Both the position numbers and the translations under genes were made by a program. 58,542 nt of DNA from an uncultured Lentisphaeraceae bacterium (GTDB taxonomy: Bacteria; Verrucomicrobiota; Kiritimatiellia; RFP12; UBA1067): positions 1 through 58,542 of the forward strand of contig CAYMLQ010000002.1 of the NCBI GenBank assembly GCA_964390795.1, written 5' to 3'. A model generated the notes under the pieces. The model was not told where the DNA came from, did not search any database, and saw only the letters and a list, made by a program, of their open reading frames with translations. This document shows positions 1 through 58,542 of the stretch, piece after piece; positions within the stretch are counted from its first letter, which is position 1; every line of letters starts with the position of its first letter.

Positions 1-2
1 TG

Positions 3-404
3 ATGGAGTCCAAGCAGGTGGACACGGTCAGCAAGGTTCCGCTGCTGGGCGACATTCCTTATTTGGGGCGGCTGTTCAGCTACAAAGGCACGGAAAGGAG
101 GCAGGCGCATCTGGTGCTGCTGATCCGTCCGACGGTGCTGGATGAAGACAAGCCGAATACGGGCTTTGAAGATCCCTCCCTGAAGATTGCGGAGCCGATG
201 CTGCAGGGGGTCGGAAAGACGCTTGCGCCGAACAAGGGCGAGGATCCGCTTGTCGCCAAAGAGAGGTCCCTGCTGGAAAGAATGGGCTGGCGGAAGAAGG
301 CAGAGGCGACGGAGCCGGCCGAAGCGGTTGCCGAGCCGTCGTCCGAAGCGCCTGTCACGCCGGTCAACCACGGATCGACCGAGGCCGAAGCCGCCGGGAA
401 GTGA
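3..404 (+). CDS. Secretin (GspD/PilQ family), C-terminal end only; the 5' part lies outside the window
   Basis: The frame is open to the window edge. VSKVPLLGDIPYLGRLFSYKGTERRQAHLVLLIRPTVL is the conserved C-terminal secretin-domain signature. It is followed by an Ala/Glu/Pro-rich tail. Confidence 0.75.
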   Translation: MESKQVDTVSKVPLLGDIPYLGRLFSYKGTERRQAHLVLLIRPTVLDEDKPNTGFEDPSLKIAEPMLQGVGKTLAPNKGEDPLVAKERSLLERMGWRKKAEATEPAEAVAEPSSEAPVTPVNHGSTEAEAAGK

Positions 405-493
405 GAAAAGTGAAACTTTTTTGCCCACGAATGGCGCGAATAGACGCGAATGGATCGATGTATTGATTCGTGAAATTCGCATGATTCGCGGGC

Positions 494-549
494 CAGAACC
501 CTGAACGCTGAACCCAGAACCCTGACCCCTGAACGCTGAACCCTGAAAG
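494..549. repeat. Tandem heptanucleotide tract, 8 units
   Basis: Read directly: cagaacc ctgaacg ctgaacc cagaacc ctgaccc ctgaacg ctgaacc ctgaaag. Confidence 0.9.
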
Positions 550-559
550 AGTGGAGGAA

Positions 560-717
560 CTACGAAACACGCAAAAAACGCGAAATGAATGCCTTGCGGA
601 AAAAGGATTGCCTGCGACCAAACAACCACACCGGTTGGGTTTGAATCGAGTGAGATGGCAACGGATCTCCAAAACATGGGTCATAGATCATTTTCGCGCA
701 TTTCGCGTGTTTCGTAG
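560..717. repeat. 158-bp element copy A with terminal inverted repeats (MITE-like or structured RNA)
   Basis: ctacgaaacacgc (560-572) is the exact reverse complement of gcgtgtttcgtag (705-717). The arms extend imperfectly (cgcgaaatga / tcattttcgcg). Confidence 0.7.
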
Positions 718-818
718 TGACGTAAGCTGCGCACCCGTTTGTAGTGAGCCCGTGAGGGCGTTCTTGTTCGATTTTTCGCCGGCAGCCGACTTTTCCAGCG
801 CAAGCTGTTGTAGGATTA

Positions 819-907
819 TGAACGCAGAACCCCTGAACCCTGACCCCTGACCCCTGAACCCCTGACCCCTGAACCCCTGACCCCTGAACCCCTGAACCCT
901 GAAAGAG
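819..907. repeat. Tandem 7/8-nt tract (TGACCCC / TGAACCCC units) ending in CCTGAAAGAG
   Basis: Read directly: tgaaccc tgacccc tgacccc tgaacccc tgacccc tgaacccc tgacccc tgaacccc tgaaccc tgaaagag. It has the same terminus as tract 494-549. Confidence 0.9.
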
Positions 908-915
908 CGGTGAAA

Positions 916-1073
916 CTACGAAACACGCTAAAAACGCGAAATGAATGCCTTGCGGATCAAGGGTTGCCAGAGACCAAAAAACCTCACCTGTTGGATTTGA
1001 GTCAAGTGAGAGGGTAACGGACTCGCAGCACATTGATCAAAAATCATTTTCGCGCATTTCGCGTGTTTCGTAG
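916..1073. repeat. 158-bp element copy B, exactly 356 bp downstream of copy A
   Basis: It has the same 13-bp termini (916-928 and 1061-1073) and the same length as copy A. About 24 mismatches to copy A by hand count. Confidence 0.7.
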
Positions 1074-1105
1074 TGATATAAATTGCCGGATTTAGGCTGA
1101 GACAA

Positions 1106-1621
1106 ATGCTGCAAACAACGAAAAGCGAACGCACGATCCGAACCGCCGGTTTCACGCTGGTGGAACTGATGGTGTCGCTGTTGATTGTCGGCATCGTGAT
1201 GATGGGCTGGTGGCGGATCATGAACGCAACCAGCCCTTATCGCGAGGCGCAGCGCCGCGCGGCGGTGGAGGTTGCGGCGGGGGTGCTGGACATTCTGTCG
1301 GATCCTCTGTTTTCCGAGGACGATGCCAGCCTGTGGGTTTATCAATTGGTAGAGCCAGTCACGTCCGGGAGGGTGACAAAGTACTCGATGGATAAAAGCC
1401 AGAAAATCCCTTTCCCAGCCGGGTGGCTGCCACACGGCACTCTTATGAGGTACACTCTGACCGTGGAAGGGGGCGTCACACCTTCAGTGAATGCGTGGCA
1501 GAGGTGGTCAAGTGGGGGAGTTCCCGTGAGTTGCGTATGGTCGACTATCAGGCTCTATGACAGGGATGAAACAACAAATCACTTTGCCGTGTTCACACAG
1601 TTACTTCAGGTTATACAATAA
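1106..1621 (+). CDS. Prepilin-type N-terminal cleavage/methylation domain protein (pseudopilin)
   Basis: ATG start. The N-terminus RTAGFTLVELMVSLLIVGIVMM carries the class III signal (G/FTLxE plus a hydrophobic helix). Confidence 0.8.
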   Translation: MLQTTKSERTIRTAGFTLVELMVSLLIVGIVMMGWWRIMNATSPYREAQRRAAVEVAAGVLDILSDPLFSEDDASLWVYQLVEPVTSGRVTKYSMDKSQKIPFPAGWLPHGTLMRYTLTVEGGVTPSVNAWQRWSSGGVPVSCVWSTIRLYDRDETTNHFAVFTQLLQVIQ

Positions 1622-1631
1622 GGAATTACCG

Positions 1632-2312
1632 ATGAAGTACGGCAGGTCAGACAGAGCCGCCAAGCGGTTGGTTCCGGACAATGCCCCTACTCCTTCAGCT
1701 GTTGATAGGGGAACGTCAGGTTATACACTGATCGAGCTTCTGGTTGTTGCGGTGATTATTGTTGTGGCGGTCGTGAGTGTGGGAACCGGTTTCGCCCGAA
1801 TCTCTTCGCTGGAAGAGAGTAACCGCGAAAAAGCAAGGGTGCTCGAGGCGCTATGCGTTCGTGCTGCGGTCATGCAGCCCCGTGTGGCAATCGGTGCGGC
1901 GGTTACGACGTTGACTGCGGATTCGGAAGTCAAAATCCGGTATCCTAAAATTATCTTTGGCGTGGCGTTCGAGACGAATCAGTTTCTGCAAGTGACGAAC
2001 TACGTGATGCGCATACGCGATGCGACCGGGACGCTGGAAGGACAGGTCTACAGCGCCAAAGAAACGAACCAGCGGCGCGAGCAGGCCTCTTACGGGTGGG
2101 CGGACACGCTGTTTATCCGCCAGTCCCGACAATCTCAAATGATCGGAAACAGTATGATGCCCATCACTGATTGGGCCGACCCGAGGGTCACCAACGGGTT
2201 GTTGGTTCGGTATTCAGCCGATGTGCCGATGATGAGCAACCGTGTTCAAATTATCGATGAGGTCAGTCTCACGGTGCCGGTCAGGTTACGGAACGGCAAC
2301 GGGGTTTATTGA
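1632..2312 (+). CDS. Prepilin-type N-terminal cleavage/methylation domain protein (pseudopilin)
   Basis: The internal ATG at 1632 is preceded by aagga. GTSGYTLIELLVVAVIIVVAVV is a class III signal. The track ORF begins earlier at 1557. Confidence 0.75.
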   Translation: MKYGRSDRAAKRLVPDNAPTPSAVDRGTSGYTLIELLVVAVIIVVAVVSVGTGFARISSLEESNREKARVLEALCVRAAVMQPRVAIGAAVTTLTADSEVKIRYPKIIFGVAFETNQFLQVTNYVMRIRDATGTLEGQVYSAKETNQRREQASYGWADTLFIRQSRQSQMIGNSMMPITDWADPRVTNGLLVRYSADVPMMSNRVQIIDEVSLTVPVRLRNGNGVY

Positions 2313-2332
2313 ATCGGAACGGGGCTGTTCAA

Positions 2333-3682
2333 ATGAAAAACGGAAAAGAGACGTGTGCGCTGAGGAGTGCGGACTGCCTGATGAGACCGGGCAGAACCAG
2401 CAATGGAGGTTCCCGTGCCGGCGGCATGCTGATTGCGCTGAGTCTTTTCTTTGCCGTAGCCGGTATCTTGTTTGGCCTTGGGCGTCTGAAGGCGCACGAG
2501 TTACAGGTGAAAAGGCGGCTGGAGCGCCAGTACGAGATCGACAAAATATTGGCAACCCGGAGTGCGTTGAACATGATCCGGGCAACGACGGTGGCAGCGG
2601 TGACGGGTGAGGAAGTGAGTGGCTTTACGAACAGTTTCTCGAGCGGGTTAGGACAAGACTTGGAAGTGCGAGTGATTCCTGTTCCGCCACTGCTGCGTGA
2701 AGACATGGAAACAAATGTGAATTGGAGGATAAAAGCGATCCCCCCTACAAGAGTAAAGCTAGGTGAAGACCCTGCCTATCCAGCATCAACATCGAGGGAC
2801 AGGGTCGTTAGATTTTCATGTCTTACCGGTTCGGTTGAGCGGAGTTGTGCCATTTTCGAAAAGTTGATGTTCAAGAAAGAGAATTCGACGAACGAGGTGC
2901 CTTTAAGTTGGCTAGAAACACCGTTCGGCTTGATTTATCGTTTGGATCCGGGTTCTGCCGCGGCATCAAACGGGTTTTATCGTTTAGGATTCTATCTCGT
3001 CGGGATGGGTGGGTCGCAGGGGCTTTCTTTTGGTGGAGTCCTTACTGCAGGTAACCTCGATAATGCAATGAATGAATGTCCTGCGATCATGCTAGAGACC
3101 ACGGCAACCAGCTTGGGCGGGTACGGGGAAAGCGTTATAAGGAACTTCAAAGTCAGAAACATGCCAAGCGGTAGTTCCGACATCGGGATCGTCAATTGCA
3201 TCAATAATGTCGATTGCAAACTAATACAAGCATCTGGTTTCTTGCTCTCCGGATATAATGCCGTGGCGTTCGCCGAGACCTCGCTGGGCGATATGGTTTT
3301 CTCGGATTCGCTGCCTCCTTTGAAGGATTTGGTCGATGACGACGCGTTCACGAATTCGTGGATTGTGATCAAACATACTTTCCCGGCTAACTTCGCTCCT
3401 GGAACCAATGCGACGATGACCATTACGCTTGACTCCTTTGATGTACGGGAACCGAAGACGTTTGCGGTGTCCGTTTTTAACAGGGAAGTCGAGAAAAAAG
3501 TCGAACTGACGGGAACAAATTTTATCCCCGATGTGTCCACCTGGACGTTGATGACCTCGTTCCCTAATGGCATGGGCGGTTTGGGACAATCATGCGTGAT
3601 CGACACGTTTGGTGCAGAGACTACATCGTTGTGGAGTGAGAGAAGAGGGATTGATCCGAGGGAAAAGGACAAGTTGAGATAA
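2333..3682 (+). CDS. Hypothetical membrane-anchored protein in the pseudopilin operon
   Basis: Long ORF in an AT-richer segment with one N-terminal hydrophobic helix (GGMLIALSLFFAVAGILFGLG). No family recognised. First ATG at 2333; the track start at 2309 is TTG. Confidence 0.6.
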   Translation: MKNGKETCALRSADCLMRPGRTSNGGSRAGGMLIALSLFFAVAGILFGLGRLKAHELQVKRRLERQYEIDKILATRSALNMIRATTVAAVTGEEVSGFTNSFSSGLGQDLEVRVIPVPPLLREDMETNVNWRIKAIPPTRVKLGEDPAYPASTSRDRVVRFSCLTGSVERSCAIFEKLMFKKENSTNEVPLSWLETPFGLIYRLDPGSAAASNGFYRLGFYLVGMGGSQGLSFGGVLTAGNLDNAMNECPAIMLETTATSLGGYGESVIRNFKVRNMPSGSSDIGIVNCINNVDCKLIQASGFLLSGYNAVAFAETSLGDMVFSDSLPPLKDLVDDDAFTNSWIVIKHTFPANFAPGTNATMTITLDSFDVREPKTFAVSVFNREVEKKVELTGTNFIPDVSTWTLMTSFPNGMGGLGQSCVIDTFGAETTSLWSERRGIDPREKDKLR

Positions 3683-6600
3683 TGAGAACATCTACCGGGA
3701 TTCTTTTCGGATTGATTTACATGGCCGGTGTGTCGGCCCACGCTGTTCCTGCACCTTCAGCGGTATCGGCATCTTTAGGAACGAGTACGCAATGTGTCAT
3801 TGTGCAATGGGGCAGTGTGTCCAATGCGGTTGCATATCAGGTTCAAAGGGGTACGAGTTTAGATGTTTATGGAGAATTGATATACAATTGGCGCTCCGGG
3901 TGGGTGCACACACTGGAGCAGGAGGATGTAAGCGCAGGTTCTGGTGTTGTGTCGTATTATCAGGTGAGAGCCTCCGAAAGCCCCTTGGGCACAGCGGCAA
4001 GCGCTTGGAGTTCGCCTCTTGTTCGCGGGTTCCGCGCACTACCTCTGGACATGGTCATGCCGGGATCGCCTTTGCGGTTCACCCCGGGCGGTGATGCCGC
4101 ATGGGTGGGGCAGTATCCTCCTGGAGATCTGGATGATGCGTTTGTCAACCTACCGGTGACGTCCGACCAATCGACGTGGTTGTCGCTTGAGGTGTATGGT
4201 CCGGGAACGCTGACCTTTCAATGGCGGACAGACTGTGATTTCTGGGATGATTTTACCTGTAAAGTAAATGGAAACGACACTTTCGATCCTATCTTCGGAG
4301 TGACCGCTTGGGAACCGCGCACGTTGATGCTGTATGATGAAACAAACATAGTCCGTTGGGTTTACAACAATACGCCTTGGGGTAATGATGGGTTGGGGTG
4401 GGTGTGGGTAAAGGATGTGGTCTGGATGCCGTCGGGCGCCGTCCTTGAGCCTCCGGCACATGTGCAGGCGTCAGATGGTGCGTTCTTTCAAAAGACGCGA
4501 ATCACATGGGATGCAGTGCCAAGCGCAACGCATTATGAGGTGTCGAGGGCGGACTCAGCGAACGGTGTTAAAGAGATAGTGGTGTCTTGGGCTGCGGGAC
4601 TGACAGCCGATGATACGGGAGGCACCGCAGGGGCGAGCTATTACTATTTTGTTCGTGCGGCGATCAATGCTTCAGGAGAAAAAGCCAGTAATTACAGTCT
4701 GCCTGACATCGGGTTTGCGGGACGGCGACCGGGCAATGACTATATTAGAGACGTTGCGGCGCTGGCCGGTTCTGACGTCGGCGTGACGCAAGGTGACTGT
4801 ACCTGGGCGTCGGTGCAATCGGGCGAGCCTTTGCATGCCGGGTTTGCGGATGCGACGAATTCGGTGTGGTGGAACTGGACGGCCACGGCGAACACGTCGG
4901 TCACGTTTAAGGTGCAAGGGAGCGTGACCAATTATCAGGCGGTGCTGGCGGTCTACACGAATGCGGGCAGCGTGGTCGGAACGCTGGTGCCGATCACGAG
5001 CGGGTGGCAGGATACAAACGAGTGGGCCGGCGTGACCTTCGACGCGGTGGCGGGCGCGACGTATTTCTTTGCCGTGGCGGGCCGCGACGGGGTGGGCAGC
5101 CCCGTGACCCTGCGCTGGGCCGTGGAGGGCTGGCAGTGCCCCGCGCCAGCGAACGTTCAGGCGACCGACGGCACCCTGATCGGGACGGTTCGGGTGACGT
5201 GGGACGCGGTGGCCGACGCGGAGGCGTATGAGGTCAGCCGTGCAGCGACCCTCGGAGCGGGAACAAGCGAGGGGATGCCTGGAACGCCGACCTCCGACCT
5301 CCGATCTCCGACCTCCGACTTCCGACCTCCGACCTCTGAAGTCCTCGGCAAGCTTGTGGTGTCGCCGTGGTGTACGTCCGTCACCTTTGATGACACCGCC
5401 GTAAGCGACGGCTCCACCAACTATTACACGGTCCGGGCTGCGTTCGACACGACCGGCTGGGCCGCGAGTGCCGACAGTCTGCCGGATACTGGGTATGCCC
5501 AGCCGCGTCCGGCGAACGACCGGCTCGCGAACGCGCAGGTGCTTGACGCGCGATACGGCGGCTCGCTGCCGGGCGATTGTCTGTGGGCCACGTTCGAGCC
5601 AGACGAGCCGCTGCATGGCGGGGTTGAGGGCGCGACCAATTCGGTGTGGTGGAACTGGACGGCGCCGACGAACGCTTCGGTGTTTTTCGAGACGCAGGGG
5701 AGCGATACGAACGTCATGCCGGTGTTGGCCGTGTATACCAACGCGGGCAGCGCGGCAGGCACGCTGGTCGCGATCACGAACGGGGTTTCCGGAACGAACG
5801 GCTGGGCGAGCGCGACCTTTGACGCCGTGGCGGGTGCGACGTATCTGATCGCGGTGGCGGGTGCAGACGGGGCGGGCGGGCCGCTGACGCTGCGCTGGGC
5901 CGTCGCGGGCTGGCTCTGTCCGGCCCCGGTGAATGTGCGGGCGTCCGACGGCGCGCTGTACGAGACGGTGCGGGTGACGTGGGACGCCGTGCCTGACGCG
6001 ACGCATTACGAGGTCTGGCGCGCGGCGAGCCTCAGGCCGGGCAGCCTGAAGACGCGGGTCTCGCCGTGGGTGCCGGCGACCTTCTTTGACGACACGACCG
6101 GTAACCGCGGCGTGACCTATTACTACTTCGTGCGGGCCGCGACCGACGCGGCAGGCTGGCTGGCGGGACCGTACGGTCTGTCCGACGCGGGCTCTTCGGG
6201 TCTGCGTCCGTCGAACGACAACCAAGTCTCGGCTGCGGTGCTCGCGGGCGAGGCGGGCGTCGCGGCCGGTAACAACGCGCTGGCGTCGTTTGAGCCCGGC
6301 GAGCCGGAGCATGGCGGCTTTGCCGATGCGGCGAACTCGGTGTGGTGGCGCTGGGTGGCGCCGAGCAACGCGGTCTTCGTCTTTACCACCGAGGGGAGCG
6401 GCACGAACTTTAATCCGGTGCTGGCGGTGTATACCAATGCGGCTGGCGGACTGGCGCCCGTGGCCGCTGCGGAGCAGGGGGCGAACGCGTACGCCCAGGT
6501 CGGCTTTGTGGCGAAGGCGGGCGTCACATACCTGATCGCGGTGGCCGGACGGCAGGCGCTGGGCGGTGCCGTTGTGCTGAACTGGGAGCTGACGCTGCCC

Positions 6601-9600
6601 GCGCCTGTGAATGTGCGGGCGACGGACGGCACGCTGTTTGAGGTGACGCGCGTCACCTGGGACGCGGTGCCCGGCGCGACGCACTACGAAGTGTCGCGGG
6701 CGCTGTCTGTCGGCGGAGAGAAGGAAAACCTGACCGGGTGGACCACGGAGGCGGAGTTTGATGACTGGTCGGGTGATCTCGGTGTCGTCTACACCTATTT
6801 TGTCAGGGCGGCGGCGGACGCCGAGGGCTGGCGCGCCAGCGCCTACAGCGTGCCCGATGACGGCGTGACTGGGGCTCGGCCCGTCAACGACGACCGGGCC
6901 GACGCTCTGCTTGTGAGCGGCGCCGCAGGCAGCGTCCAAGGGAACAGCACGCTGGCGACGATGGAGGCGGGCGAGCCGCAGCACGCGGGCTTCTCCGATG
7001 CGGGCGCGTCGGTGTGGTGGCGTTGGGCCGCGCCGGTGAGCGCTCGGGTGACCTTTGACACGTTGGGCAGCGGCGACTTCAACGCGGTGCTGGCGGTGTA
7101 TACGGATGCGGGCGGCGCGTGGGTGCCGGTGGCGAGCGCGGAGCGCGGGGCCGGCGACGCCGCGCAGGTGAGTTTTGACGCGGTGGCGGGCGTGACCTAT
7201 CTGCTCGCGGTGGCGGGACGCCCGGACGCGGAAGGCGCGGTGACGCTCAACTGGACGATCGGCGCCTGGGCGTTCCCCGCGCCGGAAGGCGTGCAGGCCA
7301 CGGCTGGCACGCTGGCCGAGGCGACGCGCGTCACCTGGACGCCCGTACCGGAGGCGGTCTGCTACGAGGTGTCGCGCGCCGAGACGGCGGGCGGGCCGAA
7401 GACGGTGGTGATGGCGTGGGCATCGGCAACGGAGTTCACGGATGTGAGCGGGACGGTCGGCCAGACCTATTCCTATTTTGTGCGGGCGGCACTGGACACG
7501 AACGGGGTGCTGGCGGGCGCGTATGGCGGACCGGCTGCGGGCTGGTCGGCTGCAAAACCGGCCAATGACGATCAGGCCGATGCGGCGCTGTTGAGCGGGC
7601 TATCCGGAACGGCGGCGGGCGACAGCACGGTGGCGACGCGGGAGCCGGGCGAGCCGCAGCACGGCGGCTTCGCCGACGCGGGGGCGTCGCTCTGGTGGCG
7701 CTGGACTGCGCCGGTGGGCGCGCCGGTGACCTTCGCCACGCAGGAGGGCGTCGCGTTTAACGCCGTGCTGGCGGTCTACACGAACGCGGAGCCCGACGTG
7801 TTGGCGCAGGTGGCGGCCGCGGAGCGCGGCACCAACCTGAGCGCAAGCGTGACGTTCGACGCCCAGGCCGGGACGACCTATCGGATCGCGCTGGCGGGCC
7901 GTCCGGCTGCGGGCGGTCTGGTGACGCTGAACTGGTCGTTCGGCGAGTGGACGTTCCCTGCGCCGTCGAGCGTGCAGGCCACGGCCGGCACGCGGCCGGA
8001 TGTGACCCTCGTGACGTGGGACGCGGTGCCGGACGCCCTGTATTACGAGGTGGCGCGTGCGGCTGCGGGCGGCGGCCCGACGAATGCGGTGATGCCGTGG
8101 GCGGCGGCGCTGGAATTCGCGGATACGGCGGGGACGCCGGGCGTGGCTTATCTCTACTACGTGCGGGCGGCGCTGGATGCGAACGGGGTGTTGGCGGGCG
8201 CGTATGGCGGGCCGGCCTCAGGTTGGCTGGCCGTGCGTCCGGCGAATGATCTGCGGGCGAAGGCCTTCGTGTATTCCAATGCGGTGGCGAGCGTGACCGG
8301 CGACAGCACCTGGGCGACCGCGGAAGTCGGCGAGCCGGCGCACGGCGGGGTTGCGGGTGCGACAAACTCGGTATGGTGGAGCTGGACCGCGCCGAGCAAC
8401 GGCGTGGCGCGTTTTGACACGCAGGGCGGCGGTCTGGCCGCGCCGGTGGTGGCCGTCTACACGAACAACGGCGCAGGCGGCGTAGCGCCGGTGGCGGCGT
8501 CGGAGAGCGGCACCAACGGGTATGCCGAGGTGAGTTTTACGGCCGCGAAGAACGTGACATACCTGATCGCGATGGCGGGAGCGGAGGGCGAGTGTGGCCC
8601 GGTGGCGCTGAACCTGACGTTTGTGCCTGCGCCCGTCATTGATGACCCGACCCCGCCCCCGCCGCCGAACATCCTCGGCACGGCTGTGCGAACGGTGGGC
8701 GGCGTGCGGACGCTGAGTCTGACGTTCACGGCGAAACAGGGTGTGACATATGAGGTGCTGACGACACCCCGGCTGGTGACGAACGCGGTCTGGTCGAGCC
8801 TGTCGCCCGCGGTGACGGGGGTGGTGACGGAGGCGCTGGAGACGTTTATGCTGGAGGTGCCGATGACGAACGCTGCCGCGTTCTTCAAGGTCGTGGCGAC
8901 GGCGTGGAGCGGGGGCGGCACGGTTGAGCCGCCGGTGCCTCCGGCGAATGACAAGCGGGCGGACGCCACCGTGATTTCCAACACGGTGTTCAGCGTGACC
9001 GGCGACAGCACCTGGGCGACTGCGGAGGTCGGCGAGCCGGCGCATGGCGGGTTCGCCGATGCGACGAACTCGGTGTGGTGGAGCTGGACCGCGCCGAGCA
9101 ATGGCGTGGCCCATTTCCAAACGCAGAGCGGCGGGTTGGCTTGGCCGGTGGTGGCGGTCTACACGAACAGCGGCACGGGCGGGCTGGTGCCGGTGGCGGC
9201 TTCGGAGAGCGGCACGAACGGGATTGCGCAGGCCAGCGTGCCGGTCGTGTCGGGCGTGACCTATCTGATCGCGGTGGCGGGGCGGGAGGGCACGGGCGGG
9301 CCGGTGACGCTGAACCGGACATTCGAGCCGGAGGACGAGGGCGAACTGCCGCCGCAGCCGAACATCCTTGGCGCGGCGACGCGAATGGCGGATGGCGTGC
9401 GGATGCTCAGGCTGACGTTCACGGCGAAGCAGGGTGTGACGTACGAGGTGCTGACGACACCTAGGCTGGTGACGAACGCGGTTTGGTCCAGTCTGGCGCC
9501 GCCGGTGGCGGGTGTGGTGACGGAGGCTGTGGAGGTGTTCGCGCTGGACGTGCCGATGACGAACGCTGCGGCGTTCTTCAAGATCGAGGCGAGACGCTGA
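3682..9600 (+). CDS. Giant secreted repeat protein: signal peptide, jelly-roll-like domain, alternating FN3-like and PPC-like modules, two C-terminal AAFF[KR] modules
   Basis: The ATG overlaps the upstream stop (TAATG at 3680-3684). N-terminal MRTSTGILFGLIYMAGVSAHA looks like a signal peptide. There are 7 FN3-like units (..ATDGT...RVTWDAVP.A.HYEVSRA...YYYFVRA) and 7 PPC-like units (ND...A..L.G......GEP.H.GF.DA.NSVWW.WTAP....F.T.GS.....LAVYTN). Confidence 0.9.
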   Translation: MRTSTGILFGLIYMAGVSAHAVPAPSAVSASLGTSTQCVIVQWGSVSNAVAYQVQRGTSLDVYGELIYNWRSGWVHTLEQEDVSAGSGVVSYYQVRASESPLGTAASAWSSPLVRGFRALPLDMVMPGSPLRFTPGGDAAWVGQYPPGDLDDAFVNLPVTSDQSTWLSLEVYGPGTLTFQWRTDCDFWDDFTCKVNGNDTFDPIFGVTAWEPRTLMLYDETNIVRWVYNNTPWGNDGLGWVWVKDVVWMPSGAVLEPPAHVQASDGAFFQKTRITWDAVPSATHYEVSRADSANGVKEIVVSWAAGLTADDTGGTAGASYYYFVRAAINASGEKASNYSLPDIGFAGRRPGNDYIRDVAALAGSDVGVTQGDCTWASVQSGEPLHAGFADATNSVWWNWTATANTSVTFKVQGSVTNYQAVLAVYTNAGSVVGTLVPITSGWQDTNEWAGVTFDAVAGATYFFAVAGRDGVGSPVTLRWAVEGWQCPAPANVQATDGTLIGTVRVTWDAVADAEAYEVSRAATLGAGTSEGMPGTPTSDLRSPTSDFRPPTSEVLGKLVVSPWCTSVTFDDTAVSDGSTNYYTVRAAFDTTGWAASADSLPDTGYAQPRPANDRLANAQVLDARYGGSLPGDCLWATFEPDEPLHGGVEGATNSVWWNWTAPTNASVFFETQGSDTNVMPVLAVYTNAGSAAGTLVAITNGVSGTNGWASATFDAVAGATYLIAVAGADGAGGPLTLRWAVAGWLCPAPVNVRASDGALYETVRVTWDAVPDATHYEVWRAASLRPGSLKTRVSPWVPATFFDDTTGNRGVTYYYFVRAATDAAGWLAGPYGLSDAGSSGLRPSNDNQVSAAVLAGEAGVAAGNNALASFEPGEPEHGGFADAANSVWWRWVAPSNAVFVFTTEGSGTNFNPVLAVYTNAAGGLAPVAAAEQGANAYAQVGFVAKAGVTYLIAVAGRQALGGAVVLNWELTLPAPVNVRATDGTLFEVTRVTWDAVPGATHYEVSRALSVGGEKENLTGWTTEAEFDDWSGDLGVVYTYFVRAAADAEGWRASAYSVPDDGVTGARPVNDDRADALLVSGAAGSVQGNSTLATMEAGEPQHAGFSDAGASVWWRWAAPVSARVTFDTLGSGDFNAVLAVYTDAGGAWVPVASAERGAGDAAQVSFDAVAGVTYLLAVAGRPDAEGAVTLNWTIGAWAFPAPEGVQATAGTLAEATRVTWTPVPEAVCYEVSRAETAGGPKTVVMAWASATEFTDVSGTVGQTYSYFVRAALDTNGVLAGAYGGPAAGWSAAKPANDDQADAALLSGLSGTAAGDSTVATREPGEPQHGGFADAGASLWWRWTAPVGAPVTFATQEGVAFNAVLAVYTNAEPDVLAQVAAAERGTNLSASVTFDAQAGTTYRIALAGRPAAGGLVTLNWSFGEWTFPAPSSVQATAGTRPDVTLVTWDAVPDALYYEVARAAAGGGPTNAVMPWAAALEFADTAGTPGVAYLYYVRAALDANGVLAGAYGGPASGWLAVRPANDLRAKAFVYSNAVASVTGDSTWATAEVGEPAHGGVAGATNSVWWSWTAPSNGVARFDTQGGGLAAPVVAVYTNNGAGGVAPVAASESGTNGYAEVSFTAAKNVTYLIAMAGAEGECGPVALNLTFVPAPVIDDPTPPPPPNILGTAVRTVGGVRTLSLTFTAKQGVTYEVLTTPRLVTNAVWSSLSPAVTGVVTEALETFMLEVPMTNAAAFFKVVATAWSGGGTVEPPVPPANDKRADATVISNTVFSVTGDSTWATAEVGEPAHGGFADATNSVWWSWTAPSNGVAHFQTQSGGLAWPVVAVYTNSGTGGLVPVAASESGTNGIAQASVPVVSGVTYLIAVAGREGTGGPVTLNRTFEPEDEGELPPQPNILGAATRMADGVRMLRLTFTAKQGVTYEVLTTPRLVTNAVWSSLAPPVAGVVTEAVEVFALDVPMTNAAAFFKIEARR
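5281..5343 (+). repeat. In-frame heptanucleotide array (9 x 7 nt = 21 codons) inside the giant CDS
   Basis: ggaacgc cgacctc cgacctc cgatctc cgacctc cgacttc cgacctc cgacctc tgaagtc. It is translated as [19 protein letters not shown]. The other FN3 units lack this segment. Confidence 0.85.
8239..9597 (+). repeat. Tandem duplication of about 0.7 kb inside the giant CDS (PPC-like module plus C-terminal module, two copies)
   Basis: The anchor ccggcgaatga occurs at 8239 and 8941 (offset 702). The anchor gtgtgac occurs at 8741 and 9434 (offset 693). Long stretches are near-identical by eye. Confidence 0.8.
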
Positions 9601-9740
9601 GAGAAGAGGTGATAGGTAAAAGGTAAGAGGTAATAGGTACGAGGTATGCCCCTTGCCCGGGGAGTGGGCGTAAACCAGAGGGTACCTGGAACGCCGAACG
9701 CCGAACGCCAACTTCTTACTTCTTACCTATTACCTCTTGA
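9601..9740. repeat. Palindromic heptamer array between convergent genes (probable bidirectional terminator or REP-like structure)
   Basis: Left arm: gagaaga ggtgata ggtaaaa ggtaaga ggtaata ggtacga. Centre: 3 x gaacgcc. Right arm: aacttct tacttct tacctat tacctct. The left aagaggtaataggta pairs exactly with the right tacctattacctctt. Confidence 0.75.
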
Positions 9741-9748
9741 CTCCGCCC

Positions 9749-10576
9749 CTAGAAGTAGAGCATGACGGCATAGAGGAAGTGGCCGGCGCCATAAGCCACG
9801 GCGGCGAAGCCGGGGGCGCAGAGGAGCGGGCGAGCGAAGCGCAGGGCGAGCCAGGCGCAGAGGTAGGCGCACAGCAGGCTGCCATAGAAAACGGCGATGG
9901 CGAAGGCGGGGCCGGAACGCCGCCAGTCGCTCGGGTGAAAGACGTTTTTAGCGGAGAGATGTCCGTTCAGCGCGCAGGCTCCCGTACGCCAAGGAATGAG
10001 TGCGGGTGCGGTCAGGCCTTCGAGGAGGCCGGTTGCGGACCGGGCGATGTGCAGGTACCAGAGCGGCGCGGGTTTGGGTGCGCGGCGCAGGATATCGCGG
10101 AAGCGGCTACGGAAGGTGAGGAACTCGGATTGCGTATCGCCGGTGCCGGTGAGGGCGGCGGAGGTTTGGCGGTCCCAGCGCGCGCAGACGGCCTTGAGGT
10201 CTTTGACGTTCTTGATGAAATCGGGGGAGAAGAGGTCGTTGGGCGCGGAGGGCATGCGGTACAGGATGCCTTGCAGATAGGCGTCGAGGCTGGCGATGCG
10301 CGCGTTCAGCGCGGGCTGGTCCGTGCCCGGCACGTTCGAGAGCACGAGCAGCCGCTCGCTGACCGTCGCGCAGACGTTGCTGGGGTTGATGTCGCCGGTG
10401 CGCAGGAGTTGCATCGGGGTGAGAATGACGGAGGGTGACGCGAGGCGCACGGCAAGGGCAGCTGCCAGAAGCAGCGCTTGCGCGATCCAGAAGCAGATCG
10501 TCAGCGTGCGGCGCTTCTTATCGCGCTTCGACAACGCGTCCATGCCCGCTACGCGGAGGTTTCCAAGAAAAGGCAT
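9749..10576 (-). CDS. Hypothetical membrane protein
   Basis: ATG start. Hydrophobic segments lie near the N-terminus (ICFWIAQALLLAAALAV) and the C-terminus (AFAIAVFYGSLLCAYLCAWLAL...). No family recognised. Divergent from pilT. Confidence 0.55.
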   Translation of the reverse strand: MPFLGNLRVAGMDALSKRDKKRRTLTICFWIAQALLLAAALAVRLASPSVILTPMQLLRTGDINPSNVCATVSERLLVLSNVPGTDQPALNARIASLDAYLQGILYRMPSAPNDLFSPDFIKNVKDLKAVCARWDRQTSAALTGTGDTQSEFLTFRSRFRDILRRAPKPAPLWYLHIARSATGLLEGLTAPALIPWRTGACALNGHLSAKNVFHPSDWRRSGPAFAIAVFYGSLLCAYLCAWLALRFARPLLCAPGFAAVAYGAGHFLYAVMLYF

Positions 10577-10644
10577 GTTTGGAGAATAACAAAATCGCGA
10601 GGTTGGTCAAACGAAAATCGGTATACGCGATAAGGAGGCTCAAA

Positions 10645-11970
10645 ATGGGAAATGAAACAGGATCTAAACCGGGGGCAGAGGGTGTGGCGTCGGAAGCGTG
10701 GCAGCCGCCGTGGGCGCGAGCCCAGGCCCAGGCCCCGGCCGCTGAGCCGGTGGCAGCCGAGAGCGTGGTGCAGCAGCCGCTGACGGCCGCGGATCTTTTC
10801 CGCGAAACGAAGCCGTCGCAGGAGCAGGCGGGTGCCGCGGATACGTTTGAGGTGCGGGATGCGGGCGGTGCGCACGGGCTGCACCTGCATGCGCTGCTCA
10901 AGCAAAGCATCCAGGCCAAGGCGTCGGATATCATGATCGCGCCGGGGCGCAGGCCCAGCGTGCGGGTTGACGGCGACATGACGCCGATGGCCGACTTTCC
11001 TGTGCTGACGTCCGCTGACGCCGACACGATCTTGCGGGCGATCCTGAAGGAAAGCCAGTTGCGCACGCTGGATTCGGAGTGGGAGCTGGACTGCGCGTAC
11101 GAGCTGGACGGATATCGTTTCCGCGTGAACGTCCACAAACAGTTGCGAGGGCTGGCGGCGGTGTTCCGTCTGCTGGGCGAAAAGATCCTGACGCCGGAGC
11201 AGATCGGGCTCAGCGATCCGATCATCCGGCTGACGGATCTCGAGCAGGGGCTGGTGCTGGTCACCGGGCCGACGGGCAGCGGCAAGACCACCACGCTGGC
11301 GACCATGATTGACAAGATCAACCGGGAGTGCGCGTATCATATTCTGACCATTGAAGACCCTGTCGAAATCGTGCATGAGGAAAAGTACAAATGCGTGATC
11401 ACCCACCGTGAGCTGGGCGCGCACACCAAGAGCTTCAACAACGCCTTGCGCTCGGCCTTGCGCGAGGCGCCGGACGTGATCCTCGTGGGCGAAATGCGCG
11501 ACTTGGAGACGATCGGTCTGGCGCTGACGGCGGCGGAGACGGGGCACTTGGTGTTCGCGACCCTGCACACGCGCAGCGCGGCGGAGACGATCAACCGCGT
11601 GATCGATGTGTTCCCTTCGGCGCAGCAGCCGATGGTGCGGTCGCAGTTGGCCAGCTCGCTCAAGGCCGTGGTCAGCCAGAAACTGCTGAAGAGGCTGCCG
11701 AAAGGGCGTGTGGCGGCGCGCGAGGTGATGCTCGGGACGAGCGCGATCGCCAACCAGATCCGCACGAGCAAGACGCACGAGATCTACTCGTCGATCCAGT
11801 CCGGCTTCGAGCTCGGGATGCTCACGCTGGAGCAGTCGCTGGCGCAGCTCGTTCTGGACGGGGTGGCCGATCACGGTGAGGCGTTCGACTGCGCGAACGA
11901 CAAAGAGGTCTTCGAGAGCTATGTGACGAGTCTGGGCGCGAAGCGCAAAGAAGCCGCGAAAAGGAAATGA
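10645..11970 (+). CDS. pilT: PilT/PilU-family pilus retraction ATPase with an N-terminal extension of about 95 aa
   Basis: taaggagg lies 7 nt upstream of the ATG at 10645. Motifs: Walker A GPTGSGKTT, Asp box TIEDPVE, Walker B DVILVGEMRD, His box TGHLVFATLHT. Confidence 0.9.
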   Translation: MGNETGSKPGAEGVASEAWQPPWARAQAQAPAAEPVAAESVVQQPLTAADLFRETKPSQEQAGAADTFEVRDAGGAHGLHLHALLKQSIQAKASDIMIAPGRRPSVRVDGDMTPMADFPVLTSADADTILRAILKESQLRTLDSEWELDCAYELDGYRFRVNVHKQLRGLAAVFRLLGEKILTPEQIGLSDPIIRLTDLEQGLVLVTGPTGSGKTTTLATMIDKINRECAYHILTIEDPVEIVHEEKYKCVITHRELGAHTKSFNNALRSALREAPDVILVGEMRDLETIGLALTAAETGHLVFATLHTRSAAETINRVIDVFPSAQQPMVRSQLASSLKAVVSQKLLKRLPKGRVAAREVMLGTSAIANQIRTSKTHEIYSSIQSGFELGMLTLEQSLAQLVLDGVADHGEAFDCANDKEVFESYVTSLGAKRKEAAKRK

Positions 11971-11982
11971 GGATGAGACGCC

Positions 11983-13092
11983 ATGCATGAGATCGACCCA
12001 TTGCTGAAAGAAATGGAAGCGGCAGGGGCTTCGGACCTGCACATCAAGACGGGGCGCCCTCCCGCCCTGCGCGTGGACGGCGTGATGCGCGTGATGGAGA
12101 CCGCGCCCGTGTCGTATGAGGAGGTGGAGCGGATGGTCAAGACCGTGCTTCCTCCGCGCCTTCAGGAGCAATACCTGCGCGACCACGAGGCGGACGCGTC
12201 GTATCTGCCCAAGGGCGGGCGGGACCGGTTCCGCGTGAACGCGTTTTTCCAGCGGAACGCGCCGGGGCTTGTTTTCCGCCGCATCCCGCGCGACATTCCG
12301 ACCCTGGACGGGCTGAACCATCCGCAGGTTCTCAAGAAGCTGTGCGGCCTGGAAAAGGGGCTGGTGATCGTGACGGGCCCGACGGGCTCCGGCAAGTCCA
12401 CGACGCTGGCCGCCATGGTGCGGTACATCAACGAGCGCGAGCCGCTGCACATCATCACCATCGAAGACCCCATGGAGTTCGAGCACGAGGACATCAACTG
12501 CGTCATCGAGCAGCGCGAGGTCGGGCTTGACACCTTTTCGTTTACCGAGGCCCTGCGGCGGGCGCTCCGTCAGGATCCCGACGTGATCCTGCTGGGCGAG
12601 ATGCGTGACGCGGAAACCATGATGATCGCGACCTCGGCCGCCGAGACGGGGCATTTGGTGTTCTCGACGCTGCACACCAACGACGCCAAGCAGAGCGTGT
12701 CGCGCATCATCAACACGTTTCCGCCTGAACAGCACTTCCAGACGCGGCTCAAGCTGGCGGCTGCGCTACAGGCGGTGATTAGCCAGACCCTGCTTCCGAA
12801 GAAGAACGGCGGGCGCGTGGCGGTGCTGGAGATCATGATCACGACGCCGTTCGTACGCGACCTGATCGCCAAGGGCCGCTATGAGGACTTGGACGAGGCG
12901 ATCGAGCAGGGCACGCATTACGGGATGCAGTCGATGAACCAGGACATCCTGACGAAGTGGATGGGCGACGTCATCACCGACGAGGACGCGCTGGCCTCGA
13001 GCGTGCGCCCGCAGGACTTGCAGGTGATGATGGAGCAGTTCCGGCTGAAGAAGGCGCAGTGGCTCGCGGGACAGAAGAAGACGGTGAAATAG
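11983..13092 (+). CDS. pilT: PilT-family pilus retraction ATPase (second paralog)
   Basis: Motifs: GPTGSGKST, TIEDPMEF, DVILLGEMRD, TGHLVFSTLHT. The length is typical for PilT. Confidence 0.9.
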   Translation: MHEIDPLLKEMEAAGASDLHIKTGRPPALRVDGVMRVMETAPVSYEEVERMVKTVLPPRLQEQYLRDHEADASYLPKGGRDRFRVNAFFQRNAPGLVFRRIPRDIPTLDGLNHPQVLKKLCGLEKGLVIVTGPTGSGKSTTLAAMVRYINEREPLHIITIEDPMEFEHEDINCVIEQREVGLDTFSFTEALRRALRQDPDVILLGEMRDAETMMIATSAAETGHLVFSTLHTNDAKQSVSRIINTFPPEQHFQTRLKLAAALQAVISQTLLPKKNGGRVAVLEIMITTPFVRDLIAKGRYEDLDEAIEQGTHYGMQSMNQDILTKWMGDVITDEDALASSVRPQDLQVMMEQFRLKKAQWLAGQKKTVK

Positions 13093-13123
13093 GGTTGGGC
13101 AGACTTGGCCTGCCCAACCCTAT
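13089..13123 (+). terminator. Stem-loop overlapping the pilT2 stop codon
   Basis: atagggttgggcag (13089-13102) pairs perfectly with ctgcccaaccctat (13110-13123) around a 7-nt loop. There is no clear U-tract. Confidence 0.55.
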
Positions 13124-13242
13124 ACATAACCTCGACCTACGCACGACGGGTATGTGTTGCCTTGCTGATGTAGAGATTTATCTACAAGGCAGGCTCTGGG
13201 CAGGGCCGCGAGAAACGGGTATGCTTGAGGTGGTTTTGGGCA

Positions 13243-16200
13243 ATGGGTTCTAACGGACGAGTGACGAGGAGTACAAAAGGGATGAGCGCAACGGCTATTC
13301 GGTTGGCGATGTGGAGCGGATGTCTTGCGGCAAGGAGGCTGAGCGCTCTCGGCTTGGTTGTTCTCACGCTTGGTTTTGCAGCGATGCCTCTCGATCAGGC
13401 CGGTGCCGTGCCGGCCTGCCCAGGAGGTGCCGACGTCATGCAACCGAGCGGGAAAACCATCCAAATCCATCTGCGCGGCGACGAGCTTCTGCATTGGACA
13501 GAGGACTCGGCAGGCTACACGATCCTTCTTGATGCGGCATCGAAAACCTGGGTGTACGCCACCCTCGATGCGGCAGGCCAACTGACCGCGAGTGCTGCTG
13601 TTGTGGGTGAGCAGGATCCAGCCGCACTGGCTTTGCCCAAGCGGCTTCTGCCGGAAACCGCGATCCGAGAGGCGCAAGCGGCTGCGGCCAGTCGCGCACA
13701 AACAGCCGAAGACGACGGCGGGCCGCAGCGTGCGGCGACGACGGGGACGATGAAGAATCTGGTTTTGTTGGTGGGCTTCTCTGATCTGCCGTTCACCCGG
13801 ACGAAGGCTGAATACGAAGCGCTGTTCAACACGATCGGCTACACGGCCGACGGGGCGCAAGGATCCGTGAAGGATTTCTACAAAGAGATCTCCTATAATC
13901 AATTGAACGTGGACTCGGTTGTTGTGGAACCCGTCACGCTGGCCAACGGATACGCGTATTATGGCGGGGATGGCGGGACAGGGCTGCGTCCCCGCGAGAT
14001 GGTGCAGGAAGCCCTTGCGGCAGTTGAGGCTCGCGGCTTTAATTTTTCGACGGTGGACAGCGACGGCGACGGGTGGGTTGACGGGCTGACGGTGATCCAT
14101 GCCGGCGGAGGGGCAGAGTACGGCGGTAACGACTATAACTACATCTGGTCGCACAAGTGGTCGATGGTCAGTACCGTGACGTACGACGGCAAGAGCATGC
14201 GGATGTACCACACGGAGCCTGAGCGGCGCGGGTGGGACAGTTCGCCAAGCTCATGGGGGATCACGCGGATTGGCGTCATCTGCCACGAGAACGGCCACTT
14301 CCTCGGGCTCCCCGACCTCTACGATTACGGATCAGACAGTTCCGGCGTCGGCGATTTCTGCCTGATGGCCAGTGGGTCGTGGAACGGCAACTCCGGTACG
14401 CAGCCGGCGCAGCCGAGCGCCTGGTGCAAGATGATGCTCGCGTGGCTGACACCCACCGAGGTGACGGCATCGGGCACGTATCCGGTGCCGCGGGTCGAGG
14501 ACAACCAGACCGTCTATCGACTTCGCGGGGCGTTCCCCTCGACTCAGTATTTCTTGATCGAGAACCGTCAGGGCTTCGGCTTTGACGCCAGCCTGCCCGG
14601 AAGCACGCGCGGGCTGCTCATCTGGCATGTCGACGAGACCATTTATAACAACAACGACCAGACGCACTACAGGGTCGATCTTGAAGAGGCCGGCGGCACG
14701 CAGGATCTTGAGTTGAATGCGAACAGTGGCAACGACGCGGACTACTTCCGGGCCGGCACACTGACGACCTTCAATTCCGGGACGACGCCGAACAACCGCA
14801 GTTACGCGGGCGTTGCGTTGGGCCAGGAGATCACAGCCGTTTCCGCAGCGTCGGCAACGATGTCCTTCACGGTGTCCCAAGGGATTGAGCAGTCCACGCT
14901 GCAGTTCAGTTCGGCAACCTATTCGGTGGCTGAGGTGGGCGTCAGTGTACGTGTCTACGTCAGCCGCACAGGCGGTTCAGTCGGCGCGGCCAGCGTGAGC
15001 TATGCGACGGCGAACGGGACGGCCACGGCTGGGTCAGGTTTGGACTACACGGCCAAGTCGGGCACGCTGAGCTGGGCCGACGGGAATGCGGACGACAAGT
15101 GGATCGACATCCTGATCAACAACGATACGGCGGCGGAAATCGCCGAGTTCTTCACGGTCACGTTAAGCAATCCCAGCGGCGCGCTCTTGGGGACGCCCGG
15201 CGCGACCACGGTGACCATCGAAGGCCCAAATGATCAGCCCCTTGCGCCCGCCAATGACAATTTCGCCAACGCCGTGTCGCTGTCGGGCAATAGCGGGACG
15301 GTGGTCAGCAATACCAGCAGCGCGACGGTTGAGGCCGGCGAGCCGGCGCATGCGGGGGTTGGCCCCTTCAAGTCCATCTGGTACACCTTCACGCCGCTCT
15401 CCAACGGGACGTTCACCGTGAACACGCATGGCAGCGCCTTCGATACGGTCCTTGCGCTGTACACCGGCTCGGCTGTGGGCAGCCTGACTCCCATCGCCTG
15501 GAATGACGGGGACGGCTGGCCAAACAATAATAGCGGACTGACGGGCATCGCGCTGACTGGCGGAATCCCCTGCCGGATTGCCCTTGCCGGATATGACAGC
15601 TCAGAGTCCGGCGCGACGGTGTTGAACTGGGAATTCACGCCGAGCAGCGCGTTTCCCGCGCCCACGGGTGTCGGCGCGACCGACGGGACGTGGGTGGATC
15701 GTGTGCGGGCGACTTGGTCTGCGGTGGCGGGTGCCAGCAACTACAAGGTTTACCGCAACACCAGCGCCAGCACCACGGGCGCTGTCTTGCTGAATCCGGC
15801 TGGCACCACGGATCTGTTTTATGATGACATGACCGCCTTGCAGAGCGTGAACTATTACTACTGGGTGACGGCTGTCAACGCGGAGGGCTTAGCGAGCGGG
15901 TTCAGCCTCCCCGATGCCGGCTACCGGGGGGGCACGGCCCTGCCCGCGCCGGAAGGCGTGGTGGTATCGCGTGGCGTGTATACGAACAGGGTGGTCATTC
16001 AGTGGCAGCCGTTGGCAGGCGCATCGCACTACCGCGTGTTGAGGGCCAACACGCTCGGCGGCGTGACCGAGGTCATCACGGTTTGGGTGACGGGAACCAG
16101 CGGAACCGATTGGGATACCGAGCCAGGCGTTTCCTACTGGTATGCGGTGCAGGCGGCATTGGATGATACGGGAACCGGGGTCGGCCCCTCCAGCGCACAG

Positions 16201-19200
16201 GTTGAGGGGTGGCGCAAACTGTCGCCGCCGGTCGGCGTCTCCGCTTCTGACGGCACCTATTCGGTGAAGATCGCGGTGATGTGGTCGAGTGTCGCGGGGG
16301 CGTCGCGTTACCGCGTTTTCCGCGCCACAACCCCGTCGCAGGCAGACCGGGCAGCGGTGAGCGGATGGATCACCGCGACGAGTTTCAACGACACCGATGC
16401 CGCTCTTGCGCCGGGGGTGACGTACTATTACACCGTTCAGGCCGCAGTGAATTCCTCGGGAGGCCGTCCGAGCGACTGGAGTGCCGCTGCGATCGGCCGG
16501 CTGGGCTATCCTTTGCCCGCACCGCTCGGCGTTGACGCGTGGGACGGTCTGGCCTTGGACAAGGTGAAGATAAGCTGGTCGCCGGTCAGCGGTGCGACGC
16601 ACTACAAAGTGTCGCGGGCCACGACGCTGGGCGGGGCGCTAACGGCCTTGACCAATGGTTGGTTCGCCGGCACCGTCTGTTACGATGTGACCGCCATACC
16701 GGGGAAATCGTACTATTATCAAGTGCAGGCCGCCACGGACGCGGCCGATTCGAGGGCCAGCGCTTACTCGGTCGCGGATGAGGGCTGGCGGTTGCTTTCT
16801 CCGCCCACCGCGGTGGCCGCGTCAGAGAGTTTCACTGACCGGGTGCGCGTGACGTGGACCGCGCCGGCGGGCGCCAGTTACTATCAGGTGTTGCGCGGCC
16901 AAGCTGCAGGCGGTGGCAAGAGCGCCCTCTCAGCGTGGGTTTCCGGGACGAGTTTCGATGATACGAACGTGCTGTCTGGCATCCGCTACTATTATGCCGT
17001 TGTGGCGGCAATTGACGTCAACGGCTTGCGTCCGAGTTCTCAAAGCAGTGAAGATACAGGCTGGCGTGCGCTCTTGGCTCCGGCCGCAGTAACGGCTTCA
17101 GACGGAACGTATCTGGATCGGGTGAGCGTCGATTGGACGCCCGTGGCCGAGGCGGGCTTCTATCGGGTCTTCCGGTCCACGTCTTCAACAGGCACGAAGA
17201 CGGCTCTCGGCATGTGGCAGTCCGAAACCAATTTTGCGGACACGGCGGCCACGCCAGGCGTCACCTACTACTATTGGGTGCAGTCCGCCGTCGATGTTTC
17301 CGGCACGGGATCAGGGTTGTTCAGTCCCTATAATGATGGCTGGCGGTCTTTGTCAGGGACTTTCGTCACGGCCTCAGATGACACGTTCTCAGACAAGGTC
17401 TATGTGACGTGGCCGAGCCTGGAGGGGGCAACGTACTACCGCGTTTATCGGGCCCTGCAGCCGGAGGGCGAATGGCTGGCTTTGGGGAGTTGGCAGAGCG
17501 CAACGAATTATTCGGATACGGCGGCGCAGCCGGGAACCAGTTATTGGTATACCGTGCAGGGGGCGACGTCGAGCAGCGGCGCGAGGCCCGGGCCGCAGGG
17601 GCTCCCGGACGCAGGCAGGCGCGCCCTGGCGCCGCCCGCCAACTTGGTCGCCACAGACGGCACCTTTAGAGACCGCGTCGCTCTCTCCTGGGCAGCCTCC
17701 GTCAATGCGACGTACTACCGGCTCAGCCGCGGCACGGTTGCCGGCGGACCGAAGGATGTGCTCACGGGGTGGCTGTCCGTTACGAACTTCAACGACTTCG
17801 CCGCGGTGCCGGGCGTCACGTTCTATTACTCCGTTCAGTCGGCGCTGGACGAGGAGGGGCTCCAGCCCAGTGCTTGGAGTGCCGAGAATGACGGCTGGCG
17901 GGCGCTCTTCGCGCCGACACCGGTTGAGGCGTCGGACGACCTGCGCTCCGACGGCGTGATGGTCGCGTGGGGCGTCACGGCGGGGGCCAGCCACTACCGC
18001 GTCTACCGCATGACCACATCGAACGCGGTCACCCGTACGGCGCTCAGCGGGTGGATCGCGGAAACCAATTATCTGGACACCACGGCTACTGCGGGAGTGA
18101 TCTATTATTATTCAGTGCAGGCCGCCACGTCGGTCGCCGGTTTGCGTGCGAGCGCTTACAGCGTCGAGGACACGGGGAGGCGCGCTCTGGCCGCGCCGGT
18201 TAACATTGCCGCAACCGACGGCACGCTCTCCGACAAAGTGAGGATCACCTGGAGCGCCGCTGCCGGAGCGACACGTTACCGGGTCTTGCGCGGCGACGTC
18301 TCGACCTCCTTTGCGATGGCGCCGCTAAGCGCCTGGCTCACGACCGTGACCTATGATGACGCGACCGCCACGCCCGGAACCAATTACCTCTACACCGTTC
18401 AGGCCTCTACGGATGACAGCGGCAGCATCGTCAGCCCGAACGGGACAAGCGATGAGGGCTGGCGCGGCTTGCCGGCCCCGACGTGGATTGCGGCGAGCGA
18501 TGGCGACGCTCCGCTGCGCGTGAGCTGGAGCACCGTGCGCGGCGCGTCCCACTACCGGCTCTACCGCAACACCAGCACTTCGACCGCAACGCGGCAACCT
18601 CTCGGAGTCTGGCAGACCGGCACAACCTATGTGGATACGGAGGTGACGCCGGGCCTGACCTACTATTACTGGGTCGTGGCCGCCATTGATAGTGAGGGTG
18701 CGCGCCAGGGAACGTTCAGCGCCGTCAATGACGGCTGGCAGCGCCTCTGCCCGCCCGATGGGTTAAACGCGACCGACGGGACGTTTGCCGACAAGGTCAG
18801 GCTGACGTGGGCGGCAGCGGCAGGCGCTAGCTACTACAAGGTCTACCGCGCGTCAGACGGTGGCGTCGCATATGAGGTCAGCGGCTGGTTGAACACGACA
18901 AACTATGACGATAGCGCAGCCGAGCCGGGCGTGGTCTACGATTACTATGTCCAGTCTGCCGTCAGCAGCAGCGGCGGCCGTGCGAGCCTTCTCTTTAACT
19001 CGGAGACCGGCTGGCGCGCGTTTACGGCTCCGGCCGATATCCAGGCCACGGACGGCACCCGGACGGACACCGTGCGCATCGAGTGGGCAGGTGTGGCGGG
19101 GGCCGGCTCTTACCGCGTCTGGCGAGGCTCGACCGTCGGCGGAGCCAAGACGCCCTTGAGCGGATGGCTGTCCGAAGCCTGGTTCGAGGACGCCACGGCG

Positions 19201-19971
19201 CTGCCGGGGGTCTCCTACTTCTATGCCGTGCAAGCCGCTGCGGACAACGCGGGCACTCGGGCGACAACGCCCGATACGGCTGAGGAAGGGTGGCGCGGGC
19301 TCGCCGCTGTCGCTTGGATTTCTGCCACCGACGGCGTACACACCAACAAAGTGCGCGTCGAATGGGGTGCGGCCGCTGGCGCAACCCACTACCGAGTCTA
19401 TCGCGCCACGGCCTCTGGGGGAACCCGTCTGGCCGTGTCGGGATGGCAGGCCGCCACGGGGTTTGATGATCTCTCGGCGGTGTCGGGAACGTATTACTTC
19501 TACACCGTGGTCGCCGCGGCCGATGATTCCGGAGCCCATACGGGTCTGCTCGGGGCGGAGGATCTCGGCTGGCGGCTCAGGAGCGTTGAGACGACCTCCG
19601 GCTTCCAAGAGTGGGCGCTGGCGCGCGGGCTCGGAACGGATCTGGAGGCGGTCTTTGTCGGCGACATGGATGCGGATGGCGTTCCCAACGGGCTGGCGTA
19701 TGCGTTGGGCGCGAATTGGACGAGCGGCCAGCCTCTTCTGCGGATTGTCGTCGTGAACGGCGAACCGGCTGTCGAGGTCGTGAGCCAGGACACGGCGACG
19801 GTGGACGACGTGACGGTGTGGGTGGAAACGACATCGTCGCTGGCCGCTCCGCAGTGGAACACGGATGTGACGCAGACGGACTTCGATCCGGTGGCGTGCC
19901 GCGAGCAGTGGCGCACCACCCTGCCGGCCCCGGCCGCGTTCTTCCGCCTGCGCGCGACGCTGAATCCATAG
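13243..19971 (+). CDS. Giant secreted M6-family (InhA-like) metalloprotease with Calx-beta, a PPC-like module, about 14 tandem FN3-like repeats and a C-terminal AAFFR module
   Basis: Zinc site HENGHFLGLPDLYD. Calx-beta-like YSVAEVGVSVRVYVSRTGG...ASVSYATANGTATAGSGLDYTAKSGTLSWADGN. PPC-like GEPAHAG...SIWYTFTP...GSAFDTVLALYTG. Repeats follow (A/S)(T/S)DGT..D.V...W....GA..Y.V.R. The start is uncertain (TTG 13225, ATG 13243 or ATG 13282). Confidence 0.9.
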   Translation: MGSNGRVTRSTKGMSATAIRLAMWSGCLAARRLSALGLVVLTLGFAAMPLDQAGAVPACPGGADVMQPSGKTIQIHLRGDELLHWTEDSAGYTILLDAASKTWVYATLDAAGQLTASAAVVGEQDPAALALPKRLLPETAIREAQAAAASRAQTAEDDGGPQRAATTGTMKNLVLLVGFSDLPFTRTKAEYEALFNTIGYTADGAQGSVKDFYKEISYNQLNVDSVVVEPVTLANGYAYYGGDGGTGLRPREMVQEALAAVEARGFNFSTVDSDGDGWVDGLTVIHAGGGAEYGGNDYNYIWSHKWSMVSTVTYDGKSMRMYHTEPERRGWDSSPSSWGITRIGVICHENGHFLGLPDLYDYGSDSSGVGDFCLMASGSWNGNSGTQPAQPSAWCKMMLAWLTPTEVTASGTYPVPRVEDNQTVYRLRGAFPSTQYFLIENRQGFGFDASLPGSTRGLLIWHVDETIYNNNDQTHYRVDLEEAGGTQDLELNANSGNDADYFRAGTLTTFNSGTTPNNRSYAGVALGQEITAVSAASATMSFTVSQGIEQSTLQFSSATYSVAEVGVSVRVYVSRTGGSVGAASVSYATANGTATAGSGLDYTAKSGTLSWADGNADDKWIDILINNDTAAEIAEFFTVTLSNPSGALLGTPGATTVTIEGPNDQPLAPANDNFANAVSLSGNSGTVVSNTSSATVEAGEPAHAGVGPFKSIWYTFTPLSNGTFTVNTHGSAFDTVLALYTGSAVGSLTPIAWNDGDGWPNNNSGLTGIALTGGIPCRIALAGYDSSESGATVLNWEFTPSSAFPAPTGVGATDGTWVDRVRATWSAVAGASNYKVYRNTSASTTGAVLLNPAGTTDLFYDDMTALQSVNYYYWVTAVNAEGLASGFSLPDAGYRGGTALPAPEGVVVSRGVYTNRVVIQWQPLAGASHYRVLRANTLGGVTEVITVWVTGTSGTDWDTEPGVSYWYAVQAALDDTGTGVGPSSAQVEGWRKLSPPVGVSASDGTYSVKIAVMWSSVAGASRYRVFRATTPSQADRAAVSGWITATSFNDTDAALAPGVTYYYTVQAAVNSSGGRPSDWSAAAIGRLGYPLPAPLGVDAWDGLALDKVKISWSPVSGATHYKVSRATTLGGALTALTNGWFAGTVCYDVTAIPGKSYYYQVQAATDAADSRASAYSVADEGWRLLSPPTAVAASESFTDRVRVTWTAPAGASYYQVLRGQAAGGGKSALSAWVSGTSFDDTNVLSGIRYYYAVVAAIDVNGLRPSSQSSEDTGWRALLAPAAVTASDGTYLDRVSVDWTPVAEAGFYRVFRSTSSTGTKTALGMWQSETNFADTAATPGVTYYYWVQSAVDVSGTGSGLFSPYNDGWRSLSGTFVTASDDTFSDKVYVTWPSLEGATYYRVYRALQPEGEWLALGSWQSATNYSDTAAQPGTSYWYTVQGATSSSGARPGPQGLPDAGRRALAPPANLVATDGTFRDRVALSWAASVNATYYRLSRGTVAGGPKDVLTGWLSVTNFNDFAAVPGVTFYYSVQSALDEEGLQPSAWSAENDGWRALFAPTPVEASDDLRSDGVMVAWGVTAGASHYRVYRMTTSNAVTRTALSGWIAETNYLDTTATAGVIYYYSVQAATSVAGLRASAYSVEDTGRRALAAPVNIAATDGTLSDKVRITWSAAAGATRYRVLRGDVSTSFAMAPLSAWLTTVTYDDATATPGTNYLYTVQASTDDSGSIVSPNGTSDEGWRGLPAPTWIAASDGDAPLRVSWSTVRGASHYRLYRNTSTSTATRQPLGVWQTGTTYVDTEVTPGLTYYYWVVAAIDSEGARQGTFSAVNDGWQRLCPPDGLNATDGTFADKVRLTWAAAAGASYYKVYRASDGGVAYEVSGWLNTTNYDDSAAEPGVVYDYYVQSAVSSSGGRASLLFNSETGWRAFTAPADIQATDGTRTDTVRIEWAGVAGAGSYRVWRGSTVGGAKTPLSGWLSEAWFEDATALPGVSYFYAVQAAADNAGTRATTPDTAEEGWRGLAAVAWISATDGVHTNKVRVEWGAAAGATHYRVYRATASGGTRLAVSGWQAATGFDDLSAVSGTYYFYTVVAAADDSGAHTGLLGAEDLGWRLRSVETTSGFQEWALARGLGTDLEAVFVGDMDADGVPNGLAYALGANWTSGQPLLRIVVVNGEPAVEVVSQDTATVDDVTVWVETTSSLAAPQWNTDVTQTDFDPVACREQWRTTLPAPAAFFRLRATLNP

Positions 19972-19978
19972 TGCTTTT

Positions 19979-20977
19979 ATGAACGATATGTCGAATGCGC
20001 CGACACAGGCGGACGAGCTGGCCGAGTCGATCAGGAAGGTGGGCCGGGGACCGGGCACGCATCTGGAGACCTGGGTCTCCATCGGGCTGGCGTTCACGCT
20101 GACGGTCGTGGGGTGCGTGATCTTCTGGCGCACCCAGGCGGTCCTGAAGGAGGCGGGTACGGAACTCGGCCCCGTCGCCACCTCCCGGCTGCAGACGTTG
20201 CTGGAGGGGGCGCTGCTGCCTTTTCTGGCCCTGTCGGCGGGCAGTTTCCTGATTCTCGTGGTCACGGTGCTGGCCATGCGGTGGACGCGCCTGCGCCTGG
20301 AGCGCGAGCAGCGGCAGGCGCAGGTGTCCGACCTGGTGATGCGGCTGGTGGGGCAGTATCAGGACGAGCACCTGTGCCGGATCAGCTCGTGGCTGCATGA
20401 CGGAATCGGCCATGGCTTGGTCTTGCAGAAGATGGACGTCGAGTATATGATGCAGAAAAAGCAGGTGAGCCAGGCTGACGGGCTCAGGGTGATCGAGCAA
20501 CTGAAAGGGCTGATCGACGAGACGCGCAATATGGCCAGCATGATCTATCCGCACACGCTGTTCCAGTTCGGGCTGGCGGCGGGGCTGGCCAATCTGACGG
20601 AGAACTTCAGGCGCATGGCGCACATTCCGATCGAAGAGGAGATCGGGGCGCTGGACGGCTGCTGTTCCGATGAGGTCGCGATGCTGGTTTTCCGGATTGT
20701 GCAGGAGGCGCTGACGAACGTGGCGAAACACGCGCAGGCCGCCCACGTGTGGGTCAGGGTCGCCTGTGACGCCGACGGTTTGAGCGGAAGCGTCAGCAAT
20801 GACGGGCTGGTTCCTGAGAGCGGCGAGCACAGGCGTAAAGGGATCGGGCTGATGGTCATCTCCGAGCGCGCCAAGCGGCTGGGCGGGCAGGTGACCGTGG
20901 AGAGTTGTGAAGGGGAACCGTACCGGCTGCTGTTCGCCTTCCCGCATCGGGGGGGCGGGTGTCAGGCGCCGGCATGA
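19979..20977 (+). CDS. Membrane sensor histidine kinase, NarL-partner class (HisKA_3 + HATPase_c)
   Basis: Two hydrophobic segments. H-box LHDGIGHGLV, N-box EALTNVAKHA, and GIGLMVISERAKRLGG. It starts 8 nt after the giant gene stop. Confidence 0.85.
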   Translation: MNDMSNAPTQADELAESIRKVGRGPGTHLETWVSIGLAFTLTVVGCVIFWRTQAVLKEAGTELGPVATSRLQTLLEGALLPFLALSAGSFLILVVTVLAMRWTRLRLEREQRQAQVSDLVMRLVGQYQDEHLCRISSWLHDGIGHGLVLQKMDVEYMMQKKQVSQADGLRVIEQLKGLIDETRNMASMIYPHTLFQFGLAAGLANLTENFRRMAHIPIEEEIGALDGCCSDEVAMLVFRIVQEALTNVAKHAQAAHVWVRVACDADGLSGSVSNDGLVPESGEHRRKGIGLMVISERAKRLGGQVTVESCEGEPYRLLFAFPHRGGGCQAPA

Positions 20978-23895
20978 ATGAAGAGAAGAGGGACATGAGA
21001 CACGTGCAGGTTTTGTCGGAGCGAGTGACGCTGAGCGCTGACGCGGTCGTGAATCCGGGTGCGGCAGAAGGGTTCGGAGGCGTCCGTTCCGCCTCGCGCG
21101 TCTTGGTGCTGCTTGCGGCCGGGAAAGGCACGCGCTTCGGCACCTCCCCCAAGTGTGTCCAGCCGGTGCGGGGCACGCCGCTGGCGCGGCACTCCATCGA
21201 GGCGTTCCGCCGCGTGTGTCCGGCCCCGTGCGTCGCGCTGGTGGGCTACGCGCATGAGGAGGTCATGGCGCGGCTGGGCGACGACAACATCTACGTGAAG
21301 ACCTCGAACCCGACCGGCGGCACGGCGTGGGCGGCGTTCGAGGCGCTGTGTGTTCCGGGCCTTGAGGACAGCAACCCGCTGCTGGTCATCTCCATGGGCG
21401 ACCGCGTCATTCCCGAAACCATCTTCCGGCGGCTCATCGAGACCCATGAGGCCGGGGGGCGCGAGGCGGATCTGACGCTGCTCACGGCCGTTTACGCAGC
21501 CCCTGCGCAGCACGGCAAAGGGCGCATCCTTCGCGACGCCCACGGCCGGATTGAGCGGATCCTCGAACAGGGCGACATCGACAACGTCAGCAATCCGGTG
21601 GAACGTCAGCGGCTCGATGAGCTGACGGAGGCCAACTGCCCGCTCTACGCGGTGCGCGCGCGCACGCTGCGGCGCACGCTCGGCGGGCTCCGCAACGACA
21701 ATGCGCAGCAACAGTATTACTTCACGGATATGGTCGAGGCTCTCCGGCGGGAGGGCCACGACCTCCGGACGCTGACGACCCGCGACTCCGACCCGGACTA
21801 TCTCCTGCTCTGCTCCGATGTGACGCGACCTCCGGACCTAGCCCGGCTCGAATCCGTCTTGGCTGCGCCAGCCTGCCCGGACGGGTTGGGCGACGACAGC
21901 TCGGTTCGGGCTGCCGCCGAGGTCATCGCCGCAGACCGCTCTTCGGGCCAGACGGCCGCGATTGCGGAGCAACTGCGCGAGCTGCTTCAGGCGGCGGAGA
22001 GGGAAGACGCCGGTTTGAGCCCCGACCGGCCCGTCGCCATCGGCGTCTCCGGGGGCCGGTTCCGAATCGCCTTCATGCATCCCGACATGGGCCGCTTTTT
22101 CGGGCCGGCCTGGCAGATGCCGACCGGTGCCGCAGATGCGTCAGGCCGCGAGCAGATCGTCCTGCTCGCCCAGCAGGCGGATGACGGGAGAATCCATCAC
22201 CTTCCGACGCAGCCCGTCTTCCGCGAGAAGGTCAACTCGGTTCCCGCCGACACGCCCGCCATGTATCCGCCCGACGATGTGGACAGCGTGTACAAATACG
22301 AGGCGTTCGGCACGCGCATGGCCGAGCAGCTCCTTCTTTCCCTCGGCTATTTTCTGGACAGCGAGATCCGTGCGCGCAAGGAGGCGGGGCTTCCCCTTCC
22401 CCCTCATTCCCTGTGGGTGAGCAACAGCATGCGGCGCCCGTTCTCCCTCATCTGCAACGCCATCGCCTCGCTCCGAACCCTGCGCTGCGGGCCGGCCGGG
22501 GAACGTATCCGGCGGTGTCTGGGCCGCGAGGACTTCCGGGGCCTGCGGGTACTCTCCACCGGCGCCATTCCGCAGGGCGGTTTCTCCAGCTCCTCCGCGC
22601 TGACCGTCGCCGTCAAAAACGCGCTCAACGTCCTGTACGGCTTCGGCCTTCCCGAGGACACGCTGGTGCATCTGGCCTGCCAGGCGGAGTACGGCACCGG
22701 CGTGCGCGCCGGCTCCTTGGATCAGGCCACCGAGCAGAAGGGCAAGCACGGGCAGGGCGCGCTGATCTCGTCCAACCCCCGCGACAACTACCGCACCCTC
22801 GGCGTGTTCCCCGTGCCGACCGAGCGCATCCACTTCCTGTTTCCCTACACGGTGGACCGGGACCGCGAGGCCTGGCGCTGGTCCGCCGGGCTCTACGCCG
22901 CCGCGCCGGACTCCGCCACGCCCACCCCGCCCGAGATCCGCAAGATGACCGGCAAGGCGGCGGAACTGGCCGCCCTGCTGTGCCGGCTTCCGCCCGAGCA
23001 GGATTTCTTCATGCTCCTAGAGGAAGACCTGCTGCGCGACGGGCTTCTGGGCACAGCCGCCCTGACCCGCGTCTATGACACGCTCCGCCGGCTGCCGCTG
23101 CTGATCCCGCGGCACGCGCTGCGCGAGCGAATCCTTGCAGCGAGCGACGGAGGGGGCGGGCAGGCCGCCGCGCAGCTCGACGCGCTCTTCGCGGGCTGGC
23201 GCGAGCCCCTGCTGCGGCGAGGGCTTCCCGACGGCTCAACGGTCGAAGAGCAGGGCGTTCCGCTGCGGGCCATGGTCGCCTACCTGTTCGTCGAGGTCGC
23301 GCGCTGTTTCCGCCTGATCCGCGAGCCAGACCAATGGATCGCGCACGTCACCCGCTCGCAGCGCGGCGACTGCTGTTTCAACATCGCGCCAGAGAACCTT
23401 CCGGACGCTGAGGCGCTGCTGGTCGAGGCGGAATGGGAACGGGGCCTCGCCGGGCCCGAGCGGCTGGAGGGCTGGCTGCGGCGCGTGGGTGCGGTGCCGT
23501 TCGACTTCAACCTGGATCTGGACGACGCGGCGCTGGCGGCGTCGCCGCTGAGGCCGCTGCACGAGATCCGCGGCGGCAGCTTTTTCCGCGGCCTGGCCCT
23601 GCTGGATTTCGCCGAGGCCCTGCTCAAACGGGCCTTCGGTTCGGACGCCGTGGCGGTGCGGGTCAACGCGGCCGGCCAAGGCGACTTCTTCCAGCTTCAC
23701 CTGGACGCGCGGCGGGCCAAGCCGGAACAGGTCAAAGCCTTCCTCGACCGCGCCTTTTACGCGCGCTTCGGATTGACGCCCGCCCACCGTTATGTGGAGC
23801 CGCATCCCGGCGGCGGCGCGCTCGGCGTGCGCCTCGACCGCTTCGGCCTGCTGCCCCGCCTGATCGAGGCTCTGTCGAAAAAGGGCGAGACATGA
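20974..23895 (+). CDS. Fusion of a sugar-phosphate nucleotidyltransferase and a GHMP (galactokinase-like) sugar kinase; Fkp-like layout
   Basis: N-terminal LLAAGKGTRFG nucleotidyltransferase loop. GHMP motif GAIPQGGFSSSSALTVAV and galactokinase-like GVRAGSLDQATE. The ATG at 20974 overlaps the kinase stop (ATGA). The track start is GTG 20959. Confidence 0.75.
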   Translation: MNEEKRDMRHVQVLSERVTLSADAVVNPGAAEGFGGVRSASRVLVLLAAGKGTRFGTSPKCVQPVRGTPLARHSIEAFRRVCPAPCVALVGYAHEEVMARLGDDNIYVKTSNPTGGTAWAAFEALCVPGLEDSNPLLVISMGDRVIPETIFRRLIETHEAGGREADLTLLTAVYAAPAQHGKGRILRDAHGRIERILEQGDIDNVSNPVERQRLDELTEANCPLYAVRARTLRRTLGGLRNDNAQQQYYFTDMVEALRREGHDLRTLTTRDSDPDYLLLCSDVTRPPDLARLESVLAAPACPDGLGDDSSVRAAAEVIAADRSSGQTAAIAEQLRELLQAAEREDAGLSPDRPVAIGVSGGRFRIAFMHPDMGRFFGPAWQMPTGAADASGREQIVLLAQQADDGRIHHLPTQPVFREKVNSVPADTPAMYPPDDVDSVYKYEAFGTRMAEQLLLSLGYFLDSEIRARKEAGLPLPPHSLWVSNSMRRPFSLICNAIASLRTLRCGPAGERIRRCLGREDFRGLRVLSTGAIPQGGFSSSSALTVAVKNALNVLYGFGLPEDTLVHLACQAEYGTGVRAGSLDQATEQKGKHGQGALISSNPRDNYRTLGVFPVPTERIHFLFPYTVDRDREAWRWSAGLYAAAPDSATPTPPEIRKMTGKAAELAALLCRLPPEQDFFMLLEEDLLRDGLLGTAALTRVYDTLRRLPLLIPRHALRERILAASDGGGGQAAAQLDALFAGWREPLLRRGLPDGSTVEEQGVPLRAMVAYLFVEVARCFRLIREPDQWIAHVTRSQRGDCCFNIAPENLPDAEALLVEAEWERGLAGPERLEGWLRRVGAVPFDFNLDLDDAALAASPLRPLHEIRGGSFFRGLALLDFAEALLKRAFGSDAVAVRVNAAGQGDFFQLHLDARRAKPEQVKAFLDRAFYARFGLTPAHRYVEPHPGGGALGVRLDRFGLLPRLIEALSKKGET

Positions 23896-24043
23896 TCATG
23901 AGCGGAACGGAAGCGGCTAAGCAGGCCGACTAAGCGTAACTCCCCTGTAGAAGACGGACACGACGGTTACGCGGTATCGTGGCCATGCGCACATCGCTCT
24001 CGAAAGACGCATCCAATGACTTCGTTCAACTTGATCAGGGGCC

Positions 24044-24159
24044 GGCGGCGGGTTACGGGGAACCCGCCCTACCCAGTGCGACACGGCACGCGAACAAATG
24101 AACGATAGGGTAACGCGAACGCCGAATACTGAACGCCGAACACTGAACGCTGAAGTTCA
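24044..24159 (+). repeat. Intergenic repeat element copy 1: conserved 22-nt head, then a heptamer tract ending in CTGAAGTT
   Basis: ggcggcgggttacggggaaccc (24044-24065) is identical to 27651-27672. Heptamers follow: aacgccg aatactg aacgccg aacactg aacgctg aagttca (24118-24159). Confidence 0.8.
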
Positions 24160-24191
24160 TGCTTCCCGCGCCGGCCGAAACGCCTTCGGGC

Positions 24192-24950
24192 TCACTCGGC
24201 CCCGTTCCCTTCGTTCCAGTAGCCTTTGCGGTTGTAATGCTGATGCAGGCTGTCTTCAAATTCGCGGGTGAGCAGCGACCAGTCCGTGTATTCGGGCGAG
24301 CGCTTGATTTCATCGCGGGTCAGGGTGACGAAGACTTTCGAATCATCCCAGCTCACGCGCTCGATCCACTGCGGCGAAGCCAAGACCTTTTTGCCAGGCC
24401 ACCAGTTCAGGGTGTCGATGACGAGGTAGCGGATCGCCCACGTCTCGTCGTCGACGATGAAATCGGACACGTGGCCAAGCTCGCCGTCCGTCGCCTGGAT
24501 GTGATAACCCCGCACCTCGTGCGTGCTGCGCAAATGGGGGTCCCACGCCTTCTGTTTTTGGACGAGTGACGTCCACGCTTCGCGGTCGCGCACGATGTAG
24601 GGATAGGAGCCCCACATGTCTGATCCGCCCCAATACATCGGCCAGCCGTAATACCCGTAGTAGGCCTCCTCGAATTGCAGCGAGACGGGTTTGTCGCTGT
24701 CCAAAGCCGGACTGTCCTCGATCTGCTTTCGCGTCAGATTGACGACAATGTGCTTCTCGTTCTTCTTTACAGCGACCAGCGCGTAGGGCGAAAGCAGAAC
24801 CTGCCTGCCGGTCAGCCAGTGGCCCGTGTCGGCGACCAGATAGCGGACGGTCCAGTGCTGGTCGTCGAAGTAGAATTGCTTGGCCTTTCCGATGTCTCCG
24901 TCAAGGCAGTGTAGGGCGTAACCTTTGAGCGCTTCGGTTTTGATAAGCAT
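24192..24950 (-). CDS. PRC-barrel domain protein (two PRC-barrel repeats)
   Basis: aaggag RBS. Two repeats of the type LKGY.L...DG.IG.V.DF..D...W.IRYLV.DT. ...W..G..VL.SP. Confidence 0.85.
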   Translation of the reverse strand: MLIKTEALKGYALHCLDGDIGKAKQFYFDDQHWTVRYLVADTGHWLTGRQVLLSPYALVAVKKNEKHIVVNLTRKQIEDSPALDSDKPVSLQFEEAYYGYYGWPMYWGGSDMWGSYPYIVRDREAWTSLVQKQKAWDPHLRSTHEVRGYHIQATDGELGHVSDFIVDDETWAIRYLVIDTLNWWPGKKVLASPQWIERVSWDDSKVFVTLTRDEIKRSPEYTDWSLLTREFEDSLHQHYNRKGYWNEGNGAE

Positions 24951-25054
24951 AGGACTCCTTGGGTTGGTTGAGTTTCGGTTGGTGTACGGGTTCGCCCTTT
25001 GAAAGGCGCGTTACGTTGAATCATTTTGCGTCTCTCCCGTTGTCACTCGTTAAG

Positions 25055-25098
25055 AATGTTATACGGGAGCGAACGATTATGCCATGGGGTAAAACCCC
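25055..25098 (-). promoter_or_regulatory. Promoter-like site P-a (GGR-N5-CCCCAT-N22-TAnnnT) upstream of the PRC-barrel gene
   Basis: Minus strand reads GGGGGTTTTACCCCAT, then 22 nt, then TAACAT. About 100 nt upstream of the start at 24950. Confidence 0.6.
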
Positions 25099-25186
25099 CA
25101 CGGGCGAAGTTAGGATTTAGGATTTTGGAGTTGATAATGCGCACCGTGATCTGTCAGCAGCGCGGGTTTTCGATAGGCGTTGAAGT

Positions 25187-25229
25187 AGGATTAAACCCCA
25201 TCGCCTAACGTTAGGGTGCGGGCTATACT
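25187..25229 (+). promoter_or_regulatory. Promoter-like site P-g upstream of the entericidin-like gene
   Basis: Plus strand reads AGGATTAAACCCCAT, then 22 nt, then TATACT (25224-25229). The ATG lies 30 nt downstream. Confidence 0.6.
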
Positions 25230-25258
25230 TTCTTAAAAGCAAACAAAGGAGGCTCGAG

Positions 25259-25387
25259 ATGAGAAAGCTATTCATGGTTCTGGCGCTGTTCGGTGTGGCC
25301 GTGTCTGTTACCGCGTGCAATATGCTCCGGGGGGCGGGACGGGACATCGAGAAGGTCGGCGATTCGATACAGGATGCTGCCAGCTAG
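25259..25387 (+). CDS. Entericidin A/B-family small lipoprotein (42 aa; below the ORF-track cutoff)
   Basis: aaggagg RBS. MRKLFMVLALFGVAVSVTACNMLRGAGRDIEKVGDSIQDAAS has a lipobox (VTAC) and the entericidin pattern CN..RG.G.DI...G..I..AA. Confidence 0.8.
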   Translation: MRKLFMVLALFGVAVSVTACNMLRGAGRDIEKVGDSIQDAAS

Positions 25388-25486
25388 CTGCGCGAGCGCC
25401 TGGTGATCGGCGGCTGGGTGGCGATGTGGCGTCCCCAACCACATTTCCCTTCTCTGATGAGGTTCCTGCCGCTTTCACCTGAACGC

Positions 25487-25639
25487 TTACGGAGCCGCGC
25501 TCGCAACCGTCGCAGGGCTCGTAGGCGAAGTGAAGCGAATGCTGGCCCATAACAAGGAAATGGCCAGCAGGCCGCATCCGAAAGTAAGGGCGGTCGCAAT
25601 CAGAATATTCACGATGTGCTCGCTTTGGTTGAGTGTCAT
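25487..25639 (-). CDS. Possible small membrane protein (50 aa)
   Basis: aaggaaggg RBS-like sequence upstream. MTLNQSEHIVNILIATALTFGCGLLAISLLWASIRFTSPTSPATVASAAP has one hydrophobic helix. It lies downstream of promoter-like site P-d. No homology recognised. Confidence 0.3.
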   Translation of the reverse strand: MTLNQSEHIVNILIATALTFGCGLLAISLLWASIRFTSPTSPATVASAAP

Positions 25640-25769
25640 GGTCGTTCCCTTCCTTTTCGATTTCAACTACCTTGGAGGCGAAGCCAGCCCTCTTCAGAGC
25701 CGCCGGTTTAAACGACACCACACTGTTACGATTAGCTTTCACGTGAACGAAATCCTTTGTGTTTGTATT

Positions 25770-25812
25770 AGATTAAGCGGATGCGCCCGTCGATTCTATG
25801 GGGTGTAACCCT
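25770..25812 (-). promoter_or_regulatory. Promoter-like site P-d
   Basis: Minus strand reads AGGGTTACACCCCAT, then 22 nt, then TAATCT. It points toward the small ORF at 25487-25639. Confidence 0.5.
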
Positions 25813-26277
25813 ATGTCATATAACTGCCAAACGCATTCGCATCGACTGCGCGTATCACCCCCGGCATCCAATTCTTCAATCTTGGCTGCGGGAAGGATGC
25901 GGGATAAAATGTTGTCGATTACCGACAACCCCGTGCTCGTTCTGACAGGCCGGCTTGAGCGGAACGGCCGCGTAAGGGCCGCAGAAGCGGGTGCCGATGG
26001 CATTCTCAACAGCCCCGTTGACGATCTTGAGCTGCTCGTCCAGGGCAAGCAGACGCTTGCCCCTCCCGTGTGTTTTGTGCCCGTCTTATGGTCAAAAAAT
26101 ATTTCGGCGGTGGTATCCGAGCGGCGGAATCCCCGTAACCCGCCGCCGGCTCCCGGTATCCGCTTTGGATTTATCCGCGCTAGAACGGATTACGATATGG
26201 AGGTAAAGCAGACTCTATTTGCACGGAATACGCCGCAGCAGTTCGACTAACAGCGTATCCGGCGACGTGTGGGACTA

Positions 26278-26559
26278 TCAGACCTTGACCACGCTGTTAC
26301 GGCTTCCATACTCATTCGCAACGGACTCCGCGCAGGCGGGATCCAGGCGCCAGACGCCGTCGATGATGAACTTGTATTCGTGGAGCCCCGGCAGAAGCTG
26401 CACCTGCGCTTCATGACGTCCGGTGTCCGGATTGTACCGCAGCGGATCCGCGGTGGGGTTCCAGTTGTTGAACGTGCCCACGACATAGGCCTGACAGTCC
26501 GCCTTCGCTGCCAACTCGAAACGCGCGCGTTTCAACAGCGCTTCAATTGAGTTCTTCAT
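26278..26559 (-). CDS. Stand-alone CBM48/AMPK-beta-like glycogen-binding-module protein
   Basis: gaggag RBS. YVVGTFNNWNP....L......G.HEAQVQLLPGLHEYKFIIDGVW..DP is the CBM48 signature. Confidence 0.8.
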   Translation of the reverse strand: MKNSIEALLKRARFELAAKADCQAYVVGTFNNWNPTADPLRYNPDTGRHEAQVQLLPGLHEYKFIIDGVWRLDPACAESVANEYGSRNSVVKV

Positions 26560-26580
26560 CTGCTCCTCGTTTACGGAGAA

Positions 26581-26958
26581 TCATATCCGAACGACGCTGT
26601 TGGGCTCGCCTGTTGCGTCAGGGACGCAGTGGGGGCACCTGGCATCCCTTTGCCAGACGCCGTTCACCACGAACTTGTACTCGTATGTGCCTGCTGGTAG
26701 CAGCAGGGTCGCCCGGAAGACGCCGTCCTCCGGACGGTGGTTCAACGGATGCGTATACGGGTTCCAGCCGTTAAAGGTCCCGGCGACGTAGACCTTGCTG
26801 CTCGGGTCTGCGGCGACCTCGAACTCGACCGCTTTTCCCGTCTCGAGGGCCATCAGCCGCATCAGATAGTTGAGATACGAGGATGACTTGCGCGACCTTG
26901 TTCGGGTTGAACCTGTCGCTTGGGCTTGCGAGGGCCTTTCAGTCGTGGCGGTTGGCAT
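26581..26958 (-). CDS. Stand-alone CBM48-like protein with a basic, low-complexity N-terminal extension
   Basis: aggag RBS. VYVAGTFNGWNP..HPL....EDGVFRATLLLPAGTYEYKFVVNGVW. Paralog of the downstream gene. Confidence 0.8.
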   Translation of the reverse strand: MPTATTERPSQAQATGSTRTRSRKSSSYLNYLMRLMALETGKAVEFEVAADPSSKVYVAGTFNGWNPYTHPLNHRPEDGVFRATLLLPAGTYEYKFVVNGVWQRDARCPHCVPDATGEPNSVVRI

Positions 26959-27009
26959 AACAAGTCTCCTATCAGTTGCGCAAAAGTTTTACACATTCAA
27001 ATCGGCTGA

Positions 27010-27052
27010 ATGGTAAGCCCCTCGACACGTTTCTGCAATGGGGTCATTTCCT
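27010..27052 (-). promoter_or_regulatory. Promoter-like site P-f upstream of the CBM48 gene pair (weakest upstream half-site)
   Basis: Minus strand reads AGGAAATGACCCCAT, then 22 nt, then TACCAT. About 50 nt upstream of the start at 26958. Confidence 0.5.
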
Positions 27053-27068
27053 ACCTTGAGCGGCGGCT

Positions 27069-27455
27069 TCAGACCTCCAGCGACAGCGCATCGGTCGGGC
27101 AGCACTGCATCGCGTGCAGGCAGGTCGCTTCAAGGCGGGGAGGCACGGAGGTCATTCTGACGTGCGCACGGTCGCCGGACAGCTCGAAGACCTCGGGACA
27201 GGTACGCGTACACTGCCCGCAGCCGGTGCAGAGGACCGGGTCGATCTTAGCCAGCAAAAAGGAGGCCTCGTCAGCGCCGGCGCCGGGCAACGGCGCCGGC
27301 TCCTCAGCCTTTGGCGGCGCGTTCTCACGCTCCAGAAAGCGCTCGAACAGATGCCTGGCCTCGGACGAGCGGGCTGTCCGGGCCATATGCTGCGCATGCG
27401 ACACCAGACGTTGATCACAGGTTTTCGCTTCCGTAATGCGAAAGGTCAAGGGCAT
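27069..27455 (-). CDS. Protein with a C-terminal single-cluster ferredoxin domain and an N-terminal domain of unknown function
   Basis: aggagg RBS. C-terminal IDPVLCTGCGQCTRTCPEVFEL.......CLHAMQCCPTDAL carries the CxxCxxC...CP pattern. Confidence 0.75.
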   Translation of the reverse strand: MPLTFRITEAKTCDQRLVSHAQHMARTARSSEARHLFERFLERENAPPKAEEPAPLPGAGADEASFLLAKIDPVLCTGCGQCTRTCPEVFELSGDRAHVRMTSVPPRLEATCLHAMQCCPTDALSLEV

Positions 27456-27511
27456 GGCCTACCTCCTAATGAGAGCTTCTTCTCTCGCTTAACGTCTGGT
27501 AATTTTCTAAC

Positions 27512-27554
27512 ACGATACACGATCAGTGACCCCGGCGGTATGGGGAGTTCCCCC
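27512..27554 (-). promoter_or_regulatory. Promoter-like site P-e upstream of the ferredoxin-domain gene
   Basis: Minus strand reads AGGGGGAACTCCCCAT, then 22 nt, then TATCGT. About 55 nt upstream of the start at 27455. Confidence 0.6.
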
Positions 27555-27650
27555 TAGCCCGCGCCGGAGACGGGGTGCGCGGCAACCAAGCCCGCCGCCC
27601 GGGATTCAGGAGCAAACGTCCGCAGGGCACGGGGAACGGCGGCGTGGACT

Positions 27651-27789
27651 GGCGGCGGGTTACGGGGAACCCAGGACGACACGACACGCGCATAGCAAGG
27701 GACGCCTCCCCGCAGGCGTCCGCAGGGCACAATGACTCCCTGACCTCCCACCACTGACCTCCGACCACTGACCTCCGACCTCCGAAGTT
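27651..27789 (+). repeat. Intergenic repeat element copy 2: same 22-nt head, then a heptamer tract ending in CCGAAGTT
   Basis: Head 27651-27672 is identical to 24044-24065, followed by similar gacacgRcacgcg. Heptamers: tgacctc ccaccac tgacctc cgaccac tgacctc cgacctc cgaagtt (27741-27789). Confidence 0.8.
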
Positions 27790-27820
27790 ACCGGCGAGCC
27801 CGCCGGAGGTCAGTGGTCGG
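27761..27820 (-). terminator. 16-bp perfect stem that includes the stop codon of the last kinase gene
   Basis: ccgaccactgacctcc (27761-27776) pairs with ggaggtcagtggtcgg (27805-27820). The loop contains a second small hairpin, ccggcg/cgccgg. Confidence 0.5.
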
Positions 27821-28925
27821 GCGGCAGCTCGACGGTGAAGACCGCGCCGCGCGGCTTGCGCTCCTCCACGTAGATGCGGCCGCCATGCGCCTCCGCCACC
27901 ATGCGGCAGAAGGTGAGGCCCAGGCCGGTCTGGCGCGCAGCGAACGCTTTCATTTTGACGCAGGCGAATTTGTCGAAAATCGCCTCGCGAAAGCCCACCG
28001 GAACGCCCGGCCCCTCGTCTTCGACATGGATCTGGCAGACGGGCTGTTTGCCGTCGGCGGGGCAGACGCGCAACTGTACCTCGCTGTTTTCCGGGGAGAA
28101 CTTGACGGCGTTGGACAGCAGGTTGTCGATCAGGCGCACCAGCAGGCCTTCGTCCGCGTCAACCAGGCAAGGCGCTTCGGGCACCTCGATTCGGATGCGG
28201 ATGCGCTTCGCCTCGGCGTGCGGAAGCAGGCTCAGCGCGGCGGTGCGAGCCCGCTCGGTCAGATCCACGCGGGTGCGGTTCAGCTTGAAGCCCGTGTGCT
28301 CCATGCGCGAGACTTCGAGCAGGTCGGTGACAAACCGGTCGGCCAGATCCACCTGACTGCGGATCGTCCGGGCAAGCGCACGGGCGGGCGGGGGGACGTC
28401 GAGCGCCTCGATCCGCAGCGCGGACAGCATGATTCCCAGGAGCGGGTTGCGGAGGTCGTGAACGATCATGTCCGACAGCTCTTCCCTCAGGCGCAGCAGG
28501 GCGTTGCGCTCGTCATAAAGCCGCTTCAGGCAGAGCGCGTTGCGCACGCGCAGCAAAGCCTCCTCGGTGTCGATCGGCTTGGTGATGAAGTCGTTGGCGC
28601 CGCTCGCCACGCCTTTCAGACGGTCGGCCCGCTCGTGCAGCGCCGTGACCAGCAGCACGGGGATGGGGGCGGTGAGGGCGTCGGCCTTCAGGCGGCGGCA
28701 GACCTCCATCCCGTCTAGCCGGGGCATCATCACGTCCAGCAGGATCACGTCCGGCTGCGACGCGGCGACCTCGCTGAGGGCTTCCTCGCCGTCGGCCGCA
28801 TCGAAGACGGTATAGCCGTGCATGGACAGGATGTCGCAGAGGAGCCGACGGCTCATCTCGTCGTCATCGACGACCAGCACGCGGCCCGCTGCGGCGGCAG
28901 CGTGAACGTCTGTCTTTGCAATCAT
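27810..28925 (-). CDS. Hybrid response regulator-histidine kinase (REC + HisKA + HATPase_c)
   Basis: REC: VLVVDDDEMSRRLL...DVILLDVMMPRLDG. H-box: VHDLRNPL. Followed by an HATPase_c-type C-terminal region. Confidence 0.9.
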   Translation of the reverse strand: MIAKTDVHAAAAAGRVLVVDDDEMSRRLLCDILSMHGYTVFDAADGEEALSEVAASQPDVILLDVMMPRLDGMEVCRRLKADALTAPIPVLLVTALHERADRLKGVASGANDFITKPIDTEEALLRVRNALCLKRLYDERNALLRLREELSDMIVHDLRNPLLGIMLSALRIEALDVPPPARALARTIRSQVDLADRFVTDLLEVSRMEHTGFKLNRTRVDLTERARTAALSLLPHAEAKRIRIRIEVPEAPCLVDADEGLLVRLIDNLLSNAVKFSPENSEVQLRVCPADGKQPVCQIHVEDEGPGVPVGFREAIFDKFACVKMKAFAARQTGLGLTFCRMVAEAHGGRIYVEERKPRGAVFTVELPPDH

Positions 28926-29320
28926 CGGTTCGCGGTATCCCCGGCCGGGGCCGTGCCGCCCAAGCAGGCCTCGATACGCCGCAGCAGTCCGGGCACGTCA
29001 AACGGTTTGGTGATGCAGATGTCGCAGCCCGCGGCCAGAATCCGGGCGGCGTCTCCGGCCATGGCGTAAGAGGTCAGCGCCCAGGTCGGGATATCGCGTG
29101 TCAGCGCGTCACCCTTCAGCGTCCGCGTCGCCTCGTACCCGTCCATGAGCGGCATCTGGATATCCATCAGAATCAGGTCGGGCAGGTGTTCCCGCGCGCG
29201 CTTGACACCCTCGATCCCGTTGTTCGCCGAGAGCACCCTGTAGCCCTTCACGGTCAGCAGGTCGACGAGCAGCTTCCTGTTCCGCAGGTCATCCTCCACA
29301 ACCAAAATCGTGTGCTTCAT
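28922..29320 (-). CDS. Single-domain CheY-like response regulator
   Basis: ILVVEDDLRNRKLL...DLILMDIQMPLMDG...TSYAM. ATGA overlaps at both ends. Confidence 0.9.
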   Translation of the reverse strand: MKHTILVVEDDLRNRKLLVDLLTVKGYRVLSANNGIEGVKRAREHLPDLILMDIQMPLMDGYEATRTLKGDALTRDIPTWALTSYAMAGDAARILAAGCDICITKPFDVPGLLRRIEACLGGTAPAGDTANR

Positions 29321-32106
29321 GAGAGCACCTCTGCCGTGTGCGACTGAACCGCAGACAGGGCACCAACGGGAATCGCAAACGTGAAGCGGCTACCGTGTCC
29401 CTCGCCTGCGCTTTCCACCCAGATGCGGCCCCCGTGCAGGCCCACCAGTTGCCTGGCCAGGCTGAGCCCCAGACCGGTGCCCGGCGTCTTGTCCGCAGCG
29501 CCCTGCTTGACCTGATAGAACGGCTCGAAAATATGTTTCTGATGCTCCGCCTCGATGCCGATGCCGCTGTCGGCCACCGACACTTCGAGCTGCGGGACGG
29601 GCTCGTCCGTCAGCCGCGCCTGCACGCGGATCAGGCCGCCGTCTGGCGTGAACTTGGTCGCGTTTGAAAGCAGGTTGTAAAGGATCTGTTTAAGACGGCG
29701 CTCGTCGGCCGTCACCATCAGGCTGCGGACGGGGTCTGACATGTCGAAGTCCAGCCGGATGCCGTGCTTGAAGCAGCGCTCCCTGACGAGGACGCGGCTG
29801 CTCTCCAGCAGATCCCCCGCGTTGAAGCGCGTGAAGGCGGGCTCCATCTTGCCGGCCTCGATTTTGGACAGGTCGAGGATGTCGTTGATCAGGCTGAGGA
29901 GGTGCCGGCCGCTCTCGTAGACGTCGGTGACATACTCTTTCTGCTTGGCGGTGAGCGAGCCGAAGTACTCGTGCTCCAGCACTTGGGAAAACCCCATGAT
30001 CGCGTTCAGGGGCGTGCGCAGCTCGTGGCTCATCGACGCCAGAAAGTCCGACTTGGCCTGGCTGGCGCGCTCCGCCTCGACTTTGGCCTGGCGCAAGGTC
30101 ATCTCCGTCTCCTTGCGCTGCCGGATGTCGCGGATCACGCTCAGGAGCATCTCCTGCCCTTCGATGACCACGCCACGGGAGCTGACCTCGACCGGCACGC
30201 TGCTGCCGTCCTTGCACACGTGGACGCTTTCAAAGAGGAAGCCCTGAACCCGCGCCCGCTGCATCTGGAGATCCACGACCTCCGCATCCTCTTGCCGCAG
30301 CGCGTGGATCCGCAAGTTGAGAAGTTCCTCTTTGGGATACCCGTAGAGTTCCACGGCGGCCTGGTTGGCCTCGATGACGTGGCCTTCCAGATCCACCAGC
30401 AGCAGCGGGTCGCGGGCATACTGGGCGATCAGCTCGTAGCGGGCCTTCACCGCCTCGGCGAGCTTGAGCCCCGTGATGTCCTGAGTGGTGCCGAAGCCGC
30501 CCAGCAGCGTGCCGGCGGAGTCGACCTCTAGCTCGGCCCGCTCGCGAACCCACTTGACGGCGCCGCCGACGAGGATGCGGTGCTCGACGTCGTAAGGCTC
30601 GCCGCGCAGCGCAGCGGCCCACTTGGCGTCCACATACGCCCGGTCGTCCGGATGGATCGTGCTAAGGAAAGTCTCGTAGGTCAGCGGCGTCTCTTTCGGG
30701 ACACCGAAAATACGACAGTTCTCATCCGACCAGAGGAGTTCGTTGCGCTGGAGGTTCAGGCGCCAACTGCCGACGTGCGCCACGGACTGGGCGCGGGCCA
30801 AATCTTCCCGGCTTTCGCGCAGCACCTCGAGATCCCTCTGCCGCTGCATGGCCACTGCCACGTGCTCGGCGACGGCGTCCATCAGCGAGAGGTCATCGGC
30901 GCTGAAGGTTGCCCGCTTGCGCGAGCCAAACGAAAGGGTCCCGAGCAACCGGTTATGCGACAGCAGCGGTTGGCAGCTATACGCCTGCACGCCGTAGCCG
31001 GCCAGCAGCACCATGCGCGGGTCGTTGGCGTGCGGGATGTTCTCGAAGACCAGGCGCCGTTGCTCGTCGAACACGCAGGTGACGCCGCAGACGCAGGCGT
31101 TGACCTGGCCGATCTTTTCCGCATCGGCAGTCGGGAAGCCGGCGCAGGCGTTGAGCAGGAGGCGGCCTGACGGCTCGTCCGCGAGGAAGTTCAAAAACAC
31201 GTCGCACGCCAAGAATTCCATGACCGCCGTGCAAAGTTCGTTGATGACATGGCGGGGCTCGTCGGCAGCCAGCAGGCGGTGAGCGGTGTCGGCGAGGAGT
31301 TCCTCGCGGCGGCGGCGGCGCTCTAGCTCGCGCTCTGCGGCCAGGCGCGCGGTGATGTCGTTGGCGAGCACGAGACGGCAGGGCCGGCCGCTGAACGGGA
31401 TGGAGCTGGCCGTGATCTCGACGTCGATCGGCGTGCCGTCTCTCTTCTGGTGGACAAGAACGCCCACGTGGACGTTCTTCAGCCCCTTCTGGCTTTTGAT
31501 CACAGCCCGCGCCCGCTCCCGCTCTTCCGCCGGGCGGATGTCCAGCACCGTGAGCGCAAGGAGTTCGTCGCGGGTGTAGCCGTAGTGACGCAAGGCTGCG
31601 GCGTTGACGGCGAGGAACCGGAACGTCTCCTCGTCGAAGACCCACATCGGGTTCGGGTTGGCCTCGAACAGCAGGCGGAACTGCGCCTCGCTGGCGCGGA
31701 GCTGGCTCTCCGCTTGCCGCTGCTGGCGGCGCACCTCGGCGTCGCGCAGCTCGCGGGCGATCGCCGGGTTCAGACGGGTCAACTTGTCCTTGAGCACGTA
31801 GTCGTGCGCGCCCGCCTTCATGACCGCCACCGCCTGCTCCTCGCCGATGACGCCCGACACGACGATGAACGGCAGGTCCACGCCGGACTGCTGCACAAGC
31901 GCCAGGGCCTCCGCGCCGTTGAACAGCGGCAGGCGGTAGTCGCTGAGCACGATGTCCCACGGCTCTTCGGCCAGGGCGGCGCAGAGTTCGGCCGCGGTCT
32001 GGGCGCGCCGGTAAGCAGGCTCGTAGCCGCCCTGCCGCAGCGTGCGCAGCAGCAGCAGCAGGTCGTCGTCATTGTCCTCGACGATCAGGACGCGCAGGGT
32101 GCTCAT
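29317..32106 (-). CDS. Hybrid sensor kinase: REC-PAS-GAF-PAS-PAS-HisKA-HATPase_c
   Basis: N-terminal REC ([10 protein letters not shown]...[12 protein letters not shown]). H-box [17 protein letters not shown]-box [13 protein letters not shown]. The PAS/GAF calls come from sequence character and are approximate. Confidence 0.9.
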
Positions 32107-32570
32107 GGGTTGTTCCTGAACTTCGGGGCCGCGACGTTGATCACCAGCCAGTAGAGGCCGAGTTGGCGGACCGCCTCGGTGAACGCGGTGAAATCGATCG
32201 GCTTGCGCACGTAGCTGTTGCAGCCCTGGGCGTAGCTTTCGGCCACGTCGCGGTCCTCAAGCGACGAGGTCAGCATGATGACCGGCAGCAGCCGGGTGCG
32301 CTCGTCGCCGCGGATGCTGCGCAACACTTCCAGCCCGTCCACCTTGGGTAGCTTCAGATCCAGCAGGATCAGCTCCGGCACCTCCTGCGTGTCGCGCCCG
32401 GCGTACGCGCCGGTGCCGAACAGGTAGTCGAGCGCCTCGACGCCGTCGCGGGCGATCACCACGTCGTCGCGGATGTTGTTCTTCTTCAAGGCGCGCAGCG
32501 TGAGCGCCTCGTCGCCAGGGTTGTCTTCCACCAGCAAAATCGTCCGTTTGTCGGTGCCAAGTGAGTTCAT
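32103..32570 (-). CDS. Single-domain response regulator (Rcp1-like)
   Basis: [14 protein letters not shown]...[13 protein letters not shown]...KP.DF. The ATG at 32570 has aaggag 6-7 nt upstream. An alternative ATG at 32594 would give an ATGA overlap with the upstream kinase. Confidence 0.85.
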
Positions 32571-32590
32571 GGGATGCTCCTTGTTCGCTT

Positions 32591-35500
32591 TCATTGTGCC
32601 GCTTTCACCGGCTCGGGCGCAAGGGTGAAATAGAAGGTCGCGCCGCGTCCGGGGGCCGCGTCGGCCCAGATCCGCCCGCCGTGGCGCTGGATGACGCGAG
32701 CCACTGTGGCCAGGCCGATACCGGTGCCGGGAAACTCCTGCGCCGTGTGCAGCCGCTGGAAGGCCTTGAAGAGCTTGCCCGCGTACTGCATGTCGAAGCC
32801 GACGCCGTTGTCCCGCACGAAGAAGACGGGGGGGGGCGGAGATCGGAGGTCGGAGGTCGGAGATCGGAGGTCGGAGGTCGGAGATCGGAGGTCGGAGGTC
32901 GGAGATCGGTGATCGGAGGTCGGAGTATCGTTAGCATCCGTCAGCGCGCCGATCTCCGACTGCTGACTGCCGACTGCCGACCTCTGACCTCCGACCTCCA
33001 CCCCCACCTCAATGACTGCCGCGGGGGTCTTCCCCGTGAACTTCCAGGCGTTCGCCAGCAGGTTGAAGAGTGCGGCATACCACAGCCGGGCGTCGCCCAC
33101 GGCTGTCAGGCCCGGCGCGATGCGGATGTCGACGCTGCGAGCGGGCTCGCGTTCTTGGAGCTGGCGGACGGCCGCACGGGCCAGCGCCGTCAGATCCACC
33201 GGCTCGCGGCGCATCTGGTCGCGGGTCACTCGCGAGAGGCGGAGCAGGTCGTCGATCAACTGGTCCATCTGCCGGCAGCCGTTGCGGACGCGGTTCAGGT
33301 AGTCACGCCCGGTGTCGTCGAGGCGTTCGCCGTAGTCTTCGAGCGCCGCCTGGCTGAAGCCGTCGATGCTCCGCAGGGGGGTGCGCAGGTCGTGCGAGAC
33401 CGAGTAGCAGAACGCCTCCAGCTCGCGGTTGGCCGACTCCAGCTCGGCGGTGCGCTGGAGCACGCGCTGCTCGAGCTGCTCGTTCAGGCTGCGGAAGGCC
33501 GTCTGGGCTTGGATCAGGCCGTCGACATTGATCGCGGTGCCGAACCAGCGCACGATCTCGCCGGCCTCGTTGCGGATCGGGCGTGCGCGCACCTTGAACC
33601 ATTCGTAGACGCCGTCCTGTCGGCGGACGCGGTATTCGAGGTCGTAGGGTTCGCGTCCTTCGACCGCCGCGCACCAGGCCGCGTACGCGCGCGGGCGATC
33701 GTCGGGATGCAGCAGCCTGTTCCAGCCGTCGCCCACATGCTCGGCCATCGGCACGCCGGTGAACTCTACCCACTGCTGGCTCTGGTAATCGCAGTACCCG
33801 TCCGGCCGCGTCGTGAAGGTCATGCCGGGAACCGATTCGAGGGTCTGCCGGTAGAACGACTCGCTCTCGCGCAGCGTCGCGGTCAGGCGGTCGCGCTCCG
33901 CCAGCAGGCGCGCGAGCTTGACGTTGCTGAAGCCGAGCTGGGCGATCATGTCGGCCAGCTTGAGGAAGAACGCCACGCCGCGTTCGACGGTCTCACGCTT
34001 CAGGCGCGGGACGCGGTCCAGCGCGGCTAAATACGCGTTCTCGTCGAAACCGTAGGTCTGGGCCTGGGCGCGGAACAGCTCGCGGTCCGCGGTCTCGCCC
34101 TCGAAGAAAAACTGGCCGGTAAAGATGTTGCCCACGTGCTGGCCGGCCACGAAGATAGGGGTGGACATGTCCCAGAGGTTGTTCTTGCACTTGTAGAGGC
34201 GGTGCTCGCCTGCGGCTAGGCCGGCGGATAGCTCGAGGTCGCTTTCAATGCAATGGCGGCAGGCGGCGGCATGCACGCGGTGGAAGCGGGTGCAGATGTC
34301 CTGCCAGCCTGCGCCTACCAGCACTCGGCCCTTGAGGTCGACGATGGCCACCGGGACTTGGGTCAGCGGGTAGAAGTCGTCCATGAGCCGCTGCAGGGCA
34401 GCGGTGTCCAACAGGTCGGACAGGTCGAGAACGCCCAGGTCGCCCTCGGGCTCGAGCACGCTCGCCAGCTTGCGGCGCACGCGCTCGTCGCTCTCGCGCA
34501 GCGCCTCCTCCGCCTGCTTGCGCACGGTGATGTCGCGGTCGGATTCCAGAATCAGGACATGGCCGTCGGCCGCATGGGTGGCGGTCTGGCGGCTCTCGAT
34601 GGTCACGCGCCGGCCGTCGCGTGTCGTGTGCGTGAGTTCGCCCGCCCAGTGGCCGGTCCGCGCCAGTTGCTCGTCCTTTTCATCTACGCCCGCGCCCTCC
34701 GTGCGCAGCAGCACGTAGGTGCGCTGCCCAAGCGCCTCGGCTGCGGGCCAGCCGTACAGGGCGGCGGCGCCCTGGTTCCAGAAGCGGATGACGCCGCCCA
34801 GCTCGCGCACGATCAGCGCCTCGTTGGCGTGGTTCATCAGCTCGGACTGGTGGCGGAGCTGCGTCTCGGTTTCGCGCCGCGCGGCGTCGGCGCGGTTGAG
34901 GGTCAGGGCGATCCACCAGACCACCGCGAGCAGCGAAAAGAGCATCATCAGCACGAGCAGGCCCGCGCCGACGGGAGCGCCCCATACTCCGGTTCGCTCG
35001 CCGGACTCGTGCAGCCAGCCGAGCAGGACGGGCAGAAGGATGGCCGCAGGCAGGAAGCGCCGCGCCAGTTGGCTGCCAGGGCCGACGCCGGTCAGCACGC
35101 GGGCCAGCCCGTCTTCGCGGGCGAACAGCAGGCCTACGGAAAGCGCCAGAAAGCCCGCCGCCGTATGCAGCGCCATGCTCGTCGCCCCTGCAAACTGGTA
35201 GAGCGGCTTCACGTCGTAGAGATAACCGAGCAAGCCCGTCAGGCTGCACAGGGCGATGGCCAGCGTCAGCGCCTGCTGCGGCCAGCGGCCGCGCGGAGCG
35301 GAGAGCAGCAGGAAGGCCGCGCCGCTCAGCACGAAGCAGAGCGCGGTGACCGGAATCATTCGCCCCGGGTAGAGCGTGTGGGCATCTTGAGCGTCGGCGA
35401 ACAGAAGCTGGTCGAGGCCGAAGTCCAAACCGGAGGCATATTCGGCCAGTGTCAGCCCTGCCACGGCGCACACGAGCCCCGTGCAGAGCAGAGACAACCG

Positions 35501-36244
35501 CTCCGGAGCGCGAAGGCGTTCCGCTCCCGTGGCGGCAGGGTGGAGCGGAACGCCTTCGCGTTCCGGCTTTCCGCGCAGCAGCAGCGCCAGGCCCGCCAGC
35601 AGGAAGCAGAGCGCGGTGTTGGCCTTCATCGTGCCCAAATCCGGGGCGATGCGCTTGAGCGCCTCTACGTCGAAGAGCCAGCCCAGCAGCACCGCCGCGC
35701 CGAGTCCGGCAACCGCCGCGCCGACCGCGGCCGGCATGAGCCGCAGCCACGCGCCTGCAGCGGCAGAAGGCGCTGTGCCCGCGCGCTCGCGGTCGCGCAG
35801 AAGGCGCTGCATCTCGCGGGCGATGATCTCCGCGCGGGCAGGGTCGATCAGCTCGACCTGCTGGCGCAGCGCCGCCTCCGCCGCCTGCGCCGAGGCCGCC
35901 TCGACGTCGGCTTGCGCCCGCGCCGCGCGCAGCCGCGTGCTGACCCAGCCCACGTAAGCGCTGGTGGAAAGCAGGATCGCCGCTCGGACCGCGACGGCGA
36001 GAGTGACCTCAATACCGGGCGGGTCGATGAAGAACCATTCGATCAGCACGATGCCCAGAACCGTGCTGACCAGCCCCGGGCCCGCACCGAGCGTCACCGC
36101 GACCAGCATGATGGCGGGGAAGACCGTGATAAAAGCCACGTTCGTGCCGATCTTCGGCTCCAGCGCCAAGCGCAGCCAGACCGCGACCAGCGCACACAGC
36201 ACGGCGAGCCCGTAGCGCGCGATTCTGTGAGTGGGCGCCTTCAT
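32591..36244 (-). CDS. Large membrane sensor histidine kinase (DUF4118-like N-terminus, multi-TM region, PAS, PocR-like, PAS, HisKA, HATPase_c)
   Basis: N-terminal KdpD-type TM segment. PocR-like block [24 protein letters not shown]-box [22 protein letters not shown] and GTGIGLATV boxes. Confidence 0.9.
32838..32999. repeat. Palindromic heptamer array, 162 nt (54 codons), in frame inside the HATPase_c domain
   Basis: The plus strand has 12 units of ggagatc/ggaggtc, including 3 perfect 21-nt super-units. A spacer follows, then 7 complementary units: gatctcc gactgct gactgcc gactgcc gacctct gacctcc gacctcc. Confidence 0.9.
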
Positions 36245-38937
36245 CCGTTCGCTCCTGCTTCGCTTTGCGCACCCTCGCCTCCGAGCGTGAAGAAGAAGGT
36301 CGCGCCCTGCCCTAGAGCAGACTCGAACCAGACGCGGCCGCCATGGCGGTGGATAACGCGCTGCACCGTGGCCAGGCCAATACCGCTACCGGTGAAATCC
36401 GCGGCCGCGTGCAGCCGCTGGAAGGGCGTGAACAGCTTGTCGGCATACCGCATGTCGAAGCCCACGCCGTTGTCGCGCACGAAGAAGATGGGGGAGGTCG
36501 GAGGACGGAGGTCGGAGGTCAGAGGTTGGGATTCGGAGATCGACGATCGGAGATCGGCGATCGGAACTCTGACCTTAAGCAATGACTCTCCGCCCTCCGA
36601 CCTCTGACCTCCGACCTCTGACTTCCGATCTCCGACCACAAGCCCCATCTCAATCACGGCATCGGCCCGCTGGCCGGTGAACTTCCAGGCGTTCTGCAGC
36701 AGGTTGGTCAGCGCCGCCTGCAGCAGGACCGGATCGCCGGCGGCGCTCAGGCCCGGCGCGATGCGGACGGTGACGGCGCGCGCGGGCTCGGCCTGGCGCA
36801 GGTCGCTGATGACCGCGTGAGCCAGCGCGGTGAGGTTCACGGGCTGGAGCCGCATCTGGGCGCGCGAGAGGCGCGAGAGGCGCAGCAGGTCGTCGATCAG
36901 GCGGGCCATGCGCTGGCAGTTGGAGCGGATGCGGTTCAGGAAGTCTTGGCCGGCCGCGTCGAACCGCAGGCCGTAATCCTCCAGCAGGGCCTGGCTGAAG
37001 CCATCCATGCTGCGCAGCGGGGCGCGCAGGTCGTGCGAGACGGAGTAGCAGAAGGCTTCGAGTTCGCGGTTGGTCGCGGCAAGTTCCGCCGTGCGCGCCT
37101 GGACGCGCTGTTCGAGTTCGGAGTTGAGTTGCGTGAGGGCGTGCTCGGCCTGCAGGCGCTCCAGTTCGCCCGCCGCGCGCACGGCCACCAGTTGCAGGAG
37201 CGATTCCGCCATACGGGTGTCTGCCAGCGGCTGCCGCCCGATGACTGCGATCAGGCCGATGGGCTTGCCCTGCGCGCTCCAGAGCGTGGCGCCTAGGTAA
37301 CTCTCCGCGTGCAAGCTCTGAAGCACCTCGTCCTTGGCAAAAAATGTACAAACGTCTTTTGGAAAGCAGCAGATCCGCTTGCCCACCACATCGCCGCAGG
37401 GGGTGTCTTGCAAGGTGTAGGAGACGTTGTCCTCAAACCTGCCGTCGTGAAAGACGGCCAGCGTCTGAGCCGTGAGCAGTCCCTCCTCCAGCCGGTCGAT
37501 GCAGACAAAGTCCATGGCGAGCGACTGGGCCAGGTAGCGCGCCAGGTCTTGGAAAAAGCCTTCGCCTGAAGCGCTGGTGCCGCACTGCCCCAGGAACCGC
37601 AGGACGTCCTCCGTGCGCTTGCGCTCGGTGATGTTGAAGTGGGAGATGACCGCTCCTTCGGCTCTGTTGCCGCCAATGGGCGTGACGGTCATCAGAAACC
37701 AGCGCTGCTCTTCCGGGCTGTGGCAGGGGTACTCCAGGGTAAACTGCTTGGAGACGCCGGCGAGCACGGCTTCGATGCCGGACAGCGCCTGGGCGGCGTC
37801 GGCGTCGTCTGTGGCGCAGGCGCGGCGGCAGGCTTCCAAGTAATTGGCTCCCACCTGCACCGAGGAGGCGTTCGAGGCGTCGTTCTCGCGTGCGAATTGG
37901 GCCCAGGCTTCGTTGACCGCCACGACACGCCCGTTCCGGTCGGTCACGGCGATATGTGCGGGCAGGGCCTGCAAGGTTTGCCGGTTGAGCTCCTCGCTGG
38001 CCCGCAGGCGCTCCTCTACCTGGAGTTTCGCCACCGCCACCGCGAGGTGGCCGGCCAGGCGCTCCCACAGCGAGAGGGCGTCAGGCGTGAAGGCGTTTTT
38101 GCGCCAAGCGTTCAACTGCAAGAAACCCAGGCGTGACGGGCCGTCATGCAGCGGCAGCAGGGCGAGCGAACCGTACCCCTCCTGGATGCAGGGGTAGTCG
38201 CCTCCCTGCTTCAGTCGGATGCCCACCGCGTCGCAACCGGCATGTTTCTTGAAGAACAGGGCCGATAACCGCAACAGCTCTGCGCTGCCCTTGCTCAGGT
38301 TGACCATGCGCAGGAAGGCGACGGTGAGGTCACGTTCGCGCTGCGAGCGCCGGTTCTCGTTGAGATGGCGCAAGGCGCAGAGGCCGAAGGCCACGTCTTC
38401 CGCCAAGTCGGAAAGCAGACTGCATTCGTCCTCCGTAAACGGATCAGGAAGCCGCGAATACAGCGTCAACGCGCCGATCGTCGCGCCATTTGAGGATAGC
38501 GGAAAGGCGATCGAAGAGGCGTAGCCCCGGCGCAGCGCTTCTTCGCGCCAAGGAACAAATGCGGGATCGGTGAGCATGTTGCGGCACTGGCAGATCTTAC
38601 CCGAGCGGATTGCCCGTCCGGTCGGGCCGCAGCCTCGCTCTGTGTCCGCCCAGGTGAGACTGAGGGTCTCGAGATAGCCCTCTTCAAACCCCGAATAAGC
38701 GGCAGGGCGGATGGTCTTGCCCGCATCGTTTTCCGCAAACCCGATCCAGACCATGGCGTGCCCGCAGTCTTCTACAATGATCCTGCAGACTTCTCGCAGC
38801 AGCGCCGGCTCGTCTTGCAGACGCGCCAGCGCCTTGCTGCCGTTGCGCAGCGCCCGGAGCGTACGGTCGAGCGCGAGACGTCGGGTGTCGCTATTTTGCG
38901 CAAGCTCTCTCGCTTCTTCAACCATTCGGATACCCAT
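36241..38937 (-). CDS. Cytoplasmic sensor histidine kinase (GAF-GAF-PAS-GAF-HisKA-HATPase_c)
   Basis: H-box SHDLRAPLRSMDGFSQ. DNGVGF and GSGIGLATV boxes. The C-terminal catalytic module is paralogous to the downstream kinase. No TM segments seen. Confidence 0.9.
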   Translation of the reverse strand: MGIRMVEEARELAQNSDTRRLALDRTLRALRNGSKALARLQDEPALLREVCRIIVEDCGHAMVWIGFAENDAGKTIRPAAYSGFEEGYLETLSLTWADTERGCGPTGRAIRSGKICQCRNMLTDPAFVPWREEALRRGYASSIAFPLSSNGATIGALTLYSRLPDPFTEDECSLLSDLAEDVAFGLCALRHLNENRRSQRERDLTVAFLRMVNLSKGSAELLRLSALFFKKHAGCDAVGIRLKQGGDYPCIQEGYGSLALLPLHDGPSRLGFLQLNAWRKNAFTPDALSLWERLAGHLAVAVAKLQVEERLRASEELNRQTLQALPAHIAVTDRNGRVVAVNEAWAQFARENDASNASSVQVGANYLEACRRACATDDADAAQALSGIEAVLAGVSKQFTLEYPCHSPEEQRWFLMTVTPIGGNRAEGAVISHFNITERKRTEDVLRFLGQCGTSASGEGFFQDLARYLAQSLAMDFVCIDRLEEGLLTAQTLAVFHDGRFEDNVSYTLQDTPCGDVVGKRICCFPKDVCTFFAKDEVLQSLHAESYLGATLWSAQGKPIGLIAVIGRQPLADTRMAESLLQLVAVRAAGELERLQAEHALTQLNSELEQRVQARTAELAATNRELEAFCYSVSHDLRAPLRSMDGFSQALLEDYGLRFDAAGQDFLNRIRSNCQRMARLIDDLLRLSRLSRAQMRLQPVNLTALAHAVISDLRQAEPARAVTVRIAPGLSAAGDPVLLQAALTNLLQNAWKFTGQRADAVIEMGLVVGDRKSEVGGQRSEGGESLLKVRVPIADLRSSISESQPLTSDLRPPTSPIFFVRDNGVGFDMRYADKLFTPFQRLHAAADFTGSGIGLATVQRVIHRHGGRVWFESALGQGATFFFTLGGEGAQSEAGANG
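36493..36633. repeat. Degenerate palindromic heptamer array, 141 nt (47 codons), in frame at the same HATPase_c loop
   Basis: Left arm: ggaggtc ggaggac ggaggtc ggaggtc agaggtt gggattc ggagatc gacgatc ggagatc ggcgatc. After a spacer, right arm: gacctct gacctcc gacctct gacttcc gatctcc. Confidence 0.85.
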
Positions 38938-39026
38938 GCCGATCTAAAACCTAACGATAGGATCAACATAGCACGTTAAGCCTCGGCTTGTCGAGCTTGC
39001 ACGGTCTGGCACGGTCTGGCCGGCGG

Positions 39027-42000
39027 CTATATCCCCGGAGCGATGTCTACCGCATACGAACGCTTGAGCGGATAGGATACGGGAGCAGGGGCCGGGCTCT
39101 TCCATGTGTCAGGCACCAGATAATGGCCCTGGCCTGAAGCGGTGCCCGCGTCCGCAGTGACCGGGGTTAGCACGCCCGCGTGAGACACTGAAACCGTCTT
39201 GAGCTTGAGCGCGCCGTTCCGGTCGCTGTACTCATAGTAGAGGTTGAAGGTGCCCGCGAAAAGGCCGGTGGCCTGGGTCGCAGCCAGCGTGGCCATGGCC
39301 GGGTTGGTCGGTGCGTAGACGTAGGCGCCGTCCACCGTGTTGTAGACGGGGGCTTTGCTTGCGGGCAGCGAGACCGCGCCCGTCGCCGGGTTGAACGTTA
39401 GCGGCACCTCGGGGAGCGCAGCTTGCACCGCGTCCACGGTCGTCGTATACGGGCCGTTGCTGTAGGTGTACGGAACGTCCGTCATCTCAGCCGAGAACAC
39501 GGCGTTCGAGTAATAGGCGCGCAGGTCGGTCAGCGGGCTGTAATAACCGCCGGCAAGACCCAGCTCCAGCGCGAAACGGTCTTCGGTCTGTGGCGGATTG
39601 GCCGTGGGGGTCTTGCCCGGATAGCGCCAGGACTGCAGGAAGAGTTCAGCGGGCACGGCTGTGTTGTCCGCCGGGCTATTCTCGTCAGCTGCCGGATCGA
39701 TTTGCAGCAGGCCTGCAAAGGTGCCACGTGCGGCGTAGAGCGGGAAGAAGAGCGGCACGAACGCGTGTTCGCCCTCTGTGTCCGGGTCCAAGATCAGCAG
39801 CGTAGTCGCACCGTTCACAGCTGTGCCGTCCGCCAGTTTGCCGGAGAGGGAGACCCCTCCGCCGTCCTTGACCGTCAGCGTCAGATAGCCGCTGCCCTGC
39901 GGCACGTTCTGCGCCGCACCCGGCGCTTCGGTCAAATTGGCGACGGGCAGGGCCACCGTATAGTAACCTTTGTAGCGGGCGAGCGCGTTGGTCGCGAGCG
40001 CGAACTCCGGCGCAGTCTTGACGAGGAACGCGTTGCGCTGGCCCAGCACGTCGAGTACGGCTGCCCCGAGTGCACCGCCCGACAGGGTGGCCTGCAGGTT
40101 GGCCGTATTCCACTGCGAGCCCGTGTCCACTGCGAGATCCAGTTCCTCGCCCTTGGTTGTGCGCAGCAGAACCCGGAACACGCCGTTGCTCGCGGTGTCC
40201 CACGACGCGCCGGTGAAGGTATATGCCCCGGCCTGTGCGGTCACTTTCGCGCTGATCCTGCCGGCGGAGGTGACGGACATCGTAAACAGCCCGCGCACCC
40301 ACTCATCGGCCACACCAAGCTGCTCCTCGTGAGCGACGCCAGTGAAGGTGCCTTGCGCCGACGGCGTGAGCGGTGCGACCGCGAGCGTGAAAAACGTGTC
40401 CGCCGCCTTGCCGCCGGGGTTGGATGCCGCGATCTTCACGGTGGACACGCCGCCGATAGGTGCTGACGAGGGCACGCCGCTCACCGTGAATGTGCCCGCG
40501 TCATATTTGAGCCCCGCAGGCAGGCCGCTCAACGCGACGGTCGGGAGGCTCTCCGATGTGATCTGCAACGGCAGGCGGAACGTCACCCCGACCATCGCGC
40601 TCTGAGCGCCCGGGTTTGCGACCACGGGGGGGGGGATCTCCGAGGTCAGCTTGAACTCCGCGAAGAGCGTGAGGTCGGCGGTTGCGGAGATCGTTCGCGA
40701 GGCGGTCTGCACGCCGTCGGACCAGCGGGTGAGTGCCCGGCCTTTAGCCGCTGTCGCCTTGAGGGTCACGCTCTTGTCTGGCAGGCAGAGTCCCGAGCCG
40801 GTGACCGTGCCGCCCTCGGGCGGGCGCGGCAGGCCAGTGACCACGGGGATCTTCACAAAGACCGCGGTCGCGCTGACCGCGTCGTTGCTGACCGTCAGTG
40901 TTTGCGCCGCCGTCAGCGGTTTGGCGAACAGGTTGGTCGGCGTCCAGCCGGTGAAGAGCCAGCCGGGACGCGGCTTGGCGTTCAGCGGCACCTTTGCGCC
41001 CGCGTAGTAGCTGCCCGAACCCGATACGGTTCCGCCTGCGGGATGGCTGGCAAGGGCGGTGACGGACACCGTTGTTGCCACGCCCGGCAGCCAGACCACC
41101 TGATCCAGATAGGCGCGGCCGGCGGGGTCGCCGCCCTGCGTGAACGCCCACTTCAGGGTGTGCGTGCCGGTCTGCGTGAGAGCGATTGTGCCGGTCTCCC
41201 ATGCGGTGTCGTTGGTGACAGCCGCCAACACCTTGGCGCCGTCGTAGAGGCGCAGCACACCGCTGCTGGCGACCGACCAGGCGAAGCTCAGCGTGCCGGT
41301 GCCCGTGACGGTCGTCTGGACAAACGAGACCTTGTTCGAGGCCATGGCGCCGCTTGAGGCAGCGTCCGTGCCGTCAGAGGTGACTGCGTCCTGCGGCGCC
41401 CATGCCGGCACTCCGCCGGTCGTCCACTTGAGCAAGACGTTGTCAAGCGCGTCGGCCAGCGTGTCTCCCCGGTTCGCATCCGTGACGGTCACCTGACAGA
41501 CGCTCGGCGTGTCGACCACGCCGTTCACCGCGCTGCCCAAGAGCACATAGAAGGTCTCGTCGTCCTCGATCAGGCTGTCCGCCTTGATGGGAAGGGTCAC
41601 TGTTTTCGGGCCGATCTCACCCGCCGCCCACGACAGCGTCAGGGGCATGCCCGCCGGCGCCGTGTAATCGGCCGCAGTGGCCGTGCCCGGCTGGAGGTAA
41701 ACCTTCACCGACGACGCGTATCCTGGGATGCCGCCGTTGACCGTCAGGGTGGCCGCACCGGCGGTCTCGGAAACCGTGACGCCGCCTGAGGCAAAAGCCA
41801 CGCCGCTGAAGGTCGCCATCGCGAATACGTTCCCGGTCACGTTCGTATCGGTGCGCGGGTTGTCGAGTCGTCCGCCGCTCCAGCGGACGAAATGGTAGCC
41901 CGGATCCGCTACGGCCTTCACCGGCGAGCCGCTTGCGCCATAAGCGACGGTCTGGGCGGCCGCGCCGCAGAGCGTCCCGTGCGCTCCCGCCACATAAGTC

Positions 42001-42983
42001 AGGGTATGGACGGTGTTCGTCGGGACGGCAAAGAAAGGATACCCGGCGCCTTCCGCGATTCCCCAGACCGAAACGAAGTCCCAGCCGACATACGTCGCCT
42101 GCTGCCACATCTGCACCGTGGTCCGGCCTTCGCCGCCGGCAGAGGCCGCCTGCCCGCTGGCTGTGATGTCCCAGTAGGCTTTGTTTACCGCGCCGAAGCC
42201 CTCGCCCGCGAGGCCGCCGACCGCACTTGCGCCGGTCACGGCGCCCGCCGCGTAACACGTGTCGATCTGGTCGAAATGACTGCCGACGAGGCCGCCGACA
42301 GCCGATTCGCCGCTCACCGCGGCTGTCGCGTAGCACCTGCTGAGCGTGCCGAACTCGATATCGCCGACCAGGCCGCCGACCGAGAACAGGTCGCCGCCGA
42401 CCTCACCCGCTGCGTAGCATGTGCTTAAGGTTCCGGACTCCATGCGCCCGACCAGCCCGCCCACGTAGGCGGCGCCGGACACGGCGGCTGTCGCGGAAGC
42501 GTTGCTGACCGTGCCGAAGCTGAGCCCCACGAGGCTACCTACGGGATAATAGCCTGTGAGAGCGGCATCCGACAGGCGCACGTTTCTGACCATCGCACCC
42601 GGCGCGATCCGGCTGAAAAGCCCGACGCCGATCTGCTCCGGGCGGCTGACCGTCAAGCCCTGGATCACGAACCCGTTGCCGTCGAAGGTGCCGGTGAAAG
42701 GCTGCCCAGCCGTCCAGCTCAGGGTGTCGCCGTCCCACTCGCCGGCCTCGCCAATGGGCTTAAAGCCCTCAAGAAGGGTTTCGTCAGTTCCGGCGTCATT
42801 CCAGAGCGCGGTCTCGGAGGCGTCGATATCCTGCGTCAGAACGTAATTCCCGTTCAGAGGAAAGGCGGGGTCGTTGCCGATCCGCTGAAGATCCTCGATA
42901 CTGGAAAGGCCCTGCGCGTGCAGGCGGGTCAGCGTGCTGTAAATCAGTAATGCCGCGAAAGTCAACGAGGTACGTGTTTTCAT
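39027..42983 (-). CDS. Large secreted protein with GLUG motifs, InlB-B-repeat-like domains, Calx-beta-like and jelly-roll-like domains
   Basis: Signal-like N-terminus. Repeated VGGLVG....G.L..CYA.G.V.G (GLUG). HTLTYVAGAHGTL...ADPGYHFVRWSGG and GGTVSGSG.Y.AGAKV.L.A.P..GW.FTGW match InlB B-repeat type. Confidence 0.85.
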   Translation of the reverse strand: MKTRTSLTFAALLIYSTLTRLHAQGLSSIEDLQRIGNDPAFPLNGNYVLTQDIDASETALWNDAGTDETLLEGFKPIGEAGEWDGDTLSWTAGQPFTGTFDGNGFVIQGLTVSRPEQIGVGLFSRIAPGAMVRNVRLSDAALTGYYPVGSLVGLSFGTVSNASATAAVSGAAYVGGLVGRMESGTLSTCYAAGEVGGDLFSVGGLVGDIEFGTLSRCYATAAVSGESAVGGLVGSHFDQIDTCYAAGAVTGASAVGGLAGEGFGAVNKAYWDITASGQAASAGGEGRTTVQMWQQATYVGWDFVSVWGIAEGAGYPFFAVPTNTVHTLTYVAGAHGTLCGAAAQTVAYGASGSPVKAVADPGYHFVRWSGGRLDNPRTDTNVTGNVFAMATFSGVAFASGGVTVSETAGAATLTVNGGIPGYASSVKVYLQPGTATAADYTAPAGMPLTLSWAAGEIGPKTVTLPIKADSLIEDDETFYVLLGSAVNGVVDTPSVCQVTVTDANRGDTLADALDNVLLKWTTGGVPAWAPQDAVTSDGTDAASSGAMASNKVSFVQTTVTGTGTLSFAWSVASSGVLRLYDGAKVLAAVTNDTAWETGTIALTQTGTHTLKWAFTQGGDPAGRAYLDQVVWLPGVATTVSVTALASHPAGGTVSGSGSYYAGAKVPLNAKPRPGWLFTGWTPTNLFAKPLTAAQTLTVSNDAVSATAVFVKIPVVTGLPRPPEGGTVTGSGLCLPDKSVTLKATAAKGRALTRWSDGVQTASRTISATADLTLFAEFKLTSEIPPPVVANPGAQSAMVGVTFRLPLQITSESLPTVALSGLPAGLKYDAGTFTVSGVPSSAPIGGVSTVKIAASNPGGKAADTFFTLAVAPLTPSAQGTFTGVAHEEQLGVADEWVRGLFTMSVTSAGRISAKVTAQAGAYTFTGASWDTASNGVFRVLLRTTKGEELDLAVDTGSQWNTANLQATLSGGALGAAVLDVLGQRNAFLVKTAPEFALATNALARYKGYYTVALPVANLTEAPGAAQNVPQGSGYLTLTVKDGGGVSLSGKLADGTAVNGATTLLILDPDTEGEHAFVPLFFPLYAARGTFAGLLQIDPAADENSPADNTAVPAELFLQSWRYPGKTPTANPPQTEDRFALELGLAGGYYSPLTDLRAYYSNAVFSAEMTDVPYTYSNGPYTTTVDAVQAALPEVPLTFNPATGAVSLPASKAPVYNTVDGAYVYAPTNPAMATLAATQATGLFAGTFNLYYEYSDRNGALKLKTVSVSHAGVLTPVTADAGTASGQGHYLVPDTWKSPAPAPVSYPLKRSYAVDIAPGI

Positions 42984-43136
42984 AGGTTCATTCTCCTTGC
43001 GACGACTTGGCCGTTTTCACCGGCGTTCGCAAACCGGCCTCAAGATTGATCGCGATCACCACCACATTGCCGATCGCACCTTGCCCTGCTGTGATGCCGT
43101 AATCCCGGCGGTCCAGCACGGTCGACAGTTCAGCGT

Positions 43137-43322
43137 TCAGGAGAGCGCGATGGCGTTGACGGGGCACTGGTCCTTAGCGTCCGTGCAATCGGACTCCGCC
43201 GCAGCCGGAACGGGGTCAGCGAGGGTGATGGCGACATCACCGCTCATGGCGAAGACAGTCGGGCAAATTTCGGCACAGAGACCGCATCCGACACAAAGAT
43301 CAGCATGGATAATGGCTTTCAT
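43137..43322 (-). CDS. Small single-cluster ferredoxin
   Basis: gaggag RBS. MKAIIHADLCVGCGLCAEICPTVF......C......CPVNAI. Confidence 0.85.
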   Translation of the reverse strand: MKAIIHADLCVGCGLCAEICPTVFAMSGDVAITLADPVPAAAESDCTDAKDQCPVNAIALS

Positions 43323-43389
43323 GGAAGGCTCCTCGGTTGGTTGTCGTTGTTAGCCGCCGCCCTTCTGAGATTTGGGCTAAATGGTTCGT

Positions 43390-43433
43390 ATGCTAATGAT
43401 TTTGGCGGGATTTGCCTATGGGGTAAACTCCCC
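43390..43433 (-). promoter_or_regulatory. Promoter-like site P-b upstream of the ferredoxin gene
   Basis: Minus strand reads GGGGAGTTTACCCCAT, then 22 nt, then TAGCAT. About 65 nt upstream of the start at 43322. Confidence 0.6.
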
Positions 43434-43451
43434 AAAACCTCCTCATTTCTC

Positions 43452-44114
43452 TTAGACCAGCTTCGCCGCAGCAAATTCCCAGTTGGCAAGATGGTCGAGG
43501 AAGGCTTGGACAAAGTCTTTGCGGCGGTTCTGGTAGTCGAGGTAATACGCGTGCTCCCATATGTCGCAGGTCAGAAGCGCGTTCTGGCCGTAGGCGATGG
43601 GCGTGTCTGCGTTGGCAGTTTTCACAACCCGCACGCTGTCATCGGACTGAACCAGCCAAACGGCGCCGCTGCCGAACTGTCCGACGGCCGCGGCCAGAAA
43701 CGAGGTCTTGAACGACTCGAACGAACCGAACGCCTTTACAAACAAGGCGAGCAGTCTCGGGGGCGGCTGGCCGCCGCCGCCCGGCCGCATGCTTTGCCAG
43801 AAGAGGGTGTGGTTCCAGACCTGCGCGGCATTGTTGAACAGCGCGGCCTTGTCCGTCATTTGTGCGGTGCTTTCAATGAGGTCTTCGAGCGAAAGTGCCG
43901 CGAACTCGGTTCCTGCCGTCATTTTGTTCAGGTTGTCAACGTAGGCGCGGTGATGCTGGCCGTAGTGAAAGCGCAGGGTTTTGGCTGACACAAAGGGTTC
44001 GAGCGCGTCCTGGGCATAGGGTAAAGCGGGCAGCTGAAAGGGGCCCAAAGCAAGGGTTTCATCCGGAGCGGATGAGGCTACCGTTTTGAGCGACTGGTGT
44101 CTCACGTGTCTCAT
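43452..44114 (-). CDS. sodB: Iron superoxide dismutase
   Basis: LPALPYAQDALEP, HYGQHH, FNNAAQVWNHTLFW (Fe-type) and DIWEHAYYLDYQNRR. It carries an N-terminal extension of about 25 aa. Confidence 0.9.
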   Translation of the reverse strand: MRHVRHQSLKTVASSAPDETLALGPFQLPALPYAQDALEPFVSAKTLRFHYGQHHRAYVDNLNKMTAGTEFAALSLEDLIESTAQMTDKAALFNNAAQVWNHTLFWQSMRPGGGGQPPPRLLALFVKAFGSFESFKTSFLAAAVGQFGSGAVWLVQSDDSVRVVKTANADTPIAYGQNALLTCDIWEHAYYLDYQNRRKDFVQAFLDHLANWEFAAAKLV

Positions 44115-44121
44115 GTTGCAA

Positions 44122-44164
44122 AGCTTACTTCGGGCTGCGGAGTCTCGCCATGGGGATTAATCCT
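44122..44164 (-). promoter_or_regulatory. Promoter-like site P-c immediately upstream of sodB (implies a leaderless or near-leaderless mRNA)
   Basis: Minus strand reads AGGATTAATCCCCAT, then 22 nt, then TAAGCT (44122-44127). Only 7 nt separate the hexamer from the ATG at 44114, and there is no SD. Confidence 0.55.
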
Positions 44165-44248
44165 ACTTACGGATGCCGGAATATCGGTTGTGGCATTGTC
44201 GGGATTGTGTTAAAAATTAAATGTCGATTGAAACCGTTGGGACTTGTT

Positions 44249-44935
44249 ATGAAAAAAATTACCGTCTTGTTGGCAGACGACCATAGCGTCGTGCGCGAGG
44301 GTCTTCAGGCTTTGCTTCAGGCAGAGAGCGACCTTCAGGTTGTCGGGCAAGCCTCGACGGGCTTTGAAGCTGTGGAGCTTTCCGTTAGACTGCGGCCGGA
44401 CGTGGTGGTTCTGGATATCGCCATGCCGGTGCTCAACGGGGTGGAAGCCCTGCGGCAGATCCGGGCATCCGTGCCCGGTACCAGGGTGCTGATTCTGTCG
44501 GCCTACTGCAACCCCGCCTGCATCGAGCAGGTTGTCGCGCTGGGCGCAGCGGGCTATCTGATCAAAAAGACCTCGATCCTGATCTTGGCCCAGGCGATTC
44601 GCGAGGTGCAGCAGGGCCGCTGTTTTCTTGACCCGGCCATTCACGTCGCGACTGGCCTCGCTCCCGGCGGTGTCCTGCGGCGTACGGGCACACAGGCGGG
44701 ACACAGCCCGGCGAAGGAAATCGCGCTCACGTCGCGCGAGATCGAGGTGCTGAAGCTGATCGCCGAGGGATTGCTCAACAAGCAGGTCGCCGACCGCTTG
44801 GGCATCAGCGCGAAAACCACCGAGAAGCATCGCTACAGTCTGATGGAGAAGCTTGCCATCCATGATACGGCGGGGCTGACGCGCTATGCCATCGAACTCG
44901 GCCTTGCCGAGCCGACATCCGAGACCGTGGCGTGA
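44249..44935 (+). CDS. NarL/FixJ-family response regulator (REC + LuxR-type HTH)
   Basis: MKKITVLLADDHSVVREGL...VVVLDIAMPVLNG. HTH: LTSREIEVLKLIAEGLLNKQVADRLGISAKTTEKHR. Confidence 0.9.
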   Translation: MKKITVLLADDHSVVREGLQALLQAESDLQVVGQASTGFEAVELSVRLRPDVVVLDIAMPVLNGVEALRQIRASVPGTRVLILSAYCNPACIEQVVALGAAGYLIKKTSILILAQAIREVQQGRCFLDPAIHVATGLAPGGVLRRTGTQAGHSPAKEIALTSREIEVLKLIAEGLLNKQVADRLGISAKTTEKHRYSLMEKLAIHDTAGLTRYAIELGLAEPTSETVA

Positions 44936-44951
44936 GGGATAGGGGTATCCA

Positions 44952-46325
44952 ATGAACAGACGCGATTTTATCAAGCTGAGCGGTTTGGCGGCTGCGGTGC
45001 CAGCCGCCGTGACGGGGCAGGCGCGAGCGGCCGAGGCGACGGTGCGGGGCGCAACCGTGCGGGAGCCCGCCCGCGACATCCCGGTCGTGGAGTCGGCGGA
45101 CGTGGTGGTGTGCGGCGCGGGTCCGGCGGGGGTGGCAGCCGCATTGAGCGCGGCACGCAAGGGCGCGAAGACGCTGCTGCTGGAACAGCATGGCTGCCTC
45201 GGCGGCATCTGGACCTCCGGCCTGCTCGCCTGGCTGCTCGACTGCGACAACAAGACGGGCGTCATGGCCGAGATCATCCGGCGCTTGGAAGAGCGCGGCG
45301 CGCGAACGGTGACGTCGGGCGGCAAGCCCACCAACGCCTACGATGTGGAGGTGATGAAGGCGCTGCTGGAAACGCTCTGCGAAGAGGCTGGCGTGGAGGT
45401 TCGCTACCACGTCCGCACGGCAGCGGCGGTCAAGAGCGATGGGCGCCTGACACATGTGGTCACGGAGTCCAAATCCGGACGAGAGGCCGTGGCTGGCAAG
45501 GCGTTCGTCGACGCCACGGGCGACGGCGATCTCGGCGCGCAGGCGGGCTGCGGGTTCGATTTCGGCCACCCCGAGACGGGGCTGACCCAGCCCATGAGCC
45601 TGATCTGCCTGGTCGCGGGGATCAACGCGCCGGAGCTGAAAGCGTTCTATAACGATCTCGATGCGGCGCAGTCGTGGGCCGCGCCCAAGGACGCGCTGCG
45701 CGCGGCCATGGAGGCGGGCGGCCACTCGCCCTCCTACGCGAAACCGTCGCTCTTCCGTGTGCGCGACGACCTCTTCATCCTGATGGCCAACCACGAGTAC
45801 GGCTTCAAAGGCACCGAGGCGCGGGATGTGACGCGCGCGACGCTGCACGCCCGCAAGGAGCTGCACGCGCTGATCGACGGTTTGCGCAGCACCGGAGGGC
45901 TCTGGAAGAACCTGCGCCTCGTGGCCACGGCCGAGCAGATCGGCGTGCGCGAAGGCCGCCGCCTGCGCGGCCTCTACACGATCACGGCAGACGACCTGAA
46001 AGAGGGGCGCCGCTTCGACGACGCGGTCTGCCGCGCGACCTTCGGCGTGGACGTGCATGCGCTGGATCCCAAGAAGACCAAGGGCATCGAGGCGCATCCG
46101 TGGCGGGCCAAGCCGTACGACATCCCGCTGCGGGCTCTCGTGGCGAAGGACGTGAAGGGGCTGATGTTCGCGGGACGCTGCATCAGCGGCGACTTCATCG
46201 CGCACTCGAGCTACCGCGTCACCGGTGACGCGGTGGCGATGGGCGAGGCGGCGGGCAAGGCCGCCGCAGTGGCCGCGCTCAGCGGCAAACCGCCGGCCGA
46301 GGTGACGGTCGCGGAATTGGGGTAG
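44952..46325 (+). CDS. FAD-dependent oxidoreductase with a twin-arginine signal
   Basis: MNRRDFIKLSGLAAAVPA (TAT motif). Dinucleotide fold VVVCGAGPAGVAAALSAARKGAKTLLLE. Confidence 0.85.
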   Translation: MNRRDFIKLSGLAAAVPAAVTGQARAAEATVRGATVREPARDIPVVESADVVVCGAGPAGVAAALSAARKGAKTLLLEQHGCLGGIWTSGLLAWLLDCDNKTGVMAEIIRRLEERGARTVTSGGKPTNAYDVEVMKALLETLCEEAGVEVRYHVRTAAAVKSDGRLTHVVTESKSGREAVAGKAFVDATGDGDLGAQAGCGFDFGHPETGLTQPMSLICLVAGINAPELKAFYNDLDAAQSWAAPKDALRAAMEAGGHSPSYAKPSLFRVRDDLFILMANHEYGFKGTEARDVTRATLHARKELHALIDGLRSTGGLWKNLRLVATAEQIGVREGRRLRGLYTITADDLKEGRRFDDAVCRATFGVDVHALDPKKTKGIEAHPWRAKPYDIPLRALVAKDVKGLMFAGRCISGDFIAHSSYRVTGDAVAMGEAAGKAAAVAALSGKPPAEVTVAELG

Positions 46326-48912
46326 CCTCAGCCTCGGCCAGCTCTGCAGCCGCGGGCCAAAGCTCGACCGCCCGTCGGAGGTAGTCGCGCACCTGCTGTT
46401 CGCGCACCGCAGGCGGACGCGGGTCGGTGGGCAGCGACTCGCGCGCGGCGGCCGCGGCATACAGGTAGTTTCCCGCGCGCAGCGCGGCGAGCACCTGCGC
46501 GGAAGGCGTCGCGCCGAGGTCGCACGAAGGGTACGAAGGACGCAGCGCGCGTTTGCCGATCCACTCGAGAAAGGGAAAGCCGTAGAGCCGTTCCTTGTCG
46601 CGCGGCAGGCGCGGGCCGAGAAAGGCGAAAAGCGGTCGGTCGTCGGTGGTCGCCGGAAACGCGTCGAAGCTCGGTTCCGCCCTGTGCAGGTCCGCGACGA
46701 AGAGTAGGCGAGAGGTCTCCGGCGACCGGAAGAAGGGGGCGGACGCGCGCGTTGTTTTCAGCCTCGCTGCAAGGAACTCGTCGGACATGGGAAGCGGTTC
46801 GTTCGCGCCCAGCAGTCCGATGACCGGCTGTAGCGGGTCGAGGTTCGCGCGCACCGCGATCGCACAGGGAAATGCGTCCGTGAAGGTGCGGATCACGATG
46901 CCGGCGGTTTGCGGGGTGAGTTGGTAGCACGGCAGCCAGAGGCAGAAGACGCCGCCGGGATTCAATCGCGCGCGGACGCTCTCGAAGAAGTCGCGCGAGT
47001 AGAGGCTGGCCGTGCCGTCCTCCCCCGGGAAGAACAGGTCGCAGATGATCGCGTCGAACGTGCCGGGCAGACGCGCGAGTTTCACGCGGCCGTCCGCCAC
47101 GTGTACCTGTGAGCGGGGATCGGAGAAGAGGCGTGCGTTCCAGGTGCCGAAATGTTCGCGTGCGGCGCTCACCACTTCGCGAACCAGCTCGATGGCGTGC
47201 AGCTCGGACACCGGAAAGTCGAGCGCCGCCACCGCAGAGAGGCCCGCCGCCATGCCGATGGTGACGACGCGTTCAGGGGTGCGGCAGAAGAGCAGGGGCA
47301 CCCAGCTCTGGTGCCGCTGCGAGGCGAGCGCGCGGCCTGTGCCGCTGAGCCGCTGGCGGCAGTTGAGCAGGATCTGCCGGGAGCCGCTCGCGGCGTTCTC
47401 GATGACGGACACGGGGCCGTATGCCCCTGAGTAGGCTGCGAGAACGCGCTCGTCGGGTTTGAGTCCCAGCACCGCTTCGCTACGCAAGGACTGGAATAGG
47501 CCGACCGCTGCCACGGCGGCGAGGAAGGCGGTCTCACGCCTCCAGGTGAGCCTGCGCGTCATGCTCAGCAGAGGCGCGGAGGCGATCAGCAGGTAGCCCC
47601 AGCCGAGCGCGGCCGTGCCGTGCGCGAGCCCGCAGAGAGGCAGCACCGCGTAGAGGCCGAGCGCTGCGCCTGCCGCCGCACCGAACTTGTTCACCGCCAG
47701 CGCGGCGCCGAGCGTGCGCCCCTCGCTGGCGGCGCGGGCGCTGACCAGTTCCCACGCCACAGGGAACACGCCGCCGAGGCAGACGGCGAGCGGCAGCACG
47801 ACAAGTCCGCAGCCGAGCAGCGCCTGCGAGAGCAGCCCGACTGGCGTGTCGGCGGTCAGCGCCGCCTCGCGTCCGCACAGCCACATGCCGAGGGACGGCA
47901 GCGCAAAGAGCAGGAGACCCGACGCCCCGGCGAAGAGCGACAGCAGACCGGGCGCAGGCCTGCCCCTGCGGCGCAGCGCAGCGACCGACAGTCCGCCCGC
48001 TCCCAGCCCGCTGAGGAACGCCGTCAGAACGCCGCTCACGGCATAGACCGACCCCTCGAGCGCCTGTCTCGCCCAGACGATCAGGAGCGTCTGGACGGCC
48101 AGCGATAGGGCGCCTGACGTGGCCAGCAGCGACCAACCCAACGCGTTTGGAAAAGCCGGGGCTGCGTGGCCGACTGAAGGCGAGACAGCCGACGTGGGTG
48201 GCGTTTGCTTGCGCGTTGCTGGTTTCGCCGCCGCGGCGATGCGACACGCTAGCAGTCCGCCCGCAAGCTGAAGTGCCGCTGCCACCGCGAAGGCGCCCGC
48301 GACACCCAGCGTGTAAGGTAGCCAGACGCTACCCGCCGCCACGCCCAGCGCCGCGCCGAGCAGGTTCATGCCGTAGAAGCGCCCGCCGGTTGACGTGCGG
48401 TGGCGCGCGTCCTCGACGACCGTTTCGGCCAATCCCGGAAACGAAGCCCCTGAGAAGAACGAGGGCGGGCCGACGAGTAACAGCGCGGCGGCGAACTGTC
48501 CGGCCCAGGACTCCGGCAGCACGTTCCCCTGCGTCCATAGCCAGCGGTTGAGCGTGAACATGGCGATGGCGGTAAGGGCGGATGCGACCTCGAAGCGCCC
48601 GTAGAACAGTAAAGCCTTGGATCGTCCCGCGACGAGCCATCCGCCCGCGAGGTTGCCCAGCGCCGCCGCCACGAAGAACACGGCGATGACCAGCGTGGAG
48701 GCGACCGCCGTGTTGCCCGCACGAAACGCGATCTCCCGCATCCAGACCGTCTCCAGCGTCAGGATGCAAAATCCCGAAAGCGCCCAGAGCGCCATCAGCG
48801 CGGAGCGAGAACCATTTCTATCTGTGTCAGGGAATGGCGACATGCGCTCATGGTAGCAGTGTCCGAATGATCCCGAAACCGAAAACATGTTGGAACGACA
48901 AAGTAACGACAA
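46279..48912 (-). CDS. Polytopic membrane domain fused to a spermidine-synthase-like (class I methyltransferase fold) domain
   Basis: The N-terminal part has about 12 hydrophobic helices. C-terminal VVTIGMAAGLS....ELHAIELV......HVADGR..L......FDAIICDLF. The start is uncertain (48912, 48888 or 48843). The 3' end overlaps the convergent gene by 47 nt. Confidence 0.8.
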   Translation of the reverse strand: MSLLCRSNMFSVSGSFGHCYHERMSPFPDTDRNGSRSALMALWALSGFCILTLETVWMREIAFRAGNTAVASTLVIAVFFVAAALGNLAGGWLVAGRSKALLFYGRFEVASALTAIAMFTLNRWLWTQGNVLPESWAGQFAAALLLVGPPSFFSGASFPGLAETVVEDARHRTSTGGRFYGMNLLGAALGVAAGSVWLPYTLGVAGAFAVAAALQLAGGLLACRIAAAAKPATRKQTPPTSAVSPSVGHAAPAFPNALGWSLLATSGALSLAVQTLLIVWARQALEGSVYAVSGVLTAFLSGLGAGGLSVAALRRRGRPAPGLLSLFAGASGLLLFALPSLGMWLCGREAALTADTPVGLLSQALLGCGLVVLPLAVCLGGVFPVAWELVSARAASEGRTLGAALAVNKFGAAAGAALGLYAVLPLCGLAHGTAALGWGYLLIASAPLLSMTRRLTWRRETAFLAAVAAVGLFQSLRSEAVLGLKPDERVLAAYSGAYGPVSVIENAASGSRQILLNCRQRLSGTGRALASQRHQSWVPLLFCRTPERVVTIGMAAGLSAVAALDFPVSELHAIELVREVVSAAREHFGTWNARLFSDPRSQVHVADGRVKLARLPGTFDAIICDLFFPGEDGTASLYSRDFFESVRARLNPGGVFCLWLPCYQLTPQTAGIVIRTFTDAFPCAIAVRANLDPLQPVIGLLGANEPLPMSDEFLAARLKTTRASAPFFRSPETSRLLFVADLHRAEPSFDAFPATTDDRPLFAFLGPRLPRDKERLYGFPFLEWIGKRALRPSYPSCDLGATPSAQVLAALRAGNYLYAAAAARESLPTDPRPPAVREQQVRDYLRRAVELWPAAAELAEAEATPIPRPSPRPAVCR

Positions 48913-49016
48913 AGGGACAGGTCTTTAGAAAAAAAAGTTGTTGCGGAGGCGGGACGGTCGGTGATAAAGTCAGGTGAGTTAAGTAAGTAAGGTAAAGAGA
49001 GAGGAGGATGCGTGTT

Positions 49017-50039
49017 ATGAGGCATGCGCGGGTAAAGGTGGAGGGGACAGGGTGCTACCATGTGGTGAGCCGGATCGTGGACCGGGCGTTCAAGATGGAC
49101 GACGCGGAGAAGGAGATATTCCGGCGGATGCTGCGCAAGGCGGAGGCTTTTTCCGGCGTGAGGGTTTTGACGTACGCGGTGATGTCGAACCATTTCCACG
49201 TGCTGGTTGAAGTGCCCGAGCGGGGCGAGGTGCGCGAGGAGGAACTGCTGCGCAGGATGACGATCCTTTACGGGGCGGGGTATGTTGCTGGAAGAGTCTC
49301 GCAGTGGGCGGAGTGGCGGAAGAACGGAGCGGCGTATCTCGTTGATGAAGAACGGGATAGGCTGCTCGCTCGGATGGGTGACGTCAGCGCGTTCGTAAAG
49401 ACTCTGAAACAACGCTACAGCATGTCGTACAACGCACGGCACAAGCGCACGGGCACTCTGTGGGAGGAGCGCTTCAAGAGCGTGCTGGTCGAGAACGGAG
49501 AGAGCGCGAAGGCGGCGGTGGCTGCGTATATCGACCTGAACCCGGTGCGGGCGAAGATCGTGGCCGATCCGAAGGACTACCGCTGGAGCGGGTACGGCGA
49601 GGCGTGCGGCGGCGGCAGGCAGGCGCGGGCGGGCCTAGTTGCCGTACATAAGACCTGTCCCTTAGAACAGGATGGCGAGTGGCGGCACGTCAGCGCGCGG
49701 TACCGCGTTCTGCTCTACGCCGAGGGCGAGGAGCACAGGGCGGCGTACGGCGGTCAGGTGGTGCGCAAGGGAATCGAGACGACCGAGGTGGACAAGGTAC
49801 TCGAAAGCAACGGGAAACTGCCCTTGCCGGAGATCCTGCGGTGCCGTGTGCGGTACTTTACCGACGGCATGGTGATCGGCGGCAAGGCGTTCGTGGAGCG
49901 GGTTTTTAACGAAAACAGGGGACTTTTCGGCCCGAAACGCAAGGACGGTGCACGGAAGATGCGGTTCGGCGAGTGGGGGGATCTGAGGACTGCCCGCGCA
50001 CTGAGGGTGGATGCGGTGCGGCTGCCGCTGACGACATGA
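49017..50039 (+). CDS. IS200-like Y1/HUH transposase-family protein (REP-associated tyrosine transposase-like) with a C-terminal extension
   Basis: HUH motif in SNHFHVLVEVP. Tyr motif DYRWSGY. gaggagg lies 9 nt upstream of the ATG at 49017 (the track start is 49008). No recognisable IS ends flank it. Confidence 0.65.
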   Translation: MRHARVKVEGTGCYHVVSRIVDRAFKMDDAEKEIFRRMLRKAEAFSGVRVLTYAVMSNHFHVLVEVPERGEVREEELLRRMTILYGAGYVAGRVSQWAEWRKNGAAYLVDEERDRLLARMGDVSAFVKTLKQRYSMSYNARHKRTGTLWEERFKSVLVENGESAKAAVAAYIDLNPVRAKIVADPKDYRWSGYGEACGGGRQARAGLVAVHKTCPLEQDGEWRHVSARYRVLLYAEGEEHRAAYGGQVVRKGIETTEVDKVLESNGKLPLPEILRCRVRYFTDGMVIGGKAFVERVFNENRGLFGPKRKDGARKMRFGEWGDLRTARALRVDAVRLPLTT

Positions 50040-50166
50040 CGCGCAGGAAACGGTTCGGCGAAGAGAGCATTCCGTCCGTGCAGAACCCGGCCAAACATGG
50101 CATACTGCCTTCTCTGTCCGCTTGAGGACGTCAACCGTTTTAATCTATCACACCCGAGAGACTCCC

Positions 50167-51297
50167 ATGACCTTTTCCGATATTGGCGTGAAGCCTGACC
50201 TGATCGCGGCGCTGGCGAAGCAGAAGATCACGGAGCCGACTCCGATCCAAGCCGTGGCGTACCCTGTGCTGCTGGAAGGCAAGGACGCCTACCTGCACGC
50301 CGAGACCGGCACGGGCAAGACGCTGGCCTACCTGCTGCCGCTCTTCTGCCGCATCGACGTCAAGCTGGCGGCCACGCAGCTTGTGATCGTCGCGCCGACC
50401 CATGAGCTTGCGCTTCAAATCCAGCGCCAGAGTTGCGAGCTGGCGGTGAACGCGGCCTGGCCGGTCAGCACGCTCTTGCTCATCGGCGGTACGCTGATTG
50501 ACCGGCAGATCGAGAAGCTGAAGAAGAAGCCGCACGTGGTGGTCGGTTCGCCCGGCCGCATCCGCGAACTGGTCCAGCTCGGGAAGCTCAAGGCCCATCA
50601 GGTCAAATGCGTGGTGATCGACGAGGCCGACCGGCTGCTGGTCGAGGAGAGCCTGCCCGCGATCCGCGACCTGCTGCAGGTGATGCCGCGCGACCGCCAG
50701 TTGGTCTTCGTCTCGGCCACGGAACAGCCGGAGAGCGCGGGCGTCATCGCAGCGCTCGCGCCGAAGCTCGTCATGCTGCAGACCGCAGCCGCGCCGATGA
50801 ACGCCAACATCGAACACTTCGGCCTGGTCTGCGAGGAGCGCGACAAGCCGGACGTGTTGCGCAGCCTGCTGCATACGCTGAAGCCCGAACGCTCGATCGT
50901 CTTCGTACACCGCACGGAGACGGCGGAGATCGTGGCGGCCAAACTGGCCTACCACCATGTGTCGGTGGCGCAACTGCACGGGGCGTTCGACAAACAGGAC
51001 CGCAAGCAGGCGATGGACGACTTCCGCAACGGGCGCGCGACCGTGCTGATCGCGTCGGACGTCGCGGCCCGCGGGCTCGATATCCCGGGCGTCACGCACA
51101 TTTTCAACCTCGACGTGCCCACGCTCAGCAAGGCCTACCTGCATCGCGTGGGGCGCACGGCTCGGGCCGGCGCGTCGGGCGTGGCGGTCACGCTGTTCAC
51201 CGAGACGGAGAAGCAGTTGGCCGGTCGATTCGAGGACGACCTTGGCATTGTGGTGCGGCGGGTGCGCCTGCGCGAGGGGCGGCTGGTTAACGTATAA
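50167..51297 (+). CDS. DEAD-box ATP-dependent RNA helicase
   Basis: Motifs [33 protein letters not shown]. Confidence 0.9.
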
Positions 51298-51299
51298 GG

Positions 51300-53948
51300 T
51301 TACTCGATGGGCTTTCTGTTGAAGCGCCCCATCCAGACCCAGCAACTGTTACACACGCACGCCTTGCCCCGTCCGCAGGTGCCGAGAACGTCGTGGTACG
51401 CCTGCGGCGCGATCGACGCCTGCACCAGCGTCAGCAGCGCTTGGTAACGCGGATCGTCCAAACCATTGAATCCACCCTCAAGCTGCCCCCAGCCGCCTTT
51501 TCCCGTAGGTAAGGCCGCCAGCAGGATGCGGCTCTTTTCAGGAGACCCGACATTTACAAGCGCGGGAAACGGCTGCTCCGCCAGCGCTTTGCCGAACTGA
51601 GCCGTGATCGCTGCCCGCAGCCTTTTCTCACCCTCTGGCTCCGGCTGCCGCTGCTCCGCGCGGTTGAACTCGTAGTAACCGTCGCTGTAGCGTGGCACGT
51701 TCAGGTCCATCCAGACGAGCAGCGCGTCCCACTCGTCTTTCGACAGTTTCACGTCATGGTGGCCGCTCTTCAAGAGCGCGGTCAAGGGACTCGCGATCGC
51801 GAAATAGTCGTTGGTCTTGCTCGCGCCGGTCTCGTGATAGGACTCGATCCACATGACCTGCTTCCGGTCGACCAGATTCTGACTCGCCTTTGCCCCGATC
51901 AGGTTCAGCGGCGGCTTACCGTCTTTTTCCGCCGGCGCCAACCCGTGGCAGCCGATGCAGTGCCGGTCAAACACCGGCTGGACGGTCCGCATGAAGCTGA
52001 AGCCGCCCTCGTAGTCGAGCGCCGGCATCGGCTTGGGATCAGCGATCTCACGCCGCTTGGCCAGCTCTTGCGGCGGACGGCTCCGCATCTTGTCCTCGTG
52101 GCAGCCCGCGCAGCCCAGGACCTCGCCTCTCTGCGCGTAGATGAACGAGCGCATCGTGAAAATGGCCATGCCCTCCGCATTCAGCGCCTGCAACTGGATC
52201 GGCCGGCCGGCTGGTATCCGGAAGGCGGCGGAGCCGTCCTCGGCCACCGGCACCACGCCGAGCGGACGTTTGTACAAGTCCAGGTCGAGATCCTTGTTGC
52301 GGTTCGCCTTCTTCGCCGCAGGCTGGTTCATCAGCTGGTTGACACGCAGGTATTTGACGCTGCCCTTCTCCAGCGGTTCGCGGCAGTCGTACACGTTCTC
52401 GACATAACACACGCCGGTGTCGGGCGCCTCCGCCGCCGGTGGCAGCACCGAGGGGATCACGGGCGGGCGCGGCCGCTTGCGGAGCGGAATCGGCGTGAAC
52501 GTGCCGATCTCGGAGTCCTGAAAAATCAGCTCGCGGCCGCCCAGCGTGTCCACCAGCCAGATCCCGAACGCCTTGTTCGACGGCCACGCGCCATACTGCG
52601 GTGCGCCTGCCCAGGGTTCCGGGGAGAAGCTGGCGAAAAACAGCGTGTCGTTGACCGGATACGGAGCGGCGTAGCAGCCAGGCAATTTCCATCCCTCCGA
52701 TTCGGGCCACGGAATCTCTGGCGTCACGCGCGTCAGCGGCGCGGGGCCATCCTCGCCCTTGTGCGTGTCGATAGTGATGAGCGAGCCCGCCGTAACGTAG
52801 TGGTGCGCGCCCGCTGTGGCCACCACGACATGCGTGCCGGGAATCGGCTGAACCTCGGTCTGGATGCCGGGGTGCATGGTGTAGTTCCCGTAGAAGTGGG
52901 CCGTACCCGTGCCGTCCGGCTTCATCGTCCACAGGCTCTGATACCACACCGCGTTGCGGTTGATGTAGTCCCAGCGCGTGTAGGCGATTCGCCCGTCGTT
53001 CAGCACCGCGGGCTCCCACTCGTTCGCCTCGCCGAAGGAGAGCTGTCGGATGTTCGAGCCGTCCTTGTCCGCGCGGTAAATCAGGAAGGCAGGCGTGTAG
53101 CGGCCCCAGTGGCAGCGCCCGTAACTCTGGCAGCGCGTCGAGTTGAACGCGAAGCCGCCGTCCGGCAGGTAACACGGATCGGCGTCCTCGATCAGCACGG
53201 TCTGGCGCCCGTCCCAGGTCTCCATCGGATCCTTCGGCGTGCCGGTGAGCTGGCGCACCCACGAGCCGTCCACAGCCGCCTCCCAGATGAAGTAGCGCAG
53301 GTGCGCGACCGGGTTCGGGTCGTAGCTCTTCGCCGCATCCTTGAAGCAGGGATGGTCCGGGTCGAGCCTCCGGATGATATCGGCGTTCGCGCCCTTCGTG
53401 CATCCGGCCAGCACGGTCGGCACCACGACACCTTCGGCGGCGGGCGGGCGGTTCGCCGTATGGTCGCAGAAAGCAAACAGCACCCGGTCCCCATCGAAGT
53501 GCAGGTCGGGGTTGAGCACGGTGCCCAGCGGAAGCTTTCCCTTCAGCGGCTCGCTCTTGCGCGGCGCGCCCTTCCAGTCCTCGATTACGACGAGTCCCGG
53601 TCCGGGACGCGAACAGCGGCCCGTATACTGGTCGACCATGTGCGGGGCCACCGTGTAAGGGATGCCGCGCTGGCTGGCGAGTATCCGGTCGAAGGCCAGC
53701 GCCGGATGCGAGAAAAGAATCAGGCGCCGCAGCGCACGGATCTCTTTCTCCAGCGCGGCCCGCGCCGCAGCCTCGCGCGTCAGAGGCAGCTTCTGAGCGA
53801 AGCTCGCCAACTGCACGGCCATCGCCGGGCGCTTCTCCGACTTCTCGACATACGCCAGGGTCCGCTGAGCCAGCGCCAGCGCCTCCTCCGCCGTGTCCGC
53901 AAAAACACCGAAGGCCAGTAATGCGACCGCAACAAACAAAGATTTCAT
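51300..53948 (-). CDS. Secreted beta-propeller-type protein with two CxxCH haem-c motifs (layout recalls proteins labelled HzsA-related / PSCyt-like)
   Basis: The internal ATG at 53948 gives a signal peptide [22 protein letters not shown] and [14 protein letters not shown] motifs. The track ORF extends further upstream through Arg-rich junk. Confidence 0.75.
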
Positions 53949-54001
53949 GCGGGTTATTAAGCCATAAAATGCGCTCCCCGTCCATCTATCTGGAGATAAA
54001 A

Positions 54002-55228
54002 TCACTGCGCCTTTACGTCGTAGCAGTACAGGTTCGTGTCGTAGCGGACGTAGAGGCGGCCGTTGACGACCACGGGATGGGACCAGCTGTTGCCGGTGCC
54101 CGCCACCTGGATGCTGCCCTTGACGCGGTTGCCGTCGGCGGCCGGATCGACCAGCGCGAGCTTGCCACCCTGGTCGGCGAACGAGTAGAGCAGTCCGTCC
54201 GCCCACGTCACCTGCCCGGCGCCGCAGCGCTCCTGCCACTTTGTCGCGCCGGTCTTCAGGTCCGCGCACACCAGCGCGCCTTTGCCTTTCCCGTACACGC
54301 AGCCGTTGGCCACCACGTAGTTGCCGGGGTGGCAGGCGAAGTCGCGCGTGGTCCACGCCTCTGCAAAAGTCCACTTGCCTCCGGCGTTGCCGACCTTGAG
54401 GCAGATGCCGCCTTTGTTGTAGCCGACCGCCCAGAAGAGGTAGCCGTCCGAATAGGCGGGCGTGGGTGCGTTGGCGACATTGCCGTCCGCGAAGGGGTTG
54501 CGGTAGATCTCCTTGCCGGTCTTGGCGTCCACAACGATCAGTCCGCTCTGGGAGCCGTTGAAGAGGATCGTGCTGCCGTTCAGCGTGACCGGCACCAGGG
54601 AACTGTAGCCAGCCGTGGCAGGCTTGTCCGATTTCCAGACGCTGTTGCCGGTCATCTTGTCAAGCGCCACAACCGCGTGAGGCCCGCCGGGCGTGACGAT
54701 GGCGAGCTTGCCCAAAACGGTCACGCTCTCGGCATAGTGCCAGCCGCCGACTTTGCCGTCCATGTCTCCGCGCAGGTTTTTCTTCCACAGGATGCGGCCG
54801 TCCTTGGCGCTGTGGCAGGTCAGCAGTCCGTCGCCGCCGGTGAGGTAGATGCGGTCGCCGTCGACGGTCGGCGTGGCCCGCGCTCCGCCGTACTTGTTGT
54901 GGCTGGACTTGGGGCCCTGCGCTGCGCGCCACTTCTCCTTGCCGTTCTTCTCGTCCAGAGAGATCAGCATCTGGTTCTCGCCCTCGTTGCCGGTCGTGTA
55001 GACGCAGCCGCCGGCGACGGCGACCGAGGACCAGCCGGGGCCGATGTTCTCGACCTTCCAGAGCAGGGCCGGCCCTTCCTGCGGCCACTGCTTCAGCAGG
55101 CCCGCATCGGGGGAACGGCCGTCGCGGTCGGGGCCGAGAAAGGTCGGCCAGTCTGCGGCGCGGGTCTCTGCGCACACGAGCAGGACAGAGGCGGACAAGG
55201 TCAGGGCGGCGAGGGTTTTGACGTTCAT
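54002..55228 (-). CDS. PQQ-like / BamB-like beta-propeller repeat protein, secreted
   Basis: Signal peptide MNVKTLAALTLSASVLLVCA. ADWPTFLGPDRDG start. Repeated W......G.....V.....Y motifs. Confidence 0.85.
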   Translation of the reverse strand: MNVKTLAALTLSASVLLVCAETRAADWPTFLGPDRDGRSPDAGLLKQWPQEGPALLWKVENIGPGWSSVAVAGGCVYTTGNEGENQMLISLDEKNGKEKWRAAQGPKSSHNKYGGARATPTVDGDRIYLTGGDGLLTCHSAKDGRILWKKNLRGDMDGKVGGWHYAESVTVLGKLAIVTPGGPHAVVALDKMTGNSVWKSDKPATAGYSSLVPVTLNGSTILFNGSQSGLIVVDAKTGKEIYRNPFADGNVANAPTPAYSDGYLFWAVGYNKGGICLKVGNAGGKWTFAEAWTTRDFACHPGNYVVANGCVYGKGKGALVCADLKTGATKWQERCGAGQVTWADGLLYSFADQGGKLALVDPAADGNRVKGSIQVAGTGNSWSHPVVVNGRLYVRYDTNLYCYDVKAQ

Positions 55229-55452
55229 GGCGTGTTCCTTATGGCGAAGGTGATGGCAGGGAGTGTAACAGCGGTCATGCAACCGCGCAATTCCTGAATT
55301 TTGCACTTGTCAGGAACCGCAGGGTTATGAAACAATTCCCAACGATGAATCGTATCTATACAGCAATCGATCTTCGACTTACCGGCTTGTGGCTGCTCAG
55401 CAGCCGCGGGATGCTTGCCGTGTAGTTTTATGAAGAGCGAATGCAAGGCCAG

Positions 55453-55498
55453 AACTCCCGTGGAAAATCGCAGCAGATTTCGCGGGAGTTTTTGTTTT
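55453..55498 (+). terminator. Intrinsic-terminator-like hairpin in the leuA leader (candidate attenuator)
   Basis: aactcccg (55453-55460) pairs with cgggagtt (55483-55490), plus an inner gaaa(a)tc/gatttc stem. A ttttgtttt run follows. It lies 100 nt upstream of the leuA ATG, and the upstream gene is divergent. Confidence 0.55.
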
Positions 55499-55599
55499 CC
55501 CGGAAGCGCTGCGACGGAGCCGTGAGTCGGACAGGCCGAGAGCGCGATGTGAAACGAGAAACAGCCGCCCCAACGGGCGGCACCAACGAGGAAACAGCA

Positions 55600-57147
<1,548 letters not shown>

Positions 57148-57192
57148 GCGTCAAATCTGGCTGAAACGCGCTTCTGACGACCGTTAGGCATA

Positions 57193-57242
57193 GGGAGGGG
57201 CAGGCGTCTGCCTGCCCGGACGAGCAGACGCTCGTCCCTCCC
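57193..57242. terminator. Compound stem-loop between convergent genes
   Basis: Outer stem gggaggg/ccctccc encloses two hairpins, ggcagg/cctgcc and gacgagc/gctcgtc. Confidence 0.4.
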
Positions 57243-57293
57243 GTGCTTTCGCGCCCAACACGCATCAGACTCGCAAACCCCGTCACCAACCGA

Positions 57294-57866
57294 TTATTTC
57301 CCTTTCACGCGGTAGGCGGCGCGGCGCTCTTTGACGCGGAAGCCGATGGGTTTGCGCGGCTGGGCGGGCGGGACCATGAACTGGCGGATAGCGTCGAAGA
57401 GTGTGCGGATGCCGGTATCGTGCTCGGCCACCTTGCTCTCCAGTTCGGTCAGTTTGTGGGCCAGTTCTTTGTGCAGGGCGAGCGTCTCGCGCAGGCGCAC
57501 GAAAACCCGCATAATGGTGATATTGACTTGGACGGCACGCGGACTTCGCAGGACACTTGACAGCATGGCGACGCCTTCCTGCGTGAAGGCGAAAGGCAGA
57601 TACTTGATGTTGTACCCGCGCTTCAAGGTTCCAATTTGGAACCTTGAAGCAACACATGCTTGCGCCTCGTCCAGCGTGAGTTGGAACATAAAATCTTCGG
57701 GAAAACGGTTAAGATTGCGCTGGACCGCCTTATTGAGGTTCTTGGTCTCAACGCCATAAAGCGCGGCCAAATCGCGATCCAGCATCACCCGTTGGCCTCG
57801 GATGAGCAGGATCGTCCGCTCGATTTGCTCTGCGGCAACCCGTTGTGTCGGCCCCGAATCGTCCAT
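57294..57866 (-). CDS. ORF6N-domain (KilA-N-like, phage-associated DNA-binding) protein
   Basis: ILLIRGQRVMLDRDLAALYGVETKNLNKAVQRNLNRFPEDFMFQLT is the ORF6N signature. aggagg lies 7 nt upstream of the ATG at 57866. Alternative starts are 57872 and 57890. Confidence 0.8.
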   Translation of the reverse strand: MDDSGPTQRVAAEQIERTILLIRGQRVMLDRDLAALYGVETKNLNKAVQRNLNRFPEDFMFQLTLDEAQACVASRFQIGTLKRGYNIKYLPFAFTQEGVAMLSSVLRSPRAVQVNITIMRVFVRLRETLALHKELAHKLTELESKVAEHDTGIRTLFDAIRQFMVPPAQPRKPIGFRVKERRAAYRVKGK

Positions 57867-58086
57867 TGGCATGCCTCCTGTGAGGAACAATGATCCATAA
57901 ACGAATACAGCCGTGACTTTTGCAGATAATCACAGGGATGGCAAGCGGAAAGTCGTTCGCTGACATTTGAACATACTGCGGGTGCGAGGGCTTGCAGCTT
58001 ATGACGGTGAAAAATGGGCTCTGACGTTGACCCGCGACCCTCTCGCAAAAACGCTCTTGTCGCTTCTCGGTGCATCCGGATCTTAA

Positions 58087-58110
58087 TTCCACACTTCCAG
58101 AAGTGTGGAA
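58087..58110 (-). terminator. 10-bp perfect hairpin just downstream of the last gene
   Basis: ttccacactt / aagtgtggaa with a 4-nt loop, 20 nt after the stop at 58130. The U-tract is weak. Confidence 0.4.
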
Positions 58111-58129
58111 ATCTAAGGTGCTCGATCCT

Positions 58130-58542
58130 CTATTCGTACTCGATGACCCACTCCGTCGACGGGAGTGCGAGCTTCACTTGCTTGCGCGCATCGGTCAGCG
58201 TGCCCTTGCTCTCGGCCTCTTTGCCGAGGCAGGTGAATTTGTAGGCCTTGCAGGTGTCGAGTTTGGCGGCCTTCAGGAACGCCTCAGTCCGGATCATCAT
58301 GGAGACCATTCCCGACATCTTGCCGTCCTTGATCATCGGATAGCGCAGCGCGACCAGGCGCGGCTGCATGATGCTCCCGTGCCCGGGTTCGCTAAGCTGC
58401 GGCGCGGGCTTTTCGTCCATCAGCTTGCGGAATGCGTCCAGCTCCTTAACCTTCTTCAGGCTGAACCCGACGGCCAGAAAATCGCGTTTGAAGTAGACTT
58501 GGCGGATCTCCCAGTCGGCGTTGATCAGCGTGGCGCCGAAAA
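58130..58542 (-). CDS. Hypothetical protein, C-terminal part only (N-terminus outside the window)
   Basis: The frame stays open from 58420 to the window edge (checked by hand: FGATLINADWEIRQVYFKRDFLAVGFSLKKVKELDAFRKLMDEK...). No family recognised. Confidence 0.55.
   Translation of the reverse strand, partial: FGATLINADWEIRQVYFKRDFLAVGFSLKKVKELDAFRKLMDEKPAPQLSEPGHGSIMQPRLVALRYPMIKDGKMSGMVSMMIRTEAFLKAAKLDTCKAYKFTCLGKEAESKGTLTDARKQVKLALPSTEWVIEYE

Follow-up and report, generated by a model that had tools for sequence, protein, structure and literature searches.

Type IVa pili (T4aP) are primed by minor pilins together with PilY1 (PMC7541494), and the corresponding sets are known as fimU-pilVWXY1 in Pseudomonas, as PilHIJK-PilC in Neisseria and also from Myxococcus (PMC7541494; bioRxiv 10.64898/2026.09.18.752573). 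Binding of its C-terminal residues to the top minor pilin PilK keeps PilC/PilY1 at the pilus tip (bioRxiv 10.64898/2026.09.18.752573). In type IVb secretion, TcpF of the V. cholerae TCP and CofJ of the ETEC CFA/III are exported by binding to the tip minor pilin (PMC10120004, PMC9565799, PMC6048534).

We analyzed a pilus/secretin cluster at positions 3-20977 of a 58,542-nt stretch of DNA (the window) from an uncultured Kiritimatiellia bacterium. The genes are arranged in the order secretin C-terminus, pseudopilin 1, pseudopilin 2, ORF457, giant1, a minus-strand gene, pilT, pilU-like, giant2 and a kinase. The conserved core comprises the secretin, two prepilin-type pseudopilins, ORF457, a small membrane protein, PilT, its PilU-like paralogue and a HisKA_3 kinase, and the giant-protein and protease genes are insertions into this compact cluster. 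Several of the cluster proteins share a C-terminal domain, which is a hint but no proof of their export or display by the pilus machine; our overall best reading of the locus has moderate confidence.

Gene content of the core cluster

Profile searches of the window ORFs bore out the gene content given by the initial annotation, beginning with the secretin at the window start. The C-terminal 133 codons of this gene are present (3-404, plus strand; PF00263, E 1.2e-11), and it continues past the 5′ end of the window. Its full-length orthologues (768-826 aa) scored 180 bits against GspD and 146 bits against PilQ, both under the curated cut-offs, the GspD score being far below its cut-off of 351. 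The spacer between secretin and pseudopilin genes (405-1105) is unusually long and holds two copies of a ~356-nt element, each consisting of 14-15-nt CTGAACC-type repeats and then an inverted repeat with 27-nt arms; four arm matches were counted in the spacer against none expected, and no Rfam match was obtained for it. The corresponding spacer in relatives is just ~170-210 nt.

Both annotated pseudopilins carry the N_methyl motif (PF07963 and TIGR02532), with the canonical prepilin N-terminus G/FTLVE in pseudopilin 1 (171 aa; 1106-1621, plus strand) and G/YTLIE in pseudopilin 2 (226 aa; 1632-2312, plus strand). The latter reading frame is open from 1557, and the start at 1632 was taken from gene calls on an identical Logan contig. 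A PDB search returned no relative of either protein, while weak GspH-type matches were detected for both in NCBIfam. The N-terminal 60 aa of pseudopilin 1 are almost identical at locus L017, and its match to Verru_Chthon cassette protein C was a trivial N-terminal one (18.6 bits; cut-off 256.5). GC content was markedly lower in the pseudopilin region (52-55%) than in the giants (63-71%), suggesting a mosaic history.

The membrane-anchored protein expected ahead of giant1 is best placed at 2333-3682 (ORF457; 449 aa, plus strand). Its N-terminus reads R-x-G-G followed by MLIALSLFFAVAGILFGLGRL, with Glu5 absent, and this N-terminal helix is invariant among the seven family members found. The reported TAATG overlap was recovered: the TAA stop of ORF457 shares bases with the giant1 ATG at 3682, and giant1 is translationally coupled to ORF457. 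No match to ORF457 was found in Pfam, NCBIfam or the PDB, similarity to GspK, PilX or PilK was not detectable and a T2SSK match was absent. ORF457 is thus a third, large pseudopilin-like protein, and we propose it as the tip subunit, of the GspK/PilX/PilK kind, the GspK-like reading being drawn solely from the N-terminal pattern.

The cluster is not uninterrupted, as it had been taken to be; the genes are as listed, but a conserved 275-aa membrane protein gene on the minus strand between giant1 and pilT (9749-10576) was missed. Comparison with its L014 counterpart gave 49% identity (223 bits) for the minus frame and 33% (79 bits) for the plus frame, a promoter-like site precedes the gene on the minus strand (10610-10583), and its product matched no Pfam or NCBIfam family. 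This gene divides the cluster into two transcription units.

Downstream, both claimed PilT ATPases exceed the TIGR01420 cut-off. The first, a PilT retraction ATPase of ~441 aa (10645-11970, plus strand; 422.6 bits), has an ~80-aa N-terminal extension, with its start set by analogy with 438-440-aa orthologues, and its best PDB match was P. aeruginosa PilT (337 bits vs. 212 bits for PilU). The second, a PilU-like paralogue of 369 aa (11983-13092, plus strand; 431.1 bits), scored 307 bits against PilT and 299 bits against PilU in the PDB. A perfect 11-bp GC-rich hairpin (13092-13120, plus strand), read directly from the sequence, starts on the final base of the pilU stop codon; having no T-run, it went unlisted in the terminator scan. 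This hairpin is the upstream limit of the giant2 insert and, together with the minus-strand gene, separates the units of the cluster. The HisKA_3/HATPase_c sensor kinase (19979-20977, plus strand) is the conserved end of the core cluster; its ATG lies 7 nt past the giant2 stop, close to the 8 nt first given. The same kinase comes after pilU in relatives, and in L102 and L103 it is succeeded by a LuxR-type response regulator.

In agreement with the initial annotation, no PilB-, PilC- or PilD-like genes (PilB/GspE, PilC/GspF, prepilin peptidase) were present among window ORFs of at least 200 aa, and neither the 58.5-kb window nor the sequence within 10 kb of the relatives' clusters contained PilB, PilC, PilD, PilMNOP or an obvious major pilin. 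The idea that PilB and PilC lie just upstream finds no support in relatives, where the 10 kb before the secretin hold no assembly genes but encode an outer-membrane-protein-like protein and a giant DUF11 protein. This conserved upstream neighbour, a DUF11/MBG giant whose C-terminal domain is conserved, may be the partner to which the machine is truly dedicated. GspE, GspF, GspC, GspL and GspM were found neither in the locus nor in the relatives' loci, and T9SS, exosortase and sortase genes were not seen in the window.

Accessory giant proteins and the C-terminal module

The FN3-like and PPC-like building blocks ascribed to both giants were found in each of them. Giant1 (1972 aa; 3682-9600, plus strand) contains 8 FN3-like and 7 PPC-like units and is ordered as Sec signal peptide, FN3, ~140-aa domain, six [FN3-PPC] pairs, module, PPC and module; it matched no NCBIfam family. 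Giant2 (~2242 aa; 13243-19971, plus strand) is the M6 metalloprotease that it was said to be (TIGR03296, 207.8 bits vs. a cut-off of 110.8; HENGH motif intact). It consists of a signal peptide, which would be cleaner from an alternative ATG at 13282, the M6 domain, Calx-beta, one PPC-like unit (E 3.7e-23 to a giant1-derived HMM), 14 FN3-like units and a ~130-aa C-terminal region. The PilY1/PilC beta-propeller (PF05567/IPR008707) was absent from both giants in Pfam searches. Another large surface protein is encoded in the window at 39027-42983; it does not carry the module, and it indicates that large surface proteins are common in this genome.

A C-terminal module of about 75 aa had been described in three copies, two in giant1 and one ending giant2. 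The giant1 copies were confirmed: the internal one (8665-8898, plus strand) ends in AAFFKVVA and is 79% identical to the terminal one (9358-9597, plus strand), which ends in AAFFKIEARR. From the AF2 model of the terminal copy (pLDDT 90; six-strand all-beta domain in the DSSP summary), the 80-aa module is confidently predicted to be a beta-sandwich, with the AFF[KR] strand as the final strand of the folded domain and no free tail. Foldseek against the PDB gave nothing better than E 0.03, and no T9SS C-terminal domain was among the matches. The conserved pattern of the module is P.I..F..V.Y.V..L..W..L.P..L..P..FF.

The third copy did not stand, since homology of the giant2 terminus to the module was not detectable and this terminus has just the AAFF[KR] peptide in common with it. 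The giant2 C-terminal region (19582-19968, plus strand) contains a DMDADG loop, and its beta-rich tail ends in AAFFRLRATLNP. BLASTP did not align it to the giant1 modules, and an HMM built from seven module sequences scored it at 3.8 bits; its shuffle z-scores against the module were 0.2-3.9, whereas true divergent module pairs reached 15-17. No homologue of the region was found, and its single-sequence AF2 model was poor (pLDDT 53). The AAFF[KR] pentapeptide occurs once in giant2, inside the last 12 residues, a placement with a composition-based chance of ~1e-5 (calculated post hoc), and any role of this end would be conjectural.

Proteins unlinked to pilus or secretin genes did not carry the module in any search made. 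Searched exhaustively with HMMER, 1.84 billion representatives yielded giant1 orthologues alone, a JGI metagenome pattern scan gave one match, from the same species as L014, and an HMM scan of all fetched loci recovered giant1 orthologues and an in-cluster C10 peptidase only; this restricted distribution was obtained with a narrow profile of limited sensitivity, and library representatives can be fragments. The carriers found are giant1, its orthologues in three other lineages and the C10 peptidase of a related MAG, with tandem copies in P0009. The C10 module is 31% identical to that of the adjacent giant1 and 42% to that of another lineage, indicating an old, maintained domain rather than a fresh local copy.

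Synteny was conserved in relatives: the order pseudopilin, pseudopilin, ORF457, giant was kept in all six contexts recovered, with the giant start overlapping or abutting the ORF457 stop in four, and giant1 orthologues of 1134-2035 aa occupy the equivalent position. Linkage of pilT-pilU with pseudopilin genes extends as far as Victivallales-like MAGs, which retain the secretin, three pseudopilin-like genes, PilT, PilU and the kinase. In these remoter forms of the cluster (L102, L103) giant1 is absent, and in the closest relative giant2 is missing and the kinase directly follows pilU. These absences show the giants to be accessory inserts, at three different positions, that the core machine does not require: giant1 enters behind ORF457, giant2 behind pilU here, and in one relative the C10 peptidase gene separates pilT from pilU. 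The C10 protein (940 aa; Inhibitor_I69 and Peptidase_C10 domains) and the M6 protein belong to unrelated protease families, yet both combine FN3/PPC blocks with FF[KR] at the C-terminal end. The suggestion that the machinery may be dedicated to exporting or displaying the giants is supported in part; the module is restricted and the gene order conserved, but the giants are not core and giant2 has no demonstrable module.

A proposed docking route and its alternatives

With a probability of roughly 0.45, the locus is a split type IVa-pilus-like one whose swappable Sec-dependent cargo is displayed or exported, with the C-terminal module as docking domain. In this scheme, a short retractile filament would run through the secretin, with the three pseudopilins as its priming or tip complex. 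Sec would bring giant1 and the proteases of the cluster to the periplasm, where they would dock on the tip complex by the C-terminal 80-aa beta-sandwich ending AFF[KR]IEA; the filament would then take them through the secretin for display or release, and PilT and PilU would reset it. Giant1, giant2 and the C10 peptidase each begin with a Sec-type signal peptide and lack an obvious anchor; an outer-membrane route is therefore needed, and a secretin is encoded alongside. A C10 protease with the module between pilT and pilU, within a conserved gene order, fits cargo genes embedded in the locus of their machine. The restriction of the module to cluster-encoded proteins in the searches made, its old divergence, the entry of two unrelated protease families at different points and the PilC/PilY1, TcpF and CofJ precedents also speak for this reading. 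Against it stand the position of the AFF[KR] strand inside a folded domain, unlike the free PilC plug, the accessory status of both giants, the giant2 tail without demonstrable kinship to the module, the lack of detectable GspK, PilX or PilK similarity in ORF457, the absence of assembly genes from the window and the relatives' flanks, the separation of the units by a minus-strand gene and a hairpin, the narrow profile behind the restricted distribution, and the DUF11/MBG giant as conserved neighbour of the secretin.

A possible though less probable explanation is neighbourhood without mechanism, the pilus locus being a permissive variable region that accumulates genes for large surface proteins. 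The giants would then be ordinary surface proteins or proteases exported by Sec, with some other route for crossing the outer membrane or anchoring to it, and the shared FN3, PPC and module blocks would reflect shuffling among neighbouring paralogues or co-regulation by the adjacent kinase. The accessory nature of the giants with their three insertion points, the splitting of the cluster by an opposite-strand gene and a hairpin, the low GC of the pseudopilin region relative to the giants and the further surface protein at 39027-42983 all agree with this, as do the Pfam matches of the FN3-like and PPC-like blocks, which are generic extracellular modules. Against it, the module was confined to cluster proteins in all searches made, is missing from the 39027-42983 protein, and has diverged anciently while remaining at the extreme C-terminus of different proteins; giant1 also stays tightly coupled to ORF457 in relatives.

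It is rather improbable that a T2SS-like piston of secretin and three pseudopilins pushes the folded giants out for release instead of displaying them at a tip, with the C-terminal beta-sandwich as structural recognition element and PilT/PilU merely adjacent and serving a separate pilus function. T2SS substrate genes sometimes lie beside the machine genes, as pulA does with the pul genes, proteases are typical T2SS substrates, the small pseudopilins have weak GspH-type matches and the secretin orthologues score best against GspD. That score is far under the cut-off, though, the GspE, GspF, GspC, GspL and GspM genes are absent here and from the relatives' loci, and the conserved linkage of pilT-pilU to pseudopilins points to retraction ATPases as part of this machine, in contrast to a T2SS. 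Least probable, and very unlikely, is that the module is a sorting or anchoring tag of another pathway, such as a T9SS-CTD-like or surface attachment domain, unrelated to the pilus genes. There is a formal likeness to T9SS C-terminal domains, as the module is a beta-sandwich of 80 residues that closes the C-terminus of large secreted proteins, proteases included; but no known sorting domain was matched in Pfam or NCBIfam, Foldseek returned no T9SS domain, the genes of such pathways were not seen in the window, and the module also occurs internally in giant1 and in tandem in P0009.

Comparison with described systems

The locus resembles T4aP PilY1/PilC sets in that a very large Sec-exported non-pilin gene directly follows minor-pilin-like genes, the body of its product varies while the C-terminal end is conserved, the system includes PilT-type retraction ATPases and a secretin is the outer-membrane route. 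It differs in having no beta-propeller in the giants, three pseudopilin-like genes rather than four minor pilins, an ORF457 without detectable PilX/PilK similarity, and a conserved C-terminal strand within a folded 80-aa sandwich instead of the disordered 12-residue plug of PilC; moreover, the giant is dispensable to the core locus in distant relatives, and proteases serve as alternative module-bearing proteins.

As with TcpF and CofJ, soluble cargo would be encoded in a pilus operon and exported via the pilus secretin after docking to a tip minor pilin by a terminal recognition element, a parallel that we propose for the giants. Those are T4b systems with an N-terminal peptide signal and small cargo, whereas T4a-type PilT/PilU, a candidate C-terminal signal and cargo of 940-2240 aa are found here. 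Secretin, pseudopilins, folded Sec-dependent hydrolase cargo and a secretin closest to GspD, albeit below cut-off, recall the T2SS, from which the locus differs in that GspE, F, C, L and M are not encoded nearby, ORF457 has no T2SSK match, and PilT/PilU are present and conserved. The Verru_Chthon cassette (TIGR02596-TIGR02600) of Verrucomicrobia, in which several prepilin-like proteins are followed by a very large protein, offers a PVC-group likeness that we take as a lead only; ORF457 and giant1 did not match it, and pseudopilin 1 alone did so, trivially, with protein C. Among proteases, giant2 resembles Immune inhibitor A in its full M6 domain above the curated cut-off and intact HENGH, and the 940-aa protein of the relative resembles streptopain-type C10 peptidases in its Inhibitor_I69 and Peptidase_C10 domains; unlike both types, the cluster proteases are fused to long FN3/PPC arrays and a cluster-specific C-terminal end and are encoded in a pilus locus.

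Gene content and layout of the cluster

The source is an uncultured bacterium of the Kiritimatiellia (PVC group). The LeuA encoded in the window shares 75-91% identity with that of MAGs labelled Kiritimatiellia, Kiritimatiellae, 'Lentisphaeraceae' or 'Verrucomicrobia bacterium', and an exact-match search of GTDB representatives did not retrieve the genome itself. The window starts with the C-terminus of a secretin (3-404, + strand, PF00263). Full-length orthologues of this secretin scored 146-155 bits with the PilQ model (cut-off 284) and 172-180 bits with the GspD model (cut-off 351), so that the secretin falls into neither class. Two pseudopilins follow, PP1 (1106-1621) and PP2 (1632-2312), with the prepilin N-termini G/FTLVE and G/YTLIE, respectively; both were matched by PF07963 and TIGR02532, both carry the class III signal (G/FxxxE) characteristic of type IVa prepilins, and neither gave a match in a PDB profile search. 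Membership in the Verru_Chthon cassette was rejected, as, of its models TIGR02596-TIGR02600, the only match was to TIGR02599 (18.6 bits, cut-off 256.5) on the prepilin N-terminus.

The next gene, ORF457 (2333-3682), encodes a 449-aa membrane-anchored protein; the TAA at its end shares bases with the start codon (ATG) of the following giant gene. Its family comprises 7 clusters among 5.8 billion. When the family alignment was inspected by eye, the N-terminus proved to be invariant, R.GG/MLIALALFFAVIGILFGLGRL, with an amphipathic helix after it. For this family, Pfam gave no match with the E threshold raised to 10, and the PDB profile search was likewise empty. Tip pseudopilins of the GspK type lack Glu5; ORF457 and its relatives were not recognizable as T2SSK proteins, and their sole resemblance to them is a prepilin-like N-terminus devoid of Glu5. 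On this N-terminal pattern, ORF457 appears to be prepilin-like and recalls the GspK-type tip pseudopilins. The GC content of the pseudopilin/ORF457 region (1-4000) is 52-55%, that of the giants and ATPases (4000-24000) 62-71% and that of the whole window ~65%, a contrast which points to a compositionally mosaic locus.

The spacer between secretin and PP1 (405-1105) is ~500 nt longer than that of relatives and carries an element twice (84% identity between the copies); in each copy, runs of 14-15-nt CTGAACC/CTGACCC repeats precede an inverted repeat with 27-nt arms 106 nt apart. This element looks MITE- or REP-like; it matched nothing in Rfam, and no exact copy of it was found in GTDB genomes. 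An IS200-like Y1 transposase (49008-50039, + strand, PF01797) is possibly a RAYT (REP-associated tyrosine transposase) and could be related to these repeats.

The first giant protein, giant1 (1972 aa, 3682-9600), has a signal-peptide-like N-terminus followed by an FN3 unit, an unassigned domain of ~140 aa, six FN3-PPC pairs, and then a C-terminal module, a further PPC unit and a second module. A Pro/Ser/Thr-rich insert with internal repeats (aa 533-556, 5278-5349) breaks its second FN3-like unit. Between giant1 and pilT, a gene for a 275-aa membrane protein was found on the minus strand (9749-10576), with a promoter-like site upstream. This gene was taken as real because its product is 49% identical to the counterpart in a relative, against only 33% for the overlapping plus-strand ORF (9737-10438), which was dropped as a gene.

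PilT (10645-11970) and a second ATPase of its family (11983-13092) scored 422.6 and 431.1 bits, respectively, with TIGR01420 (cut-off 319.1), and PilT structures were the best PDB matches for both. The former matched Pseudomonas aeruginosa PilT with 337 bits and a PilU structure with 212 bits, whereas the latter matched the two nearly equally (307 and 299 bits). Both can be classed as PilT/PilU retraction ATPases of the type IVa kind, and by these scores they look like an ordinary pilT-pilU pair. An ~80-aa low-complexity extension at the PilT N-terminus (10645-10890) with the conserved motif WQPPWA[RK]A, also present in the orthologue of a more distant MAG (L014), is unusual for PilT. A perfect 11-bp GC-rich hairpin without a T-run (GGGTTGGGCAG...CTGCCCAACCC, 13092-13120) begins at the final base of the pilU stop, just where the giant2 insertion, which is specific to this lineage, has its upstream edge.

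The second giant protein, giant2 (13243-19971), consists of an M6 protease domain, one Calx-beta, one PPC-like unit and 14 FN3-like units. The M6 domain is complete (TIGR03296, 207.8 bits, cut-off 110.8; PF05547, E 1.7e-20) and its zinc site is intact, with the HExxH motif of Peptidase M6 present as HENGH at residue 354. A HisKA_3 kinase gene starts 7 nt past the giant2 stop, and its end is overlapped by 19 nt by the gene for a 978-aa MobA-like nucleotidyltransferase/GHMP-kinase fusion (20959-23895, + strand), which fills the slot of the LuxR-type response regulator of distant relatives. Further downstream lie four successive large PAS/GAF/PocR sensor histidine kinases (27810-38937, - strand) and, after them, a 1318-aa secreted GLUG/Calx-beta/Flg_new_2 protein (39027-42983, - strand) without the module.

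The domain and family matches essentially confirmed the gene content and the gene order of the initial annotation. Its layout was amended in two respects, by the minus-strand gene and by the hairpin 3' of pilU; the cluster is therefore not a single operon.

The C-terminal module and its distribution

The module is an 80-aa domain ending in AFF[KR]. The two copies proposed for giant1 were indeed found, being 79% identical to each other, and their alignment with orthologue copies gave the pattern P.I..F..V.Y.V..L..W..L.P..L..P..FF. The module HMM detected them with domain E values of 1.6e-34 and 2e-35, and three copies in relatives' loci with 1.5e-32 to 1.5e-30. An AlphaFold2 model from a 5-sequence alignment (pLDDT 90, pTM 0.77) was all-beta, with the FFKIEAR segment as its last strand. 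A Foldseek search of this model against the PDB gave a best E of only 0.03, and the module has no Pfam or NCBIfam model. Judged from the predicted fold, it is a generic Ig-like sandwich and no known sorting domain. The reading as a T9SS C-terminal sorting domain was dropped because neither a Por_Secre_tail/TIGR04183-type match nor a T9SS CTD among the Foldseek PDB hits was obtained.

A third copy had been placed at the end of giant2, and this was not confirmed. The giant2 C-terminus gave no BLASTP alignment with the module and 3.8 bits to its HMM, and the shuffle z-scores were 0.2-3.9 when true divergent module pairs reached 15-17. A single-sequence AlphaFold2 model of this tail was too poor for fold comparison (pLDDT 53). 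Word-index protein searches, which are insensitive for short queries, returned neither homologues of the giant2 tail nor any match to the giant1 module. What giant2 does carry is the AAFF[KR] pentapeptide, which occurs once in its 2248 residues and lies within the last 12, a placement with a chance of ~1e-5 by a composition-based, post hoc estimate. With no homology detected beyond this peptide, the three copies amount to two copies and a shared terminal peptide.

The distribution of the module was found to be narrow. When 1.84 billion representatives were searched exhaustively with HMMER, three true matches were obtained, all giant1 orthologues or fragments; the profile, built from the window only, was narrow, and some library representatives can be incomplete, the one standing for the C10 protein described below at the 90% level being a 243-aa piece. 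A pattern scan of JGI metagenomes with a reduced module alignment returned one locus, from the species of L014, a contig locus of a more distant MAG (PilU 85% identical) mislabelled as 'Akkermansia sp.'. When all fetched loci were scanned with the HMM, the module was present only in giant1 orthologues and in a C10 peptidase encoded between pilT and pilU in L014. The module search beyond the cluster thus agreed with the proposed linkage, no copy having been recovered elsewhere by HMMER, in JGI data or in the fetched loci.

This C10 peptidase (940 aa, Inhibitor_I69/Peptidase_C10) contains two units each of PPC and FN3 together with a genuine module. Its module shares only 31% identity with that of the adjacent giant1 orthologue (1258 aa) and 42% with the module of another lineage, and it was therefore regarded as old and maintained instead of arising from a recent local duplication. 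The giant of the closest relative has two tandem modules, mutually only 29% identical, and the orthologue in L017, another related locus, is 1134 aa long with the module at its end.

Conserved core and accessory genes in relatives

The order pseudopilin, pseudopilin, ORF457, giant FN3/PPC protein was retained in every recovered context (n=6), and in 4 of these the giant start overlaps or abuts the ORF457 stop. The closest relative (ORF457 79% identical) has the secretin, two pseudopilins, ORF457, a 2035-aa giant, a minus-strand gene, pilT, pilU and the kinase, and is without the M6 protein. Two distant loci, L102 and L103, from MAGs labelled Victivallales and Bacteroides sp., respectively, retain the secretin, PP1-like, PP2-like and ORF457-like genes, pilT, pilU, the HisKA_3 kinase and a LuxR-type regulator. 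Giant1 is missing from both; the interval from the ORF457-like gene to pilT holds a membrane-type ORF in L103 and is a mere 95-nt gap in L102. Conservation of the neighbourhood thus applies to the pseudopilin-to-giant order and extends neither to giant1 in L102 and L103 nor to the M6 protein in the closest relative. From the gene sets of the distant relatives, the conserved core is thus the secretin, three pseudopilins, PilT, PilU and the two-component system. Accessory to this core are giant1, the C10 peptidase and giant2, whose genes occupy three insertion positions across lineages. In L017, an extra 996-aa secreted protein encoded between secretin and PP1 (L017:4761-7751), with a weak He_PIG Ig-like match only, adds a fourth site at which such loci have taken in a large protein.

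In every relative, the gene directly 5' of the secretin also codes for a giant, whose repeats vary (DUF11/CLIPPER/choice-of-anchor L, or MBG). The domain of ~190 aa at the C-terminus of this protein (L014:5626-6375; L017:1505-2254; L102:4927-5676; L103:368-1117) is 29-32% identical even across the most distant loci, with 34 invariant columns and the motif WDPGE, and gave no family match. An EF-hand-like D.D.DGNF..E loop was observed in L014 and L017, the loci nearest to that of the window, and is degraded in L102 and L103. Of the giants, it is this upstream protein and not giant1 that is conserved as a partner of the core machine, and it may be the real dedicated one. In the source genome it would be expected just past the 5' end of the window.

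The initial annotation had suggested that assembly genes might lie upstream. The relatives do not support this: none of PilB/GspE, PilC/GspF, PilD or PilMNOP was found among the window ORFs or within 10 kb of the relatives' clusters; the type IVa assembly genes may be located elsewhere in the genome. No candidates for GspE, GspF or GspC/L/M were found in the window or in relatives' loci, and both T2SSE-fold proteins belong to the PilT family, the GspE models scoring far under cut-off. The conservation of pilT-pilU favours a retractile type IVa-like filament over a T2SS.

Possible roles of the locus and comparison with known systems

We consider it somewhat short of an even chance (about 45%) that the module-bearing giants are swappable cargo of a retractile filament. 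This reading is favoured because giant1 resembles PilY1/PilC and because TcpF and CofJ provide a precedent for docking at a filament tip. Its main rival, which we hold to be rather unlikely, sees the locus as a permissive site for insertions, with giants that have no mechanistic link to the machine. The proposal of machinery dedicated to the giants bears on both: the confinement of the module to giant1 orthologues and the C10 peptidase speaks for such a link, whereas the accessory status of the giants, absent from the core in relatives, speaks for mere insertion. Returning to swappable cargo, a wider form of it would make the compact retractile type IV filament of Kiritimatiellia, perhaps of wider PVC bacteria, a display and secretion device with exchangeable cargo. 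Giant enzymes and adhesins of various kinds would carry a lineage-restricted C-terminal AFF[KR] beta-sandwich tag that directs them to the tip of the filament, with cargo genes exchanged by insertion into the locus of the machine. This generalization is doubtful, and we put it forward as speculation.

How type IV filaments and T2SS-like machines recognize non-pilin cargo is still poorly understood. If the wider proposal is true, a folded, transferable C-terminal domain on huge proteases and adhesins would be a third solution to recognition. It would also give a handle on the surface biology of Kiritimatiellia, a PVC lineage of uncultured polysaccharide degraders that is common in gut and digester communities, and possibly a display tag for engineering. 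Even without a mechanistic link, the minimal locus of secretin, three pseudopilins, PilT, PilU, two-component system and upstream giant with a conserved C-terminal domain is an undescribed arrangement; no description of such a locus was found in the literature for Kiritimatiellota.

In known systems, PilY1/PilC and minor pilins prime and tip the T4aP (PMC7541494), and a 2026 preprint reports that the final 12 residues of PilY1/PilC hold it there by supplying an extra beta-strand to PilK, the top minor pilin (10.64898/2026.09.18.752573). TcpF and CofJ are operon-encoded cargo exported by docking on the tip minor pilin (PMC10120004, PMC9565799, PMC6048534). The known signals of non-pilin cargo are thus an N-terminal peptide (TcpF, CofJ) and a 12-residue C-terminal plug (PilC/PilY1). 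Like PilY1/PilC, giant1 is a large non-pilin protein, apparently Sec-exported, encoded directly behind three pseudopilin-like genes in a position kept in 6 contexts and translationally coupled to a candidate tip-type subunit, ORF457. Unlike PilY1/PilC, it has no beta-propeller: PF05567/IPR008707 was absent from giant1, from giant2 and from the precomputed Pfam lists of orthologues. The cargo here is moreover dispensable for the core locus. The interpretation given with the initial annotation is partly supported, the locus being read as one for a type IV filament that has putative non-pilin cargo built into it. In the AlphaFold2 monomer model, the AFF[KR] strand is the last strand of a folded sandwich and not a free tail as in the PilC plug; if it does act in targeting, the module would be a C-terminal signal of the domain type for a type IV filament, unlike both the PilC plug and the N-terminal signal of TcpF and CofJ.

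Follow-up and report, generated by a model that had tools for sequence, protein, structure and literature searches.

A palindromic box at a fixed distance from the -10 element of seven stress genes, and its candidate NarL/FixJ-type regulators in Verrucomicrobia-type bacteria

Seven stress genes on one contig share a conserved promoter design, in which a box that forms a partial to perfect inverted repeat stands at a fixed distance from a -10 hexamer. The most likely role of the box is as docking site for a two-component response regulator whose gene lies next to it, and the seven sites are read here, with a probability of about 60%, as activator-dependent promoters of one stress regulon whose box would be bound by a NarL/FixJ-type regulator. 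In the window, as the whole 58.5-kb stretch of DNA that was analysed is called here, CCCCAT-N22-TANNNT has seven exact matches, against an expectation of 0.08 (maximum 2) from 100 dinucleotide-preserving shuffles. An earlier note on this DNA had claimed that a TAnnnT exactly 22 nt after CCCCAT in seven sites goes beyond chance, and this count bears it out. The hexamer CCCCAT alone is not enriched (19 copies, 24 expected), and 7 of the 19 copies are followed at exactly +22 by a TAnnnT-type, -10-like hexamer. In every one of these sites, GG stands 8 and 7 nt ahead of CCCCAT, in agreement with the GGR-N5-CCCC pattern described earlier, and all seven are intergenic and co-oriented with the adjacent gene, at which they had indeed been said to aim. 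The distance from the -10 hexamer to the gene start ranges from 7 to 105 nt. A position matrix trained on 33 sites, all from other genomes and none from the window, gives six of the sites 18–27 bits and the seventh 8.4 bits, while nothing else in the 58.5 kb scores above 8 bits. Out of 20 shuffles, 19 are without any match above 12 bits and one has a single match.

The sites, their targets and the candidate signalling genes are listed in Table 1. Pfam searches confirmed the earlier gene assignments (PRC-barrel, entericidin, small ORF, CBM48 pair, ferredoxins and superoxide dismutase, SOD), the small ORF itself having no family match. P-g is back-to-back with P-a, and the box of P-7 sits between the SOD gene and a divergent regulator gene. 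Two further sites that had been placed in the 43390–44164 region are exact matches (P-6 and P-7). Rfam covariance models gave no match in the window at the gathering score, and a single chance-level match (E = 0.66) in 24800–27700.

Table 1. Positions of the seven promoters, their target genes and the candidate signalling genes in the window
Feature	Positions	Strand	Box	-10 hexamer	CCCCAT-to-hexamer match	Score or source
P-a	25056..25101	-	GTGGGGGTTTTACCCCATGG (25082-25101)	TAACAT (25056-25061)	25056-25089	27.4 bits
P-a target: PRC-barrel protein, 252 aa	24192..24950	-				Pfam PF05239
P-g	25184..25229	+	AGTAGGATTAAACCCCATCG	TATACT (25224-25229)	25196-25229	24.2 bits
P-g target: entericidin EcnA/B-family lipoprotein, 42 aa	25259..25387	+				Pfam PF08085
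P-d	25770..25815	-	CATAGGGTTACACCCCATAG	TAATCT (25770-25775)	25770-25803	26.3 bits
P-d target: small hydrophobic membrane ORF, up to 59 aa	25487..25666	-				
P-f	27010..27055	-	GGTAGGAAATGACCCCATTG	TACCAT (27010-27015)	27010-27043	19.4 bits
P-f target operon: two CBM48/AMPK1_CBM glycogen-binding-domain proteins	26278..26958 (26581-26958; 26278-26559)	-				Pfam PF16561, PF02922
P-e	27512..27557	-	CTAGGGGGAACTCCCCATAC	TATCGT (27512-27517)	27512-27545	8.4 bits (weakest)
P-e target: 128-aa protein, C-terminal single-cluster 4Fe-4S ferredoxin domain	27069..27455	-				Pfam PF13370
P-6	43390..43435	-	TTGGGGAGTTTACCCCATAG	TAGCAT (43390-43395)	43390-43423	18.1 bits
P-6 target: 61-aa 4Fe-4S ferredoxin	43137..43322	-				Pfam PF13370
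P-7	44122..44167	-	AGTAGGATTAATCCCCATGG	TAAGCT (44122-44127)	44122-44155	21.9 bits
P-7 target: Fe/Mn superoxide dismutase	43452..44114	-				Pfam PF00081, PF02777
Candidate regulator: NarL/FixJ-family response regulator (receiver + GerE helix-turn-helix), clade S	44249..44935	+				Pfam
Hybrid histidine kinase and receiver protein cluster (PAS, GAF, PocR sensor domains)	27810..38937	-				Pfam

The full box reads TRGGGT-N3/4-ACCCCATRG, spans 15–20 bp and occurs in two forms, TRGGGT-N3-ACCCCA and ATGGGGT-N4-ACCCCAT. Perfect palindromes, ATGGGGTG-NN-CACCCCAT, are found in many loci beside the TAGGGT-N3-ACCCCA class; a half-site spacing that varies between N3 and N4 is unusual for a rigid dimer. The gene-proximal heptamer, ACCCCAT, ends 22 (sometimes 23) nt before the -10. 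Of 74 metagenomic boxes chosen without requiring a -10, 41 have nAnnnT at offset 22 and 17 have it at offset 23, over a background of 1–5 per offset; the pattern used to draw this metagenome sample held part of the motif constant. Nothing is conserved upstream of the 12 nt before CCCCAT, and no other conserved elements were seen from 70 nt upstream to 90 nt downstream. A sigma-70 consensus scan detects a canonical -35 at none of the seven window sites, and conservation at the -35 position is limited to T-R-G; in 93% of sites, G occupies the second position after CCCCAT. In combination, the fixed distance, the lack of a canonical -35 and the partial to perfect inverted repeat uphold the promoter architecture that the earlier note had proposed. 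If transcription starts 7–8 nt after the -10, as suggested by SOD genes, where the -10 and the ATG are a conserved 7 nt apart, the box centre computes to about -43 to -45.

Judged from the sequences compared, the box marks a large general-stress gene set across Verrucomicrobia-type bacteria. The PRC-barrel protein is roughly 66–76% identical across many phyla, and its gene is conserved in all the loci compared, PVC-labelled or not; the box is found upstream of it in 18 of 21 PVC-labelled loci vs. 4 of 59 loci from other phyla. Regulatory rewiring is cleanly illustrated here by a gene that many phyla carry but that has the box almost exclusively in PVC bacteria. Pfam families among 136 box-downstream ORFs include BON (nine ORFs), HisKA_3 (seven), ferritin, OsmC, DUF883, YflT, CsbD, CBM48, DUF3309 and rubrerythrin. 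CBM48 genes recur behind boxes at other loci, a group-2 sigma factor gene, whose product could add to promoter specificity, is another recurrent member, and a Pfam survey of the window genes and the metagenomic downstream ORFs found no chaperones or proteases. The textbook general-stress gene set at about 200 non-redundant sites agrees with the stress regulon first suspected from the window. The RpoS, SigB and EcfG-PhyR regulons have the same kind of content (BON/OsmY, CsbD, YflT, DUF883/ElaB, OsmC, Dps/ferritin, entericidin, PRC-barrel and SOD). Unlike those regulons, which are defined by sigma-specific -35 and -10 elements, the set described here has a transcription-factor-type palindrome and a -10 of housekeeping type. 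No published description of the box or its regulon was found.

The best candidates for the protein that reads the box are NarL/FixJ response regulators of one family, whose clade-S member in the window is encoded divergently from the SOD box. Orthologues of that regulator (63–80% identity) occupy four syntenic loci, which keep SOD, ferredoxin, ferritin and YceI together with the regulator. Boxes at the orthologous loci precede ferredoxin, ADH_N_2 and rhodanese genes, and the gene of the 61-aa ferredoxin, syntenic in L082–L085, bears a box in L082, L083 and L084. Where regulator loci were picked by protein similarity alone, boxes were found in three of four. Loci picked by the DNA motif alone hold regulators with 48–59% full-length identity to that of the window (one partial match reaches 64%), and these sister regulators, present in at least 10 such loci, come after RsbU_N-HisKA_3 kinases. 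A co-oriented box is present upstream of 10 of 13 RsbU_N-HisKA_3 kinase-regulator operons, suggesting that the sister-clade operons are autoregulated through the box. The linkage statistics given here are inflated by the clustering of stress genes and regulators in islands. Autoregulation is visible for the sister clade only, as no canonical box-plus--10 points towards the window regulator gene; the kinase-linked sister clade is absent from this contig. Additional NarL-type paralogues near boxes include a more distant clade with the helix KTVEYHR (L034, L143 and L172).

Across these loci, box subtype covaries with regulator clade. The base before CCCC is A in 64 of 72 sites unconstrained at that base, and six of the eight exceptions, with T or C, fall in clade-S regulator loci. 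The box of P-e, in which T replaces A, belongs to this clade-S-linked subtype. The recognition helices are nearly identical, KT[TAS]EKHRYS in clade S vs. KTVEKHRQH in the kinase-linked sisters. The best matches of the regulator's DNA-binding domain are EsrB/SsrB, EL222, VraR, DevR and NarL, with EsrB/SsrB as the best solved relative. The kinase and receiver cluster of the window is positioned between the two promoter groups, and comparable PAS/GAF/PocR kinases flank the regulator orthologues; a scan with the foreign-genome matrix found no box upstream of the kinases in the cluster, which possibly supply the signal inputs of the regulon.

Linkage to a regulator gene is circumstantial, and the box could instead be a class II site for another transcription factor encoded away from its targets, with the NarL-type regulators as ordinary members of the regulon. 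This is unlikely. The regulon does hold various regulators (double-receiver proteins, kinases and a sigma factor), and a window regulator without its own box would suit such an arrangement. However, HisKA_3 kinases and GerE-type regulators are the only ones that recur beside boxes, with no other DNA-binding family doing so, the 7-3/4-7 GGG/CCC palindrome with its predicted centre near -43.5 fits a GerE-type helix-turn-helix, and the covariation of box subtype with regulator clade also speaks against a distant factor.

Less probable still is a dedicated alternative sigma factor that reads the box, alone or with a helper, the conserved block then being an extended or displaced -35. The candidate would be a group-2 (RpoD/RpoS-like) sigma of roughly 350 aa with its own gene behind the box. 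In L160 and L211, two loci unrelated to each other, orthologous sigma-70-family genes (67% identity) follow directly behind a box, and the conserved T-R-G lies where a -35 would be. Many stress sigmas are autoregulated, and general stress regulons elsewhere are sigma-controlled (RpoS, SigB and EcfG), which favours a sigma factor here as well. Nevertheless, the invariant CCCCAT stops 22 nt short of the -10, a distance beyond the 15–20 nt that separate the -35 and -10 in the sigma-70 family, the element is an inverted repeat that sigma region 4 does not need, and the -10 is of housekeeping type. Furthermore, the sigma gene occurs in two loci vs. at least 13 kinase-regulator operons. No sigma factor gene was found on this contig. 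The unusual sigma -35 region named as an alternative in the earlier note is weakened by this evidence.

A repressor operator that overlaps the -35 region, with the repressor released by stress, is improbable. Palindromic operators over promoter elements are common, and the sign of regulation is unreadable from sequence alone, but a repressor would have no usable -35 to mask here. The rigid 22–23 nt phasing to the -10, maintained over hundreds of unrelated genes, is activator-like, given that fixed phasing is typical of activators that touch RNA polymerase and that repressor sites usually drift in position. Although CCCCAT is a hallmark of the E. coli sigma-32 -10 element, its reading as the -10 of a sigma-32 (RpoH)-type heat-shock promoter, CTTGAA-N13-17-CCCCATnT, can be set aside with near certainty, since it leaves the TAnnnT 22 nt downstream unexplained, TTGA-N14-18-CCCCAT has no match in the window, an upstream element is not conserved, G rather than T stands two after CCCCAT and the box gene set is free of chaperones and proteases. 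A search for the EcfG/PhyR general-stress promoter, GGAAC-N16/17-CGTT, gave no match in the window.

Activation by a NarL/FixJ-type regulator has close precedents. In the DosR/DevR system of Mycobacterium tuberculosis, the Dev box is a palindrome of GGGACT half-sites, with a GGG core in each half; promoters carry two or more such boxes in tandem, and wherever the start site is mapped, the proximal box ends 33–34 nt from it (PMC3177182). At hspX, the DosR box has its centre at -43.5 and is accompanied by a suboptimal -35, and DosR itself touches both sigma region 4 and alpha (PMC13486717). The box described here resembles this NarL-family system in its palindrome of about 20 bp with a GGG/CCC core per half, its predicted proximal edge about 33–34 nt from the start, its predicted centre near -43.5, its suboptimal -35 and its normal -10. 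A stress or quiescence regulon with ferredoxin and an autoregulated two-component operon, which here is suggested for the sister clade, are further similarities. In contrast, the box is single rather than tandem, its half-site is TRGGGT rather than GGGACT, and the phylum is another. DevR and the window regulator show family-level kinship (E = 4.6e-33), no closer than that to VraR or NarL, and the kinases are GAF/haem proteins (DosS/DosT) in one case and RsbU_N-HisKA_3 or KaiBC-linked PAS-HisKA_3 proteins in the other. The DosR/DevR regulon proper was rejected on the half-site and on the single box, as the 58 nt further upstream are unconserved.

SsrB of Salmonella, another NarL-family regulator, binds a 7-4-7 palindrome of 18 bp; a single heptamer in the correct orientation suffices, and degeneration of the spacer and the second half is tolerated (PMC2837388). 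Perfect boxes of the present type, ATGGGGT-NNNN-ACCCCAT, are also 7-4-7, and one heptamer is kept in fixed orientation to the gene as the other and the spacer degenerate. The heptamer sequence differs, SsrB sites are not at one fixed promoter distance, and SsrB controls a virulence island (SPI-2) rather than a stress regulon. It acts largely by counter-silencing. As a lead only, other GerE-type sites, namely those of NarL (7-2-7, TACYYMT), NreC (TAGGG-N4-CCCTA) and GerE (TRGGY) and the lux box centred at -42.5, resemble the box in their TRGG-type G/C-triplet half-sites and in the class II positioning predicted for it, but differ from it in the order and orientation of the halves, in spacing and in regulons. 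The earlier note had suggested a class II activator near -43; its activator part is supported by the linked NarL-family regulators and by the DosR and SsrB precedents, and the position itself is a predicted one.

Under the preferred reading, each promoter would combine an ordinary -10 (TAnnnT) and no functional -35 with the inverted-repeat box in the place of the -35. A phosphorylated dimer of the NarL/FixJ-type response regulator would bind the box. Recruitment of RNA polymerase would come about as with DosR in mycobacteria, the proximal subunit of the dimer touching sigma region 4 or alpha. The regulator family, of which the window gene would be one member, is labelled Verrucomicrobia/Verrucomicrobiota by source names. 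The regulon may represent the general stress/quiescence set of the lineage, with the PRC-barrel, entericidin, CBM48, ferredoxin and SOD genes in the window and with BON/OsmY, CsbD, YflT, DUF883, OsmC, ferritin, the group-2 sigma factor and the regulator's kinase operons elsewhere.

A broader scheme, put at rather less than even odds in its full form, is that Verrucomicrobiota and some PVC neighbours run general stress and quiescence through a NarL-type regulator family and not an alternative sigma factor. One 7-3/4-7 box at about -43.5 would be the common target of these regulators, with paralogues fed by RsbU_N-type kinases, by KaiC-KaiB-coupled PAS kinases or, as an orphan, located beside SOD and ferredoxin genes, and a redox sub-regulon would be set apart by a single box base. 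The RsbU_N-type kinases are each preceded in their operon by a kinase-like paralogue in which no ATPase domain was detected. If true, this would be a fourth architecture of a bacterial general-stress master regulator, beside RpoS, SigB and EcfG/PhyR.

Soils, peat, freshwater and guts all harbour abundant Verrucomicrobiota, and the literature searched holds almost nothing on their stress or dormancy gene regulation. With a box that is sharply defined and easy to scan for, the whole stress regulon could be predicted in every genome of the lineage, metagenome-assembled ones included. The box also narrows the candidate master regulators and sensors to a short list, with an unexpected KaiBC link among them, and marks as real genes dozens of small stress ORFs that lack annotation. 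Additionally, the box predicts transcription starts for annotation, including that of SOD. The SOD ATG at 44114, backed by alignment with orthologues, lies only 7 nt after the -10 of P-7, so the SOD mRNA is probably leaderless, and the layout of box, N22, -10, 7 nt and ATG is repeated at the SOD orthologue of L082.

The combination CCCCAT-N22-TAnnnT occurs seven times in the 58,542-bp window, against 0.08 expected and a maximum of two in any dinucleotide-preserving shuffle, so the exact 22-nt spacing that the earlier note had counted at all seven sites is indeed beyond chance. As CCCCAT by itself is not over-represented (19 copies against 24 expected), the signal lies in its coupling to the hexamer, which stands at exactly +22 for seven of the 19 copies. 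Five of the sites fall within 25056-27557 and two within 43390-44167. Alignment places GG 8 and 7 nt ahead of CCCCAT at each of them, in agreement with the proposed GGR-N5-CCCC element, and the ORF listing and Pfam bear out that every site faces its neighbouring gene, all seven being intergenic and pointing at the adjacent gene. A position matrix trained on 33 sites from the PRC-barrel loci of other genomes and then applied to the window recovers exactly these seven, six at 18-27 bits and P-e, the promoter of the 128-aa ferredoxin-domain gene, at 8.4 bits. No other match above 8 bits is present in the window, and 19 of 20 shuffles had no match above 12 bits, the remaining shuffle having just one. 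In a crude test of whether sites avoid genes, stop-free stretches of at least 150 codons contain 39% of boxes versus 75% of random positions; the difference runs in the expected direction, but the spurious ORFs that arise in high-GC DNA add noise, and the result carries little weight. The window, at 64% G+C, is a complete contig from a metagenome-assembled genome.

Coordinates of window genes, back-to-back box pairs and regulatory genes in related or metagenomic loci (L numbers)
Feature	Location	Strand or orientation	Basis or remark
PRC-barrel protein	24192-24950	-	ORF listing and Pfam
Entericidin-like lipoprotein	25259-25387	+	ORF listing and Pfam
Small hydrophobic ORF	25487-25666	-	ORF listing
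CBM48 pair	26278-26958	-	ORF listing and Pfam
128-aa ferredoxin-domain protein	27069-27455	-	ORF listing and Pfam
61-aa ferredoxin	43137-43322	-	ORF listing and Pfam
Fe/Mn SOD	43452-44114	-	ORF listing and Pfam
NarL/FixJ-type response regulator	44249-44935	divergent from SOD, box P-7 between	Pfam
Back-to-back box pair	window 25084-25201		
Back-to-back box pair	L068 5787/5848		
Back-to-back box pair	L101 2572/2631		
Back-to-back box pair	L150 1420/1490		
Back-to-back box pair	L097 124/213		
Paralogue with no Pfam-detected ATPase domain, and kinase	L207 10040-10831 and 8895-10043; also L139, L107, L167, L102		
KaiC-KaiB directly upstream of PAS-HisKA_3 kinase and same-family regulator	L208 315-4403		
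KaiC-KaiB, PAS-HisKA_3 kinase and regulator genes, close together	L211 5647-7912		
Group-2 sigma gene	L160 1200-2348		RpoD/RpoS-like, below all NCBIfam equivalog cut-offs
Group-2 sigma gene, followed by a YtxH gene	L211 3904-4956		RpoD/RpoS-like, below all NCBIfam equivalog cut-offs

Back-to-back pairs of boxes, 60-110 bp apart and driving divergent genes, are frequent; each promoter in such a pair owns its box, and no palindrome is shared. The ~460 bp (25816-26277) that separate P-d, the promoter of the small ORF, from the end of the CBM48 operon hold no recognisable gene. A 150-aa ORF at 25798-26250 has no Pfam match. One sigma-70-like promoter match (25882-25910, +) and one hairpin resembling a terminator (25911-25929, -) also fall in this stretch, which may contain a small RNA or small ORF or be the remains of a decayed gene. 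Genes unrelated to the motif at the far end of the contig (49008-50039, 57294-57890, 51300-54374) encode an IS200-like Y1 transposase, an ORF6N-domain protein and a 1024-aa protein whose middle domain is hydrazine-synthase-alpha-like.

With the first C of CCCCAT taken as index 0, conservation spans -12 to +8 and is not seen again until the -10 hexamer (indices 28, 29 and 33). From 70 nt upstream to 90 nt downstream, nothing is conserved besides the box and the -10, be it a second box in tandem or an UP-like element. The common form of the box is GGTAGGGTTACACCCCATAG, i.e., TRGGGT-N3-ACCCCA, and the other is a perfect 18-bp palindrome with a 7-4-7 arrangement, ATGGGGTG-WW-CACCCCAT. Both forms keep the gene-proximal heptamer ACCCCAT unchanged and in a set position with respect to the -10, save for a subtype with T or C in place of the A before CCCC; the distal half and spacer are variable. 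At the putative -35 position (indices 5-10), only T-R-G is kept, confirming the poor conservation reported there. A sigma-70 consensus scan of the window picks up none of the seven sites, which are therefore not ordinary consensus promoters.

The same geometry is seen outside the window. Among GG-N6-CCCCAT matches in related loci, TAnnnT peaks at offset 22 only (21 cases versus 0-2 at other offsets), and of 74 metagenomic sites not selected on the -10, 41 have nAnnnT at offset 22 and 17 have it at offset 23, with 1-5 at each of the others. The peaks at these unselected sites are an unbiased confirmation of the promoter geometry. In the SOD promoter of the window, the -10 is separated from the ATG by 7 nt (44114-44127), and the orthologous SOD in L082, a locus with an orthologue of the window regulator, has the identical layout of box, N22, TATCCT, 7 nt and ATG (~9862-9890). 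The recurrence of this gap argues for a leaderless SOD mRNA, and the shared layout anchors the predicted start site 7-8 nt past the hexamer. With transcription starting there, the box would be centred around -43 to -45 and would have its proximal edge around -33 to -35.

Precedents for this arrangement are found among NarL-type regulators. DevR/DosR binds a palindrome whose halves each have a GGG core, and in every mapped promoter the edge of the proximal box is 33-34 nt away from the start site (PMC3177182). The DosR activation complex seen by cryo-EM has its box centred at -43.5 beside a suboptimal -35, with the dimer touching sigma region 4 and the alpha subunit (PMC13486717). The SsrB site is an 18-bp 7-4-7 palindrome in which one correctly oriented heptamer is enough, the other half and the spacer tolerating degeneracy (PMC2837388). 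Because of these features, and because the best solved-structure matches to the DNA-binding domain of the window regulator are EsrB/SsrB, EL222, VraR, DevR and NarL, we infer that the window box would act like a DosR/SsrB-type class II site. However, the half-site here is different, one box is present in place of the two or more of DosR promoters, and the regulator and kinases differ from their counterparts. Although a NarL-family regulator at a class II box is a well-known kind of system, this particular box appears to be undescribed, as do its regulon and its distribution among lineages: full-text literature searches found no description of the motif, regulon, regulator or verrucomicrobial stress promoter. 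The earlier note had not recognised the operator either. Claims that go past sequence pattern, conservation and linkage are inference.

The candidate box-binding protein is the NarL/FixJ-type response regulator encoded beside SOD, whose own upstream region, read in the orientation of the gene, has no canonical box arrangement. Its orthologues (clade S) are 63-80% identical and syntenic with SOD, the 61-aa ferredoxin, ferritin, YceI, CBM48, rhodanese, an ADH_N_2 oxidoreductase and large PAS/GAF/PocR kinases. In these loci, boxes stand ahead of the operons for ferredoxin, ADH_N_2 and rhodanese. A second group (clade H), identified by tblastn in loci found by the DNA motif alone, comprises regulators 48-59% identical to that of the window over their full length, with a partial match of 64% in L105. 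These regulators lie directly downstream of HisKA_3 kinases, in operons that run from the box through an RsbU_N+HisKA_3 protein and a full RsbU_N+HisKA_3+HATPase_c kinase to the regulator. Operons of this type have a co-oriented upstream box in 10 of 13 cases, usually CCCCATAT...GATnnT. The product of the first gene is a kinase paralogue of ~250 aa, with RsbU_N and HisKA_3 and without a Pfam-detected ATPase domain, which could serve as a built-in antikinase or phosphatase, or as a partner-switch-like module. Regulators chosen by protein similarity alone (clade K) are 57-61% identical and coupled to PAS-HisKA_3 kinases, with boxes in three of four loci. KaiC-KaiB is also coupled in two of the four, which suggests that a KaiBC-type timer or energy sensor feeds the regulon.

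Clade H and clade K share the recognition helix KTVEKHRxxLM; that of clade S is KT[TAS]EKHRYSLM, and a more distant NarL paralogue also near boxes has KTVEYHR. Among 72 sites unconstrained at the base ahead of CCCC, 64 have A and eight have T or C. Six of these eight exceptions, including P-e and the SOD promoter P-7, are in clade-S loci ahead of redox genes, and this covariation supports the link between regulator and box. Linkage statistics are inflated, as stress islands cluster genes and regulators, and the box could instead be bound by an unlinked transcription factor. A group-2 sigma-70-family gene is found directly behind a box in two unrelated loci, the copies being 67% identical, and its product could belong to a downstream tier of the response or act as a co-determinant. 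By itself, it cannot account for an inverted repeat ending 22 nt from the -10. Promoter patterns for sigma-32 and EcfG each have zero matches in the window, which excludes both promoter types, and the conservation profile of the box sites also speaks against sigma-32. A repressor operator is disfavoured by both the missing -35 and the rigid phasing of box to -10.

The PRC-barrel protein (252 aa) is conserved at ~66-76% identity in hundreds of genomes from many phyla, with at least 587 confirmed loci and more than 8000 protein clusters. Its hosts include Verrucomicrobiota, Deltaproteobacteria, Chloroflexi, Bacteroidota, Methylobacter, Firmicutes, and bins labelled Thermoplasmatota and Patescibacteria. 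Such conservation across very distant lineages suggests that this uncharacterised stress protein is either under extreme constraint or frequently transferred horizontally. Among 80 PRC-barrel loci fetched for comparison (L002-L081), a box lies ~140 nt upstream of the gene in nearly all of those labelled Verrucomicrobiota or Lentisphaeraceae, in one Sedimentisphaerales and one Phycisphaerales locus, and almost never in other phyla. Boxes are present in 18 of 21 loci labelled as PVC, the grouping that includes Verrucomicrobiota (34 boxes, 230 kb), versus 4 of 59 others (5 boxes, 585 kb). Thus, the gene is widespread, whereas the cis-element is lineage-specific. The contig of the window would itself belong to PVC, probably to Verrucomicrobiota, going by this distribution and by the names attached to homologues of its regulator. 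Outside the lineage, L016, L061, L065 and L080 have boxes, and their contigs carry bin labels of Ignavibacteria, Acidobacteriaceae and Desulfuromonadales; in L016, L061 and L080, the box is in the usual promoter position ahead of the PRC-barrel gene, and the L065 site, ~5 kb from it, looks like a chance match. Off-lineage boxes reflect either mis-binning of contigs that are in fact verrucomicrobial or joint horizontal transfer of the gene with its promoter. The verrucomicrobial 5' leader, ~100 nt before the start codon, is itself conserved in sequence, …GATCGCGGYGCAA…GCTGTCAGCCGGACGCC…AACAAAAACGAAACGCAAAGAACGAAAGAA-ATG (L004, L008, L022, L034, L037, L050, L061, L064 and others), with an A/C-rich tail; the window leader (24951-25055) differs from it. 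RNAalifold gave no supported consensus structure for the ~100-nt leader (-1.07 kcal/mol, 6 pairs), and a known RNA family was rejected, as Rfam scans of the whole window and of 24800-27700 identified none.

A metagenome scan with TRGGGTNNNACCCCATRG-N20-TANNNT yielded at least 120 loci (619 kb), a sample biased toward the common box form, and rescanning the first 80 with the core matrix located 161 sites, with 3-6 boxes in many loci. Pfam assignment of 136 first downstream ORFs, for which ORF calls are crude, identified BON (9 ORFs), HisKA_3 (7), Ice-binding-like (4), DUF3309, ferritin, AMPK1_CBM, OsmC, DUF883 and YflT (3 each), and CsbD, rubrerythrin, DUF3185, MlaA and fatty-acid desaturase (2 each). 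In other places, a class I aldolase gene and an ATPase beta-like gene follow the box, both assigned by reading the N-terminal sequence, and further PRC-barrel genes lie behind boxes in L104 (supported by N-terminal sequence) and L034 (two, read by eye). Judged by family content, the box-associated genes are those of a general stress or quiescence regulon, in line with the stress-type gene set proposed for the window. Gene content of this kind is known from the RpoS, SigB and EcfG systems. Four box-controlled genes (L126, L136 and others) encode secreted Ice_binding (PF11999) proteins, which hints that, in populations from peat and soil, the regulon extends to protection against freezing or desiccation.

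Follow-up and report, generated by a model that had tools for sequence, protein, structure and literature searches.

A palindromic box promoter of a predicted stress regulon and its candidate NarL-type activator in PVC bacteria

The promoter motif that precedes a ferredoxin gene (copy P-b) and an Fe-type superoxide dismutase gene (sodB, copy P-c) in this DNA would represent an activator-dependent promoter of the housekeeping-sigma type, serving a stress regulon of Verrucomicrobiota and neighbouring PVC lineages. A phosphorylated dimer of the NarL/FixJ-family response regulator encoded beside sodB (44249-44935) most likely occupies the 15-bp palindrome of this promoter. Once bound, the dimer would recruit RNA polymerase, its contacts offsetting a poor -35 element as those of DosR do at hspX. 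Taken as a whole, with activator-dependent promoters, the regulator at the palindrome and a leaderless sodB mRNA, this explanation is likely on the sequence evidence. Sequence analysis shows the promoter architecture to be conserved, and it shows which genes the regulon contains, how far the ATG lies from the -10 and that regulator and box are physically linked. We infer that the regulator binds, that it activates and does not repress, that it depends on phosphorylation, which sigma factor serves these promoters and what signal induces them. A sequence-only reading of the region had earlier drawn four inferences, on the motif, the leaderless mRNA, the regulator and a partner kinase; three of them appear to survive testing and are strengthened by the comparative data. 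Throughout, the window denotes the whole stretch of DNA that was analysed (58,542 nucleotides).

Box promoters in the window and in other genomes

Both copies reported by the sequence-only reading are present in the region: P-b (GGGGAGTTTACCCCAT-N22-TAGCAT, 43390-43431, minus strand) lies 67 nt upstream of the ferredoxin gene, and P-c (TAGGATTAATCCCCAT-N22-TAAGCT, 44122-44165, minus strand) precedes sodB. The near-identical 20-mer described for P-c and a further copy, P-g, was also recovered, as the 19/20-mer AAGTAGGATTAA[T/A]CCCCAT in P-c and in the copy at 25184-25204. The 58.5 kb of the window hold seven matches to CCCCAT-N22-TANNNT versus 0.08 expected, a number reached in none of 100 shuffles, and all seven copies are located upstream of a gene in the correct orientation. 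A position-weight-matrix scan at low threshold, with an in-phase -10 required, returned exactly the same seven sites in the window, versus a mean of 0.7 and a maximum of 2 in shuffles. The looser pattern in which the box had been worded, GGR-N5-CCCC or GGR-N5-CCCCAT with one mismatch, gave 25 matches versus 27 expected in the window and is not significant alone. This pattern, being at chance level, was therefore dropped for the full box with a phased -10, which carries the signal. The promoter motif itself stands, conserved and with fixed phasing across lineages; its wording does not, the box being TRGGGT-N3-ACCCCA abutting a weak -35. Besides P-b and P-c, pattern and weight-matrix scans place the motif at five sites:

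25056..25101, minus strand: box and -10, PRC-barrel gene (24192-24950, Pfam) downstream
25184..25229, plus strand: box and -10, entericidin-family lipoprotein gene (25259-25387, Pfam) downstream
25770..25815, minus strand: box and -10, uncertain small gene (GTG at 25742) downstream
27010..27055, minus strand: box and -10, two CBM48/AMPK1_CBM genes (26581-26958 and 26278-26559, Pfam) downstream
27512..27557, minus strand: box and -10, gene for a 128-aa Fer4_13 protein (27069-27455, Pfam) downstream

Species-representative genomes were scanned with the regulator protein. Orthologs at 47-59% identity were found in Verrucomicrobiota, in Lentisphaerae/Victivallales and in one Omnitrophota-labelled MAG, and their loci are rich in the same element. 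The consensus from 226 non-redundant sites is GGTAGGGTTACACCCCATAGC-N19-TAnnnT, about half of these sites having been picked by a pattern that fixes GTAGG, CCCCATRG and TAnnnT; position frequencies in a less biased, regulator-centred site set agree with it. The core of the box is a 15-bp imperfect palindrome, TRGGGT-N3-ACCCCA; directly next to it comes a weak -35 (TAGCnn), and a spacer of 17 bp separates this from the TAnnnT -10. The -35 assignment refers to a conserved T-A-G that adjoins the palindrome on its 3' side, at 17 bp from the -10, and presumably serves as a weak -35. Perfect palindromes (ATGGGGTGnnCACCCCAT) occur at some sites, and tandem boxes exactly 23 bp apart are found in three Lentisphaerae loci (L007, L008 and L131). 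The phasing of box and -10 is rigid (N22 +/-1). If transcription starts 6-7 nt after the -10, an assumption supported by the peak of leaderless ATGs described below, the box is centred at about -43/-44.

Class II promoters have an activator site near -41.5 to -43.5, a poor -35, a good -10 and fixed phasing. The box promoters show the same arrangement relative to the predicted start, with a fixed N22 +/-1, a TAGCnn -35 and a TAnnnT -10. At hspX the centre of the DosR box is likewise near -43.5, and the promoter combines a consensus -10 with a suboptimal -35 (PMC13486717). Because the -10 is of the housekeeping type, the phasing is rigid, and the box is palindromic and in places present in tandem copies, a dimeric class II activator is favoured over an alternative sigma factor. 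A reading of the reverse strand, with ATGGGGTAAA as a SigB/SigF-like -10, was rejected: for all seven copies the gene is downstream in the opposite orientation, and a GTTT -35 is missing.

Across the loci, genes downstream of the box encode BON/OsmY-like proteins (17), CsbD (8), single-domain receivers (8), ECF sigma factors (6), SOD (6), ice-binding-like proteins (5) and ferredoxins (3). OsmC, YflT, Hsp20, PRC-barrel(+BON), entericidin, DUF5670 and other small membrane proteins, a GT4 glycosyltransferase and a PocR-AraC protein are also encoded downstream of the box. The same gene set is under RpoS, SigB or EcfG control in other phyla. Judged by sequence, the targets are best described as a general-stress set, and both window motifs are predicted to be real promoters of a stress regulon found across Verrucomicrobia-like (PVC) bacteria. 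The searchable literature gave no description of the motif, of the regulon or of a Verrucomicrobial stress regulator.

The ferredoxin and sodB transcripts

The two genes and the elements of their promoters are located as follows:

43137..43322, minus strand: gene for a 61-aa single-cluster 4Fe-4S ferredoxin (Fer4_13, Pfam) with a GAGGAG Shine-Dalgarno
43390..43395, minus strand: ferredoxin -10 hexamer TAGCAT (pattern match)
43419..43433, minus strand: predicted activator box of P-b, GGGGAGTTTACCCCA (pattern and weight-matrix scans)
43452..44114, minus strand: Fe-type superoxide dismutase gene sodB (Pfam, PDB relatives), predicted leaderless with a transcription start at about 44114
44122..44127, minus strand: sodB -10 hexamer TAAGCT (T, A and T columns invariant in a five-lineage alignment)
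44145..44150, minus strand: weak -35-like hexamer TGGCGA, abutting the P-c box and 17 bp from the -10 (226-site frequencies; putative -35)
44151..44165, minus strand: predicted activator box of P-c, TAGGATTAATCCCCA, a 15-bp imperfect palindrome (pattern, conservation)

The ferredoxin gene of L081 is preceded by the same box as P-b, and the ferredoxin mRNA would carry a normal 67-nt leader with a Shine-Dalgarno. The SOD comprises Sod_Fe_N and Sod_Fe_C domains (Pfam), and its top PDB matches are Fe-SODs (6jov, 1.7e-76; 1my6; 1isa), which classes it as Fe-type by its best solved relatives. It has a hydrophilic N-terminal extension of 25 residues. All of its closest homologs carry such an extension of 25-30 residues, whereas remoter PVC homologs have signal peptides instead. 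The P-c box, whose centre lies about 44 nt before the sodB ATG, is kept upstream of the SOD orthologs in L081, L082, L084, L086 and L149.

The TAAGCT hexamer does end 7 nt before the ATG (44114), with no Shine-Dalgarno, as the sequence-only reading had pointed out. The distance from -10 to ATG is 7 nt in the window, L084, L086 and L149, 8 nt in L082 and 11 nt in L081; it is kept at 7-8 nt in five of the six SOD lineages, window included, despite diverged intergenic DNA, and the orthologs with kept spacing share 66-84% amino-acid identity. No conserved internal start codon with a Shine-Dalgarno was found among the SOD orthologs compared. Over the whole regulon, an ATG that opens an ORF of at least 60 aa stands 5-9 nt after the -10 at 36 of 228 sites, and the distribution of such ATGs has a sharp peak at 6-7 nt over a background of about 1-2 per offset. 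About 10% of the start sites mapped by Cappable-seq in Akkermansia muciniphila are leaderless (PMC4782308). The conserved 7-8-nt spacing, the lack of a conserved internal start and the regulon-wide ATG peak all support the proposal of a leaderless sodB, and the mRNA is very likely leaderless or nearly so. The transcript would begin at the ATG (44114) or no more than 1-2 nt from it, and the SOD would be translated from this leaderless mRNA, keeping its 25-residue N-terminal tail.

We consider it quite unlikely that sodB is instead transcribed from about 44114 and translated from a downstream codon, such as the TTG at codon 23, behind a 5' UTR of about 66 nt. Initiation at this codon would produce an N-terminus of canonical form, M-GPFQLPALPY, and it would agree with solved Fe-SODs aligning only from residue 26 and with the poor sequence conservation of the 25-residue extension. 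However, this TTG has no Shine-Dalgarno, though other genes of the window have strong sites of the GGAGG type, and the corresponding position in the orthologs is not a start codon. Furthermore, each of the six lineages has an ATG 7-11 nt after the -10 from which the frame is open.

The adjacent regulator and its possible inputs

Two features on the plus strand face away from sodB:

44188..44216, plus strand: putative promoter of the regulator gene, TTGTGG-N17-(TGt)TAAAAA (blocks kept in the window, L081, L082 and L086)
44249..44935, plus strand: gene for a NarL/FixJ-family response regulator (REC and GerE HTH), candidate activator (Pfam, alignments)

The regulator matches Response_reg (1e-23, residues 6-117) and GerE (4.9e-17, residues 160-214) in Pfam and aligns over its full length to VraR, DevR and NarL, its best solved relatives. 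Its receiver keeps the acidic pair D10-D11, the phospho-acceptor D56, which aligns with D54 of DevR and D59 of NarL, and the conserved lysine K106. The inferred start of the regulator gene is about 66 nt downstream of the P-c box. A class II -10 facing this gene from the P-c box was sought and none was found; the sigma-70-like promoter is conserved instead. Autoregulation is thus not evident in the window, since the regulator has a putative promoter of its own and the sole nearby box points to sodB. Inspection revealed no clear co-variation of box variants with the recognition helix of the regulator.

The divergent regulator-SOD pair, with a box between the two genes, is found again in L081, L082, L086 and L149. 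The SODs of these four are 66-84% identical to that of the window, and the regulator of L149 is 71% identical. No SOD adjoins the regulator orthologs in 80 genome loci; the pair is specific to the window's own lineage and was reached only via SOD homologs. Across the loci of 42 regulator orthologs, boxes occur at 0.585 per kb within 500 bp downstream of the gene versus 0.107 per kb beyond 2 kb, and 15 of the 42 loci have a box at most 500 bp from the ortholog. The target that adjoins the regulator varies by locus (BON, CsbD, a small membrane protein or SOD). Several ortholog loci, including the full 20-kb L010, contain no box.

In an unbiased test, metagenome contigs were scanned for the box itself, the first 120 loci (640 kb) were taken and all ORFs were clustered. 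The regulator family is the most frequent co-located family (12 loci), followed by HisKA_3 kinases (11), REC-only proteins (9) and BON proteins (8). Nine regulators at least 49.8% identical to the query were found in the 640 kb versus about 0.13 expected for a single-copy gene (Poisson p ~1e-14), and these orthologs occur in 9 of the 48 motif-centred loci of at least 5 kb. The box precedes a kinase-regulator operon in L104, L105, L109, L144, L171, L178 and L184; in L029 it stands directly before the regulator gene itself, and in L039 a box is about 150 bp ahead of that gene. A box before its own operon is typical of a two-component system under autoregulation. Here it indicates only that the operon is a target, since genes for REC-only, ECF sigma and PocR-AraC proteins are preceded by the box too. 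The conserved divergent SOD pair, the top co-location, the box before the regulator's own operon and the DosR-like box centre together sustain the proposal of a NarL-type activator, and the regulator at 44249-44935 is probably the direct activator at the box.

Three other accounts of the box can be weighed against this one. Another factor encoded elsewhere might bind it, the regulator and its kinase being a mere regulon member or neighbour in a stress island. The clumping of boxes into islands would fit such an account, as would the finding that other regulators are themselves box-driven targets and that no box stands in a class II position to the gene of the window regulator. We nevertheless find it unlikely: the 120 motif-centred loci revealed no other recurrent DNA-binding family near the box, and by locus count the regulator outranks every structural target family. 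Its linkage to the box also persists while the adjoining target changes, and the size of the palindrome suits a GerE-type dimer. Repression by a protein bound at the box, this regulator or another, with stress genes turned on by its release, is very unlikely. The consistently poor -35 (TAGCnn) and the rigid N22 +/-1 are a signature of activator dependence that matches the DosR geometry, and repressor operators usually tolerate variable positions, even though a protein bound at the box, right beside the -35 region, might equally obstruct polymerase.

The element might also be the recognition sequence of an autoregulated alternative sigma factor of the ECF type, with CCCCATAG as an unusual -35. 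In the regulator-centred loci the box stands immediately before six ECF sigma genes, at leaderless spacing, but no ECF sigma gene was found in the 120 motif-centred loci or in the window. Moreover, the TAnnnT -10 is of the housekeeping type and CCCCAT, 22 nt from the -10, is too far away for a -35 of the sigma-70 family. Perfect palindromes and 23-bp tandem boxes count against a sigma element as well, which makes this account highly improbable. A dimeric regulator activating from the box is the reading that we prefer.

The regulator of the window, like those of its closest relatives, is an orphan, and in L104, L105, L109, L144, L171 and L178 its orthologs lie directly downstream of a HisKA_3 kinase. 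The kinases beside the orthologs are soluble, and their N-terminus has a weak match to RsbU_N (E 4.9e-4, under the Pfam cut-off). The partnership that the sequence-only reading had suggested with the kinase at 19979 gained no support. This membrane protein is HisKA_3-like by a weak match below the Pfam cut-off; it is 26-30% identical to the regulator-adjoining kinases over the catalytic core only and is devoid of their RsbU_N-like N-terminus. It was rejected as the partner, the similarity being of a generic HisKA_3 kind only. Its gene is wedged between ORFs of 2248 aa and 978 aa and overlaps the beginning of the 978-aa ORF.

A cluster of hybrid and PAS kinases (27810-38937) adjoins the five-box cluster in the window. 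A similar PAS-kinase cluster adjoins a SOD-ferredoxin-ferritin-YceI cluster in L086. The hybrid and PAS kinases of the window and L086 are equally plausible inputs.

Significance and comparison with known systems

Verrucomicrobiota, Kiritimatiellota and Lentisphaerota, which include relatives of Akkermansia, are abundant in soil, freshwater and gut. To our knowledge, gene regulation in these phyla is almost uncharted. The analysis supplies a defined cis-element, a predicted stress-protection regulon, a candidate two-component regulator and a concrete predicted leaderless transcript. If confirmed, the box would make stress regulons predictable straight from metagenome-assembled genomes and would be a source of stress-inducible promoters with which to build genetic tools for them. 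Tentatively, the PVC phyla may run their general stress response via a NarL-type two-component regulator on housekeeping-sigma promoters and not via an alternative sigma factor. This would be a fourth, mechanistically distinct bacterial design of the general stress response, in which about one sixth of the regulon promoters give leaderless mRNAs. In many lineages a soluble HisKA_3 kinase would feed the regulator, and its RsbU_N-like domain could receive a signal of the partner-switching or stressosome type.

The system most reminiscent of this one is DosR/DevR of Mycobacterium tuberculosis, which, like OsdR of Streptomyces and the window regulator, is a NarL-family protein with REC and GerE domains. 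DevR is the second-best solved relative of the window regulator (E 4.6e-33), VraR being slightly better. Both DosR and this system have a palindromic G-run/C-run box at about -43.5, a suboptimal -35 and a housekeeping-type -10, with tandem boxes at some promoters. Both regulons contain stress or dormancy genes, including those for ferredoxin and alpha-crystallin/Hsp20, and the autoregulation of DosR's own operon has an apparent counterpart here in other lineages. The two regulators differ in the recognition helix, KTTEKHR in the window regulator versus KTVKNYV in DosR. At the positions of the DNA-contacting K179, K182 and N183 of DosR, the window regulator has K, E and K, and thus Glu in place of K182. 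Since the helices differ, specificity cannot be read from homology. The sequence and half-site spacing of the box (TRGGGT-N3-ACCCCA) also differ from those of the Dev box, TTSGGGACTWWAGTCCCSAA. The kinases differ as well, those of the relatives being soluble HisKA_3 proteins with an RsbU_N-like N-terminus (a weak match), whereas DosS and DosT are GAF/haem sensors. The window regulator is thus predicted to work like DosR but is not, by sequence, a DosR ortholog.

NarL and NarP of Escherichia coli, which bind 7-2-7 sites, belong to the same protein family as the window regulator. The NarL heptamer is TACYYMT. The half-site core ACCCC of the box resembles it, and the perfect palindromes (TGGGGTG-NN-CACCCCA) are 7-2-7 in length. 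However, the orientation of the halves is opposite, the G-rich half coming first here and the C-rich half first in the NarL 7-2-7 site. Most sites here are 6-3-6, and the regulon serves stress protection as opposed to nitrate respiration.

In its targets, the regulon overlaps strikingly with those of RpoS in Gammaproteobacteria, SigB in Firmicutes and PhyR-NepR-EcfG in Alphaproteobacteria. The families OsmY/BON, CsbD, OsmC, entericidin, YflT, Hsp20, PRC-barrel and SOD are common to those sigma responses and to this regulon. In the SigB pathway RsbT is received by RsbU_N, the module that the N-termini of the adjoining kinases weakly resemble. Unlike in the RpoS, SigB and EcfG responses, the housekeeping-type -10 is kept here and specificity resides in the upstream palindrome. 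Control is thus most likely exerted by a two-component activator and not by sigma replacement.

Targets of the box and spacing of their start codons

The box, the 15-bp imperfect palindrome TRGGGT-N3-ACCCCA, has an ECF sigma gene among its conserved targets in loci from other genomes (L021:7839, L029:20257, L037:12855, L040:13509 and L078:5450), where the left half of the box takes the variant form TAGCAC. The start of this gene is predicted to be leaderless, 5-7 nt past the -10, and a BON gene is often divergent from it. This conservation of the ECF sigma gene as a box target suggests a second regulatory tier. Over all box sites (228), start codons form secondary peaks at 14 and 44 nt past the -10, which come from the BON family and from a 65-aa membrane protein family, respectively. 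Both are families of orthologs, and the two peaks do not reflect a general rule.

One box of the window lies in the following setting:
25770-25815 (-), box
25308-25742 (-), 144-aa ORF with a GTG start, downstream of the box
25259-25387 (+), convergent entericidin gene
25487-25666, 59-aa membrane-like ORF

The 144-aa ORF has no Pfam match and no homolog among the fetched loci, and shares 80 nt with the entericidin gene at the latter's 3' end. The true product below this box may be shorter, the 59-aa ORF being one example.

The sodB region and the regulator promoter

Among PVC homologs of the window SOD (P0001-P0060), most have a signal peptide of the Sec or Tat type. The SOD of the window's lineage (window 43452-44114, - strand) has instead a hydrophilic tail of 25-30 residues that is rich in Pro and Ser, conserved in length but not in sequence. 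In relatives, the SOD and ferredoxin genes are followed by ferritin/Dps-like and YceI genes (L081:2398-3568, L084:5064-5534, L086:13054-14409). The window lacks them at the equivalent position; there, the gene for a 1318-aa GLUG-type surface protein comes after ferredoxin.

At 44188-44216, a block TTGTSG-N17-(TGn)TAAAAA is kept in the window, L081, L082 and L086. It reads as a separate putative promoter of the NarL/FixJ-type regulator gene, from which the regulator may be produced constitutively in the window's lineage.

Candidate kinase inputs

A soluble HisKA_3 kinase of ~388 aa adjoins regulator orthologs in four loci:
L144:7478-9339
L109:5193-7138
L105:3810-6222
L171:7114-8280

Its N-terminus matches RsbU_N weakly (E 4.9e-4, under the Pfam cut-off). 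A paralog of 232-260 aa, with the same N-terminus and the H-box but lacking the ATPase domain, often comes before it. Together, these sequence features hint at a partner-switching or stressosome-type input.

Beside box-rich stress islands of the window and of distant relatives, REC-HisKA hybrid kinases cluster with single receivers and large PAS kinases, and these clusters are possible phosphorelay inputs:
window 27810-38937
L086:14803-20666
L002:16780-19397
L008:7714-11324

Tandem boxes

Promoters of Lentisphaerae/Victivallales loci contain box pairs spaced by exactly 23 bp, the upstream box often being the more palindromic:
L007:8908-8931, 13259-13282, 16009-16032, 19595-19618
L008:402-425, 4709-4732, 6646-6669
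L131

These pairs are similar to the Dev boxes that occur in tandem at DosR promoters.
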